A stretch of 64,000 nt of DNA, from positions 34,784,001 through 34,848,000 of the forward strand of contig NC_086108.1 in NCBI RefSeq assembly GCF_963921235.1, in the 5' to 3' direction. Shown piece by piece: positions 1 to 64,000 of this stretch. The translations under genes were made by a program, and so were the position numbers. This DNA comes from Mobula hypostoma. Its lineage: Eukaryota. Under the pieces are notes generated by a model. The model was not told the DNA's origin and did not search any database. It was given only the letters and a program-made list of their open reading frames with translations. Every line of letters begins with the position of its first letter. The first letter of the stretch is position 1.

Positions 1-339
1 GAAAACATACATTTAATAGGATCTATATGAATATTTTATAAGGAATACCAAATATTGAGTTGCAATAAGAAATAACTTTTCAAAATAGAGTTTGAGGAAC
101 GTTATCGGTATGTGGCACCTGGGCTTTTCTTTAGTTTTCAGATAAACATATTTCCTTTATGTGAAGTTGCATAACTTATTAAATTAATATTCATTGGATT
201 CTGACCATTAAATATGCATTTTAATCCAATTGCTTTGCACAATTAGAAAAATGAAGGTGCTGCAGTGTCAAGACAAAAGCTGGGCCGGAGGAACAATCAA
301 ATCTTCATGAAGTTGATTATTCACCAATTCTGCTCACCA

Positions 340-2883
340 GACTTGGAAAAGCTTGCAACTAAGTGCTGTCCATTTTACCTGCTATGAGAGATTGCAGTGA
401 TTATTTTGGTAGCAGTGTAAGTTCCACCTCAGGCCAATATCAAACAGGCTCTGGATGATCTTAGCAATGTGATCAACATGCACGAAACAGCACACCCTGA
501 CACCTTCACCATCATTTTGGGGAATTTTAGCCAGGCCAGCGTGAAAAAGTCACTAAATAATTACCATCAACAAATCACTTGTAGTACAAGAGGAAACAAC
601 ACACTGGACCACTGTTACACTAAGATCAAGAGTGCTTGCCATGCTCTACCATGCCCACACTTTGGAAAGTCTGATCACCTGGCTGTACTTCTGCTCCCTG
701 AGTATAGGCAGAGACTGAAGACTGCTGCACCAGTAGTGAGGACCAAGAAGGTATGAACATAGGGAGCACAGGAGCACCTATAGGACTGCTTTGAATCGGT
801 GGACTGGACAGTAATCAGGGATTCATCTTTGAATCTGGTTGAGTATGCTGCAGTTATTACAGACTTCATTAAAACCTCTATGAATGAGTGTGTGCCTACA
901 AAACCTTGCTGTACATTCTCAAACCAAAAGCCATGGATGAACCAGGAGGTTTGTTGTGTTCTGAGGGCTAGATCTGTAACATTCAAGTCTGGCAACCAAG
1001 GCCTGTGCAAGAAAACTATGTATGACTTGTGGAAGGCTATTTCAAGAGTGAAGAGACAACTCCAAGTGAGGTTGGAGGCGACATTGGATGCATGTCAACC
1101 TTGGCAGGGTTTACAGAAAGTTACTTCCCATAAGACGAAACGCAATAGCATGAATGGCAGCAATGTTTCACTACCAAATGAGCTCAATGCCTTCTATGTC
1201 TGCTTTGAAAGGGAGAATATAACTACAGCCGTGAAGATCCCTGCTGAACCTGGTGACCCTGTGGCCTCTGTCTGAGAGGCCAATGACAGGATATCTTTCA
1301 GCAGGGTGAACCCTCGCAAGACAGCAGGTCCCAATGGAGGACCTGGTAAGGCTTTGAAAACTTGTGCCAACTAACTGGCGGGAGTGTTCAAGGACATTTT
1401 CAACCTCTCATTGCTACCGTCAGACGTTCCCAACTGCTTCAAAAAGGCAACAATTATGCCTGTGCATAAGAAGAGTAGCGTGAGCTGCCTTAATGACTAT
1501 CATCCAGTAGCACTCACATCTACAGTGATGGAATGCTCTGAGAGGTTGGTCATGGCTGGAATGAACTCCTACCTCATCAAGGACCTGGACTCACTGCAAT
1601 TTGACTATCACCACAGCTGGTCTATGGCAGACGCGATCTCATTTGCCCTTCAAACAACCTTTCATCACCTGGGCAATACAAACACCTATGTCAAGATACA
1701 GCACAGATGTTTGGTGACTATAGCTCAGGGTTTAACACCATCATTCCTACAGTCCTAATCGATATGCTACCGAACCTGGACCTCTATACCTCTGTTTGCA
1801 TTTGGATCCTAGACTTCCAAACTGGAAGACCAGAATCTGTGTGGATAGGTATTAATAGATCCTCCTCGCTGATGATCAACACTGGTGCACCTCAGGGGTG
1901 TGGGCTAAGCCCACTGCTGTACACTCTCTACACTCATGACTGTGTGGCTAGGCACAGTCAAATGCCACGTATAAATTTGCTCATGATACACCCATTTTTG
2001 GCAGAATCTCAGATGGAGACGAGCGGGAGTAGAGGAACGAGATATACCGGCTGGTTGAGTGGTGCCACAACAACGACCTTGCACTCAATGTCAGCAAGAC
2101 CAAAGAGCTGATTATGGTGATCAGAAAGAGGAGGATGAGCCAACATGAACCAATCCTTATAGAGAGATCAGAAATGGAGAGAGTGAGCAATTTCTAATTC
2201 CTGGTTGTCAAGATCTCTGAGGATCTAACCTGGTCCCAACATATCGATGCAGCTATAAAGAAGGCAAGACAGCAGCTTTATTTGATTAAGAGATTTGGTT
2301 TGTCACCAAAGACACTCGGAAACCTCTACAGTTGTACCGTAGAGAACATTGTGATAGGCCGTATCATAGTTTGGTATGGGGATGTAGGGGGGAGAGACTA
2401 TTGCACAGGATCAAAAGTTACAGAAAGTAGTAAAATTAGTCAGCTCCATCTTGGGTACTAGCCTCCATAGTCTCCAGGCCATCTTCTGATATCTCAGAAA
2501 GTTGGCATCCATCATTAAGGAGCCCCACCACCCAGGACATGCCCTCTTCTCATTGTTACCATCAGGGAGGAGGTACAGAAGCCTGAAGGCACACACTCAG
2601 CGATTCAGGAACAGCTTCTTCCCCTCTACCATCCAATTCCCAAATGGATATTGAACCCATGAACACTACCTCACTTTTATTATTTCTGTTTTTGCACTAT
2701 TTTTAATTTAACTATTTAACATAGATCTATATATATATATACTTACTGTAATTGATTTACTTATTTTATTCTTTTCTATATTATCATGTATACAGTATGT
2801 TGTACTGCTGCCGCTAAGTTAACAAATTTCACGACATATGCCGGGGATATTAAACCTGATTCTGATTCTGACTCTGATTCTGA
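340..2883 (+). mobile_element. Degenerate 5'-truncated Rex1/Babar-like LINE (APE + RT)
   Basis: Broken ORFs 469-2111 with [28 protein letters not shown] and [14 protein letters not shown]; 3' tail of (TCTGAT)n. Confidence 0.8.
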
Positions 2884-3077
2884 AACGTGGCAGAAAAGCA
2901 AAATGCTGCAGATGCTGGAAATCGGCAATTAATACTGATAGATTCTTGCAACAGATCAGGCTACATTTGTGGTTAATGAATCTTTAGTCAGAACTTCTTT
3001 GGCCTTAGTAACAGCATGTTTCTGGATGCTTCTGATGGGAATAAATGGATGCAAAAGTTGCCGTGACATTAGATTTT

Positions 3078-3885
3078 TCATAGTCATAGTCATAGTCATA
3101 CTTTATTGATCCTGGGGGAAATTGGTTTTCGTTACAGTTGCACCATAAATAGTAAATAGTAATAGAACCATAAATAGTTAAATAGTAATATGTAAATTAT
3201 GCCAGTGAATTATGAAATAAGTCCAGGACCAGCCTATTGGCTCAGGGTGTCTGACCCTCCAGGGGAGGAGTTGTAAAGTTTGATGGCCACAGGCAGGAAT
3301 GACTTCCTATGACGCTCTGTGTTGCATCTTGGTGGAATGAGTCTCTGGCTGAATGTACTCCTGTGCCTACCCAGTACATTATGTAGTGGATGGGAGACAT
3401 TGACCAACATGGCATGCAACTTAGACAGCATCCTCTTTTCAAACACCACCGTCAGAGAGTCCAGTTCCATCCCCACAACATCACTGGCCTTACGAATGAG
3501 TTTGCTGATTCTGTTGGTGTCTGCTACCCTCAGCCTGCTGCCCCAGCACACAACAGCAAACATGATAGCACTGGCCACCACAGACTCGTAGAACATCCTC
3601 AGCATCGTTTGGCGGATGTTAAAGGACCTCAGTCTCCTCAGGAAATACAGACGGCTCTGACCCTTCTTGTAGACAGCCTCAGTGTTCTTTGACCAGTCCA
3701 GTTTATTGTCAATTCATATCCCCAGGTATTTGTAATCCTCCACCATGTCCACACTGACCCCCTGGATGGAAACAGGGGTCACCGGTACCTTAGCTCTCCT
3801 CAGGTCTACCACCAGCTCCTTAGTCTTTTTCACATTAAGCTGCAGATAATTCTGCTCACACCATGTGACAAAGTTTCCTACCGCT
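3078..3885 (-). mobile_element. 3' fragment of a younger Rex1/Babar-like LINE
   Basis: Minus-strand ORFs with LQLNVKKTKELVVD, YKYLG and TERHRKSFLPVAIKLYN; (CTATGA)n tail at about 3078-3100. Confidence 0.8.
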
Positions 3886-4020
3886 AGTTGGCTAGTATCA
3901 CTGACATTAAAGTATTTGAAGAGTTGGCCTCTGAGGATAGTGTCAGCCTTGTCTATTGCACTCCATGACATAAGACTGTGGACTTTCTAATGGGCATTCT
4001 ATTGTTCTCATTCCTCACAG

Positions 4021-4129
4021 GATATTCTACGTATCACATGACTCCCAGGACCTCAAGATTTTCAGTTACATTGCCAGAGATGGTTCCAGCAATGTTTTCA
4101 GATGCAACGTCTTCAAATCTAAGAAGAAG
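4021..4129 (+). CDS. NOS1AP: Internal coding exon of NOS1AP/CAPON (or paralogue), PTB-domain segment
   Basis: Acceptor ttctcattcctcacag and donor AAG|gtaact. 109 nt, translating (R)[36 protein letters not shown], nearly identical to the vertebrate NOS1AP PTB segment as I recall it. Ends in phase 0. Confidence 0.95.
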
Positions 4130-4608
4130 GTAACTTTTACACGATGGATACTCATTTATATGCAAAGTTAAAATAAGCCATGTTGTTCAATTGACTAATA
4201 GTAGTGTTTAAGCAGCATTAAAGCCCCTTTTGTATCTTGTATCAACATAACCTTCTATTCCTTTCTCCATTATGTACTTCCTAGCTTCCTCTTCAATACA
4301 TCAACATCGTTTGCCTCAGTAAGTTTGTGTGGTAGTGTGTTCCTGTTTCTGATCTTCCCCCAGGTTGAAGCATCACAGCAATCAAATGCTTCATATCCTA
4401 AAAAGTTCTGTCAGGTCACCCATCCATTTTTTTTCTTGCATGAAGAGCAACCTGCTCTCCCATGAATCTTTTACCTTTTTTAAAGGGAATTTTCATCCCC
4501 AAACCCCACAGATCTGCTCCATTGGTCAATATTTGTTTCAGATACTGCATAGGCCTGGTTTCCAGAACATTCTTGTTCTTTTTCTTCGCTCTACTCCTTG
4601 ACTGGTTT

Positions 4609-4902
4609 GGGCACATGGCCAAGTGGTTAAGGCATCGTACTAGCGACCTGAAGGTCATGAGTTCGAGCCCCAGCCGAGGCAATGTGTTGTGTCCTTGAGC
4701 AAGGACACAATGACACCGGTGCCAAGCTGTATGGGTCCTAATGCCCTTCCCTTGGACAACATCGGTGTCATGGAGAGGGGAGTCTTGCAGCATGGGCAAC
4801 TGCTGGTCTTCCATACAACCTTGCCCAGGCCTGCGCCCTGGAGAGTGAAGACTTTCCAGGCACAGATCCATGGTCTCGCAAGACTAACGGATGCCTTCCC
4901 TG
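4609..4902 (+). mobile_element. tRNA-derived SINE
   Basis: A box TGGCCAAGTGG, B box GAGTTCGAGCC, CORE-like TGTGTCCTTGAGCAAG; direct repeat ACTCCTTGAC at 4593-4602 and 4903-4912. Confidence 0.8.
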
Positions 4903-5029
4903 ACTCCTTGACCACCTTCAGTATGCTGTGAGGGAATGGAGGGAGGTGTGAAGGGGGAGGGCAATCAACAGCACTATATCTGCACTCTCCAATAACAAAG
5001 TAGGGAGCTTACACCATAATATTACTCTC

Positions 5030-6250
5030 CTTGCTGTTCGTAATGTGCCCAGAGTACCATAATGAAGCCAACATCCCTGTCACCTATAAGAATAGCATTC
5101 CCTTTTCATAGTTGCTTCATCATCACCATATCTGTTCCCTGGATGAGGTTTTCCTTTCCGGAAAATCAGAGATGTCTTCCTTCAAAAAATATGATTTCCC
5201 TTCCTTCATAATTAACACTGTTCTCACCCACATCTCCTTCATTTCCTGAACATTCACCATCACCCCATCTTCCCGCCACCTTAACAGGGATAGAGTTCCT
5301 CTTGACCTCACCTACCACTGCATTCAGCACATCATTCTCCACAACTTTCGCCATCTGCAACGGAATCCTACCACCAAATACATTCTTACCTCACCCCCCC
5401 CACAACTCTCCACTTTCCGCAGGGATTGCTCTCTCTATGATTCCCTTATCCATTCATCCTTTCTTGCACTTATCCTTCCACCTGCCCTTTCATCTCCTCC
5501 TTTTACCTCCATTCCGGATCCCAAACAGTCCTTCTAAGTGAGGCAGCACTTCACCTGCAGATCTTTTGGGGTTGTCTGCTATATCCGGTGCTCCCAATAC
5601 AGCCTTCCCCACACTGGTGAGATCCAGTGTAGGCTGGAGGGCGGCTTTGTCGAACACCTTCACTCCAACTGCAACAAGCAGGATTTCACAGTGACCAGCA
5701 ATTTTGATTCCAAGCTGCATTCCCTTCCTGACATATCGGTCTACGGTCTCCTCTACTGCCACAATGAGGCCACTCTCAGACTGGAGTGGAAAACACCTCA
5801 TATTCTCACTCGGTAGCCTCCAACATGATGGCATGAACATCAATTTCTCTTAACTCCAAATAATTTTTTCCCCTTCCCCTTCCCTCCTCTTTCATTCCCC
5901 ACTCAAGATCTCCTCTTACCTCTTCCCTTCACCTCATCTGCCTATCACCTCCCCCGGTGCCCCTTCCCCTTCCCCTTCTCCCATGGTCCACTCTTCTCTC
6001 CTATCAGATTCCCTCTTCAGCCCTTTTCCTTTTCAACCTCTCAGCTTGTCACTTGCCCCCTACCCCACCCAGCTGGCTTCATCTATCACCTACCAGCTTG
6101 TGCTCCTTCCCCTACCCCACCTTCTTTATCTGGCTTCTGCCCCCTTCCTTTCCAGTCTTGATGAAAGGTCTCAGAATGAAACGTCAGCTATCTAATCCTT
6201 TCCATGGACGTTATCTGACCTACTGAGTTCCTCCAGCATTTTGTATGTGT
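5030..6250 (+). mobile_element. Degenerate Penelope-like element, 3' part (GIY-YIG region + terminal repeat)
   Basis: RQHFTCRSFGVVCYIRC...GEIQCRL...FVEH resembles a decayed GIY-YIG endonuclease; pyrimidine-rich tail with a mutated hammerhead core near 6153-6190. Confidence 0.8.
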
Positions 6251-7740
6251 AAATGAAAGTGATGGAAATACCCAGGTAACATTTATCACCCTGAGAGTCC
6301 CTTGCCGCATCCAGAGCATGTCCAAACTGCTGAAAACTTAGGCATTTTCCGTTCTTGTTTTTGATTCAAAGCATCTGCAGTATTTTCCTCTTCTATCTCT
6401 ATAAAGGTGCAGGTTCATCTTCCAATGGACAATCATCAAAATGATGCCAGCTTCATAACAACAGCATCTACATACGAATATAGAGTATACCAAGCTCAAA
6501 GCAATTACCCTATGGCTTTCCTGCTGGAAAATGGAATGCTCTGTGTTGAATATCCACTGGAATGTTAAGATGTTTCCTGGGAATATACAACTTTTTTAAA
6601 AAAATTATAATATTTTTGTGGTTATGAAATTCCTGGAGTGATTTAAAGGAAATCCAATTTGACTGTGTGATTTGGCCCAGCTTATGACTTGTGCTTTGTT
6701 CCAGCACTGTTGCTGTGGCAACAGTATTTTTCAAGCCACGAACAAGGTCAATCTCCATTGAGAGAGCCCTTCATGGTATTACAGATGAATCCACATTTTC
6801 TGGATTCTAAATAACATCAGCACCTTTAACGTGCCTTAACTCTATACTCAGAAGAGTGTGGAACGATCCAAGCTTTGTTTTGGGGCATTTGAAAATAGAG
6901 GATTAGATAGTAGAATGTGTAGAGATTATACCCAAAAGTGGCCACAAGATTCATAGCGGTGAGAAGAAGGTAGTGGAGTTTGTGTTGAATGTCACTGACC
7001 TGGCAGTGCAGCCCTGAACCTTGTCTTCAAATAGCCGGTGTATATCTCCTATACCTCCAGCAATTCTTGTATTCACTTCTGATTTCCAGAAGACACTGCA
7101 TTATTTCCAGATTTACATCTGGCACGAGATTAATATGGTGGGCATTATTTCTAAACAGGATGGAGGAATCGAGGACTAGAGATCAATGGGTATATAGGGG
7201 AAGTGAAGTATGACATGTGTGAATCGTCTATTACACAGTTGGATTGCCTTGCCTGCAGATGTGGTGAAGGCTGGTTCCATGGTGACCATCCGTATGGAAC
7301 TCAATAAATACATGGTGGGAGAAATTTTCAATGGTTCCTATGTGGAACTAATAAGTTGCTCTGGTAGGGAGCCGGTATGGACACGATGGGCTGAATGTCC
7401 TCTTTTGCTGTAATCATTCTATGATTCTAAAGTGTACCAAGCAAAACCTAGTTCACCAAATGGATGGTTTTTAAAAAATGCAAGAAGGAATGGAGAGAAA
7501 GAAGAAATGCTTTCTGAAAATGATCAAATAGTCACGTTGTGATTACAAGAGGGAATTGGATTTGAGCCTGAACTATATCGGAAATCATAACACCTTAAAA
7601 CATACAAGCAGAATTAGGCTGTTCAGTCTTTGGCGCCTGCTCCGCCATTCGATCATAGCTGACCCATTTCCTTCTCAACCCCATTCTCCAGCCTTCTCCC
7701 CAATAAGAACATAATACATAGGAGCAAAATTAAATCCCAA

Positions 7741-7920
7741 ACACGAGGAAATCTGCAGGTGCTGGAAATTCAAGCAACACACACAAAAAATGCTGGTGAA
7801 CACAGCAGGCCAGGCAGCATCTATGGGAAGAGGTGCAGTCGAGGTTTCAGGCCGAGACCCTTTGTCAGGACTAACTGAAAGAAGAGATAGTAAGAGTAGT
7901 TCACCTGCTGCGTTCACCAG
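7741..7920 (-). mobile_element. Short Penelope terminal-repeat insertion with a small inverted tail
   Basis: Same terminal sequence as the 28511 element; 13 bp TSD AATTAAATCCCAA at 7728-7740 and 7921-7933. Confidence 0.85.
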
Positions 7921-9369
7921 AATTAAATCCCAACTTGTTTTTTCTTAGGGAGAAGGGAGAACAAAAGATGGTAAACAAGTTCCTGAATATCATTACTAAT
8001 TTAATATCGAATGTAATAACTCTGCAGGTTTTGTTTGATATTGACTGTTGCTCGATCAGTGTGTAGCTTTGTGCCTTCCTTGTTTCTAGTTGCTCACCAG
8101 TTTAGAGCAAGTGTCTTGTGAAAACTGCAGTTATGAAGCACCCTCTTTGACCTGCTCTTCTCCCCTTGCGTAGGTAGTATTGTGGTAGGGCGGCAAAAAG
8201 GGAAAACAGTGAAGAAAGGATCATAGCTGAATTCAGGAGAAATGGAAAATTAGTGACATCTTTCATTCCTCCCTCCTTGGCTTTTCTCACAAACCTCATC
8301 CCTCCTGTCCCCTCCAATATGCTCACCTTTCACCTCACATTCCCAGCTGAAGTTGGTTGAGGAAAAAGCCCATACAGAGAGGCAAGACAGATGTCTTGGA
8401 GGTGATATTAAAGCCATTCCCATTTGAAATATTACTTTCAAATTATGGAGTATGATCCCATAAAGTAATAAAGTAATTAAATAAATAAAAATTGACTGAA
8501 TTACTTCTATCTGGAAGGGGACATTTGATCAGGAAATTGGCAGTGCTTTACCATCATTTCTAGTTTAGACAAATTGGATCCATTACCTTTTTTTGTCATT
8601 AAAGAAAATTGCAAATTAAAGGCAAGAAAATAAAATCAGAAAGACAAGAGAAAATCATTTACTAAAAGCCTGTTAGGTTATGTAAAGCAAAATCCAGTCA
8701 TGAACAATGGAACACAAAACCTCAGTGAGTTTTGAAATAATATACAGATTTTGGCAAAAAAAATGGAAGTCAAACTTGTTAGTAACGTAGCAAGGAATAC
8801 TGCGACTAGGTATGGTAAAAGGGCAAAGATCTTCCCAGTCTGATAACTATTACTACATTCTGCATATTCAATACAATTACAATTGAAGTACTGTCTGATC
8901 TTGTAAATATTGCCCTTTAACAAGCAGTTCCTTTTGAGAAGATTCGATTTGCTTTGAGGAGGTAGTTGTCTTCAGTTTCAGTTTGATCAGATGTGTTAGC
9001 CAACTACAAAAAGAATAATAAACCTCTCTCTGTCTTTGAAGAGCCTTCAAGCATTTGAGGTGAAGGCACTAATAAAGAGAACACAGATCTTTAAAAAATT
9101 TTTTGTTCTTTCCTTATAAACTGGCTGCTCCCTCTGCTGCACCATATTAAACATGATTGCTGGATAACTTGTTCCACTAGGGCTAAAATTGAGCTGTTTT
9201 GTGTCAGTATGAAGGTGCTTTGCAGGAATCTTAGTGTTCAAGTTGTCGTATATTTTGAGTTACGAAATTAATTAATGAATTAACTGACACAAAATGGCTG
9301 ACAGAGGTGGACAGTGCTCTCTGAAAGGATGACAAAAGCACATTCTACAGTTACTTTCAGAAAGGACTT

Positions 9370-9885
9370 GGATAGATAGCATCCTGTCTGGATGTATCAA
9401 AGTTTGGAATGGCAGCTGCTCTGCACAAGACCCAAGAAACTGCAGAGGGTTGTGAATTTTCAAGTCTAACATGAAAACCAGCCTCCGCTCCATTGACATT
9501 GTCTACACTTGCTGCTGCCTTGGGAAAGCAGCCAACATAATCAAGGACCCCTCCCACCCTGGTCATTCTCTCTTCATTTCCCCTCCCATCAGGCAGCTTG
9601 ATGTAACGTACTACCAGTATCAAGTACAGCATCTATCCATTCTGTTACAAAACTCTCAAGCAGACCTCTTAGACGATAAAGATGAACTCTCAATCTACCT
9701 TGTCATGTCCCTCGCTCTTTATTTATCTACTGTACCTGCACTGGATTTCCTCTGCAAATCTAACACTATATTCTAGATTCTGATTTTGGTTTTGCTTTTG
9801 CATGACTTCAGCATACTTGTGTATTGAATGATCTATCAGGATTGCAAGCTTTTCACGGTATCTTGGTACATGTGACAATAATAAA
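9370..9885 (+). mobile_element. Old Rex-Babar-like LINE 3' fragment
   Basis: KAANIIKDPSHPGHSLF motif shared with the other Rex-like copies; decayed AATAAA-type tail. Confidence 0.65.
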
Positions 9886-10452
9886 ACCAAACAACGTGCA
9901 GATACAGCAAAAGAAGGTAGGAATGGTGCTCATTGGAATGCTCTCCAGACGTACTGACACAGGCATAATGGCTGAGTAGCATTATTGCTTATCAGGTGAT
10001 GCAATTTGTAAAACTACACGGATGCTGCACCTTCCGGGAATTTTATAAATACAATTTTGAATAGTTCTAATCATAATAACTGAAAATGGCAGCTGTTGCA
10101 AAGTTGTCACAGGATAAAATTTAATCCCGCTTTGAAAAATTCTGAAGTATTTTCTGTCATATTCCTGTGTAGTTCAACAGCATTGCAAATTGCAAGGAGG
10201 TTTTGCAGTGTAATTTAAATCAGCCTCTAAAGCATTTCCACATGCAGACACCAGTTTATGACCACTAACCAACGGCAAAAATTCAACCTTTCATGCTCCC
10301 ATTCTTCGATTTTCTTTTAAAAAATCAATTCTGATATTAATTATTCTTTTTTTAAAAAAAAGAGAAATACTTTAGGATACAGCACACTCTGAAGGGAATG
10401 TTGAAAACACAGACTGGAAATCTTTGAGCAGCACACGTAGAGTGCTGGCGGA

Positions 10453-10743
10453 GGGTGCCTCGGTACAGTAGAGATTAGCGCAACAGCTTGCGGCGTTGGA
10501 GTTCAGAGTTCAATTATGGTGCCATTTATATGGAATTTGTATGTCCTCACCATGAATGTGGATGCTTTGATCTCCTCCTATATTCCAAAGATGTGCCGCT
10601 TAGTAGGTTAATTGCTCATCGTAAATTGTCCTGTGATTAGACTAGGGTTAAATAGGTTGGTTGCTGGGCGGTGTGGCCCATTGGTCTGGGAAGGCCTGTT
10701 CCCCACTGTATCTCCAAATAAAAATAAGTAAAATAAAATAAAT
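10453..10743 (+). mobile_element. V-SINE/HE1-like SINE nested in the Penelope copy
   Basis: Decayed tRNA head, V-domain-like CCAAAGATGTGC..TTAGTAGGTTAATTG..GTAAATTGTCC, CR1-type 3' end GAAGGCCTGTT and (TAAAA)n tail. Confidence 0.7.
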
Positions 10744-10776
10744 TCAGCAAGTCAGGCAGTGAGGGAGGGAAATAAA

Positions 10777-10814
10777 CAGTTGATGTTTCGGGCTGAGACC
10801 TTTCATCAGAACTG
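10777..10814 (-). ncRNA. Hammerhead ribozyme motif, partly decayed
   Basis: Minus strand CAGTT-CTGATGA-AAGGTCTCAGCCC-GAAAC-ATC-AACTG: core and 5 bp helix I intact, ACGT palindrome lost. Confidence 0.6.
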
Positions 10815-13800
10815 GAAAGGTAGGGGACAGAGGCCGGAGAGCCGATACTGAATTGGGGACAGCTTTATGAACACCTTCGCTCTGTTCACTGTAAAAGGCC
10901 AGGATCTCCTAGTGGCCATCCATTTCAATTTGACTTGGCATTCCCATTCTGACATGTCTGTCCATGGTCTCCTGTACTGCATGATGAGCCCAAACTCAGG
11001 CTGGAGGAGCGATACCTCATATTCTGTCTGTGTAGTCTCCCATCAATGGACGGCATGAACTTTGATTTGTCAAACTTCTGGTGATTTCTCCATTTTTCCA
11101 TTCCCCATTCTGGTTACCCTCGCACTTCCTCTGTCTTCCTCTTCTGCCTATTAACTCTCTCTAGTTCACCTGCTCCCTCCCTGTTTTCCATGGTCCACCA
11201 TCCTCAGCCCGAAACATCAACTGTATTCTTTTCCATAGATGCTGCTTGGCCTACTGAGTTCCTCCAACATTTTGTGTGCATTGCTTGGATTTCCTGCATC
11301 TGCAGATTTTCTCTTGTTTGTGATTAAATAACTCAGAAAGTTAAAGGAATAACAAGGTAATGTCATGCGGAAGAAAATTTCGGAATTGTTAAGCGTGAGT
11401 ACTTCTTCCCCAATGGTAGCAATAAGAAGAAGTAGCTGGAATCTTTTTTACGGGAGTTGAAATGTCCAGTGCAAGAGGGCATGCATTGAGGGTGGAAAAG
11501 GGTAAGTTCAAAGAAGATAATTTGACACAGGCAATGGTGAGTGTCTGGAATGAATGGGTTGCTAGGTGCGGGGATGGAAACAGATACAGAGGCATTTAAG
11601 AGGCTCTAGGACAGGCACGTGACTGTGTAGAGAATGGAGAGATATGGACTATGTGCATACAGAAGGGGCTGTGTCATTATTTAATTAGATTGGCACAACA
11701 TCATTAACCAAGGGGCCTGTTCCCGTGCTGTACTGTTCTACGTTTTGCCAGCAGAGGTTAACTGTAGTTCCAGAGGTCCTGGTACATGTCTCGATGACGC
11801 ACTGCAATCAATAGTACAAAAACCCTTACAGTGCTTGGTCTTCCACAGCCATTAGGAATGCTGAAAATGCCTTCATTATTCAATTGAATGATGTGTTTCT
11901 TGTACCTAGTTTTTTGTACCCAGAAATCAGAAGTTTTCAAAGAAAATGGGAGAAGCCTTTTATTTTGGTGCATCTGTGATTTTCTCCAGTATTGGTCATG
12001 CTTGCTTTCAATGATCTGTGGAAACCTAAGCTGGACCATTGCTCAGTGTATGATGGTCTGCACCTCAAGCCTTCCACACGGATTCTTATTGAAGGTGCAA
12101 TTTACAGAACATTGAGAGACGGCTCAGCATAAATTCAAGCCTGAGCTCCAGTCTAATCCACTTGTGTACATTATAGTAAGACAAACATGAGTGTGATCTC
12201 CTCTGGAGATCAGATTCAGATACAGTACAGAGTCTCATTTTCCACAGAACAATTAAAATACTCACTGCACTTATCAATGTGTTGATGAGTTCAAAAGGAA
12301 ATAACAGAATGAAAGGATTTGGAATTGGCTGAAATTCGGCAGAATGTCATTTCTTACCTATAAAGTATGCATAATGGCTGTTCGACAAAACACTTTTAGT
12401 TAAGCAATTAGGCTTCAATCACTTTTAAACAATGCAACAACTTTCCCCTTTATAAGTTCAGTATCTTCTACCACCCAGACTAGTATTTAAGCCATTTCTT
12501 TTAAATAATTATTCAATCCCATCTTGTCCATGGCATCTTTTTCTACCTCTTTGAAACATGAATAAACTGCGTTTACTTGCTGTTATTAATGTGACCGGTT
12601 GCCTTAATAGATGAGTAAATTATAGAGAGAGGTTTCTGCAGCATTCATTAAAAGGAACTGAATTAATGCCGGCTAAGGCAAATCACATCAACTTTGGCCT
12701 TAATGATCGCAAAGCCAATTCAGCCGGTCAGCGGGAAACAGAATTGCTTTCTTTGTTGAGGGCAATTGCTAATCCAGTTTGGATATCAGGATATAACCTG
12801 TGTATGATACAATATATAATTCTGAAATGGTTGAGACTGGGATGAAAAAGATCGAAGTGGATGATTTTAGTCTTGATAGGCTGAAACATGACCAGGTCAG
12901 GATCCAAACAAGTACATCCTATAATTTCCAGAGACACCAGACAAAATATGATTCTTGGAAAATTGTGCTTGGGAATTTCTCATGAGCTGATTCTGCTCAT
13001 GGAGCATGTGATAGAATCTTGCTCACACCTTGCTCTGGCAGTGGTACACAGACATCTTCAAGGATGTGGAAGACCTTCAAAGAATATAAAAGCCCAAAGC
13101 ATTCAAAACCTTTGGCCCCAACAATGGAGGGAGTAGAAGTTACTGATGGGGTGCTTTGTTGTAGTTGGTCTCAAGCTTGGAGCTGTACTCCTGACATGTC
13201 ACATATAGATGGTGGGAGGGCTCTCTAAAATGGGGAGTGAGACACACGGCCCAGGGACCTATCTCTAACCTGATGTAACTGGCCTATTTAAGCATCTAGT
13301 CAATGGTGAGCCATGATGGGGATGGTGAGTGATTCAGTGATGATACTATAATGAAAGTTAGATGGCAAATGCTGACACATGTCTGGTAGGAATATAATAT
13401 GCAGCTTACAAGCCCATGCCTGAATGTTACTGTATTTGGATGGGGACTGTTTCATTATCTGAGAAGATGTGTTTCCCTCCATTACCACAATAATTGCACT
13501 TCCATCAGTTATTGACTACGAAGTGCTTTGGAACATTCTGAGCTTGTGAAAGGAAACTTATTATAACTGCAAGGTCCTTTTTTCCATCAGCATGAACCAT
13601 GCCTGAGGAAATCTGTATTAGTTAAGGAATTGAAAAATTGAAAGGCTTGATGATAGAATTCATCTACATTGTACGGAGTGAAGCATATGAACCTAAGAGT
13701 CTGATGATTAAATCACTTCCTTATTTTTCACTCTCCTCCTCCACACTATATACATCATATTCTTTTTCTACCGTCAGCATTATAAACAAGTCATGCAATT

Positions 13801-14224
13801 GTATGAATCAGGAGCAAGTGTGGAACCAATCAGTGCCTCAGAGCCATTTGCTGATCTAATTTAATCTTAACTCTGCATTCCCATCTCCTCTCTGATAACC
13901 ATACACTCACTCAGATCAGAAAGATATTTACTTCTACCTTAAAAATATTCAAAGGCTCTGCTTCCATCCTCCTTTGTGGAAGAGAGTTCCAAAATCCACA
14001 TTGTAATCTGAGAGAGGAAACTTTGCTTCATCTCTGTTGTAGTTGTAAATGGGTGACCACTTGTCTGTAAATAGTGACCCCAATTCTGTATACTTCCACC
14101 AAAGAAGACATTTTATCCACCCCACACCCTGCCAAAATTCATCAGAATCTTATATGGTTTAATTGTCCATTATCACTCTTCTAAATGCCATTGGATACAA
14201 GCCTAACCTGCCCAGTCTGTTTAC

Positions 14225-14672
14225 ATAGATCCACAGAGAGTTGTAAAATTAGTGAGCTTCAACATGGGCCCTAGCCTCCATATCACCTAGGACATCTTCA
14301 AGGAGCAATGCCTCAAAAAGGTGGCATCCACCAATAAGGACCCCCATCACCCAGGTGATGCCTTTTCTCACTGCTACCATCAGGGAGGAGGTACAGAAAT
14401 CTAAAGGCACACACTCAACGATTCAGGAACAGCTTCTTCCCCTCTGCCATCCAATTTCTGAATGGACATTGAACCCATGAACACTAACTACCTCACAACT
14501 TTTTTATTTCCTATTTTTGCATTACTTATTTCATTTAACTATGTAATATACTATATATATTCATGCTGTAATTCACATTTTTTCAATTATTTTGTAATGC
14601 ATTGTACTGCTGCCGCAAAGACAACAAATTTCACAACATATGCCTATGATATTAAATCTGATTCTGATTCTG
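14225..14672 (+). mobile_element. 3' end of the same Rex-Babar-like family as 340-2883
   Basis: Clear nucleotide similarity to 2415-2880, including the (TCTGAT)n tail. Confidence 0.85.
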
Positions 14673-17600
14673 ATAAGACAACCTGCCCAATCTGTCTTTG
14701 TAAGACAACCTGCCTGTTCCAGCAATAGTCTAGTAAACCTTCCATGAAATATTTCCAATCCATTAATATTATTACTTAAATAAGACTGTACTATACACAA
14801 TACTCCAGGTGTAGTTTCTCAGTGTCTTTCATAGAAAAATAACCTTTCTCCATTTATGTTCCATTCCCTTAATAGTAATAGACAATGCTATTTTTTGCTT
14901 TCCTAATTGTACATGGCCTTTTGTGGCCATGCATCACATAAGCTCTTCAGTGTCTCACCATTTACACAATATGAATAGTTGACTTTTTTTCCCTGCCAAA
15001 ATGGACAATTTTCCTCACACTACTCCCCATTTGCCAGACCTCTGCCCCCTCAGTCACTTTGCATTCATACGTCCTCTTCACAACTTACTTCCTACCTGTC
15101 ATTGTGTCAACAGCAGCTTCATCAACCAACCATACCTTTCATGCCTTCATCCAAGTTACTGATATTCATAAAAGATTGAGGCTTGTCACCAATCCCAGAG
15201 GCACACCACTAGTTATATCTTACCAACTAGAGGAAAACTCTTCTAATGCTATCCAATAAGTTGGTCAAACCTGACTTCTCTTTCACAAACTTGTCTGACT
15301 TTTGCTAAATACCTTTATGTGTCCTACTATAACATAATTAATAATGGGTTCTAAGACGAAGGGTCTTGGCCCAAGACATAGGCTGTTTATTCCTCTCCAT
15401 AGATACTGCCTGACCAGCTGAGCTCCTCCAACATTTTGTGTGTGTTGCTCTGGAATACCAGCATCTGCAGAATCTCTTGTGTTTAAGGTTGTAAGATTTT
15501 CAATTGTTCAATTCAATGATTCAATGATTCAATTTAATATCAATGAATGTATACAGTATACAACCTGAAATTCTTACTCTTCGCAGAAAAAAACCCAAAG
15601 AATAAATGGCTGAAACGTCAGAGCCCCAAAGCTCCCCTCCTCCCTCCTCGCACATGAATATATAAAAAAAATCAAATCAAAACACTACATCTTTCTGTTT
15701 TCATATCTACAGTATTTGGAAAATAGAAAATGTAATTTCTTAATTCAGTTGTATGCGGTGTTCCCCAGATCCAGGGAATTTTAGAATCTGATTTACAGGC
15801 TGCTCAGTAATTGTTTAAATTGGCCAGAAAGTGTTTTAACTATACCCTTCTGAAAAAATAGCCTTTTATCCAAATTCCAGCTGAAGTCTGCAATCTATAG
15901 TTGGAGCAGAACTTTATATATTTACCGAAATATTTATTTTCTCCACCTCTTTCACACGCACATTTCGATTTATCGTTAGTCTTGTCATAGTGTGCTCACA
16001 AACCTTCCACAAGCAGCACCTGTTATGACTAGCCACACTGCAGTTCCATTGTTCTGAAATGGACACAGATTTGGCATTATTTGGTACAACTTTGGCTCCT
16101 CTAGATCAGTGTACAAATGACTGTAGATTTGCCAGATTGTATGCAGCAAAACCAGACAATAATAAAGGCTAAAATGCTGTTTGCTGCCTTAACTGCTTGT
16201 TCGACCTCCCTACTAACTTTTTGTGATTAAAACACTTGACTACTTCAATTCCTCTGAACTTCATTCATTTTCTTTCTCTCTCCATTTTGATGAGAATCTA
16301 TGTTTTGATTCCCCTTTTTGAAATGCATGACTTGACTTCCCCCATGCAAAACTGTATTTGCCCAGTCCCTCAATCAATCTGTATCCCATTGCAGAATCAC
16401 AAAGTCTTCCTCACAACTTGTACCATCAGTGTGGAGTAACTCCCAGGCCAGAACCTCAAAGAACTAAGGAAAATAAGAAAATGCAGATGCAAGAAATCTG
16501 AAAAAAAAAAGAAAAATACCACAAAGTAAAAAATAATGCAGCATTTGTGGTTTTAAAAAAAGTAAATGTTTCTATTTTGAGCCCCTTCATCAGATGACTA
16601 GTACTTATTAGTACAAATACTACCAGTACTATTAGTACGGCACGGACTAGAAGGGCTGAGATGGCCTGTTTCCGTGCTGTAATTGTTATATGGTTATATG
16701 TTATAAGGTTACTAAAGGTAGAAGCATTGGCCATAAAATCAGTCTATGTTCAGTTGGCTGGAGTTGGAATTGGCTTGGTAACTCCTGGGCCAAGAAAGGT
16801 AAAAGATCAGTTGTGGGTAGGGTTAATTGTGTGCCTTGTCAGCAACCAGTAATCTCTGTTGGAAAGTGCCAAGTGGACCAAGCATGATCGGGCTTGGTTG
16901 TGGCATCTCTCAGAAACCGATTGGTGTCTATACTTAGATAATAGGTATGTGGAGAGCTCTCAGCAAGCCAACATCCATGGAGTGCATGAAAACAAGTCAG
17001 AGCCTTCAGAGGGGAAGAGGAGAAATAATATTGTTACATGTACAGGAACTCAGCTATGAATTAAATGGCACAAATGCAGGATTCCCTGCCTAAACCAGTA
17101 GTCTATATTCCTACTGAAATGTTTTAAAAAAGCCTTCCATCCAGGCTTTTACCCAATGCCTCCTAATATATATTTTTTGTGTCAGCACCCGTTCTTGATC
17201 TGATTACCTGTCTGTAAAAATATTTCGGGAAGGTTTTTGAAGCTTAGTGCATGATTTACATGAAAATTCCCTTCATTGGTGCGTAACCGTGCAGAGCTAG
17301 ATAATGATAAGTTTAATAGCAGCTTATTCCATAATCATTGTTGTTCAAATGTTTTAAGGTAATTGAGAGTTTAAACATTTAGTGAATTTCTTAATATTTT
17401 GCTGCTTTGTTTTATGAAGGAAGACTTCTCATTGTCCTTTAACATATAAAAGTCAATTATTTGGACAGGTTACATTTCTCTGCAATCACTGTGTAAAGAG
17501 AATAAATTAATTGGCCTCTGCAGTATAATAGAGCAATAACCTGCTGGTCATATGAGATTATGAATATGGATATTTATTTCATATCTCTGTACCAGCTTCA

Positions 17601-18329
17601 AGCATTTTCATAGCAGATTAAAGGCAATTGGGACCACAATGTGGTGTTTTTATGCAGAAGAAATTTTTTTATTTGTATAATTAGAATTAAGTAATTTGTA
17701 TATATAGATACATTAAATACACCTGCGACAAATATGATGATGTCATCTGGTCATGTAAAGGGTATCAAGTTCCACTTCATCAGAGCAGTTTGAAAAACAT
17801 ATTATTCTCCATTTCCTGGCTAAGAGGTTCCTAAAATTAAAGAGAGATCATTAATAATAAAAAATGTGTGTTGCCATTCAGTACCTTATCGCACCTGTCC
17901 AAGGTAAATTACTTCTGATCCAAACATGGCTGTTCTAGGAAACTGTCAGTAATATATTACCGGGTACTGATTTATCAATGTATAGCCATCAAGTTCCAGT
18001 TTACTGTTTAGTTTCCACGGTATATAAAATTAGTTTTCATTTTCTGCACAGCTGGAGGAGCTGGCGAACTCTTGGCCCACTATTTTCAAAGCCTGAAGAA
18101 TGAGTTATGAATGCATTTGATTATACTAAAAATGTGTTGGTGCAGGCTTATATAGATCTCAGTTTGAATTAAATTACTAACATGGAAACTACCTTTTCTG
18201 AAGCATTGAGGTAAATAACCTTGGATAGTTAAATATTAGCTTAGTTTTGTGGTATGTGACTGCAATTATAAATAAGGAAGAAAAGTAGGGAGAAAGATAA
18301 ACCAGCTAGAAATAATAGATTCATCCAGA

Positions 18330-18965
18330 TCATAAGACATAGAATCAGAATTAAGCATTTGGTTCATTAATCCTTTTAACCCCATTCTCCTGCCTCTTGC
18401 CCATAGTCTTTGATGCCCTTCCTAGTCAAGAACCTATTAACCTTTTCCTTAGATCTACCCAATGACTCAGTCTCCAGAGCCATCTCTGACAATGACTTCC
18501 ACAGATTCATCGCACTCTGGCTAAAGAAAATGCTCCTCATCTCTGTTTAAAAGGGATGTCCTCATATTCTGAGGGTTTGCCCTCTAGTCCTAGGCTTCCC
18601 TACTATAAGAATCAACACCGCCACATCCACTCTATTTAGAGCTTTCAATATTCAACAGATTTCAGTAAGGTCCACCCTCATACTTCTAAACTCTAGTAGC
18701 GAATACAGGAATACAGGCCCAGAGCTATCAAACACCCCTCATATGTTAACACTTTCATTCCCGGAATCAGTTTCATGAACCTCCTCTGGACCCTCTCCAA
18801 TGCCAGCACATCCTTTCTTAGATAAGGGGCCCAAACTGCTTACAGTACTCCAAGTGTGGTCTGACCAGTCCTTTATTATAAAGGCTTAGCATTACATCCT
18901 TGCATTTATTTTCTAGTCCATTCAAAATGAATGCTAAAATTTCATTGGTTTTCCTTACTACTGAC
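18330..18965 (-). mobile_element. CR1-like LINE 3' fragment
   Basis: Similar to the young CR1 at 61860 (TTCCACAGATTCA.C.CTCT; ACAGTACTCCAAGTGTGGTCT). Confidence 0.75.
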
Positions 18966-19403
18966 ATAAGAGACTGCAGGTGCTGGAACTGGGAGCAACA
19001 GACAATCTGCTGGAAGAATTCAACAGCTGTTTTTTTTGCCAGGATGTCTATAAAATGGATCCAGCAGTATAAAAAAAATGGTCCTGCACCAAATTAGTAC
19101 ATTAATATATCAGGCATGTTTGGGTTCACATGCATGTATAAATTTAGTGTCCCCCTTTTCAGTTTGAAACTTGTAATGACATCCGCAAGTACTCTTGCCT
19201 TTAATTGTTGGCAGCTGAGTTGCAAGTCTATCTGTAGAAATCAACAGTTGTAACATTAATTAAAAAAACTGCAGTTTCCTTGAGGCTTATTCACCAACAC
19301 TATGAACCCCTATCCAACATTGATACCTGTTAGAATATATCATTGTCCAGCCAAGATAGCACAAGGACATATGCCCATATCAACCAGGCCGTGACAGGTT
19401 CTA

Positions 19404-19611
19404 ATGTTGTTGTTGTTCCACCTCATGGTGCCTTGTAGAACATTGGGCAGAAAACTTGACTTTTCTTTAGCATTTGTCTGCTTTTTTTTACAAGGCCGAC
19501 TTGCTAGCTTGACACTCTAGCACAGATGGAAGGAGTGCAAGGAGTCGGCCGGATTTGAACCAAGGACCACACTCCTCCAGGTCTGGGGTGGATGCCACTA
19601 CACCACCGGCC
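19404..19611 (-). mobile_element. tRNA-derived SINE, second family
   Basis: Minus strand GGCCGGTGGTGTAGTGG (A box), GGTTCAAATCC (B box) and (AAC)n tail. Confidence 0.75.
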
Positions 19612-19769
19612 AGCTAGGGTTCCAGTGACCATTGCACTATCACTGTAAAGCCTACCAGCTTAGTTATTTCCAGATTAACAGTGATAACAGAAACACTGCC
19701 TCAAGAAAATCAATACTAAAGATCTTAAGCACCCTACAGTGAAACCCCATCTCAGACAGCGCCTTAGAA

Positions 19770-20504
19770 CAGTGGTACCCAACCACCGGGCCGCAGACTG
19801 GCACCGGGCCGCAGAGCAGGTGCTACTGGGCCATGAGTAAATGATATGAGTCGGCTGCACCTTTCCTCATTCCCTGTCACACACTGTTGAACTTGAACAT
19901 GGGGTTGCCAACTGTCCTGTATTTGCCGGGAACATCCCGTATATTGGGCTAAATTGGTTTGTCCCGTATTTCCCCCGCTAAGGTAGAGTCTTCCAGTGAA
20001 ACCTTTCGTGCCAAAATGGCGTAAAGCGAAGAAGCAATTACCATTAATTTATATGGGAAAAATTTTTGAGCGTTCCCAGACCCAAAAAATAACCTAACAA
20101 ATCATACCAAATAACACATAAAACCAAAAATAAATAACACTAACATATAGTAAAAGCAGGGAATGATATGATAAATACACAACCTATATAAAGTAGAAAT
20201 AATGTATGTACAGTATAGTCGGGAAGATGAAGGCAATACCGATTGGTGGAAAAATCGGCACGTACGCAAATGCGCACGTCACACATGCGCACACAAGTGC
20301 CCGTGCAAGGCTTCATGGTCGTGGTAGTCTTTCCGGGGGTAAAGTGTCCCGGGATTTGACTGCTACTTTTGTCATTTGGGAGTGAGAAAGTTGGCAACCC
20401 TAACTGTAAAAGACACGTCGAGGTGAGTTTAACCCCACTTGAATACCACCCGCACCCCCCCCCGGTGGGCCGGTCCGCGGTGCCAAAAAGGTTGGGGACC
20501 CCTG
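19770..20504. mobile_element. Non-autonomous hAT (Charlie-like) DNA transposon
   Basis: TIRs CAGTGGTACCCAACC / CAGGGGTCCCCAACC (13 of 15 match); perfect 8 bp TSD CCTTAGAA at 19762-19769 and 20505-20512. Confidence 0.9.
19900..20402. mobile_element. Second TIR element nested in the Charlie-like element (hAT-like ends)
   Basis: 14 bp TIR T(G/A)GGGTTGCCAACT at 19900-19913 and 20389-20402; no TSD visible. Confidence 0.7.
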
Positions 20505-20639
20505 CCTTAGAAACAAATAGATCCATTAGAGTTTATGCCATTGTTAAGCAACAAGGATTCATTTCCCCAGTGCTTTCCCCAAACTTTCTTGCCAATGCAC
20601 TTCACCTCTACAAAGTTTCTTGCTGGAGTTAAGCTATCA

Positions 20640-21450
20640 CCTCTAGAACCAAGGTCACTCTGGCCCAAGACACCAAGCCACACTGTGCACGTCTGAGGCT
20701 GATTGCCAAGTCATTGTTGGCTTGTTCACAGAGATAGATGAGAAGCTGGACTGAAGACAAAGGTGATCTACCAACAGCCCCAATTGCATAACTGACAATG
20801 GAGTTTCCTATCAGTACTCTGGAAAATGTGACCACTGCCCACAAATTTGCAGCCACCTCTTAATGAAAATAGATATCTTTGAAGAAGTTCACCTGCAATT
20901 CTATGGCCATCTTGAGGAAAATAATGTGAAAATTAATACCTCAAACTTGGCCAGAGCTCCTGGTCTTGAGGGCAGCTGGGGTCCCCACCGCTGAGATTTA
21001 GACAACTAATATCAGTTACATCAAAGTACTGGAAAGGCACCACCAATGCCGACTCTGCCAAATGCTCCAAATCAAATAGCGGAATAAGGTCCTCTACCAG
21101 ACTGCTGTGTCCAGTACAGGGGGCTTAATTATATTCTGTTGGTTCTGTTATGTGGACTATATCATACGTGCAGCATTAAGATTGTGTCAAAATAGGCTCC
21201 CATTTCTGAGCTCCATCGTGTAAACAACCAAGTGGACTGAAAGACCAATTCAAGGACATGTTCAAAGCCTCCTTGAAAATGTATAACTATACCCACTGAT
21301 CCTTGGGTATCTCTGGTCCATGACCATTCGAATGGGGAAAGGTCATTTAGGATGATATTGGGAATTCAAGCCCAGTGTTATTATTGGAAAGACAATCCAC
21401 TATGCTTACTTGCCTTACCTGTGGCAGAGTCTGATTTCCCATTGGTCTTA
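20640..21450 (+). mobile_element. Highly decayed RTE-clade LINE fragment
   Basis: Remnant FKDMFKASLK resembling the RTE C-terminal KRFKDTLKASLK-type segment; no open frame. Confidence 0.5.
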
Positions 21451-21970
21451 GGATCTGAGGGCACGGCCTCAGACTAAATTGGACATCTCTTTAAAACTGA
21501 GATGAGGAAAGATTTCTCCAGCTAGATGGTGATAAACTTGTGGAATTAATGTCCAGAAGGCTTTGTAAGTCATGAACTTGGGTGCATTTAAGACAGAGGT
21601 TGATAGATTCTTTATTAGTAAAGTGATTAAGAGTTACAGGGAGAAGAAAGAAGAATTTATTTTTTAAACTCAGCCATAATTGAATGATGGTCCAACTTCA
21701 ATGAGTCAAAAGGCTTAATCTGTGCTTCTATATCTTATGGCCTTATCAGCTAATTCAGAACCCAGAGAAAAGGAGTGGAAGCATGTCATCCTCAATGCAG
21801 GAACATCTAAAAAGTAGTGTATTTGCAGGGGACGTCGCGTGATGACATGAGATTGAGACGTGTAAATCCAGCTCTCCCGCAACAAGTCAGTAAAGTACCG
21901 TTTAAACAAAACAAAGTTAGTAAATATTTTCTGAAAACTATTTATAAACTTTGTAAGATTACTTTACGAT

Positions 21971-23105
21971 ATGCCTCCTAAACCGCAACAAAAGAAGTCT
22001 GCTGTTGCGAAGCAGCCGCGAGACGGGAAGGAAAAAGGGCCTACTGCAACGATGAAGCCTCAGACTCAGGTTGGATCTCCTTTGGTAGAACAGGGAGCAA
22101 CGGCGGTGGCAACGGTTTCTTCGAAGAAGACACCGGTAATGCGCAAGCGCAAAGAAGAGCGCATGCGCAAACCGACACAACACAAACTACAAGAACCGAC
22201 AACCACTGCAATTGAAAATGACTCAGAGTCAGAATCGGATTCCGCAGAGAACATAGATGAAGAAGAGGAGGAAGAACTGGAAGCGATTGGAAGTAAAGGA
22301 GATGATAGTGATATCATCTCCTTTACTTCCAGAAGCTATATTGCAATTAACGGCTGAATTAAGAAAAGTAAGAGAAGAACTTAGAGATACGAAGATGTGC
22401 TATGATAAAGTTATGGCAAGAAAGGACAAAATGGATAAGAAGCTTCAGAAGATGGAAAGAGCAATGGGGCATATGAATGATAGAGTGGAAAAAACAGAAA
22501 ATGATTTGCTTGTCTGGAATTCGGAAAGAAACCGACTCTTGGAGAAAGTGGACATGTTGGAAAATTTTAGTAGACGTAATAATATTAAAATTGGTGGTCT
22601 TAAAGAAGGTATGGAGGGCGATAAACCAATAGAATTTTTTCAAAGATGGATCCCGGATGTTTCGCAAATGGAAGAGGAGGTTCGATCAATTGAAATTGAG
22701 CGGGCACATAGAGCTTTAAGACCAAAACCAAAAGATGACCAATATCCACGATCGATTTTAATAAAATTCTTAAGATTTCAAGACAAGCAAAGTATTCTAC
22801 AGGCAGCTACTCGAGCTGCCAAAGATAGAAAAGGGCCATTGATAATTGGAGAGAGCAAAGTTTTTTTCTGTCCTGATATAAGTTACGAACTTTTGAAGAG
22901 AAGGAAGAAATTTAATCCAGTGAAAAAAACCCTATGGGAGCATGGTTATCAATTTACACTGCGTTATCCTGCAACTTTGAAGATTTTTTTGTCTGGTGGA
23001 GAAAAAAGATTTTTTGATGATTGTCAGAAAGCAGAGCAGTTTGTGCGAGATTCTCTGAAAACTCACCAGACACAAGAACAAACCCAGGAGAGCGAGATAG
23101 ATTGA
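21971..23105 (+). pseudogene. L1 ORF1 (coiled coil-RRM-CTD), frameshifted near 22320
   Basis: Overlapping frames 21971-22357 and 22257-23105; motifs LENFSRRNNIKI.GL.EG, IERAHR and YPATL. Confidence 0.9.
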
Positions 23106-23573
23106 AGATGAAGATTGGGTTAGAGAATGGACTTGATGGATTTTTGAAGCGGTATGAATGTATAAATATATTATTAATTATACGAGAGGGATAAGAAAGG
23201 TTAAAACTGGAGGAATATTAGTTGGGAATAGTAATACTAATTTTGTCTATATGTATATAATGTTTTTTTTTGCGGGGGAGCTGGAAGAAGCACTGATCGA
23301 TTGCTACGCTATCATGTGTGCAAGCGTGGCTTTTGCCATGACCCGCAAAATGGAGGGGGGTAGTGTTGTGTATCCTTTCGTTCACAACATTAGTGGGGGG
23401 GTATTTTGCTTTTTTCTTTTTTTGTACTTTTTCTTTCTTCTTTTTTCTTTCTGCCTGGAAGGTTGTGAGGGAGACACATAGCAACATGGTGAGGTTTAAA
23501 GAGATTCCCCAAGGAACTATGAAAGTTGAGAAGATAAATAATGTTTTAGATTGGAGTAACTTTGTGAAGTATA

Positions 23574-26500
23574 ATGACTAATTTATTGAATTTTTTGAGT
23601 TTTCATGTTAATGGGCTTAATGGACCAGTGAAAAGAAAAAGAATCTTAACACATATTAAAAAAATGAAGATAGATTTAGCTTTTTTACAGGAAACGCACC
23701 TAACGGAAACAGAACATCAGAAACTAAAGAGAGATTGGGTGGGTAGTGTTGTTGCGGCTTCATTTAATTCAAAAGCGAGGGGAGTAGCAATTTTGATCGA
23801 TAAAACGTTACCAATTAGAATACAAAATGTAATAATTGATTCTGCGGAGAGATATGTGATTATACATTGTCAACTTTTCTCTGAATTATGGACTTTTATG
23901 AACATTTATGCACCAAATGAAAATGATGCAAAATTCATACAAGAAGCTTTTCTGAATTTGGCGGATGCGCATGAAAAAATATTAATTGGAGGAGACCTTA
24001 ATTTTTGCTTAGACCCAGTCTTAGATAGATCAACCAAGGCTGTTATAAAATCGAAGGTAGTAAATTTAACTTTATCATTGATGAAGGATTTAAATCTGAT
24101 TGATATATGGAGAAGAATCAATCCTAAAGAAAGAGACTATTCGTTTTACTCCCATAGACATAAAACTTTCTCAAGGATAGCTTTGTTTCTATTATCAATG
24201 CATATTCAACACAGAGTGAAAAATATGGAATATAAAGCAAGAATATTATCAGATCATTCCTCTTTATTAATGACAATAATAATGGCTGATAAGGAAGAAG
24301 TGGCTTATAGATGGAGATTTAATTCAATATTATTAAAACGTCAAGATTTTTGTGATTTTATGAAAAAGCAGATTCAATTTTTTTTGGATACAAATTTTCA
24401 TTCAGTGGATGATAAATTTATATTATGGGATGCGATGAAAGCATATCTTAGGGGCCAGATAATAAGTTATACGTCTAAAATTAAGAAAGAATATATGGCA
24501 GAACTAGATCAATTGGAAAAAGAGATTACAAAAATAGAAAAAGAATCTCAAAGATATATGTCAGAAGAAAAACGAAAACAACTTGTCAATAAGAAGTTAC
24601 AATACAATACGCTTCAGACATATAGAACGGAAAAAGCAATTATAAGAACTAAACAAAGGTATTATGAGTTAGGTGAGAGAGCACATAAAATTCTTGCCTG
24701 GCAGTTGAAAACAGAACAAGCTTCCAAAACAATAAATGCAATTAGAACAAGGGCAAATAAAATATCTTATAAACCTCTTGAAATAAATGAAACTTTAAAA
24801 AATTTCTATTCTGAATTATATCAATCAGAATCCCAAAATGATGTTAATGAGATAGAAAAGTTTTTATCACAAGTTTCTCTTCCAAAATTGAATTTGGAAG
24901 AACAGAAGGGATCGGATATGCCTTTTACATTAAAAGAAGTTGAAGAAGCATTAGGATCACTCCAAAGTAATAAATCTCCAGGAGAAGATGGTTTTCCACC
25001 TGAATTTTATAAAAAATTTAAAGATTTATTATTTCCTCTTTTTATGGAACTAATATGTCAAGCAGAAAAAATACATAAACTTCCAGAATCTTTTTCAACA
25101 GCGATTGTAATAGTACTGCCAAAAAAAGACAGAGATCCTATGAAACCAGCATCATATAGGCCTATTTCTTTATTGAATACGGATTATAAAATAATAGCAA
25201 AAATTTTATCGAATAGATTATCTAAATATTTACCAAAATTAATACATATGGATCAAACAGGATTTATTAAAACTAGACAATTGGCAGATAATGTAACTCG
25301 GCTACTCAGTATAATTCATTTGGCACAAAAAAGGGATGAGAAGAGTATAGTAGTAGCTTTGGATGCAGAAAAAGCATTTGATAGATTAGAATGGGATTTT
25401 TTATTTAAAGTACTAGAAAAATATGGGTTAGGAACATCTTTTATAAATTGGATTAAAACTTTAAATTCTAACCCTAAAGCTAAAGTGGTGACAAACTCTC
25501 AAATTTCAACACCATTCCAGTTAAAAAGGTCAACTGGACAAGATTATCCACTATCACCTGCTTTATTTGTATTGGCGATAGAGCCATTAGCAGAACTAAT
25601 TAGAATTGATCCAGATATTATGGATTTTAGAGTTAATCAGGAGGAATATAAAATTAATCTTTTTGCCGATGATGTTTTGATCTATTTAACAAATCCACAA
25701 TATTCGTTACATAAATTATCTTCTAGATTGGATGAATATGGGAAGGTATCAGGTTACAAAATAAATTGGGATAAAAGTGAAATTTTACCACTTACTAAAG
25801 AAGACTATAGTCAATGTCGATCAGTAACCCAATTTAGATGGCCGGTAAATGGTATAAAATATTTAGGTATAAGACTTGATAATGATCTAAAGAATTTATA
25901 TAAATTTAATTATTTACCACTGTTGGAAAAAATTCAAGAAGATCTTGACAAATGGATGATATTACCAATAACATTAGTAGGTAGAGTCAATGTTGTAAAA
26001 ATGAATATATTTCCTAGATTACAGTATCTGTTTCAAACATTACCAATACAATTGCCACAGAAATTTTTTCAAGAGTTAAATAAATGTGTGAGAAAATTTC
26101 TTTGGAAAGGTAAAATGTCAAGAATATCATTGGAAAAATTGACATGTAAATTTGGGTTAGGAGGGTTACTACTTCCAAACTTTAAAAACTATTATAAAGC
26201 AAATCAACTTAGATTTATTGCATCTTTCTTCGATGACCGAAAACCAGCATGGATTAAAATAGAACTAGACGAGATAGGAGAAAATAGACCTGAAGATTTT
26301 ATATATAAATGGGAATCTAAATTGATACGGGAAAAGAAAGAATCTCCTATATTAACACATTTGATTGATCTATGGAATAAGATAAATGTTGATAATGAAA
26401 CACAGAAATCTCTATTAGCAAGGAGACCTTTGTTCTAAAACAGACTTATTCCTTTTACAATGGACAATCAACTTTTATATAATTGGTACCAAAAAGGGAT

Positions 26501-27350
26501 TAAATTTATAGGAGACTGTTTTGAACGAGGTATATTGATGTCATTTGAACAATTAAAGGATAAATATAAAATATCTAATAATACTTTCTTCTGTTACTTT
26601 CAATTAAGGGCTTACTTAAAAGGTAAGCTGGGTCAAACAATGTTTTTGCCAAAACCTAATGACATTGAAACTTTAATTCAAAAAGGGAAAATTAAAAAAT
26701 TTATTTCTTGTATGTATAATTTGATTCAAGAACAGACAATTAAACAAGGAACCCATAAGTCAAAGCAAAAATGGGAAACAGATCTGAATATTATTATTGA
26801 TGAAACAAATTGGTCAAGACTTTGTCTTGACAGTATGACAAATACAATAAATGTTCAACTTAGATTAGTACAATATAATTTTTTACATCAATTATATATT
26901 ACACCGCAAAAAATAAATAGATTAAATTCAAATTTTTCTGATAAATGTTTTCGGTGTAATCAAGAAATTGGTACTTTTTTACATTCTACTTGGTCTTGTT
27001 TTAAAATTCAACCCTTTTGGATAAATTTAAGAATCTTATTGGAACAAATTACTGCAACTCAACTTCCACATAACCCTGTGTTATTTTTATTAGGTGATAT
27101 TGAAGGGATAAAACCGAAACTTAAATTGAATAAATATCAGAAAGAATTTATAAAAATTGCATTGGCAGTAGCTAAGAAGACTATAGCAGTTACTTGGAAA
27201 TCTGATTCATATTTAAGTATGGATCATTGGAATAATGAAATGACTAGTTCTATTCCACTTGAAAAAATTACTTATAATTTAAGAGATAAATATGTAACAT
27301 TTTTGAATATTTGGCACCCTTATTTACAAAAGATAGGATGGTATATTTAA
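23574..27350 (+). pseudogene. L1 ORF2 (APE endonuclease, RT, CCHC) with one in-frame stop at 26436-26438
   Basis: The 954 aa and 296 aa ORFs share a frame; motifs LQETH, NIYAPN, GDLN, SDH, SPGEDG, LDAEKAFD, FADD and C-x2-C...H...C. Confidence 0.95.
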
Positions 27351-28227
27351 GTGCTCCGATAAAGACTTTGGTCACTTGGGGAAAGTAACGAATAATTATA
27401 CCAAATTCATTTTGAATCCCATGGAGCATGTGGAAACCTCCCAATAACCAGGCCATTCTTTTTTTTTTCTTTCTTTTTTTTTCTTTTTCTTCTTTTTTAG
27501 GTAAGACTATATATGGGGGGGAGGGTAGATTCTTTTTTTTCATGTATTCTTTTTGAAAATTCAATAAATATTATATTTTTAAAAAGTAGTGTATTTGCTT
27601 AATAAAACAATGTTTTAGAAATCCCACTGATGTTGATGTCATGTAGGCCCCATTGTAGCGAACGCAAACTAGGTGCTCAAGAGAGTTTTACAGAGAGCAG
27701 CACTAGTTTAAGTAGCATTGGACTTGCTCTGATGGAGAAAAAATTCTCCATTCAGAGGGCAGTAACACTTTGAAGTTCTGCAAGGCTCTGTGCTCAGGCA
27801 GACAGCAGTAGGTTTTCAGGGAAACATGGAGCATTGTGCTAGTGTGGGAAAGTTCAGCTGCATTGCAGAGCAGGGACACAGGGCCTATTTCTGTTCGTGT
27901 GCCTCATGGGTAGAACCTGGAACTGTACGGAAACTGAAGTAAAGACGATTGATCATTTAAAGGTAAAGAAATGGGAGACAAACTAAGATTGCTTATTATG
28001 ACTGGGGTAGATGAAGAGTGCTGTGGAAGGCTCCAGATGTTGACTTCTTGGGCTGAATAGCCTGCTTCAGTACTGCACACTCCTTGCTAGTGTAGCTGTG
28101 TAAAGTGGTGCAACCTTGTTAAGGACGAGGAAGGATGAGCTGTCATTGGAGTCGGTTTTAGTTCTGACAGTGTGCCATTGAAATCCATCTGCTCACAGTC
28201 TTTTCTTTTTCTCACTCCCTGCACCAG

Positions 28228-28369
28228 AGTCAAGCAATGAGGATTGTGCGGACTATAGGACAGGCTTTTGAAGTGTGCCACAAGCTGAGCCTCCTGCACA
28301 CCGAGCAGAATGTACGCCGAGAGGAAGACCAAGAATGTGAAGAGAGTGTAGAAGCCACCAGTGTTTCAG
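28228..28369 (+). CDS. NOS1AP: Next coding exon of NOS1AP/CAPON, end of PTB domain
   Basis: Pyrimidine tract plus cag acceptor and donor CAG|gtatgt. 142 nt, phase 0 to 1: [47 protein letters not shown]. Continues the frame of the 4021 exon. Confidence 0.95.
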
Positions 28370-28606
28370 GTATGTTTTATTTACTGTATGCTCCATTCAA
28401 GGGGTAAAATTCTGTGGTATCTGTCCAGTGTGGGAAAGGTTGGCAGTCTGCTTCCATACACAGCAGGAAGGAATTAGCAAATGTGATATATTATAAACAC
28501 ATAAAACCCAAACAACAGGAATTCTGCAGATGCTGGAAATTCAAGCAACACACATCAAAGTTGCTGGTGAACGCAGCAGGCCAAGCAGCATCTGTAGGAA
28601 GAGGTG

Positions 28607-28644
28607 CAGTCGACGTTTCAGGCCGAGACCCTTCGTCAGGACTA
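28607..28644 (-). ncRNA. Minimal type I hammerhead ribozyme motif, intact
   Basis: Minus strand TAGTC-CTGACGA-A-GGGT CTCG GCCT-GAAAC-GTC-GACTG: full core, helix II, ACGT palindrome, GUC cleavage triplet and helix I. Confidence 0.85.
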
Positions 28645-29503
28645 ACTGAAGGAAGAGTGAGTAAGGGATTTGAAAGTTGGAGGAGGAGGGGGAGATCCAA
28701 AATGATAAGAGAAGACAGGAGGGGGAGGGATAGAGCCAAGAGCTGGACAGGTGATTGGCAAAAGGGGATACGAGAGGATCATGGGACAGGAGGTCCGGGA
28801 AGAAAGACAAGTGGGGGGGGACCCAGAGGATGGGCAAGAGGTATATTCAGAGGGACAGAGGGAGAAAAAGGAGAGTGAGAGAAAGAATGTGTGCATAAAA
28901 ATGAGTAACAGATGGGGTACGAGGGGGAGGTGGGGCCTGAGCGGAAGTTAGAGAAGTCGATGTTCATGCCATCAGGTTGGAGGCTACCCAGATGGAATAT
29001 AAGGTGTTGTTCCTCCAACCTGAGTGTGGCTTCATCTTTACAGTAGAGGAGGCTGTGGATAGACATGTCAGAATGGGAATGGGATGTGGAATTAAAATGT
29101 GTGGCCACTGGGAGATCCTGCTTTCTCTGGCGGACAGAGCGTAGATGTTCAGCAAAGCGGTCTCCCAGTCTGCATCGGGTCTCGCCAATATATAAAAGGC
29201 CACATCGGGAGCACCGGACGCAGTACCGTACCCCATCTGTTACTCATTTTTATGCACACATTCTTTCTCTCACTCTCCTTTTTCTCCCTCTGTCCCTCTG
29301 AATATACCTCTTGCCCATCCTCTGGGTACCCCCCCCCTTGTCTTTCTTCCCGGACCTCCTGTCCCATGATCCTCTCGTATCCCCTTTTGCCAATCACCTG
29401 TCCAGCTCTTGGCTCCATCCCTCCCCCTCCTGTCTTCTCCTATCATTTTGGATCTCCCCCTCCCCCTCCAACTTTCAAATCCCTTACTCACTCTTCCTTC
29501 AGT

Positions 29504-29541
29504 TAGTCCTGACGAAGGGTCTCGGCCTGAAACGTCAACTG
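29504..29541 (+). ncRNA. Minimal type I hammerhead motif with one helix I mismatch
   Basis: TAGTC-CTGACGA-AGGGTCTCGGCCT-GAAAC-GTC-AACTG; G to A change immediately after the cleavage triplet. Confidence 0.75.
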
Positions 29542-29979
29542 TACCTCTTCCTACAGATGCTGCTTGGCCTGCTGCGTTCACCAGCAACTTTGATGTGTGT
29601 AACACATAAAACCCAGTGGTTTTTAAAATAAATGTACCTAAGGCCTGAAACTTATTGAGCTGATCATGATTCTTTTTAAATTTTAATTCCTAAACTTCTT
29701 TGAACTTCCCTAAATTTATAAACGCCACAGAGAGGAGGAGAGCTGAAATCTTCAGTCTGAGTCACCACTGAATCCGTGCTCCCCTTGACCATTGTTTTAG
29801 GCTGTTTGCAACCATTATAACCTTGAGCAGCTTCCAACCTCACCTGAGATCCTTGCAAAATACTGCCTATGATTGGCCTGATGACACCAGACTGCAATTT
29901 CACACCCACATTGCTGAAACCCTTGATCTTGCCTTCGTGTTTCACAGACTCTGGGTTGAATCTTATCTCCCCAAAATTA

Positions 29980-31530
29980 GAGTCTTAAAGTCATACAGCA
30001 CACAGCACAGAAAGAAGCTCTTTCAGCCCACCTGTCCATGCCAGATGTGCTGCCTATATACACTAATACCACATGCCTGCATTGGGTTTATTTGAAATGT
30101 AGATCATTTGCAGATATGGGCAGAGAAATGGCAGACAGAGTTCCAGCTGGCCAAATGTGAGGTATTGCATCATGGAAGATAAAAAATAATGAGAAGTAAG
30201 GAGACAGTACACTGTTAATGGTATGACCCTTAACAGTGTTGATAAACAGGGATCTTGGGGTCCAGGTTCATAACTCTCTGAAAGAGGCTACGTAGGTTGA
30301 TAGGAAAGTAAAAAAAGCATTGAACGAATCTGTCTTCATTTGTCAATGAATTGAGTTCAGAGTCGGGAAGTTATGTCGCAGCATTAAAAAACTCTATTTC
30401 GGCCGCACCTGGAATACTGCATTCAGTTCTAGTTGCCCAGTATAGGAAGGATGTTGATGCTTTGGAGAGGGTGCAGGAGAGGCTTAACAGGATGCTGTCT
30501 GCATTAGAGGACATGTACAAGAAGAATTTGGAAAAAAATGGGTCATTTTCCTTGGACCAGCAGTGGCTGAGAAGAGATTTGACAGATTTATAGAAATATG
30601 AGAAGCATAGATACCTTCGACTGGCAGTATATTTTTCCCTGGGTTGTAATGTCTGATACCAGGGGACATGCATTTAAAGTGAGAGGGGTAGGTTAAAGGA
30701 GATGTGTGGGCAAGTACCTTACACGGAGGGTGGCAATGCCTGTGGTGGTAATGAAGGCAAATACAGGACAGGTGTTCAAGAGACTTTTAGAGAGGCATGT
30801 GAATGTGTAGGGAATGGAGGGATCTAGGTAAAAGAGATTAGTTTATTTGGGCTTTTGATTACTGATCTAGTTAGTTGAGCACAACATTGTGGACGGCAGA
30901 GCTTGTGCCTGTACTATACTAACTCTGTGTTCTAACCCTCTACATCCTTATTATCTGAGTACCTGGTTAAATATGTTTTTAAACATTGAAATTGTATCTG
31001 CTGCAACCAACCCCCACAGCTTGTTCCATACAGCAATCGCTGTTTGTATGAAAATCTTGCCCCCCCGCCCATTCTTGTTTAAATTTCTCCCTCTCACCTT
31101 CAGCCTATGACCTCCAGTTCCCATACCCTGAGAAAAGGACTCTCACTATTCTGTCTATACGCTTCATAGTCATAAACACCTCTGTATGCCTCATACACTC
31201 CATAAGAATAAACCCAGCCTCCTTGTAACTACAGTCCCCTATGCCAGGCAACATCCTATTGAATCTCTTCTGCACTCTCACATTTGTTGTCTGATCCTTC
31301 CTGTAGTATGGTGACCAGAACGGTCCACAATAACCACAAAGTGTGGCCTAACCAATGATTTTACAGCTGCAATGTGACGTACAAACCTTTGGACTCAAAG
31401 CCCCGGCAGGGATACCAAATGCCTTTTACACTGTCCATCCAAGTTGCAAGCTTTAGGAAACTATGAACTTGCACATCAACACACGTAATGTCCCTGCTAT
31501 TTACTTTATATGTTCTGCCAGGATCTGACG
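29980..31530. mobile_element. Nested CR1 fragments (plus copy ~30095-30930 inside an older minus copy)
   Basis: YRKDVDALERVQERLNRML...LRRDL RT C-terminal motif on plus; CR1 3' sequence on minus on both sides. Confidence 0.7.
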
Positions 31531-31879
31531 TCAAGTGGTTTTGGGTTGTGTCAGAGGTCAAACCTGCAGCACAAGCCAATAGTTCCATCCATTTCCAGTT
31601 TAAATGGAAGCTGGATGCGGAGCAGGTAGTTCGTGTGCCTCAAGAAACCTGGCAGCCCATGAGTTAAGTACTTTGTCAGCATTGCCCATAGTCATGGAAG
31701 AGCAGCAGTGATTCCTCCAGAGTCATGATCTTGCAGAAAAGAAGACATCGGTTCTTCCTTGCATCTGATCTGGAATGCAGTTACTCACTGAGGCTCCTCA
31801 ACAGCTCTTCCCAAACCTGCAGTCTCCACTAAGAAGGAAGCTCAGGACATCAGATGGATCGGAATGCCATCACCTCTAT

Positions 31880-33160
31880 GATTCCTCCATGGACCCTTTC
31901 TCGATCTCTCTGTCTCCATCCCTGGAGACAAATTATTGGCCGTCAACTTTTATAAACCGACCAATTCCCACAGTTATCTTGACTATACCTCTTCTCACCC
32001 TGTCTTCTGTAAAAATTATATTCATTTTTTTCAGTTCCTTTGACTCCACTGCATCTGTTCCCAGGATGGGGCTTTCCTTTCCAGGACAACAAAGATATCC
32101 TTCTTCTTCAAAGAATGAGATTTTCTTTCCTCCACCATTGATACAGCCCTCAACCACATCTCCTCCATTTCCTGAAGATCAACGCTCACCCCATCTTCCT
32201 GAGCCTTAACAGAGATAGAATTCCTCCTATCCTCACCTGCCACCCCATGAGGCTCTGTAAACAACATATCATTCTCCACAACATTCACCACCTTCAACAA
32301 GATCCCACCACCAAACACATCTTTATCTCCACCTCATTCTCTGCTTTACATAGAGATCACTCCCGCTGTGATTCCCTTATCCATTCTCCCCTCCCCACTA
32401 ATCTCCTTCCTGACACTTATCCTTGCAAGTGATTGAAATGCTATATCTGTCTATTCACCTCCATTACGGGCCACAAGCAGTCTTTACAGTGAGGCAACAC
32501 TTCACCTGCAAATCTGTTGGAGTCGCCTATTGCATTCAGTGTTCCTGATGCAACCTCCTGTACACTGGTGAGAACCCAGCATAACTTGGGGAACCGCTTT
32601 GTTGAGTACCTCCACTCTATCCATCAAAAATGGAATTTCCTGGCCAGCCATTTTAATTCCTATCCCCATTCCCATTCCAACAAGTCAGTCCATGGCCTCC
32701 TCTTTTGCCAAGATGAAGCCATCCTCAGGGTGGAGGAGCAACACCTCATATTCCATCTCGGTGGGCTCCAACCTGATGGCATGAATTCTCCTTCCAGTAA
32801 CATTTTGCCCCCTCCGCCTTCCTCCTTCTTCAATTCCCCACTCAGGACTCTTGCTTCTTCTCCTCACCTGTTTATTACCTCCCCCGGTACCTGTCCTTCT
32901 TCCCTTTCTTCCATTGTCCACTCTTCTCTCCTATCAGATTCGTTCTTCTCCAGCCCTTCATCTTTCCCACCCACCTGGCTTCACCTATCACCTTCTAGCA
33001 TGTCCTCTTTCCCCTGTCCCTACCTTTTTAATCCTGGCATAATGCCCCTTCCTTTTCAGCCCTGCAGAAGGGATTCGGCCCAAAACGTCAACTGTTTCTC
33101 CAGCACTCTGTATGTATGTTGCTCTGAATTTCCAGCCTCAGCAGAGTCTCTTGTTTTTGT
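31880..33160 (+). mobile_element. Degenerate Penelope-like element, 3' part
   Basis: LGNRFVEYL...HFNSYPHSHS..SVHGLLFC..EA.LRVEEQHLIFHLG.LQPDGMN; decayed hammerhead near 33056-33095. Confidence 0.85.
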
Positions 33161-33934
33161 TTCATCCAAGTTGGTCTCCGTTCTGATTTGGAAGTATATT
33201 GTGCTACCTTCATCGGCTATGGGTCTAAATCATGCAGTACCCTACCAAGGAGGATTGTACAGTTTAGTTACAAAAGAACTGCTGTTTTTCAAGATGTTCA
33301 CCAAGCTCTCGAGGGTAGTTAACATTGATAATGAATGATTATTAAAAGACACCTGTACCGATACTCCCACTCTTGTAGGCTGTGGTATTCTGGTAGACTT
33401 CACCCTTATGAAGGCTGTTTGCCAATGGATCAACCCGATGTATGGGAAACTCAGTTAAAGAAATCCTGCAGTTAAGTTTATAACATGACTTTTGGGTTTT
33501 CCTAGTTTTGCTACATATCATCTGCAGCGAACAACCCCCCTATCAACTTAAAATCTAACCCAATATTGCAGCTCTCTTGGCTAGTCTCTAATCCTGTATT
33601 ATGCCATCTCTCTATTCCACAACAACCCCTTTTCTCCTTGACTTGCATGGCTCTTCCATTCCTGAAACCTTTTGCCTTTACTCCCTCCGTTGGTCACACA
33701 TTTCCTTCTCTTCACTTCCGTAGTTTTCTCCCTCCCAATCCCTCTCAATTCCTTCGAACTCAGCTCCATAGACTTCCTTTTCTGCCCTACCATCAGCAGT
33801 CAAGTCCGTCACTGCTTACCCCTCCAGGAGTTTCCATTAAGTATTGTTTCTTCTGACAAAATTGGTGGCTACATCCTAACAGTTTTGTGGAACTTTTCTC
33901 TGTTAAATGCACAGGTTCTAGTTTTGCAATTAAG

Positions 33935-35535
33935 TCATTGAGTCATAGAAAAGTACAGCACAGACACAGGCCCTTCAGTCCTTCTAGTCTGTGCCAAACC
34001 ATTCAAACTATCTACTTCCATCGACCTGTGCCAGGACCATAGCCCTCCATACCCCTACCATCCATGTGCCTGTCCAAAGTTCTCTTAAACATTGAAATCG
34101 AGCTTGCAATACACCACTTGCGCTGGTAGCTCATTCCAATTTCTCGTGACCCTATAAGTGAAGAAGTTTCCCCTCATGTTCCCCTTAAGCTGACAGCGGT
34201 GTGTAGCAAAGTTTCCATCAAACTCAATATATAAGTTTGCTGATGACACAACAATTGTAGGCTGTATCTCAGGTAATGATGAGTTTGAGTACAGAGAGGA
34301 AATTAAGAACCTGGTGGCATGGTGCGAAGACAATAACCTATCCCTCAACGTTAGCAAGACGAAGGAATTGGTTGTTGACTTCAGAAGGAGTAGCGGACCG
34401 CACGACCCAATTTACATCTTTGTTGCACAAGTGGAACAGGTCAAAAGCTTTAAGTTCCTCGGGGTCAATATCACAAATGACCGGACTTGGTCCAACCAAG
34501 CAGAGTTCATTGCCAAGAAGGCCCACCAGTGCCTTTACTTCCTGAGAAAACTAAAGAAATTTGGCCTGTCCCCTAAAACTCTCACTAATTTTTATAGATG
34601 CACCGTAGAAAGCATTCTTCTTGGGTGCATCACAACCTGGAATGGAAGTTGTCCTGTCCAAGACCGAAAGAAGCTACAGAAGGTCGTGAACACAGCCCAG
34701 CACATCACACAAACCAATCTTCCGTCCGTGGACTCACTTTACACCACACGCTGTCGCAGCCAACACACTTTTCGTCCCTCTTCCCTCCGGGAGAAGGCTC
34801 AGGAGCTTGAAGGCTCGTACGGCCAGATTTGGGAACAGCTTCTTTCCAACTGTGATAAGACTGCTGAACGGGTCCTGACCCGGATCTGGGCCGTACCCTC
34901 CAAATATCCGGACCTGCCTCTCGGTTTTTTTTTGCACTACCTTGCTTTCCATTTTTCTATTTTTATTTATGATTTATAAGTTAATTTTTTAATATTTACT
35001 AATTTTTACTATTTTTAACATTTAATATTTGTAATCTAGGGAGTGGGAAGCACAGAATCAAATATCGCTATGATGATTGTACATTCTAGTACCAATTGTT
35101 TGGCGACAATAAAGTATAAAGTAATCTTTTCACCTTTCATCTTTAACCCATGACTTCTAGTTGTAGTCCCACCCAACCTAAGTGGAAAAATCCTGCTTGC
35201 ACTTACCCTATCTATACCTCTCATAATTTTGTTTACTTCTATCAAATCTCCCCTCAATCTTCTATGTTTCAAGGAATAAAGTCCTAACCTGTTCAAACTT
35301 TCCTTATTGCCCAGGTCCTCCAGTCCCAGCAACATCATTGTAAATTTTTGCTGTACTCTTTCAACCTTATTTATATCTTTCCTGTAGATAGGTGACAAAA
35401 ACTGCACTCAATACTCCAAATTAGGCCTCACCATTGTCTTATAAACTTCAACGTACCATCCCATCTCCTTTGATTTATGAAGACCAATATGCCAAAAGCT
35501 TACTTTACAGCCCAATCTGCATGTAGCGCTACTTT
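33935..35535 (-). mobile_element. CR1-like 3' fragment split by a Rex-like insertion
   Basis: IYRKDINKVERVQQKFT...LRGDLIEV (35125-35530) continues into the 3' end at 33935-34187. Confidence 0.8.
34188..35123 (+). mobile_element. Rex-Babar-like LINE 3' fragment nested in CR1
   Basis: [30 protein letters not shown]; tail AATAAAGTATAAAGTA. Confidence 0.85.
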
Positions 35536-36690
35536 TTTTAAATTATTTAAAACAATTATTTTTTGCTCAACATAATAAAACTTTGAATTTACAGATATAT
35601 TTATATTTACATTTCTTCCCCTCAGCTATCAAACACTTCCATCAAAATCTAGACATCACCCCAATATCCTATACAAAAGCCCTTATTTGTATAGCAGACA
35701 GATTTACATCTACATACTGCTGAAAAGGTTGCTATGTTTTATGAAAACTATTTGTTTTTGAGTGTACCATCCATGTCAAAAGTCCAAAGGATTGAATTCC
35801 ATGATTAATTTACGCCAACCAAAACGTCCAGGGGCTTTATCAGATATCCAACAAAGTTAAATGTTCTTCATCACTCAAAAAGTCAGGATGTTAAAAAGTT
35901 TTTTCTAATGTTCATTAATAATACCACTGTTGGGTAAGCCTAAGAGAAAAGACACAGGGTCCATTTCAAGCTCCATCTTCAGAATCTTTTCCATTTCACC
36001 CAAAATACCATTCCAGTATGCCTGAAGCTTGGGACAAGTTCAAAAACAGTGGGTGAAGGTTCCAGTATTTACTTTACTTTTAGAACACATTGGAGGAACC
36101 CGCGTCTTAAACTGAGAGACAGTTTGGAGTCAGATGGGCTCGGTGCAGAATTTTGAGTTGCAGTGCTTTAGTTCTATTACAAACTGAAATTTTCTTTGCA
36201 TTATCACAGATGTCTTCCCATGTTTCAGCTGTAATTTCTACTCCCAGACCCTTCCCAGACCCTTCCCAGCTGCTCAGCCTCTCCGCAAGAACATTCCCTC
36301 AGGATGCCGTAAAAAGTACTAATGGAGACTTCACCCTTAGAACGAAACACCCTCTTTTCTATGTCAGAACTATCGAAATCAGTTAACAATGATGTTTTTT
36401 TCTGTATATAATCTCTTATCTGACAGAAACAACAAAGATCCTCATTGGGTATGTTAAATTTCTGTACTCTTTAACTAAAATACGTCATCGTTCCTTCATC
36501 AAACAAATCTCCTAGATGGAAAGTACCCTTAGACATCCAAAGTTTAAATCCAGAATCCACTAGGGCAGGCTGAAAATCAGGACTGCCGGTTATTGGAGTG
36601 AAAGGTGATACTTTTGTTGCGTCGCCCTCAATTTATCGCACCACCATCCAAGCCCTGACTGTATTAATTGTTATTGGATTGCGACAATAT
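35536..36690 (-). mobile_element. Old L1-clade 3' fragment inserted in CR1
   Basis: Minus-strand zinc-knuckle remnant CSKSKVNTGTFTHCF*TCPKLQAYW; T-rich left end; flanking similarity TGTAGCGCTACTTT / TGTGGTGCTACTTT as a possible decayed TSD. Confidence 0.7.
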
Positions 36691-38295
36691 TGTGGTGCTA
36701 CTTTCAATGAATAAAGTGTCTTAGTTTGACCTAAAAATTAAGCTTAAGACCTACACAAACATTTAAATTTAATTGAGCTCATGTTTAATGACAAGACTCT
36801 CAACTGTAATATTTCCCTTCTGCCTTCTTACTTGGCTAAGCTCATAAACCATCTTGCACTCAGTGATCATTCAATCATACCTGGAAGTACAGTTGACCAT
36901 AAAGATGCCAGGTGAAGCAGACAAAAAAAAGATAAGCAGAGGATAGCCAAATATCTAAACCAATGTTTGCTCAGCGATTTTAACTAACACTGCTGCTTAG
37001 ATTGATGGACTAAACCTCAGTAGCACAACTTACTGATTCACCAATTGCACCCTTAAAAAATTAGCTTCCTATATCATTGATTATGCTGCCAAGTTTCCAG
37101 TCATACCCAGCTTGGCATTGCTGAATGCATATTGGCGGCAGTCAGTGCCAAGGAAAAGCTGTCGCTCCATTGTGTGGGTGTCCATTTACCTCATTAGTTC
37201 TTGCAGAGATCCACTGGAGCAAAATATTATTGTTTATTGGTGCTCTTTGAAGTTTGCTAATTATCTCTCTAATGCATACATCTGGCATTTGCTGAATCTT
37301 AGGTGCAATGTTTTGCTTACTCTGGGTGAATGCTTAATTTCTAACTGAGCATTAGATTATTATTGGGTCATATAATTTGTTAAAATTTGTGGCATTCAGT
37401 TTCATATAGTTCCCATCTAGGACTTTTAATTATTCTTTACTAAATTACATGCTCTCAGATTTTTATATCTTCGACCTGACCGGAGAGGGGAGAAGAGAGA
37501 ATAGCCAATTTGTGTGAGGCCTTTGATGATGCTGGCTGCTTAGTGAAGCAGCGAGGAGTGTAGCCTGAGCTCATGGTTTGGAGGCCGGTTTCTGTGATCT
37601 AATCATTTATCACAAATACAGAGTCAAATAGGTCTGTGGAACAGGAGCCACTTCACTGCTACCTTACAGGGACAACCGTCTGGAGCAGACTATGGGAGCT
37701 GCTCGTTTCTGGTCACTTCTCCGCTATTTCCCCACTCCCTGTAGATGTGATTAGGCAGGGCTGCCACACTGGAAAGACCTCAGACAAAACAACCTCAATC
37801 CAAAGGAAGTCTAAAATTAGAGGGCAGAGGTTTAGGATGAGAAGGGAAAGCTTTAAAAGGGAACAGTTGCTTCTTCACATAGAGGTTGGAGTGTATATGG
37901 AATGAACTGGCAGAGGAAGTGGTCGGGCAGGTACATTTATAATGTTCAGTACACATTTAGACAGATACATGGATAGGAAAGGTTTAGGGGAATATGGGTC
38001 TTACAGAAATGGGACTAGCTCAAGTGGACAACTTGGTTGGCGTGGACAAGGCGGGGTCAAAGGGCCTGCTTCAGGGCTATTTCACTCTGTAACTCTTAAG
38101 ATGATCTGAAGACACCACAAAGGACCTGGACATCTTTGCGCACCGCTGTACAACAGTGGCTTCATGCCATGGGCCTGATACTGCTTCTCGTGGAGCAGGG
38201 TTCAAGGAAAGCCGTCCAGCTTGGCGCTTGTAAGTTAGTCATGTGACATGCCGTTGGACTCAGCCACAAGTAGAAAAACATGTTTGTGAAGGGTA

Positions 38296-38474
38296 AACAA
38301 CAGGAATTCTGCAGATGCTGGAAATTCAAGCAACACACATTAAAGCTGCTGGTGAACGCAGCAGGCCAGGCAGCATCTCTAGGAAGAGTCCTGACGAAGG
38401 GTCTCGGCCTGAAACGTTGACTGCACCTCTTCCTAGAGATGCTGCCTGGCCTGCTGCGTTCACCAGCAACTTTA
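38296..38474. mobile_element. Miniature fold-back Penelope terminal insertion
   Basis: Arms ~38338-38388 and ~38427-38477; 16 bp TSD ATGTTTGTGAAGGGTA at 38280-38295 and 38475-38490. Confidence 0.92.
38387..38422 (+). ncRNA. Minimal type I hammerhead motif, intact, in the hairpin loop
   Basis: AGTC-CTGACGA-AGGGTCTCGGCCT-GAAAC-GTT-GACT; GUU fits the NUH rule; AACGTT palindrome. Confidence 0.85.
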
Positions 38475-40301
38475 ATGTTTGTGAAGGGTATTAAGCTTTA
38501 TATTTTACAAGATTCTATTTAATGCAACAGTTCACCCAGTTGGAATCAAAAGAGATTGTGTGCACAGGAGTTAAGAGTCACTGTTAAGGGCAGTGACTGT
38601 TAAATGGCTGTGTGCAATCTGTACACCTCAGCAGGTGATTAATGCTCCATTTCTTACCTTTTCAGATGCTTATCTGTCTCTTCATTTGAACAAATACCTG
38701 TCCTTTACTGAGTGTTGGGTGCCAGCCAGTGTAAATATCCTATTTGATTTGCTGTGCTGAACACTGAACCATTACTATTAAAACCAAACATCTGAATAAC
38801 ATTATAGTGATGCACTTACTCTGTTCACACAGACCATTGTCATGCTACATGGAAAGAAGAAGGCACCATTGATTTGTAGGGTTGGCTGCCATTAACGTAG
38901 AGGAGGGCCATTCATTTTGCTTGTTGGGGTAGGAGATCTGATAGGGTTGCTCTGCTCATTAGAGGAACAGAGAGGTGGAGTAGCAGAGATCAGGGTTGCT
39001 TCATCAATTGGGAAATTTGAAAAACAGACCCACAGGTGAGTAGCTGTAGTTAATGGCCCTCAAAACCCTTTAGCAAATCAGCGGGATAGAGCCAGGCATG
39101 CTTCCAGCTTCAATTTCCCAAAGTACTAATGTTTTTAAATTGCTTGGAAATGGAAGCCATGGGTTCTACAATGTCCAGAGTCATGGGCAACATTAAAAAG
39201 TGTAGGCTTCCTACAGATGTTCAGGTTTTCTCCCATATCCTTACAATGAGCTGGTTGGTAAATTAATTCTCTTCTGTAACTAGTCACAACTATAGGTGGG
39301 CAGTAGAATCTTGGGGGGTGGTGGAATTGGTTACAAGGATGAGAGGGAGATCAAGTTAATTGGCTTGCTTTGAGAGCTGACATTGACTCAGTGAGCCAAA
39401 TGGCTTCCTTCTATGTTGAAAGAAAATATACTGTATGTAGCAATAAGTAACAGGGATTGATGCAGGGGCTGATGACAGCCCTTGAGTTGTCTGCATTGCG
39501 CTTCAAAAGTTCAAAATGGTATTTTTAACTTCTTATATTTGACAGCACACTTGGGGGCTTCAGCTAGCTCCAAAGTCCTTTGTTTGTTCACAGAAGTCCC
39601 AATCAAAAGGATTGCTGCAAGGAAGGCTTAGGATTCTTGTAAAAGTACATAGAAAGCTATTGATGTCTTCTGTTGATCTCAGCTCTGGAGAACATAGGGA
39701 AAATCTGGGATGGATATCATCAGAGAGCCATTCAGCTCAGGACTCCCACAGGAGTTCATAGGTCAAGAAAAAATGTTCTCCATGCTATTATCACGCGAGG
39801 CAGCCAATTTCCATAAGACAAAGGTGCAGAAGTCGGCTATTCGGCCCATCGAGTCTGCTCTGCCGTTTTATCATGAGCTGATCCATTCTCCCTTTTAGAT
39901 GTGGTTGTCTTGTTCACTATAGGAAATCCAAGCAATCCAGAGATTTGCCATTGATTTTTGTTCCAGGTTGAGAAAGAACATCATCCATTTGGAACTCACA
40001 GCAGCAAAATTTTAGTTTCCTACATTCCACAGCCACATCAAAGATTGGCGATAATCCTTCAACCAGATACACATCCCTCATTTGCAAATACCAAAGTCCT
40101 TTCTAGCTGTCCAATAGTGACACCTGAAATAATTACCAAGTCTGCCAAGTGAGATATTTTCTAGGTTGGAAAAAGTAGATCTCCTTAATTTCTACATGGT
40201 GGATAGTCACATGCCACCAAACTTATAATTCTACCTTTGTTCTGAATGTCACTCTATCTAACAGTGATGAATCCTTTACATTGTCCTTGTATCTGCACCA
40301 G

Positions 40302-40459
40302 CTCTGCATCAGACTGGCATAGAGAAGGAGGATTCAGAAGAGACTGATATCGATGCTGTCGATCACCCTCTACATGATGGTACAGAGGCCCACTTCAGCC
40401 GGGGCGTGACTGACTTGGACGCAGTACGAAATGAACCGGATCTTCATAAGATCAAAAAG
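40302..40459 (+). CDS. NOS1AP: Following coding exon of NOS1AP/CAPON, post-PTB linker
   Basis: Acceptor atctgcaccag and donor AAG|gtaacc. 158 nt, phase 1 to 0: (A)LHQTGIEKEDSEETDIDAVDHPLHDGTEAHFSRGVTDLDAVRNEPDLHKIKK, containing the NOS1AP motifs EETDIDAV and FSRGVTDLDAV. Confidence 0.92.
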
Positions 40460-40893
40460 GTAACCTTAAAAACACTTTCTCAGGCACTCAGCACTTCCCA
40501 TGCGGGGACTGGCTGTGTTGATTCCCGGATCCATAGAAACCGCATTCCCCTTGGGAGAGCAGTTCTGGTGATAATCCCTTTTTAAATGCTTTTGCTGCCA
40601 TTTCCTAGGGGTCTATTTTCTTCTTCTCATTGACAAGATGACAAGCACATCTAATCAAGTTAATTTGCAATATCTTGAGAGCTGCTGATGCTTAGTTATA
40701 ATGTATATCTCTTGATAGCTACCCTTGTATTTATCCTAGGAGTCCGGGCAAAGGAGTTGTTTACCACAGCTTCAGAGGCAAATGAGTTTCCCTGTACCTT
40801 TGCAAAGGCTGCATGGGAGGTGCTGTCATCTGCCAGAACTGTCTGATTAGGACAAAGATCACCAAGGATCTAATCTGATCATTGTGGTGTTGA

Positions 40894-40897
<4 letters not shown>

Positions 40898-40946
<49 letters not shown>
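40898..40946. repeat. (TG)n microsatellite, about 24 units
   Basis: Uninterrupted dinucleotide run. Confidence 0.99.
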
Positions 40947-40947
<1 letters not shown>

Positions 40948-41834
40948 TAGTAGATGAAGACTTTGCTGTAGTAATGAGGTCAAACTGTACCTGCCCTTGA
41001 ATTTCTAATTAGCTATACATTAACGCTAATTGGAAAATCTGGGCTCCAGTGACTAATACTGGAGAATCAATGATTCTGGTGGGGCAGAGAGGGCTGCCAG
41101 CTTCAACAAATCCAGCATGTAAGTACCTATCACCACATCAAGGCAGAGAGAGAATGTTAGGAGAAAGTCCCGTCCATGCTCTGACATTAAATGTTCCATA
41201 TCCCAGACAGTGCAGCTCTCAATTTTGAGAACACATTTTAATTGCATTTAACTGTCTCTGAGGGAAGAAAAGAGTAATTGGAGTTGATGTAAATAGCAGT
41301 GCACAGCTGAATCTCCAATATCAGTAGAACAATGTTACTGAGTGGTCCTGTGCTGGAGTCGCAGTTCACTTTATGGCTGAGGGAGATTCAAATGCATCAT
41401 CAGAATCCTGATCGAGATTAACTCTCACTTCCTGAAGAGTTTTAAATTATTTTCCCATTTTCAGTTCTACTTTGTCTGCTTTTCATTTATTATGGAAGAA
41501 GGCCGTTCAGTCCTCATGCCTATTAGATGTTGGCCCTGTTTCTCTGCTCTTTAGCTTTGTGGAAGCACAGACATCTACAATGCAGGGAGAAGGCTGTTGG
41601 CTTTGAGTGTCTATGGCTCTGAAAAGGTTGGGGGGTGGTGAAGTTTGATCCAATGTCACCAGCTTTCTGTCTCTAGCCTTACGTTTACAGCACATCCAAG
41701 TACATTTTAAAAGCTCCGAAGGTAGGTACCTCAGGCAAGAAGCTTCAGAAACTTTGTATGCATTGAAGAACATTTCTCCTTCAAGGCCACTTGAATCATG
41801 CTGCCATTTTCTTCAAATTATGCTCTCAGATAAT

Positions 41835-42235
41835 TGTTCAAATTTCACAGTAAATTTATTATCGCAGTACATATATGTCACCATATATATACAACACTGA
41901 GATTCATTTTCTTGCGGGCATACTCAATAAATCCTGAATAGAATAATAAGCAAAATAAGATCAATGAAAGACTGCACCAATTCGGGCGTTCAACCAGACA
42001 ACAGGGTGTGCAAAAGGCAGCAAACAGTGTAAATACAAAAAGGAGGAACTAATAATAATAAATAAGCAATAAATATCAAGAACATGAGATGAAGAGTCCT
42101 TGAAAGTGAGTCCATAGGTTGAGGGAACATTTCAATGATGGGGCAAGGAAAGTGAAGTTTGGTTCAAGAGCCTGATGATCGAGGGGTAATAACTGTCCCT
42201 GAGCTTGGTGGTGTAAGTCCTAAGGCTCCTGTCCT
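41835..42235 (-). mobile_element. LINE 3' end (Rex-Babar-like), same family as 52155-52710
   Basis: Shares GTAAATTTATTATC..AGTACATATATGTCACCATAT...GGTTCAAGAGCCTGATG with the copy at 52.2 kb. Confidence 0.7.
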
Positions 42236-42481
42236 CGTAGCGATAGACAATGTTTCCTTCCAATATCTACCTTGTCTTGGTTTCTAATCTTAAACGCCAC
42301 AATTAAATCCTCTGTCAGCATTATCAGTCTGAAAGGAAACAACTCCATTTCGGCTGTTCTCTTTTCATAATTAAAGCGCCTCAGCTTTGTCAGATGCCAC
42401 GTACCACTCTCCAGAGTTATCCCACATTTCTAATCATAATGCCATTTTTACTCCCAAGTCATTGACCCCCTTTGAGGAACT

Positions 42482-42791
42482 TGTGACGAGAGTCCTTGAC
42501 AAGGATGACATGGACCCAAATGCTGGAGTATTCAAGGCTGGGATCATGACACACTCTCAAACAGAATTGAGAAACTGAGCACAAAACTAATGCTAGACAA
42601 AATCCCTGGTGGGCTTACGATTGAGAGCTGAGCGTATGTTCAGGTGTTCCTTAAATACTCAACCCTTGGCACCCAAAACATGATTATCAATTAGCAGGAA
42701 CATCCTAAGCCCTTAAAGAGGCAGCACCAGCTACCTGTACCTCAGAGAGTTAGAAAATTTAAGTCTCAGAAGTTGAGAGTATCTCATAACA
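42482..42791 (-). repeat. 3' LTR of the Gypsy element
   Basis: TGTTATGAG...CTCGTCACA ends (TG..CA, imperfect inverted repeat), preceded by polypurine tract AGGGGAGAGGGTCC at 42792-42805. Confidence 0.85.
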
Positions 42792-45700
42792 GGACCCTCT
42801 CCCTACATCTGACTCCTGGTGGCCTTGGCTACTCAGAGAGGTGGTGATTGTAATCGTGGATGTGAGTCAGATCCAGAATGTCTCTTTCCTGCACCCAGCA
42901 CCTTTCCTCCAGTTCAAATCCTTCCCAGTCCACAAGGAATTGCCAAAAACCTCAAACAGTACATCAGCCCAAAAGACTTTTCATCATGAAGACCTGTTCC
43001 CTATCGATAAACCTGGAGGGCCAGTGGGGCCAACTGGTGTGGGGCTTTGGGGCTGGTGCAGGAAGTTTTAATTTAGAGATGTGGATGGTGGAGTTGGTCT
43101 TTAGGGTCTTGGGGAGCTGCGAGTTGCAAGCCATCAGGTTTACCTTCTTTAGGATCTTAAAGGACCCAATGAACTTGGGCGTCAACCTTCAAGATTCCAC
43201 TCGGAGAGGCAAACCATGAGTGGCCAGCCAGACCTGATGCCCAGGCTGTAACACAGGTCCCAGACTTCTCCTTTAGTTTGCCTTGGTCTCCACTCTCTGG
43301 GTAGAAGCCAGAAAAATCTCTCTTGCCCTCATCCATTTGTGCTTGCAGCATTGGATGAGCTTTTCAGCCACAGGGTCCCCAACATCGGCCTCCTGTTCCG
43401 GAAAGAGAGGTGGAGGATAACCAAACTGGCACTCGAATGATGACATCCCATGTGATGACTACTGTAAAGTGTTGTGGGCGAACTCTGCCCACATCAAGTG
43501 GTCTCACCACTCACCAGGTCTTTTTGAGGTCAGGCATCTTAGGGTACGTTCTAAGTCTTGGTTGGTCTACTCTATCTGGCCATTGGATTGCGGGTGAAAC
43601 CCAGAAGAAAAGCTTGCTGTTTCCCCTATCAGTTTCCAGAAATGTGATGAGAATGTGAACCTTGATGTGAGACCATGTCCACCAGGAATCTGTGGACCCT
43701 GAAGACCTGGTCCAGGCCAATCTCAGCTGCTTCCACCACAGAAGGTAGCTTCTCCAAGGCAATGAACTTGCAGGCTTTCAAAAACCAATTGACGATCACC
43801 ATGATGACCAACTTCCCCTTGGATGGCAGGAGACCGGAGACAAATTTCAATGAGCTGTATGCCCAATGTCTTTGCAGAATGGGTAGGGGGTGGAGAAGCC
43901 CTTGAGGTTGGCTCTGTGGTTTCTTGTTCTGGGCACACAACTCATATGCCTGCGTGTATTGCTGAACTTCTCTCATCCTTCTGGGCCATCAATACCTTCT
44001 CTTGATAAACTCGAGGGTCCTGGCAATCCCTGGGTGTGTGGTCATTCTTGACGAATGTCCCCATTGCAGTACCTGGGACCGGATGGAACTTGGGACGAAC
44101 AGCTGACCTGGAGGACCGTTCTCAGGAATCTCCCCTTCTGCTTGGGTCTTGTGAACAAGAGCGTTGACTCCCCAGTGAATTTGTGCTACCACCCCGGCTT
44201 GGGGCAAAATAATGGTAGGCTGCTCCTCTGATTCCAGTTTGTCAAACTTAGACCCCTGTTGATAGGTAAGGATGAAACTAATCTGGTTAAAAAGCAAAGA
44301 CCACCTGGCCTGCCTGGAATTCAGCCTCTTGGCTTCCTGAATATAGACCAGATTCTTAGAGTAAGTCCAAATGATAAAAGGGATCTTGGCCCCCTCCAGC
44401 CAGTGATGCCATTCCTTCAAAGCTAACTTAACCACAAGAAGCTCCTGATTCCTGATGTCATAGTTCCTCTCTGCCAGGGATAGCCACCTGGAGAAGAATG
44501 TTCACAGGTGCAGTTTACTTTGTGAAGGTGATCGTTGAGACAAGGAGCATCTACTCCAATGTCTAAGGTGTCCACTTCCACGATGAAGGGAAGGTCAGGG
44601 TTAGGAGAAAGGAAGTTGGGAGCTGTAGTAAACCTCTGTTTCAGCTCTGCAAAAGCAGCGTCTGCTTCAGTAGTCCAGACAAAAGGGCCTGTGGATTTCT
44701 TAGCTAGGGCTGTCAGCAGATCCGGTAAAAGTTAGCAAACCCCATGAACCGCTGGACCTGTTTGATATTGGATGATGGTGGCCAGTCTCTGACTGGCTGG
44801 GTCTTGGTAGGGTTCATCTCAAGATTACCATTAGAGATGTCAAAACCCAGAAATGAAACAGTCATTACATGAAACTCAGACTTCTCCAACTTGACATAAA
44901 GCTCATGGTCTATTAGCCTCTTTAAAATGCCCCTGGTGCGAGCGACATGCTCCTCCATGGACTTTGAGAGGATTAGGATATCATCATAGACAAAGACATA
45001 ACCCATGGAGCGTATCCTGGAGCATGTCATTTATAAAGGCTTGGCAAATGGCTGGAGTGTTTGCAAGTGCCCTGGTACTTGTAGAGCCCTGTCAGTGTAT
45101 TGAATGCCGTCTTCCACTCATCGCCCTTCCTGATACAGACAGATTGTAGGCACGCCAGAGGTCTAATTTTGTGAATACCCTCGCCCCGCTGAAGCATCTC
45201 GAAAGCCGTACTCATAAGAGGAAGGAGCTAGCGATTGGTTGTTATGCGTTTTAATCCCCTGTAATCACAGGCTCCCATCTTTCTTTTGTACAAAGAAGAA
45301 ACTGCACCGCAGGTGAAGTGGAGGGCCAAATGAAGTCTGTGGCAAGAGCTTCCTTTATATGCTCCTCCGTGGCGCTTCACTCTGGGCCTGAGAGCGCATA
45401 TCCTGTGGAGGACAGGTACCGGGCAACAGGTCTATGGCACAGTCGTATGGTCAGTACAGTGGAGGAGTTGAGGCCTTTCCCTTGCTGAAGACCTCCTCCA
45501 AGCCCTTGTAAATGGAAGGGATTTTGACCTGTTTGGGTGGTGCTATCTCCTCTGGACCTTCCTTTGAGGACGACTCCTGAGACCTCTTTGGTGACAGGGA
45601 TGATTTGACGGGCTTCAAAATCCTCTCTCTGGGCTGCCTAAGTTCATCCATGGAAACGATGGCTAAATCAGAGTCCGACTCCCCGTCTGTATCCACAGGC

Positions 45701-46625
45701 AAAGGCAGCGAGGCATTACGGAGGGATCTTGCATCCTAGGCTTCAAGGATCAGCATGAAGGAGTCTTTCCTCTCCTTGAGTCCTGGCGGCTGGTTCCCTT
45801 CAGCTTAGTGGCAAGTCTCCCAGACTGCTCGGACATCTCCTGACCTAGAAATTCCCTCTCTCTAGTTCCTGTGGGATTCTGATTAGACTGTTTCGGGACT
45901 CGCACTCTCCCGTTGACCAGAACCAGCTGGTTTGCTCGTGAGGACTGGACTGGGTCTCAGTACACTGAATCCTGCCCCCTTTTAGGTCGTTGGTCACTAG
46001 AGAGTCTGGGTGTCGGAGCACTATGGCGTAAACAAAGCCTCTTACAATGACTGAACCGAGCAGTGACTCTCCCCTCTCTCCAGTCCATGGATGGGTTATG
46101 CTGGGATAGTCAAGGGTACTCAAGGATCAGGGGTATGAGTGGAGAGTCAGTGATGTAGAAACTAATGTCTTCTACATGATCCCCTATCCTCATCTGCAAA
46201 ACCACAATTTGTTCCTGGATCTGTCCGGAACCTAGCGGTCAGCTGTCCAAAGCAGTTGCAAGCAAGGACTGGCTATGATATGTCAAACTGGCTTCTAAAT
46301 CCAGAAACTTACCCGCTCCCCCTGACTCCACAAAAGCCTTCAGCTGCCTCAAGTTCTTACCCCAGGTGAACTCCGTCTTCAGCATAAAACTAGAATCCGT
46401 GGGATTGGGGTTAATGGCTGCGACCATCACAGCTCTCCTGACACTGGGCAGTCTTCACAGTTCCCCAGGTGCTGTAGCTTCGGACATTTGACCTGCAGGT
46501 GACCTGTACCCCACAGTCAAAGCAGTAACCTTGACTCCAATGCTGGGTCTCATTGGCAGAGAGTCTAGTGCAACTGACCTGCATTGGTTCGATTGGATCT
46601 TGAGCATCGCCTCTGATCTGGGCCG
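42482..46625 (-). mobile_element. Gypsy LTR retrotransposon (chromovirus, Sushi-like), decayed and lacking its 5' end
   Basis: Minus-strand order: gag knuckle remnant (CFDCG), protease (AFVESGGAGKF), RT (YVFVYDDILI), RNase H (ALKEWHHWLEG), integrase, GPY/F-like segment and chromodomain (QFLVDWEGFELEERCWV). Confidence 0.92.
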
Positions 46626-47460
46626 ACAATTACGTGCCGGGCTGCACCTAATTAATTAGCATGTTTATTTCGGCTTTTTTCTTAAAGATGTGCTGTGTGC
46701 CTCCCGGCTACTGCTGCATTCTCTGCAAATCGGTATCTGTCCGCGGCCTGGGTGTTGGGATGGTGGGACACTGGGGTGTCATCTCATCGTCGTCTGTTTC
46801 CATTAGGGCAGGCAGGTCATCTTCTTCTATCTCTGCCTGCCTCGATGTCGAAGGTCGAGGTTCGTCATCTGCTGCGGCTGATGTGGAAGGCTTGCTTGAC
46901 TGCTGAGCCTCGCGCATTTTTAGATCATACAATTCTTTGTAAGGACTCAAACCATCTTGCAAATATGCCCTAAACTGACGTACCCTTTCAAAATTAAAGT
47001 CGTACTTTATCATTACTCATTCGGTTTTGATTGTTATCCTTTCCTCTTCCAACTGCATCAGCTCTTCGTCTATCAGTTCTTCGTCATGGGATGCCAAAAC
47101 CTCTTCAACATCATCTTTGTCAACTTCCATAGCCAAACTCACTTTGTCCTTACTTCGTTCACCACGATCGAAAGGCTTAATTATGTCTAGTTTTACTCTA
47201 AGTGTAACACCCTTACGAGCTCTTTTAGGCTTTTCCGATACCTTAGAACTCATCTTGCGAACAGATGCTCACAGGCACATGTTTAAGCAATGCTGGCGAG
47301 AATGCCGTTCTAAATCCGGGGGAGGAGCGGCTGCTCGGGACGCGCGCTGCCTTTTTTCGTAACAGTGAAAACACCTGTTAGCGAAAACAGGGAACTAATG
47401 TTGGTCTTTCGTAACAGTGAGGTTTCATAAAGCGAACGTTCGAAAAGCGGGGGACACCTG
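46626..47460 (-). mobile_element. Tigger/pogo-like internally deleted DNA transposon, one TIR only
   Basis: Terminus TA-CAGGTGTCCCCCGCTTTTCGAACG; HTH start KRARKGVTLRVKLDIIK joined to C-terminal DDVEEVLASHDEELIDEEL and YKELY segments; DDE core absent. Confidence 0.85.
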
Positions 47461-47462
47461 TA

Positions 47463-49260
47463 TTATATGTCCTCTTCTTTGGTTTCATGCTGTCTTTGAC
47501 TTCCCTTGTCAGCCATGATTGCCACATTGTCCCTTTAGAATACATCTTCATCTTTAGGATGTATGGGTCCTGCACCTTCTGAGTTGCCTCCAGAAACTCC
47601 AGCCATTGTTGTTTTGCCGTCATCCCTGCTAGAGTCCCCTTACAGTCAATTTTGGCCACCTCCTATTACACCCTTTACTCCACTATAATATTGAGACATC
47701 TGACTTTATCTTCTCCCTCTCAAACTGCAGAATGAATTCTATCACATTATGATCACGGCTTCCTAAGAGTTCCTTTATCTTAAACTCCCTAATCAAGTTT
47801 GGTTCATTACACAACACTCAATCCAGAATTGCTATTCCCTAGTTGGTTCAAGCAGAAGCTGCTCTAAAAAGCCATCTTATAGACATTCTACAATTTCCTT
47901 CCCTTGGGATCCAGCACCAGCCTAATTTTCCCAATCTACCTGCATATTGAAATCCCCCAGGACTATCGTAACATTTCCCTTTTTTCATGCCTTTTCTTTC
48001 ACCCATTGTAATTTGTATCCCACATCCTGGCTACTATTTGGAAGCCTATATACAAGAATTCCCATCAAGGGTCTTTTACCCCGGCCGTTCTTAACTCTAT
48101 CCACAAGGATTGTACATCTTCTGATCCTTTGTTACCTCTTTCAAAGGATTTGATTTCATTTTTTACCAGCAGAGCCACCCCTCACCTTTTGCTTACCTGC
48201 CTGTCCTTTTGATACAATGCATATCCTTGGATGTTAAGCTCTCAACTGTGATCTTCTTTCAGCCATGGCTCAGTGATGCCCACAATGTCATACCTTCCTA
48301 TCTCTAATTGCACTACAAGATCATCTACCTTCTTCCTGCATTCAAATATAACACCTTCAGTCCTGTATTCATCACTCTTTTCAATTTTGCCCTCATGTTA
48401 CACTTCAACTTATCCCACTGACTATAATTTTGACCTATCATCTGCCTGTCTTTCCTCATAGTCTCACTGCACACCTTATCTACTTGTAAACCACTGCCCC
48501 ATTCTCAGCCCTATCATTCCAGTTCCCATTCCCCTGCAATATTCGTTTAAACCCTCCCCAACAGCTCTAGCAAACCTGTTTGCAAGGATATTAGACCCCC
48601 CCCCCCTTGGTTCAGATATAACCCATTCTATTTGTACAGATCATACCTTTCCCAAAAGAAATCGCAATGATGAAAAAGAAGCCATACCCCCTGCATCAAG
48701 TCCTCTGCCACACATTCATCTGTCAGGTCGTCCTACGCTTACCCTCACAGTGCATGGCACAGGCAACAATCCAGAATTACTAACCTGGTGTTCCTGCTTT
48801 TCAGCTTTCTACCTAACACCCTATATTCTTTATTCAGGACCTCCTCCCATTTTCCTACATATGTCATTGCATCACGACTTATGTGTATTCAACTTCTGGC
48901 TAATCCTAGCCCTAGCCCTTTAAAATGCTGTAGGCTTGATTTGAGACATCCCTGACCCCGGCACCTCAGAGGCAAAATACCATCCGGATGTCTTTATCAC
49001 ATTCACAGAATCTCCTGTCTGTTCCCCTAACTATGGAATCGCCTGTCAGTACCTTACTCCTCTCCTGCCTCCTTTTCTTCTGAGCCACAGAGCCAGTGGC
49101 AGTGCCAGAGACCTTCTCACTGTGGCTTCTCCTTGGTAGCTTGTCACCCAACAGTATCCAAAGTGGTAACTTATTATTGAGGGGGAACAGCACAGGGATA
49201 CTCTGCAATCACTACCCTTTCCCTTTCCCTCTCCTGACAGTCACCCAGGTACCTACCTGC
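47463..49260 (-). mobile_element. 5' part of a CR1 LINE (ORF1 esterase and APE region)
   Basis: VLTGDSIVRGTDRRFC (SGNH/GDS motif typical of CR1 ORF1), followed by decayed endonuclease sequence and WLTREVK. Confidence 0.8.
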
Positions 49261-49969
49261 TGGTACTGAGTTGGGAAAGTGGGACAGTGGTCAAGGAATG
49301 GGAATGGATCACAGATATTATTGCTCAGTACAAGCTCTGAATCTCTATGCTGAAAAATCTACTAACTTACTGAAGTAAGAAATCTTATACTGCATTTTCA
49401 CAATCTCTGAAGCGCCAAACTCACAGACACATGTAGACACGTAGTATATTTGGCCTGGGGAAAGATTACTCCAGTAGGTACGCTGATAATGTAACCCTGT
49501 TGCCTCATCTGTGATAGTTTACACTTTTGCAAACAATGGATCAAAGTTTTACATGCTGTATTAATGCAAGTACTGAGTCTGATCATCTGACTGAAATTGT
49601 ACTCTTTGGTTTAAGGAGGATCACTAGTTTGACTTACCACGGATCAGTTACCACTTGTCACAAAGCCAAGTATGCAGTCAGGTGCTAGTTTGCAAATCAT
49701 AAAAACTGCAATGCTGGAAATCTGAAATAAAAGCAAAAAATCTGGATGAAGTTCCAAATGGACAGCAAGTCTCGGGCGAAAGGTTGCAGACATAAACCAT
49801 TTGCACAACTGCTGCCTGACCAGACCTGCTGATTTTTCCAGCATTTTCTGGTTTTTGCTTGTTACAATTTGGGATTGCTCACGTCTTCAAAGACTCTCTC
49901 AATGTAATCATAAATTTTCCTCCCATACTCTCCACAGTTGTGTTGCAGGGATGTCATCTGTATAAAATG

Positions 49970-50835
49970 TATGATATAGCACAGGAACAGGCCACTCAGC
50001 CCAACATATTTGTGCTGACCATGATGCCAAATTAAACTACCCCATCTGCATGCACATGGACCATATCTTTCTACCCCGTTCCTTTACATGCACCCTGTGT
50101 AAATGCATCTTAAGCATTGATATCACATCATTCCCTGTGTATGAAAAAATTGCCTCACACACTTACTTTGAACTTTCTCCCTCTCATCCTAAACCTTGAC
50201 ATTTACACGCTAGGGGCAAAAAAAGTCCTGAATATCTACCCTTTCTCTGCCACTCATAATGTTATACACTTAAATTAGGTCATACCACAACCTTTGACGT
50301 CCCAGAGGAAACAATCCAAATTTATTCAACCTCTCAATATAGCTAATACTCTCTAATCCAGACAACATGCTGGTAAACCCCTTCTTCACTCTCTCCAAAG
50401 CCCTATATCCTTCCTATAGTGCAATGACCAGAACTTCCAAATGTGGCCAAGCCAAAGTTTATATTGCTGCCACATGGCTTCCCAACTTTTATACTCAGTG
50501 GCCTGGATGATGGGGGCACGTGTGCTGTTCACCTTCTTTATTGCCCTATTCTCTTCTGTTATTCTTCTATTTCTAGGGTGCTATGTATGTGCACCCCAAG
50601 GTCCATCTATTGGGTCCTGCTATTTACAGTATACTTTTGTAATGCAAAACTGATTAAACTCTGTCTGCCATGTCCATGTTTAAAACTAATCTACTTGTAT
50701 CTTTTGACAACCTTCCTCACTGTCCGTAATACCATCAATGTTTTTGTTTTCTGCAAGCTTACCGATCAGACCACATACATTTTCATTCAAATCATTAATG
50801 TTACAAAAAACAGATATCCCACCACTGATCCTTGA
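49970..50835 (-). mobile_element. Old CR1-like 3' fragment
   Basis: Similarity to other CR1 3' ends in the window (TAATCCAG.CAACAT.CTGGTAAA; ACAGGCC..TCAGCCCA). Confidence 0.65.
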
Positions 50836-50854
50836 TCAGTGATAGCAGTTGATG

Positions 50855-51665
50855 TGAAAAGGATTCTGCATAAAGTTGCCGGCCCAGGTAACATCCCAGG
50901 CTGAGTACTCCAGGAGTGTGCACTTCAGCTCACCGACATCTTCACAATTCACTTATCGAAGATTCTGTACCCACTTTCTTCAAATCAGCTACCATTATCC
51001 CTGTACCAAAGAAGTCTCCAGCTTCAGGACTAAATAACTACCGCCCGGTGGCAGTGATGCCAATAATTCATGAAATACTTTGAGAGTTAATGAATGGCCC
51101 ATTTCAACAACTCTATTCCTACACACCGGACACTCACCAATATGCCTACTGACAGAACTGCTCCATGACAGATACCATAGTGTCTGTCATGCACCTGGCC
51201 CTGATACACCAAGAAAGCAAGGTCACTTGTGTCTGTTCACAGTGTTGGTATACTACTGCACTACCAGATCCAGCTCAAAACGCACCATCTTGACGATACT
51301 ACAATGGTTGGCCTCGTCAGCAGCAATGATGAGCCAGCATACAGAGAGGAGGTAGGGAGGTTTGTCAAATGGTCTGAAAACAACAACCTGAGTCTCAACA
51401 TGGACAAGACAAAATAGATTATTATGGTCTTCAGGAAGATGGCCTCTTTCCATTTCACATCAATGGCCCTGTCGCGGAGAGAGTGAAAAGCACTGAGTTC
51501 CTTGGTGTGCACAAAACGGGCGATCTAACCTGGACCCACAACACCTCCTCATTAGTCAAGAGGGCACAGCAGCATCTACACTTTCTGATGAGAATGAAGT
51601 GTGCAAGGCTCCCTGCCTCCATTCTAACAGCATTCTACAGGAGCGCCATCAAGAATGTCTTGTCT
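50855..51665 (+). mobile_element. Old Rex-Babar-like RT fragment
   Basis: [37 protein letters not shown]. Confidence 0.75.
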
Positions 51666-52154
51666 TGTGTTTGTTATTCACAAGTTAACAAGTTGTATGC
51701 ATAAGCATCTCATTGAATTAGTGTTGATTTCCTGCAGGATTTCTTCAAGTGTGTGCGAGTGTGCATAAGCTTGCATGCTTCATTTTTGTGTATTTGGGAC
51801 CGTTCATATGTATTTGTGTGTGTATGCACGTGCTTGGATGTGGGGTGGTTATATGCCTGTGGCGAGGGTGTGGGTGTCTGTACATATGAGAGTCACTTCA
51901 CAGCTTTCACACTGTTTTCATTTTTCTCCTGTCTTCAGTCAAGGTTGGGTGGGGGTTTGGCAACCGGAACATCAAGTCACTGCTGGACAGTGCTTGGCTT
52001 GTTCTGTAAGTGTTACATTTTTTTAGCAGCTTCTGATATATCGAACTGTAACTGCATACTCAGAAATGTTACCTGATCACAGCCTTCAGTCATGTTGTCA
52101 CTTTCAACAGGAGTGATATCAGAGGTGACTGAAGCCACCCTTTCAGTTCCTTAC

Positions 52155-52710
52155 TTTCAAAGTTCAAAGTAAATTTTATTGTCAAAGTACATTTACTTTG
52201 ATATTGATATATACATATGTCACCATATACAATACTGAGTTTTTTTGTGGGCATACTCAGCAAACTATAGAATAGTAACTATAATAGGATCAATGAAAGA
52301 TCAGCCAGAGTGCAGAGCCAACAAATTGTGCGCATGCAAATTAAATAAAAAGCAATAAATAATGATGACATGAGATGAAGAGGCCTTGAAGGTGAGTTCA
52401 TTGGTTGTGGCAATATTTCAGTGATGGAGCAAGTGAAGTCAAGTGTGGTAATCCCCTTTTGTTCAAGAGCCTGATGGCTGAGGGGTAGTAACTGCTCTTG
52501 TACTGTCTAGCTGATGGCAATGGCGAGAAGAGAGCATGACCCTGGTGACGGATGCTGCTTTCCTACAACAGTGTTTCATATGGATGTGTTCAATGGTTAG
52601 GAGTGCTTTAGCCATGAAGTACTGGGCTGAATTCACTGCTTTTTGTGGGATTTTCTGTTCAAAGGCATTGGAGTTTCCATACCAGGCTGTGATGCAGCCA
52701 GTCCTACAGA
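52155..52710 (-). mobile_element. Rex-Babar-like LINE 3' fragment
   Basis: GCITAWYGNS...KAVNSAQY motif; short (ACTTTGA)n tail. Confidence 0.75.
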
Positions 52711-54769
52711 GCCCTGAAAAAAAAATCAGCAGTTTAATTAAGTAAGATGAATGTTGTACGGTGAGTACAGTATGTGGTTGGAACATCATCTTCATACTCT
52801 ACAGTTAGAGGTATTGGGATTCGGTTAGTGGTTTGGAAGGAAGATTTTGATTGATGTTGACATTTTGCGCAGAGGTTGTGGAAACATTAAATGGCTGAGA
52901 AGGATTGAAAACCTGTCTGTTTGGAAAGTAGCAGGTGAAATTTGCAGAGTTTCACAACATGCTGCTCCCAGCAAGTAGCAAAGTAGAAGGAACAGTTACT
53001 GTGCAGTGTTGCCCTGAGCCAGTACACCCTACAGCTAAGCAACCACGAAGATCAAAAGTTACACATTGTTCTTCAAAAAATTAATCTGATATTTCATAAA
53101 ACTCAGTGCCAGAAAGACAAGGCAAGAATGGTTGAGGGAAGTTAGTAGTTATGATTCAAGGTTTGTGTAATACTTTGGCCCACCCAGGTTTTGAAGCAAA
53201 TAATCTTCTGCCTCTTATGCCTTATCTAACTTGTTATGAAATTCATTGAGTGTTTTTTTATATGTCAAATGCCTTTCAGAGAAAGCCTTCCTTTTTCAAT
53301 AGGTTGTTCTCGGCATCAAAAATCCACAGTGACTGGAGGCATTTTTGAATTACCTTGAATCCTGCAATCTTTCAAGAAATTAAGGCTGACTTTATTCAGA
53401 CTGTGTCTTCTTTTCGTTGTAATTGTTGACAGTTTCCCACAGTCATCTATTTCCCTCACGCCAGTGAAAATGTTTTCAGTGACTGAAGTTGAAAACATGC
53501 ACTGCCTGGGCTGTAACAATTGCCACAACTCATAAACCTAGATTAAGCAATTGGCACTTTTGAGACCTTTCTGTAGCTGGTTCCCTGGTGTGCACTTCTC
53601 TGGTCTTTGGTTGCTATTGTATGTTCTGTTAACAGCACGGAAAGGAGGGAGAAAGCATAGAACAGTAAGGAAGGCCAGGAGTTCATAGGTTGTGTTTCCC
53701 AAGTCCACTGAGCCCCACACATTCTGGCAAATAATGGCTGCGTGAAGGTCCAAGTGGGACATGGGATTGTCCTGACTTACATTTCCCACAGCCCCAAGGA
53801 TTTCCCTTGAGCTTGAACCATTGAAAGGTTTGATAGGCTTAGTGTCATGCTTCTACTTTACTTCAACATTCCATTTCTTTTTCTTACGATTACTTGTCTT
53901 AAATTTTGGGAACTGGCATGAATTCTGCTATTTGCTTTTTTTTTGTTGCTGCTCAGCATGTTGGTCTAGTGATTAACACGTGGTTTTGTGGTGTAATTTC
54001 AATGTGCATTCAACTGTGTCATCCATTTGCAATGATGCACTTTGCTGATGCTATAGAAGGATAGGATAAAGACTATTGGCTGGAAATTTGATTGTGTGAT
54101 TCAGTATTCTACTCAATGTTATACAATTCTAAATTCTGAGTTATCTTGGGTGACAGATAATAACAACTGTTGTAAGGTAGTTTTGAGTCATTTGGAAATA
54201 GGATACTTCCCATCACCAGGCATCCTCCAGACTCTGATGTTGGTTACGTGCCTTGGCATGACTGGTAAAATAATTCCCATTGGAATGATTCTCCTTTTGG
54301 GAAGTTACAGTGAAAATTGAATGGAATTGCCAGGGAATGCCTGCCACTGGGTGTGATATGGTCTTTTAATACTGCCAAACCAGCCCATCTCAGTAATTCC
54401 TTGCTCCCCATCACCCATCCCAAGCCTGCATTGAAAGCTCAACATCAGATTGCCACCTCTTTTACCTGCTGGTCAAAATTTGTCCCACCCTCCCCTGTCG
54501 AACCTACAGCCAGAATCCACCTCCCTACACCCTAGAGCTCTTGGCTTGCTGGCCCTCTCCAGTTTTCATTGAAAATGTTCAGTGCTCTCCGCAGGGAGTA
54601 ATGGACAGTTGGTGGACAGCCCTATCAATACATATATACATGAAGACAGCAAGTATTCATGCTGGTTGGAAATGAACAAGGACAGCTTCATTAGGAAAAA
54701 GCCAGCTTCTAAAGATATAAAGCAGAATAGAAAATATCAGGATTTAAAATTTCCATTATTTCCCTCCTC

Positions 54770-56522
54770 TTCCATCTAGCTATCATCCTTATCACCTGTC
54801 CAACCTCACCTCTATCTACCTATCATCCTTATCACCTGTCCAACCTCACCTCCATCTACCTATCATCCTTATCACCTGTCCAACCTCACCTCCATCTACC
54901 TGTCATCCTTATCACCTGTCCAACCTCACCTCCATCTACCTATCATCCTTATCACCTGTCTGACACCACACCTCCATCTACCTATCATCCTTATCACCTG
55001 TCCAACCTCACCTCTATCTACCTATAATCCTTATCACCTGTCCAACCTCACCTCCATCTACCTATCATTCTTATCACCTGTCCAACCTCACCTCCATCTA
55101 CCTATCATCCTTATCACCTGTCCAACCTCACCTCCATCTACCTGTCATCCTTATCACCTGTCCAACCTCACCTCCATCTACCTATCATCCTTATCACCTG
55201 TCTGACACCACACCTCCATCTACCTATCATCCTTATCACCTGTCCAACCTCACCTCCATCTACCTATCATCCTTATCACCTGTCCAACCTCACCTCCATC
55301 TACCTATCATCCTTAGAAAGTGTCCAACCTCACCTCCATCTACCTATCATCCTTATCACCTGTCCAACCTCACCTCCATCTACCTATCATCCTTATCACC
55401 TGTCCAACCTCACCTCCATCTACCTATCACCCTCAGCACCTGTCCAACCTCACCTCCATCTACCTATCATCCTTATCACCTGTCTGACACCACACCTCCA
55501 TCTACCTATCATCCTTATCACCTGTCTGACACCACACCTCCATCTACCTATCATCCTTATCATCTGCCCAACCCTCTTCCATCTACCTGTCATCCTTAGA
55601 AAGTGTCCAACCCTACCTTCATCTACCCATCATCCTTAGCACCTGTCCACACCTACTCCTCCATCTACCTATCATCCTTAGCACCTGTCTAAACCCCTCC
55701 TCCATCTACCTATCATCCTTTGCACCTGCCTGACCACCCCCTCCATCTACCTATCATCCTTAGCACCTGCCCAAACCCCTCCTCCATCTACCTATCATCC
55801 TTATCACCTGCCCAAACCCCTCCTCCATCTACCTATCATCCTTATCACCTGCCTGACCACCCCACTCCATCTACCTATCATCCTTAGCACCTGCCCAAAC
55901 CCCCTTCTCCATCTACCTATCATCCTTAGCACCTGCCCAAACCCCCTTCAACATCTACCTATCATCCTTATCATCTGCCCAAACCCCCTTCTCCATCTGC
56001 CTATCATCCTTAGCACCTGCCCAAACCCCCTTCTCCATCTACCTATCATCCTTATCATCTGCCCAAACCCCCTCTCCATCTACCTATCATCCTTAGCACC
56101 TGCCCAAACCCCCTTCTCCATCTACCTATCACCCTCAGCACCTGCCCAAACCCCCTTCTCCATCTCCCTATCATCCTTAGCACCTGCCCAAACCCCCTTC
56201 TCCATCTACCCATCATCCTTAGCACCTGCCCAAACCCCCCTCTCCATCTACCCATCATCCTTAGCACCTGCCCAAACCCCCTTCTCCATCTACCCATCAT
56301 CCTTAGCACCTGCCGAAACCCCCTTCTCCATCTACCCATCATCCTTAGCACCTGCCCAAACCCCCTTCTCCATCTACCTATCATCCTTATCATCTGCCCA
56401 AACCCCCTTCTCCATCTACCTATCATCCTTATCACCTGCCCAAACCCCCTTCTCCATCTACCTATCATCCTTAGCACCTGCCCAAACCCCCTTCTCCATC
56501 TACCTATCATACTTAGCACCTG
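54770..56522. repeat. Minisatellite, about 43 units of 40-42 bp
   Basis: Left consensus CCATCTACCTATCATCCTTATCACCTGTCCAACCTCACCT (40 bp); right consensus CCATCTACCTATCATCCTTAGCACCTGCCCAAACCCCCTTCT (42 bp). Confidence 0.98.
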
Positions 56523-57032
56523 CCAGCTCTTGTTACACTCCCTTCCCCCCCATCACTTTATGTGCGGCCACCTCTACGCTTATCTTTCAGTCCAGATGAA
56601 AGGTTTTGAACCAAAATTTTGACTGAATATTCCCTTTCACAGATACTGCCTGACCTGTTGAGTTCCTTCCTTGAGAGCTTTATCTTTGTAACTGCTGATC
56701 CCTAAGTGCAATGTTTGAAATAAAAAAACAAATAAGAGAGTGCTAGAAATACTCTCCAGGCTACGGAACATCTGTTAGCGAGAGAAAATGAGAGCTGATG
56801 TTTCAGGTTCATCGTCTTTGCTCAGACTGGGAACAATTCAAAAGTCGAACATGGTCTTAAGTTGCAGAGAAGGGGCAAGATGGAAGGAACAAAGAGAAGG
56901 CCTTATGAGATCAAGTCAGATTGATTGACTTCCTTGGTGGTGGAAAAAGAAGAAAGAGGGAGACACAAGTGTCTTAGTTTCAAGTGGTTTCATCTGAAGG
57001 AGATGTAAGTTAAGATGAATGCAAATAGAGGA

Positions 57033-57410
57033 GTCATCATTATCATTATGTGCTGTTTCATATGACGTGGGCAATCGTGATCTCATGACCATGATTGAAC
57101 TGGGCAAATTTTTCTACAGAAGTGGTTTGCCATTGCCTTCTTCTGGGCAGTGTCTTTACAGGACTGGTGACCAGAGCCATTATCAATACTCTTCCAGGAT
57201 TTTCCACCTGGCGTCAATGGTCACATAAGCAGGACTTGTGATACGCACCAGCTGCTCATGCGACCATCCACCACCTGCTCCCATAGCTTCACGTGCCCTG
57301 ATCAGGGAACTAAGCAAGTGCTACACCTTGCCCAAGGGTGACCTGCAGACTAGCGGAGGGAAGGAGCACCTTACACCTCCTTTGATAGAGGTGTATCTCC
57401 ACCCCACCAC
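57033..57410 (-). mobile_element. Short non-autonomous RTE-related retroposon
   Basis: Minus strand GAAGAAGGCAATGGCAAACCACT resembles the Bov-A/BovB terminal motif; short (ATGATA)n tail; no ORF. Confidence 0.65.
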
Positions 57411-59139
57411 CCATATCTCCACCCTACTACCCCACCAAGTAGAGGAGTAAAGAGAAAACAAAATCAGATATGATGCACTATTTACTGGAAATCTGGAAAA
57501 AGAATTCTGGGGACTCTCAGCAAATCAGGCAGCAAATGCCAAGAGGGAAAAACAGAAAGTTAATGTTTCAGCTGATAGCCCTTCATCAGAACTGGATAGT
57601 TCTGACAAATCAACATGGGTGTTTATCTGTTGGATTCAGCATCGTCTTTAAGTGCTAGAGTCTATACTTCGCCAAATTAGAAGTCAGTGCTTGATTTTTC
57701 TAATACCTTGTGAAAATTAAAATACATACTGTGAAACAAATAAACATAAAATGAACAGCTGATAACATTTCAACACAGTCCACAGGTTCCTTGTGGAAAC
57801 AGCAAATGGCTTGAAAATGAGATCTTGGAGTCATCAAGTACTGGGGAGTCACAATTCATTTTCCCTGGAATATTGAACTATAGGGAAGCTTTGGCTTTTA
57901 CTGATTTTATCCGAAGAAAAGCTGCCCAGAAGACATCATTAAAGACATTTGCACTGATCAAAGTCAATTGGCAACTTGGCAACCTAGTGTATTTTACTAT
58001 GCCAATATTGTATGTTTAATTTAAGATTACAACTGTTAAAATGCACATTTTGTGCTTGGACCTCAGAGAGATGGTATTGAATGTGGAACAGAATAGGTTC
58101 GTGAGTGGGTAACTCGCAATAAGGAAGAGGAAGCAAGTTAGCAAAAACACAGGGCGTGATGATGGATGGCTTTGAATGCCTGGATACTGTTTACTGTGTT
58201 ACCAATTTAGTTGCAATTTATCTTGGAATTGGAAAACTGGATTTGCATGGGCAGTTTGTTTTGATTTTGCCAAGCAGTGATAATAACAATAAAATCACAA
58301 ATTAAACCAAAAACAAAAAAAAAATGATATTGAAGCCTTGCTTGTAAGTCCATGTTATGCAGTGTTTTAATTAATATTCACACTTTAAAAATCTCCCCAT
58401 TAAATCCATACTTTCCATTAAAAACATACTTGCAAATCCCAGCCTCATTTTCTCTTCATGATGGTAATGAACTGCTCAAATATAGAGGCTTAGTATTGCA
58501 AATTCTTCTTTAAAAATCTTTCGGAATTACATTGAGATTGCTGGACTGTCTGGCCTACGTGGCAGCATGTTCATACTCGGGAAAGCAATGCCCATTTCAT
58601 TTAGTTTCTGTATAGATATGGCCACAAGGTCGTCCATTCACTGTGAAAACTATTACCAACTTCCTGATTGTGGGCAGCCGTTTCAGTGTGGTTTGATCAG
58701 TTTAAAGGCATGTATTGACTTCATTCTTGAAGGTGTGACCCGAAGTTTAACATTTATAACTGATGCCCAGCAGACACCTTACACTCTTGCTACCAATCCA
58801 CACAGCTCACTGTCTCCACCACCAGTCCTGCGTTTGCCCCATGCTTTGAAACATTGAATCGTGTTGTACATCAAGATACCGAGCGCCGCTGTCAATGAAT
58901 GTCGTTTCTCAACACTCTGTTAAATACTGCTAGCACTTTTCAATATTAAGAAGCCACAGGAATTCAAGATTGTTTTTGCCCTGTATTATTACCAGCTGGG
59001 GCTCGAAAAGTAGAAATAAACTGGAATATTTGCAGCAGAGAAGGAGGCCATTTGGTGTATCAGACAGCTGCTGACTTCCTGGAGGCACCTCTTCCAAATG
59101 TTTTTTAAAGTATCTGTCAACAGCCCTCTTAAAAGAACT

Positions 59140-60880
59140 ATTATAGCATCATAGAGCATATATGGAATGGATTGCCAACGGCAGTGATGGGGGCAGAAAC
59201 GATAGGGTCTTTTAAGAGACTCCTGGATGGCTACATGGAGCTTAGAAAAAGAGAGGGCTATGGGTAAAGCCAAGGTAGTTCTAAGGTAGGGACATGTTCG
59301 GCACAGCTTTGCGGGCTGAAGGGCCTGTATTGTGCAGTATGTTTTCTATGTTTCTACATAGTACAAAAGCAAGTCCTTCAGCCCATCTACTCTATTCCGA
59401 CCTGTTTTTTTGCTAGGCCTATCTACCCGCATCCAGGTCATAGCCTTCAATTCCCCTTTCATCCATGTGAATATCCAAACTTCTCTTAAGTGTTGCAGTT
59501 GAATCCACCACCTCTGCTGACAGCTTGTTCCACACTCACACCACTCTCGGAGTGAAGACATTTCCCCTCAGATTCCCTAAAACATTACACCTTTCACCCT
59601 TAACTTCTGACTAATCTAAGTTAAGATACTTGAGGAGTATAAGAAATGCAAGAGAGCACTGAAGAAGGAAATCAAGTGGGCCAAAAGAAGGCATGAGGTT
59701 GCAAAAGCAGACAAGGTGCAGGAGAATCCTAAAGGCTTCTACAGATATATTAAGAGCAAAAGGTTAGCAAAGGACAAAATTGTTCCATAGGAAGGCCAGA
59801 GTGATAATATGTGTGCAGTTGAAAGAGAGGTGGGGGAGATCTTAAATGGATATTTTTTGCATCTGTATTTACTGGGAGTATGAACACAGAGTCTATAGAG
59901 GTGAGGCAAAGCAGCACTGAGGTCATGGACCCTATACAGATTACAGAGGAGGAGGTGTTTGCTTTTTTGAGGCAAATTAGGGTGGATAGATCCACAGGTC
60001 CTGACCATGTGTTCCCTTGGATCCAGTGGGAAGCTAGTGTAGAGATTGCAGGGGACTAGCAAAGATATTTAAAACATCCTTAGCCACGGCTGAGGTGCCG
60101 GGGGATTGGAGGATAGCTAATGTTGAGTACAGTCGTTGGGATATTATGCTGAAATTGCCTAAGACGGTTGGTGAGGCCGAAGTTGGAGTATTGTGTGCAG
60201 TATTAGTTACTTACCTACAGGAAAGATGTAACTAAGGTTGAAAGAGTGTAGAGAAAATTTACAAGAAATTTGCCAGGACTTGAGGATCTGAGTTATACGG
60301 AAAGGTTAAATAGGTTAGGGCTTTAGTCCCTAGACCGCAGAAGATTGAGAGGAGATTTGATAGAGGTATGCAAAATTATGAGAGGTGTAGATAAGGTAAA
60401 TGCAAGCAGGCTTTTTCCACTGTGATTGGGCGGGACTACAACCAGAGGTCATGGGTTAAGGGTGAAAGGTGAAATGTTTTAAGGGGAGCATGAGGGGGAA
60501 CTTCTTCGCTCAGAGAGTGGTGAGAGTGTGGATTGAATTGCCGCGCACGCAAGTGGCGGCTGTGGGTTTGATTTCAACATTTAAGAGCAATTTGGACAGG
60601 TACATGAATAGGAGGGGCATGAGATCTATGGTCTTGAAGCAGGTCGATGGAATTAGGTAAATTAATGCTTTGGCATGAACTAAATGGGACAAAGGACCAA
60701 TTTCTGTGCCGTAGTGTTCTATGACTCTCTGACCTCTGGTTCTAGTCTCATCCAACCTCAGTGGAAAAAGACTGCTGATATTTACCCTATCTATACCCTT
60801 CATAATTTTGTATACTTTTATCAAATCTCTCCTCATTCTCCCACACTTCAGGGAATACAGTCCTAACCAATTCAAACAGT
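59140..60880. mobile_element. Cluster of CR1 fragments in both orientations
   Basis: Plus copy ~59630-60725 (KENPKGFYRYI-like start, GNFFAQRVVRVW end, internal deletion), minus pieces ~59360-59620 and ~60730-60880, plus 3' tail 59160-59356. Confidence 0.8.
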
Positions 60881-60884
60881 TTAA

Positions 60885-61650
60885 CTAACCTGCATTTCAG
60901 GGCCCTGTTCTGTCTTAAACATGGGCAGGAAATGTCCACATCACACGATTTGTACCAGCAGGCCAACCTCCAGAGCACCATATAACATCAAAGATGTAAG
61001 TGTTCTGCAGGTTGCTCGGGATTGGAAAATGGACGTGGACTTGGAAAAAAAGCTTGTGTTTCCCCTAGACATTGCGGCTACAGCACTCCGGCCAGACATG
61101 GTCCTGTGGTCCACAACAGCTAAGCTGGCATATGTTGTGGAATTGACAGTACCATGGGAAGATGGTGTCGATGAAGCTTATGAGAGGAAAAAGACCAAGT
61201 ACTCTGAACTGGCCACTGAAGCTGCCCAGAATGGCTGGAAGACCAAGATTTTCCCTGTAGAAGTGGGATGCAGGGGATTCGTTGCTACATCTACGACCAG
61301 TCTATTGAAGAAGATGGGAGTGAGAGGTCACTCCCTCCAACAAGCAGTCAAGTCCTTGTCAAATGCAGCAGAAGAAAGCAGCAATTGGATTTGGATTAAA
61401 AGGAAAGACAACAACTGGGCTGCAAGATGAAGACAGGAGGGTATGGAACTGAGGGGGGTGTATCTGGGACACCAGGTAGCACCGTTGAGCCCTCTGGAGA
61501 CGTCGTGGGCTTATCAACGAAACGTCAAAGAAGGAGGGTGCCCACCTGATGACCCCAATGACGTACCTACCCTCCCTCTTTGTCACCACTCCAAGCCTAC
61601 TGCCAACGTCAAGAGTGCCAATTTGCCCTAGGGATTGAAACATCAAGTCC
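60885..61650 (+). mobile_element. 3' fragment of an RLE-type non-LTR retrotransposon (HERO/R2-like)
   Basis: ORF 60921-61430 with LRPDMVLWS...VVELTVPWE...AYERKKTKY...PVEVGCRGF, a PD-(D/E)xK restriction-like endonuclease signature. Confidence 0.85.
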
Positions 61651-61855
61651 TATTAGCTCTACTACTACTTAGCTGCTTTATAAGATTGAGGGTGGTAAGG
61701 GCAGGTAAAATGATATTTAGCTTACAAGGCCATAGGGAACAGGCATGGAAGATGAGCTGAGGCCTGGGACAATCGGCCTTGACCATATTAGATTAGATTA
61801 GATTATGAGGACATACAGTCCTCTTTTATTGTCATTTAGTAATGCATGCATTAAG

Positions 61856-62370
61856 AAATAGAAACATAGAAACATAGAAACATAGAAAATAGGTGCAGGA
61901 GTAGGCCATTCGGCCCTTCGAGCCTGCACCGCCATTTATTATGATCATGGCTGATCATCCAACTCAGAACCCAGCCTTCCCTCCATACCCCCTGACCCCT
62001 GTAGCCACAAGGGCCATATCTAACTTCCTTTTAAACATAGCTAATGAACTGGCCTCAACAGTTTGCTGTGGCAGAGAATTCCACAGATTCACCACTCTCT
62101 GTGTGAAGAAGTTTTTCCTAACCTCGGTCCTAAAAGGCTTCCCCTCTATCCTCAAACTGTGACCCCTCGTTCTAGACCTCCCCAACATCGGGAACAATCT
62201 TCCTGCATCTAGCCTGTCCAATCCCTTTAGGATCTTATACGTTTCAATCAGATCCCCCCTCAATCTTCTAAATTCCAACGAGTACAAGCCCAGTTCATCC
62301 AGTCTTTCTTCATATGAAAGACCTGCCATCCCAGGAATCAATCTAGTGAACCTTCTTTGTACTCCCTCTA
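61856..62370 (-). mobile_element. Young CR1 3' fragment nested in another LINE tail (~61787-62540)
   Basis: Open frame IEGVQRRFTRLIPGMAGLSYEERL...NFFTQRVVNLWNSLP with (CTATGTTT)n tail; host element ends in (CTAAT)n at 61787-61805. Confidence 0.9.
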
Positions 62371-64000
62371 TGATACAGTATTCCTCCGGTGTGATATCAC
62401 AGAAACACAGGACAGACCAAGACTGAAAAACTGACAAAAACCACATATTCATAACATATAGTTACATCAGTGCAAGCAGTACCATAACTTGATGAAGAAC
62501 AGGCCATGGGCACGGTAAAAAAGTTCAAAGTCTCTCAAAAATATTGACTCAAGGGGCAGGTTCGAAGAGCCAGATGGCCTTTTCCTGGTCCCGTCATCTT
62601 GTGGGTTCTTAAGCTGTGCTCGCTATGTGTTAAAAGTGGAAATGCCATAGCGTCCAGTCTTTTGATGTCAATCTTGACCCCAATTTAAGCATCTGTCTAC
62701 AATTCTGCTGAAAGGTGACCATTTGCTCTTGCATAACATCTTCTCTCTCTCTCCATCTGTTTTGAAACAGCCAGCAACAGTGAGAAACTACAGCATTCAG
62801 ACCAGAGCGAAAATTGGCTCAGGATGAGTATTTACTTGTACATACTGTGCAGGTTCATTATCCCATCAGTCTATTGTAGCCGTTTGAAAAGGTTTCATAA
62901 ATCACTGTCATTCTGTAGCAGCCCAGAGTGGTTTGCAGGAGCACTGAAGAATGACTGGAATGTGCACTAACTAATGCCTGGGGAGTTGTGCAGGACAAGG
63001 GTTCAGAGAGAAATGACAGCTTCTCGTTAAACCGATGTTTTTTTTTAAGAGTTTGGTTTAAAAGGGAGTCACTTTGACAAGACTTCTTTTGAAAAGGAGA
63101 ATTGTTACAAAGAATTTTGTGTTGTCTCTTTTTGTCTTGCTTACTGTTTCATTTGGTAGATGATGAGATATGATAGGCACTTTCATCCGACTGAATTTAT
63201 GACTACTCTAGTGCGACTCCATTACAATGAAATCAGAATGTGCCTATGGTAATGTGACTGGGATTGAGGGTGCTAGTCATTTCCTAGTTATAAAAGCAGA
63301 AATTGCTATAGGTCAGCAAGGTTACATGCTGGGCACAACATTGTGGGCCAAAGGGCCTGTAATGTGCTGTAGATTTCTATGCTGTATGTTCTATGATGGA
63401 AGAGTCGTCTACCTGAAAGGTTAACTGTTTCTTTTTCCACAGAGGCTGCCTAACCTGTTGAGTGTTTACAGCATTTTCTGTTTTATTTCTGATTTCCAGC
63501 ATTTGCAGTGTTTTTGATTAGCTTAGTTCTCGCCACACCTTTGCATCTATTAATTCAGCCTATGATAGCAAAGCTGTCTGCATATTTAATTGCTAGAGTT
63601 TATTAATAGATGGTGCTTTTCTAATACCTAAGTACACTTAGCTTCAGTTGTGTTCCTCCTTCAAGAGGAAGTGTCCAAAACTCTGTTTGTTATTGTGCTG
63701 AAAATATTGTTGTCTTATACTTTTAGCTAAAACAAAAATCTTATCCTCTACATCTGTGTTTGAAATGGTTTCCAATCTTCAATTTATAATTTGGAAAGGG
63801 AATTTCAGCACAGCACTTGGATTTAATCAAAGCTATCATTACTCTCTAATTAGTTGTAGGTTACAATAGTCCAAAGCTAAATAACATGTTGACAAGGGGT
63901 ACGGTTTAATTTAAATTCTCTCCTGATCCCCACATCCATTGATTCACATTGTGTCCAAAATATGTATTCAGCATATTCAACAACATGCCACCAGATTCAG

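Follow-up and report, generated by a model that had tools for sequence, protein, structure and literature searches.

Hammerhead motifs in the introns of a Mobula hypostoma gene are very probably decaying ends of Penelope-like elements

Results

The window, that is the whole stretch of 64,000 nucleotides of Mobula hypostoma DNA analysed here (contig NC_086108.1, positions 34,784,001 to 34,848,000), carries exons of one forward-strand gene with a PTB domain, and exon ends and phases place all of its hammerhead motifs in introns of that gene. Three exons were recognized: 4021..4129 (+), which encodes the PTB/PID domain (PF00640, E = 8.3e-4, over the cut-off) and has AG/GT ends and a fitting phase; 28228..28369 (+), with AG/GT ends and a phase that agrees with its neighbours; and 40302..40459 (+), whose AG/GT ends and phase also fit. 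Atlas and PDB searches with the last of these yielded nothing useful, and the next exon lies about 24 kb beyond the window. Enrichment of the motif in the host gene was rejected, as 14 hits in the window against 10.2 expected (P = 0.15) amount to the genome average. Strand bias was also rejected: the comparison of sense and antisense intronic copies suggested in an earlier note on this DNA gave 9 of each over the 88 kb of the host gene examined, a weak test with only 18 copies.

All 11 sites listed in the earlier note carry a hammerhead motif, the minus-strand coordinates given there being the low end of a 36-nt motif. In an ungapped scan, ten of them match the copy at 38387 at 24-38 of 38 positions, the trace at 16593 being absent from these matches. 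As 20 second-order Markov shuffles gave no comparable match, and a profile search on the reversed sequence gave no hits, the motifs are not chance resemblances. The core letters (CUGANGA...GAAA..UH) are intact in six of the 11, at 28639(-), 29509(+), 38391(+), 10809(-), 57589(-) and 16593(-), while a check of the core together with all three helices was passed only by 28643(-) and 38387(+). The three copies previously called intact do have intact core letters, and only one of them is free of other changes: 28608..28643 (-), a fully intact copy from the young subfamily that lies on the strand opposite to that of the host gene. The copy at 29505..29540 (+), in an arm of a 374-bp inverted repeat, has a C.A mismatch next to the cut, CpG decay having broken helix I pair 2.1-1.1, and that at 38387..38422 (+), which a 56-bp hairpin carries in its loop, has a GUU cut site rather than GUC. 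Two further copies keep the core letters, as had been proposed: 10778..10813 (-), with damage to helices II and III, and 57558..57593 (-), which has an AGUU/AACU helix I and a U at the cut site and resembles the oldest subfamily.

The remaining sites are more degraded. Three of the four cores described earlier as mutated have decayed, namely 6154..6189 (+; C3U) and 33058..33093 (+), both at the end of a Penelope-like element (PLE) remnant, and 7837..7872 (-; G8A, G16.2C), in a short young insertion; the fourth, 56589..56624 (+), has a U4A core with further CpG decay and probably inherited that core from a U4A subfamily instead of acquiring it by local mutation. The faint traces reported near 15355(+) and 16570(-) are present. 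The former is a 5'-truncated, decayed copy with a PLE tail downstream (15349..15384, +; motif trace at 15349/15355), and the latter a faint old copy that has lost its helices and even so keeps its core letters (16561..16597, -; profile E = 0.0007). Four additional remnants were found: a core-deleted copy at 11203 (+), faint PLE ends at 49777..49849 (+) and 56737..56827 (-), and an old-subfamily remnant at 63399..63480 (+). Most copies in the window have decayed and are probably inactive.

The carrier of the motif is represented elsewhere by a full-length PLE copy, L013. Its ORF lies between hammerheads at 2424 and 5942, which are separated by 3,518 nt and sit one in each direct-repeat end, and so in both pseudo-LTRs (pLTRs). 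The ORF (2509-5640, 1043 codons) encodes a reverse transcriptase (RT), a zinc-finger linker and a GIY-YIG domain, with Pfam matches to RVT_1 (E = 7.6e-5) and GIY-YIG (E = 0.0043) that are both under the curated cut-offs. It contains the motifs DKG and YIDD, CX4CxxC at residue 910, and a CCHH endonuclease motif (CxxC at 953-956, His at 975 and 991). A PDB search with the ORF returned no telomerase RT and no RT match, and the placement of the element in the Neptune clade rests on these motifs and on insertion anatomy, not on an RT tree.

PLE coding remnants share an insertion with five of the 11 motifs. Immediately upstream of the 28643 motif is a GIY-YIG C-terminus (28941..29234, -) that is 97% identical to the L013 ORF (PF01541, E = 0.0023, below the cut-off); RT-thumb/GIY-YIG sequence at 5076-5850 belongs to the same remnant as the 6154 motif, and coding sequence at 31894-32804 to that of the 33058 motif. 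The 10778 motif forms the inverted arm of an insertion; a GIY-YIG remnant lies in the plus arm (10837-11329), together with the core-deleted copy at 11203. The other six motifs have no adjoining coding remnant, and their sole link to the PLE is a shared tail. A first look at the genome gave 181,191 candidates for the GIY-YIG piece.

Most of the PLE insertions are 5'-truncated ends, often arranged head to head, and the three inspected have target-site duplications of 11-16 bp. In the young insertion at 28510..29600, flanked by a 14-bp duplication (28496-28509 / 29601-29614), the minus arm runs from 29225 to 28510 with a complete 3' tail, and the plus arm from 29227 to 29600 without the last ~39 nt. 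The second is a short fold-back PLE end at 38295..38474 (15-16 bp; 38280-38294 / 38475-38489), and the third the short young insertion that holds the 7837 motif (7739-7920; 11-13 bp). Where arms lie head to head, one stops at +132..135 and its partner at +90..110, an offset equal to the 30-40-bp PLE tail described in PMC8557442. Pieces start anywhere from -1201 to +86 and form a continuum from short to long, and short pieces match the coding element's end with 90-100% identity. Of 33 young pieces, none ends at the predicted cut site and one starts near it, whereas 15 begin within -28..+9 of helix I; two short hits that end at +31 and +35 are copies of other subfamilies with continuing tails. 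No GT..AG joints were found among the 15 listed, out of 84, in contigs of four runs, contigs that are not able to show RNA ends.

The motif has a minimal type I hammerhead architecture with a dimer-type helix III. CUGANGA, GAAA and UH, arranged as in type I, form the majority sequence of the young, middle and old strata, and the extra A after CUGANGA is present as described earlier, occupying its column in no fewer than 90% of the 77 copies aligned. So is the loopless helix III with its palindrome, which reads ACGU in the young and middle majorities and is CpG-decayed in old copies. Position 11.1 is C in 29 of the 48 middle copies that have a letter there and U in 11/17 young and 9/12 old copies; this U could be read either as a G10.1.U11.1 wobble or as an A-U register without a bulge. 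Rfam gave no hammerhead match at E <= 10, its seven rows being hairpin or simple-repeat look-alikes, and the lack of a match does not count against a loopless variant.

The very large genomic population predicted from the window was borne out by 60,813 exact copies of a 26-mer genome-wide (30,334 forward, 30,479 reverse; control 0), and extrapolation suggests about 550,000 detectable copies. Once inserted, copies decay neutrally. The core is intact in 13/17 young, 6/49 middle and 0/12 old sampled copies, and its divergence is not below that of the flanks in any stratum. The earlier note had named a lack of covariation, and of core conservation beyond the flank, as evidence against its proposal, and at the level of copies this is largely what was found. 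Covariation among 75 distinct copies was 0.191 against 0.207 in shuffles, 460 of 500 shuffles being as high; this count used 77 of 110 copies, gapped and mostly old ones being dropped, and is blind to change between subfamilies. The alternation of AGTC/GACT with AGTT/AACT, which had looked compensatory, is mostly CpG decay: among 73,736 intact-core copies, 177 are AGTT/AACT and 6,088 are mismatched AGTC/AACT, so general compensation was rejected. What survives of the claim is one helix I change between the oldest and the younger subfamilies that is probably compensatory. The genome 2x2 odds ratio is 2.1, and the sampled copies give 6.3 (P = 0.002), a value that the old subfamily accounts for.

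A different pattern appears between subfamilies. The majority core is identical in the three strata (K = 3) while the flanks differ, contigs of other subfamilies diverge from L013 at both motif edges (places 2420 and 2456), and subfamily majorities vary at N7, at the tolerant position 17 and in helix pairs, with the 11 core letters constant. Selection would act only on master elements, and inserted copies would mutate neutrally, CpG sites first. One core variant probably multiplied as a master: of the 426 variants at position 4, the first 100 listed include 36 with A and 3 with G (P = 4e-8), and a linked helix II change occurs in 22/36 of the A copies against 3/61. A literature search yielded no U4A hammerhead, nor does the section examined of the Perreault paper (PMC3088659) contain one, which is not proof that the variant is unreported.

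Discussion

The motifs in this gene are very probably the hammerhead-bearing ends of a PLE, likely of the Neptune clade, that are decaying in introns as cargo, likely inactive, and are not a feature of the host. The dispersed family proposed earlier is real, and all stages of its decay are present, yet it is part of a PLE pLTR and not a separate ribozyme family. Minimal hammerheads (min-HHRs) occur in the pLTRs of metazoan PLEs, including Xena, Poseidon and Neptune of fish (Cervera and De la Pena, 2014, PMC4209133). The inserted base, in the same variant, and the loopless, palindromic helix III with its dimer dependence are published traits of the min-HHR (PMC4209133). Our motif shares with it the core boxes, the unpaired base between 9 and 10.1, a short helix I, the palindromic 15.2-16.2 without a loop III, one copy per pLTR about 3 kb apart, the prevalence of single copies on truncated elements, and opposite-strand pairs 100-700 bp apart. 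It differs in having a helix II of only 4 bp, in the apparent predominance of G.U at 10.1-11.1 in the young subfamily, and in number, there being 60,813 exact copies here where coelacanth has ~4,000 and Xenopus ~9,000 (PMC4209133). The searchable supplement of that paper (file 2) has no shark, skate or Callorhinchus entries. The element also resembles the Neptune-clade EN+ PLEs, as described by Craig et al. (2021, PMC8557442), in its single ORF, which encodes an RT, a CX2-5CxxC linker and, at the C-terminus, a GIY-YIG domain with CCHH, in its pLTR hammerhead, its partial-tandem pLTRs, its inverted 5'-truncated neighbour and its 30-40-bp tail at one end, whereas the three insertions inspected have clear 11-16-bp target-site duplications, unlike the microsatellite targets described there. 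Among the titles listed by a literature search on Penelope and Neptune in cartilaginous fish, none dealt with this family. What we describe is a known ribozyme variant on a known retrotransposon class, and its intronic copies are debris.

In amniotes, each hammerhead that has been domesticated in an intron is one conserved motif, active as a monomer. The motifs described here belong to a repeat, occur on both strands, decay neutrally and have no stable helix III. A domesticated intronic hammerhead was rejected because the core is kept no better than the flank, sense and antisense copies are equal at nine each, and loop III is absent. The likeness to the amniote hammerheads of RECK and C10orf118 (named in PMC6155905 and PMC3088659) is that the motif lies within an intron of a protein-coding gene.

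How the ribozyme might serve the element can be modelled. In a terminally redundant PLE RNA, the two hammerheads, separated by 3,518 nt, might join by way of their ACGU palindromes to form a double hammerhead. A cut following GUC would then set free an RNA of unit length. For a motif on its own, the predicted fold is an inactive rod whose core is paired with the cut site, so that cleavage would be expected to proceed slowly and to depend on helpers. The active dimer is disfavoured by its nearest-neighbour energy of -9.5 kcal/mol, as the monomer rods have -10.0 each and the best co-fold -28.3, and an apparent G10.1.U11.1 in place of the usual G-C in most of the young subfamily (11/17) also counts against this explanation. 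The inserted DNA would derive from RNA in which the motif had either stayed uncut or been re-joined. The element may cleave weakly or be able to do without cleavage, because no piece among the 33 ends at the cut and the U4A subfamily apparently spread.

These same observations raise the possibility, which we regard as doubtful, that the motif no longer needs to cleave and is kept in the pLTR for another job, its hammerhead look being ancestral; transcription start, recognition by the RT or endonuclease, and RNA pairing are equally tentative candidates for that job. The clustering of piece starts at helix I with no ends at the cut, the probable multiplication of a U4A master, and the monomer rod with its weak dimer energy all fit such a loss of function. 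PMC4209133 reports low activity in vitro and leaves room for other functions, and PMC8557442 allows that HHRs may simply parasitise PLEs. Against this, the 11 core letters stay constant where N7, position 17 and helix pairs change, as they would in a ribozyme selected in the masters, some natural core variants retain activity (PMC3088659, in part), and a circle re-joined after cleavage would likewise erase the cut from the ends. A more specific version, which we consider rather unlikely, is that in this hyper-amplified lineage the hammerhead would be a relic that marks the start of the PLE RNA rather than a working cutter; it is suggested by insertions that start at the 5' edge of the motif and cross the cut site, by the monomer rod and by the spread of U4A masters.

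The preferred reading, that of PLE ends, also has to be set against two further proposals. That six of the 11 motifs are short and lack a coding remnant, and that many short pieces begin at the motif, might point to a non-autonomous family, retrozyme or SINE-like, with the ribozyme at its centre and independent of the coding element. Such a family is very improbable and already largely refuted, as the window has no tandem array of hammerhead units and the short pieces match the coding-element end at 90-100% identity in a continuous range of lengths. Animal non-LTR retrozymes, reported in one chondrichthyan genome, do resemble our motif in having a type I HHR derived from PLE pLTRs, but they are tandem non-coding units and the copies here are dispersed or inverted ends of a coding element (bioRxiv 10.64898/2026.07.22.740005). 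It is more improbable still that some sense copies cut the pre-mRNA of the host gene or regulate it. The copies at 29505 and 38387 are both core-intact and on the sense strand of one intron (28370-40301), and a heterodimer can be drawn (-8.5 kcal/mol) in which the enzyme strand of 29505 would cut the substrate strand of 38387 at 38417. The predicted pre-mRNA fold, however, pairs 35 of the 36 bases of 29505 with the antisense copy at 28608-28643, the 56-bp hairpin around 38387 takes part of helix I, no strand bias is seen, and the density equals the genome average.

What gives the element its value is scale: its near-identical young copies number more than 60,000, and its subfamilies are dated. 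It allows a test of a question left open in the literature, namely whether cleavage by PLE hammerheads takes place in vivo and is required for transposition; should the motif prove to be a relic, its tens of thousands of young copies would form a natural data set on the purpose of the PLE hammerhead.

The hammerheads are ends of a Penelope-like element

The hammerhead motifs of the window are ends of a Penelope-like retrotransposon (PLE), an association of motif and element that has already been published (PMC4209133). Upstream of the motif whose helix I starts at 28643(-), the minus strand encodes the end of a GIY-YIG endonuclease, and a search of the genome (3.48 Gb) with this piece gave 181,191 first-look candidates, the 150 scored being 93-100% identical. 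We examined 12 genome stretches (11 around long-frame matches and one unrelated, which was empty). One of these, L013, holds a complete unit, in which hammerheads at 2424 and 5942, spaced by 3,518 nt, enclose a 1043-codon open frame. The frame has weak Pfam matches to reverse transcriptase (RT) and GIY-YIG, and carries DKG, YIDD, CX4CxxC and CCHH motifs, the same set that PMC8557442 gives for Neptune/Nematis PLEs. By comparison with the L013 frame, PLE coding remnants lie at 5076-5850, 10836-11078, 28941-29234 and 31894-32804. Five of the 11 motifs cited in the earlier note are tied to PLE coding sequence, and the others have the element's tail in common.

Motif structure and population

All 11 of those motifs were found, and the full core is kept in six (28639(-), 29509(+), 38391(+), 10809(-), 57589(-) and 16593(-)). 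Compared with the 38387 copy, ten cited copies agree at 24-38 of 38 positions; none of 20 shuffles gave so good an agreement, and a profile search of the reversed sequence gave no match. Four further remnants lie at 11203, 49777, 56827 and 63399. The earlier description of the cited motifs as minimal hammerheads was correct, including the extra A after CUGANGA and the loopless ACGU palindrome as helix III. The order is type I: helix I AGUC, core CUGACGA, the extra A, helix II (GGGU/GCCU, capped by a 4-nt loop), GAAA, the palindrome, a cut after GUC, and helix I GACU. This architecture is that of the minimal hammerhead of PLEs in PMC4209133, which likewise describes the additional base, pairs of motifs on opposite strands and an activity that is low even for dimers. 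In our predictions, which take no account of tertiary contacts, the intact monomer forms a rod with core GACG paired to CGUC at the cut (-10.0 versus -6.0 kcal/mol for the open form), and the double hammerhead reaches -9.5 versus -28.3 kcal/mol for the best co-fold.

The very large population claimed earlier is borne out by 60,813 exact 26-nt matches genome-wide, equal on the two strands (control, 0); an intact core with AGTC/GACT helix I occurs in 66,559 copies. In 60 samples of 10 kb, taken at even spacing, 96 matches covered the motif, which extrapolates to approximately 550,000 copies per genome, or 10.2 per 64 kb; nine of the 96 passed a core-plus-helices check. The window, whose copies seeded the profile, shows no excess (14 copies, P = 0.15). 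In the insertion with 10778-10813 and 11203-11224, identical CpG-type motif changes occur in both arms, and these would have been present in the template or homogenised between arms.

Helix I variation and conservation

The earlier note read AGTC/GACT versus AGTT/AACT in helix I as compensatory. Sampled copies were placed in strata by divergence from their own majority (young, approximately 8%; middle, 20%; old, approximately 30%), the core being common to all majorities. One compensatory change between masters, the multiplying source copies, is probable because the old majority has AGUU/AACU (with U at position 17 and helix II closed by a U-A pair) and the sampled pairs are associated (C-G 39, C-A 16, U-A 13, U-G 5; odds ratio 6.3, P = 0.002). 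At the level of individual copies, however, the variation is mostly CpG decay: genome counts were 66,559 AGTC/GACT, 6,088 AGTC/AACT, 912 AGTT/GACT and only 177 AGTT/AACT, and their odds ratio of 2.1 is one that a mixture of ages can yield. Covariation over the structure was not above shuffles in 77/110 aligned copies.

Within strata, non-CpG divergence of the core was at least that of the downstream flank (young, 2/153 versus 12/561; middle, 66/482 versus 163/1753; old, 35/132 versus 82/391), in a comparison that sets aside a mixed cluster (18 of the sampled copies) and is biased against the core, as matches were found largely through that flank. The motif is the module best preserved from one subfamily to another, and contigs from three organisms diverge from L013 at both motif edges. 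Positions 2.1, 17 and 1.1 switch jointly (U, U, A in old copies versus C, C, G in younger ones), preserving another palindrome, of 6 nt, that spans the cut site; this may reflect chance or further pairing. Several middle-stratum copies, including L084, L086, L108, L112 and L055, have an A6C core in common.

Insertions and RNA ends

Target-site duplications flank the PLE insertions at 28510-29600 (14 bp), 38295-38474 (15-16 bp) and 7739-7920 (11-13 bp). Young pieces reach their 3' limit at +132 to +135 or at +90 to +110 from the helix I start, two end classes that match the one-sided tail of published PLEs. Of 33 young pieces, one starts near the cut site (+32) and none terminates there; the lack of such ends suggests that the inserted DNA was copied from uncut or re-joined RNA. 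Starts fell within -28 to +9 in 15 of the 33, at loci picked for containing the motif and thus favouring starts upstream of it, and at +1 to +6 in 4 of 13 in an unbiased sample. From these starts, PLE RNA may begin at the hammerhead motif. Pyrimidine tracts ending in AG, resembling 3' splice sites, border the motif on both sides (L013 2400-2480 and window copies). An intron of Drosophila virilis Penelope ends at helix I (PMC4209133); no spliced joint was seen among the contig matches listed.

Host gene and neighbouring repeats

Plus-strand exons of the host gene, which we take to be NOS1AP, lie at 4021-4129 (a PID domain, the closest solved structure being a PTB adaptor), 28228-28369 and 40302-40459, with the next approximately 24 kb beyond the window. 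The 88 kb of its introns analysed hold nine sense and nine antisense motif copies, and both intact sense copies, 29505 and 38387, are within one intron. Cleavage of the host pre-mRNA by these two is unlikely, since 29505 is predicted to pair with its own antisense twin (35 of 36 bases) and 38387 lies within a 56-bp hairpin. The inverted repeat 28548-28921/29227-29600 (374 bp, 98% perfect), which begins approximately 180 nt 3' of the donor of exon 28228-28369, would fold into a long double-stranded stretch of the pre-mRNA, a likely editing substrate.

Among the position-4 variants listed (the first 100 of 426), the base is A in 36, G in three and C in 61, and the A group has a linked helix II change and common flanks. 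The copy at 56589 agrees with this group, which makes it probable that a master passed on its altered core. Abutting the 3' UTR of the 56589 PLE end is a tandem array (54771-56522; 1.75 kb, 40-42-bp units); as its final units can be aligned to the 3' UTR in copies of this U4A subfamily, the minisatellite probably arose from the element's UTR. The window also contains a long L1-like LINE (21935-27350, plus strand), with a dsRBD-like match in ORF1 and a 956-codon endonuclease-RT frame followed by one of 303 codons, and a broken LTR-retrotransposon pol remnant (43629-45030, minus strand) with RNase H-like and integrase zinc-binding matches.

Follow-up and report, generated by a model that had tools for sequence, protein, structure and literature searches.

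According to the accessible parts of the sources, Penelope-like elements (PLEs) that encode an endonuclease (EN+ PLEs) leave insertions in which a truncated copy lies in inverted orientation, a tail of 30-40 bp is present at one end, and the whole is flanked by a target site duplication (TSD) (PMC8557442, PMC3846280). For the minimal hammerhead ribozymes of metazoan PLEs, it is reported that cleavage by a single ribozyme is undetectable, and that cleavage by dimers or trimers is low (Cervera and de la Pena 2014, PMC4209133). In the case of Poseidon PAc from Anolis carolinensis, the protein of the element makes nicks in both DNA strands and extends them, starting at two adjacent internal positions, and the hammerhead of this anole PLE does not cleave unless PLE protein is added (Frangieh et al. 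2024, PMC11167929). The animal non-LTR retrozymes, as far as the available text describes them, are short, non-coding, PLE-derived sequences with type I hammerheads, arranged in head-to-tail arrays with one hammerhead for each consecutive unit (bioRxiv 10.64898/2026.07.22.740005). In the open-access literature, covered mostly at the level of listings, nothing was found that joins Penelope, hammerhead and elasmobranch, or that joins Penelope/Poseidon, shark and retrotransposon inverted repeats.

Here we consider an insert in the ray Mobula hypostoma, which lies in a window of 64,000 nucleotides (contig NC_086108.1, positions 34,784,001 to 34,848,000, forward strand); the coordinates below are those of the window. 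The insert is 179 bp long (38296-38474) and constitutes a mirror-image stump of the 3' end of a GIY-YIG PLE. It is bounded on the + strand by a left (38280..38295) and a right (38475..38490) TSD of 16 bp, which match each other exactly (100% identity). Its inverted arms, 38333-38388 and 38427-38482, are 56 nt long, 96% complementary and separated by a spacer of 38 nt; 48 bp of this pairing belong to the insert, while the final 8 nt of the right arm are TSD. When positions are counted from the outer end of the element (0), the hammerhead begins at -133 and its predicted cut falls after -102. The antisense arm (38296..38388, - strand) contains the outer 3' end of the PLE with its tail and runs to 93 nt upstream, i.e., it covers reference positions -93 to 0, with 95.7% identity to window positions 28510-28603, and ends 9 nt before the ribozyme cut site. 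Its unpaired portion (38296..38340, - strand) includes the tail, and in full-length copies the sequence on the tail side continues into the 5' part of the ORF. The sense arm (38387..38474, + strand) extends from the hammerhead 5' edge (reference -133) to an inner start zone, and the two arms have an AG microhomology in common at the junction (38387..38388, + strand). The size of the insert and the 16 bp of its TSDs are as given in a preliminary description of this DNA. The near-perfect arms of that description are present as well, with the reservation that they do not stop at the ribozyme but overlap its helix I by the letters AG.

The + strand fold of the insert has a z value of -11.3 in relation to 200 shuffles. 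Both arms carry the same rare variant (T38341/A38474), the A being found in 1/93 sampled arms, and this fits either one template for the two arms or later repair between them. The TSD starts (window 38475-38482) with ATGTTTGT, a 7/8 match with the letters that come next in the element, which suggests target-template pairing at the inner start site. In a closely related second organism, with 7 differences per 1,292 aligned letters, contigs reach 21-22 nt into the insert from each flank, and this suggests that the insertion is common to both organisms, at an overlap of 21-22 nt that is shorter than the bridging threshold of 31 letters.

The host gene is NOS1AP, a naming based on tblastn and on identity with a named Mobula protein, in that the downstream exon is 100% identical to Mobula carboxyl-terminal PDZ ligand of nNOS proteins. 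The upstream exon (~28216..28374) and the downstream exon (~40292..40462), both on the + strand and both with approximate borders from tblastn ranges, enclose an intron of ~11.9 kb with the insert and its hammerhead on the sense strand, and the earlier placement in a NOS1AP intron, on the pre-mRNA strand, agrees with these flanking exons. Protein atlas searches with the host exons returned only unnamed or sub-0.9 matches. Within the host gene, four hammerheads are oriented in sense and two in antisense, numbers too small for a test of selection.

The element from which the insert derives is abundant in the ray. In the 3.48 Gb genome, 19,515 exact matches to its 41-nt tail were counted, and the 36-nt hammerhead that carries a GUC triplet is present in 32,886 exact copies. 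Long genomic copies, as read by eye, contain an RT-like ORF with a YIDD motif, followed by a YIGET...R endonuclease motif. Among 30 loci obtained with a 5' ORF probe, five (L258, L261, L262, L266 and L269) have head-to-tail copies that span the whole reference, in the order GIY-YIG end, pLTR, hammerhead, tail and ORF start. The arm 3' ends form two groups, one at 0 to -7 and another at about -23 to -45. The PLE origin proposed earlier is confirmed.

A longer inverted copy of the same PLE, with the same architecture and longer arms, lies in the same NOS1AP intron (28510..29600). Its GIY-YIG end is encoded on the - strand (PF01541, E 0.0023 and 18.6 bits, under the curated cut-off of 22.6), and its sense hammerhead is spanned by an inverted repeat of 374 bp with 98% identity. 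The short direct repeat AACACATAAAACCC is seen on each side of this copy. Elsewhere in the window, at 7739-7920 on the - strand, there is another short PLE copy, whose hammerhead is degraded; it has a small piece in inverted orientation and what looks like a TSD.

The ray insert shares with EN+ PLE insertions, as these are described in the accessible parts of PMC8557442 and PMC3846280, an inverted, 5'-truncated copy next to a direct copy, a tail at one end only and a TSD; alike are also the palindromic or microhomology junction and, in the long copies, the ORF with RT-like and C-terminal GIY-YIG parts and the head-to-tail pLTR tandems. Judged from these sequence features, the insert is one of the truncated inverted insertions of endonuclease-bearing PLEs. 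It differs from those described in that its arms are only ~90 nt long, with the ORF body gone, and in that one arm ends before the ribozyme, so that a loop is left. With PAc the ray PLE has in common two adjacent RT start sites downstream of the hammerhead, which define the tail, whereas a genomic pile-up of cDNA ends at the hammerhead 5' edge, to be discussed below, is reported only for the ray when compared with the available text of PMC11167929. The insert resembles the non-LTR retrozymes in being short, non-coding and PLE-derived with a type I hammerhead, and differs from the arrays excerpted from that preprint by having one hammerhead in an inverted insert. Retrozyme identity was rejected, given a single inverted insert and the absence of a unit array from the inspected flanks.

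We regard it as very probable that the locus arose in one insertion, by two reverse transcriptions joined at AG, and that it is a very short inverted PLE copy with the hammerhead as an inactive passenger. The endonuclease would nick both strands 16 bp apart, a putative step that leaves the TSD seen here. Each nick would then prime cDNA synthesis, at the outer tail end or in the inner start zone, which lies about 25-47 nt further in, where the arm ends are observed; such priming is proposed by analogy with the anole PLE in vitro. One cDNA would end at the hammerhead 5' edge, the commonest arm end point among the copies of this PLE and probably the place where the template RNA starts, and the other at -93. 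The two cDNA ends would be joined via AG, and, as the antisense arm did not reach the ribozyme, the latter would come to lie in the loop by chance. CpG decay, presumably at a later time, would account for the change from GUC to GUU that is present in the insert. In the pre-mRNA, the hairpin should form at once, and cutting should be negligible, given the absence of loop 3 and of a free partner in the vicinity.

To see how the passenger is constructed, consider the + strand at 38387..38422, which is recognized as a minimal type I hammerhead without loop 3 from its sequence, its folding and the descriptor of PMC4209133, in the part available. Helix I is formed by AGUC (38387-90) and GACU (38419-22); then follow CUGACGA (38391-97), an extra A (38398), helix II (38399-402 with 38407-10, containing G10.1.U11.1), GAAA (38411-14), the palindrome ACGU (38414-17) and, as N17, a U at 38418. 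The core boxes, the potential for helices I and II and the palindromic 15.2-16.2 of the minimal type are all in place. In comparison with the metazoan PLE minimal hammerheads, as excerpted from PMC4209133, the ray subfamily mostly has G10.1.U11.1 instead of the conserved G-C (C in 9/102 copies), and the present copy has GUU instead of the GUC of the family and is enclosed by a stem of ~48 bp. An Rfam scan of the window at gathering thresholds gave zero matches.

The triplet CpG is changed from C to T at C17 in 12/102 sampled copies. The CpG changes in these 102 copies are asymmetric, with G16.2>A in 10 and C15.2>T in 2, and with C17>T in 12 and G>A at the next position in 4. This asymmetry, in small numbers, could stem from variants of the source element or from selection for inactive copies. 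A GUU triplet is cut more slowly than GUC. It belongs, all the same, to the cleavable triplets listed in the accessible part of PMC3138052.

The preliminary description had called the hammerhead intact, left unpaired by the arms and pre-folded, with a cut after 38418 that could sever the intron RNA. Its position for the cut agrees with the motif on the + strand and the minimal type is retained, whereas intactness is contradicted by the U at N17, to be set against GUC in the 32,886 copies. Nor does the fold leave the motif free of the arms: A38387 is taken up by the arms in the pair 38387-38428 (p 0.95) and G38388 in the pair 38388-38427 (p 0.79), and the helix I pairs have p values of 0.05-0.18. 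The probability of the open hammerhead is 0.0007 within the hairpin and 0.0105 in the isolated 36-mer, and in the model the energy of a fully strand-swapped double hammerhead exceeds that of two monomers by 10.3 kcal/mol, and its formation requires the opening of an arm stem of -90 kcal/mol, all according to nearest-neighbour folding, which omits tertiary stabilisation of the hammerhead core.

When the palindrome ACGU closes no loop 3, helix III can form only between two copies. In the active dimer, as we infer from the topology, the two strands of each helix I come from different copies, the 5' strand from one and the 3' strand from its partner. Given this swap of helix I between copies, a long stem within one molecule does not pre-fold the active form but locks the RNA as a monomer. 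Lack of loop 3, an opposing long stem and a decayed triplet together speak against a ribozyme pre-folded to cut the intron, and the hammerhead is predicted to be an inactive passenger that does not cut alone.

It could nevertheless be that the loop-displayed hammerhead cuts NOS1AP intron RNA in vivo, aided by PLE protein or by a partner hammerhead RNA. Since the anole hammerhead needs PLE protein for its cleavage (PMC11167929, in the part available), protein could alter the outcome in the ray insert as well, where all core nucleotides are present on the pre-mRNA strand, uncovered by any antisense copy within the insert, and where the genome holds tens of thousands of potential partner copies. 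Such cutting would have to proceed with a GUU triplet, with no loop 3 and with arms that compete for helix I, and it would take the swap of helix I between copies that topology and the excerpts of PMC4209133 imply for the active dimer. The sole other sense copy found in the intron (29505) lies within the 374-bp inverted repeat, and in the anole itself the cut site has no RNA-seq read ends, as far as the accessible text of Frangieh et al. (PMC11167929) goes. We judge intron cutting of this kind quite unlikely.

The preliminary description also held that the insert may be a minimal non-autonomous mobile unit, and that a junction unique in the genome would signify a one-off truncation, a repeated one a mobile family. 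The genome search that it called for does recover the junction elsewhere: the junction 20-mer has 67 genomic matches, as compared with 0 for the reversed control. Of 30 loci fetched with the junction and classified by eye, 14 have the architecture of the insert (class A), another 14 are joined at the second AGGAAGAG, the antisense arm having crossed the entire ribozyme (class B), and 2 are of other kinds; from 14/30 of 67 matches, the number of class A loci in the genome is estimated at ~30. Of the distinct class A loci, 25 in number, 19 carry the tail on the antisense arm, 5 carry it on the sense arm and 1 has it on both; the 19:5 skew is partly due to the use of a tail-left query for retrieving them. 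Fourteen of the 25 are flanked by exact TSDs, 12-16 nt in length. Two loci, L016 and L023, look like a single duplicated locus.

The class A loci have at least three diagnostic-site backgrounds, and, while loci differ from each other at these sites, the two arms of one locus agree in 43 of the 49 sites that were scored. Across the 25 loci, tail side and background both vary, unlike in a clonal subfamily, where the ends would be fixed and the diagnostic changes common to all copies. The junction has, furthermore, many neighbours. A short-gap pattern (0-15 nt) gives 565 junctions genome-wide, and among the first 100 of these listed there are, by eye, 3 of class A and 15 that are joined through a longer AGTC overlap (class C); the others comprise various joins and short insertions. 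Class C has 124 genome-wide matches, and of the 30 loci fetched (L211-L240), 15 have the tail on the sense arm, 14 have it on the antisense arm and 1 has it on neither.

A unit copied from a master cannot switch tail side, whereas joins made at insertion can place the tail on either arm. For the 179-bp sequence to be a non-autonomous ribozyme-bearing element, retrozyme- or MITE-like and spread from one or few masters, there speak the ~30 loci estimated to have the junction and an identity of up to 97% across the whole insert. Tail-side switching largely refutes such a spread, and backgrounds that differ between loci and usually match between arms, the continuum of neighbouring junctions and the absence of a tandem array of the unit from the inspected flanks also count against it, so that a mobile unit is very unlikely. 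The recurring junction is likely to reflect independent microhomology joins, made anew at each insertion, a case that the dichotomy between one-off truncation and mobile family leaves out and that the data favour.

In the class C insertions, helix I is continuous with the long stem, and the end of the antisense arm coincides with the cut site, inside the microhomology. The median pairing probability of helix I is 0.98 for class C (13/30 loci with intact core), as compared with 0.055 for 11 class A loci. According to the folding model, the pre-folded picture drawn earlier for the present insert fits class C better, and the argument from the dimer is even stronger there. Class C insertions are better test objects for a stem-mounted hammerhead. 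L040 and L240 each have arms that disagree with each other at two diagnostic sites or more, which looks as if two different RNAs had been copied.

Identical joins could in principle also be made by splicing. A longer inverted copy would be spliced between GAG|GTRCAG, which lies in its antisense arm, and a pyrimidine tract with AG immediately upstream of the hammerhead, and the product would then be copied back into DNA. The join is an exact GT-AG match, L013 and L136 are among the loci that fit an AG 4 nt upstream, and in D. virilis the Penelope intron terminates at the helix I 5' end (PMC4209133, in the part available). The AG microhomology, however, accounts for identical joins by itself, splice-like joins are a minority among many that are not splice-like, either tail orientation occurs with direct TSDs, and single-arm copies ending at -128 to -134 have no common upstream exon. 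With this evidence, splicing followed by copying back is extremely unlikely, and we retain the reading of two reverse transcriptions joined at AG.

That reading leads to the question of why arms stop where they do. Arm ends were collected from the tail-pattern loci L061-L130, from the neighbouring DNA of L161-L180 and from the window, after removal of the query, of matches below 90% identity, of arms cut by the locus edge and of duplicates. Of the resulting 131 arms, 19 end before -124, 59 at -124 to -161, 26 at -162 to -699, and 27 beyond. This means that 59 of the 112 arms that reach the hammerhead (53%) stop within a zone of 38 nt, as compared with ~5% per 38 nt further upstream, in samples drawn mostly from a single contig, over its first 10 Mb, with ends blurred by a few bases, as BLAST places arm ends imprecisely at palindromic junctions. 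The cut site itself (-99 to -104) is the end point of only 5/131 arms. The median stop is at -133.5 for arms from the outer start site and at -133 for arms from the inner one; a fall-off of RT with distance was ruled out, as the arms from both start sites end at the same coordinate. Long copies that reach the upstream hammerhead across the ORF stop there less often (4/16 and 0/10).

From a pile-up at the 5' edge, and not at the cut site, it follows that most templates are uncut there. We lean towards the explanation that many template RNAs start just upstream of the ribozyme, and that the RT, having started at the tail close by, runs off their 5' end. For Penelope of D. virilis, both a start site and an intron are placed just upstream of helix I in the part of the literature available. 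Alternatively, a bound protein or a structure may act as template boundary, or there may be a splice acceptor at this position; a shared upstream exon was not seen before single-arm copies ending at -128 to -134. Among the matches listed for the locus and for a full-length copy in presumed-RNA contigs (15 of 162 and 15 of 19), neither a start or end that could be read nor a GT..AG joint was found. An end pile-up at the hammerhead edge was not found in the open-access literature, again mostly at the level of listings.

The NOS1AP-intron insert is in itself ordinary retroelement debris. As the genome contains young copies in the tens of thousands, the role of PLE hammerheads and the start of the template RNA become a testable question in it, and the repeated loop-mounted hammerhead hairpins form a natural series for testing whether a locked helix I helps or blocks a dimer-type ribozyme. 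One may imagine, as an unlikely extension, a telomerase-related RT with a fixed template boundary at the hammerhead 5' edge and strong-stop cDNAs of ~130 nt, where twin joining seeds hundreds of stem-mounted hammerheads, of which the intronic ones, above all the 124 AGTC-joined, would conditionally cut host pre-mRNA when PLE protein or partner RNA is present.

Some further observations concern the element and the window at large. Nine of 30 ORF-start copies (L271, L272, L274, L275, L277, L282, L284, L289 and L292) end at +136 to +218 past the tail; many of them are pieces in the interior of composite insertions, and these ends may possibly mark a third RT start zone or a site of template switching. 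At G000:C2:157816648-157817613 the ORF-start pattern occurs four times with an exact spacing of 310 bp, a tandem array of a PLE fragment that is possibly retrozyme-like. The window also contains, at 21935-27350 on the + strand, an L1-type LINE recognized by eye, with ORF1-like frames and an ORF2 of 956 + 303 aa interrupted by one stop, and, at 54763-56524, a long tandem repeat whose units measure about 40 and 80 bp, with a strong strand skew.
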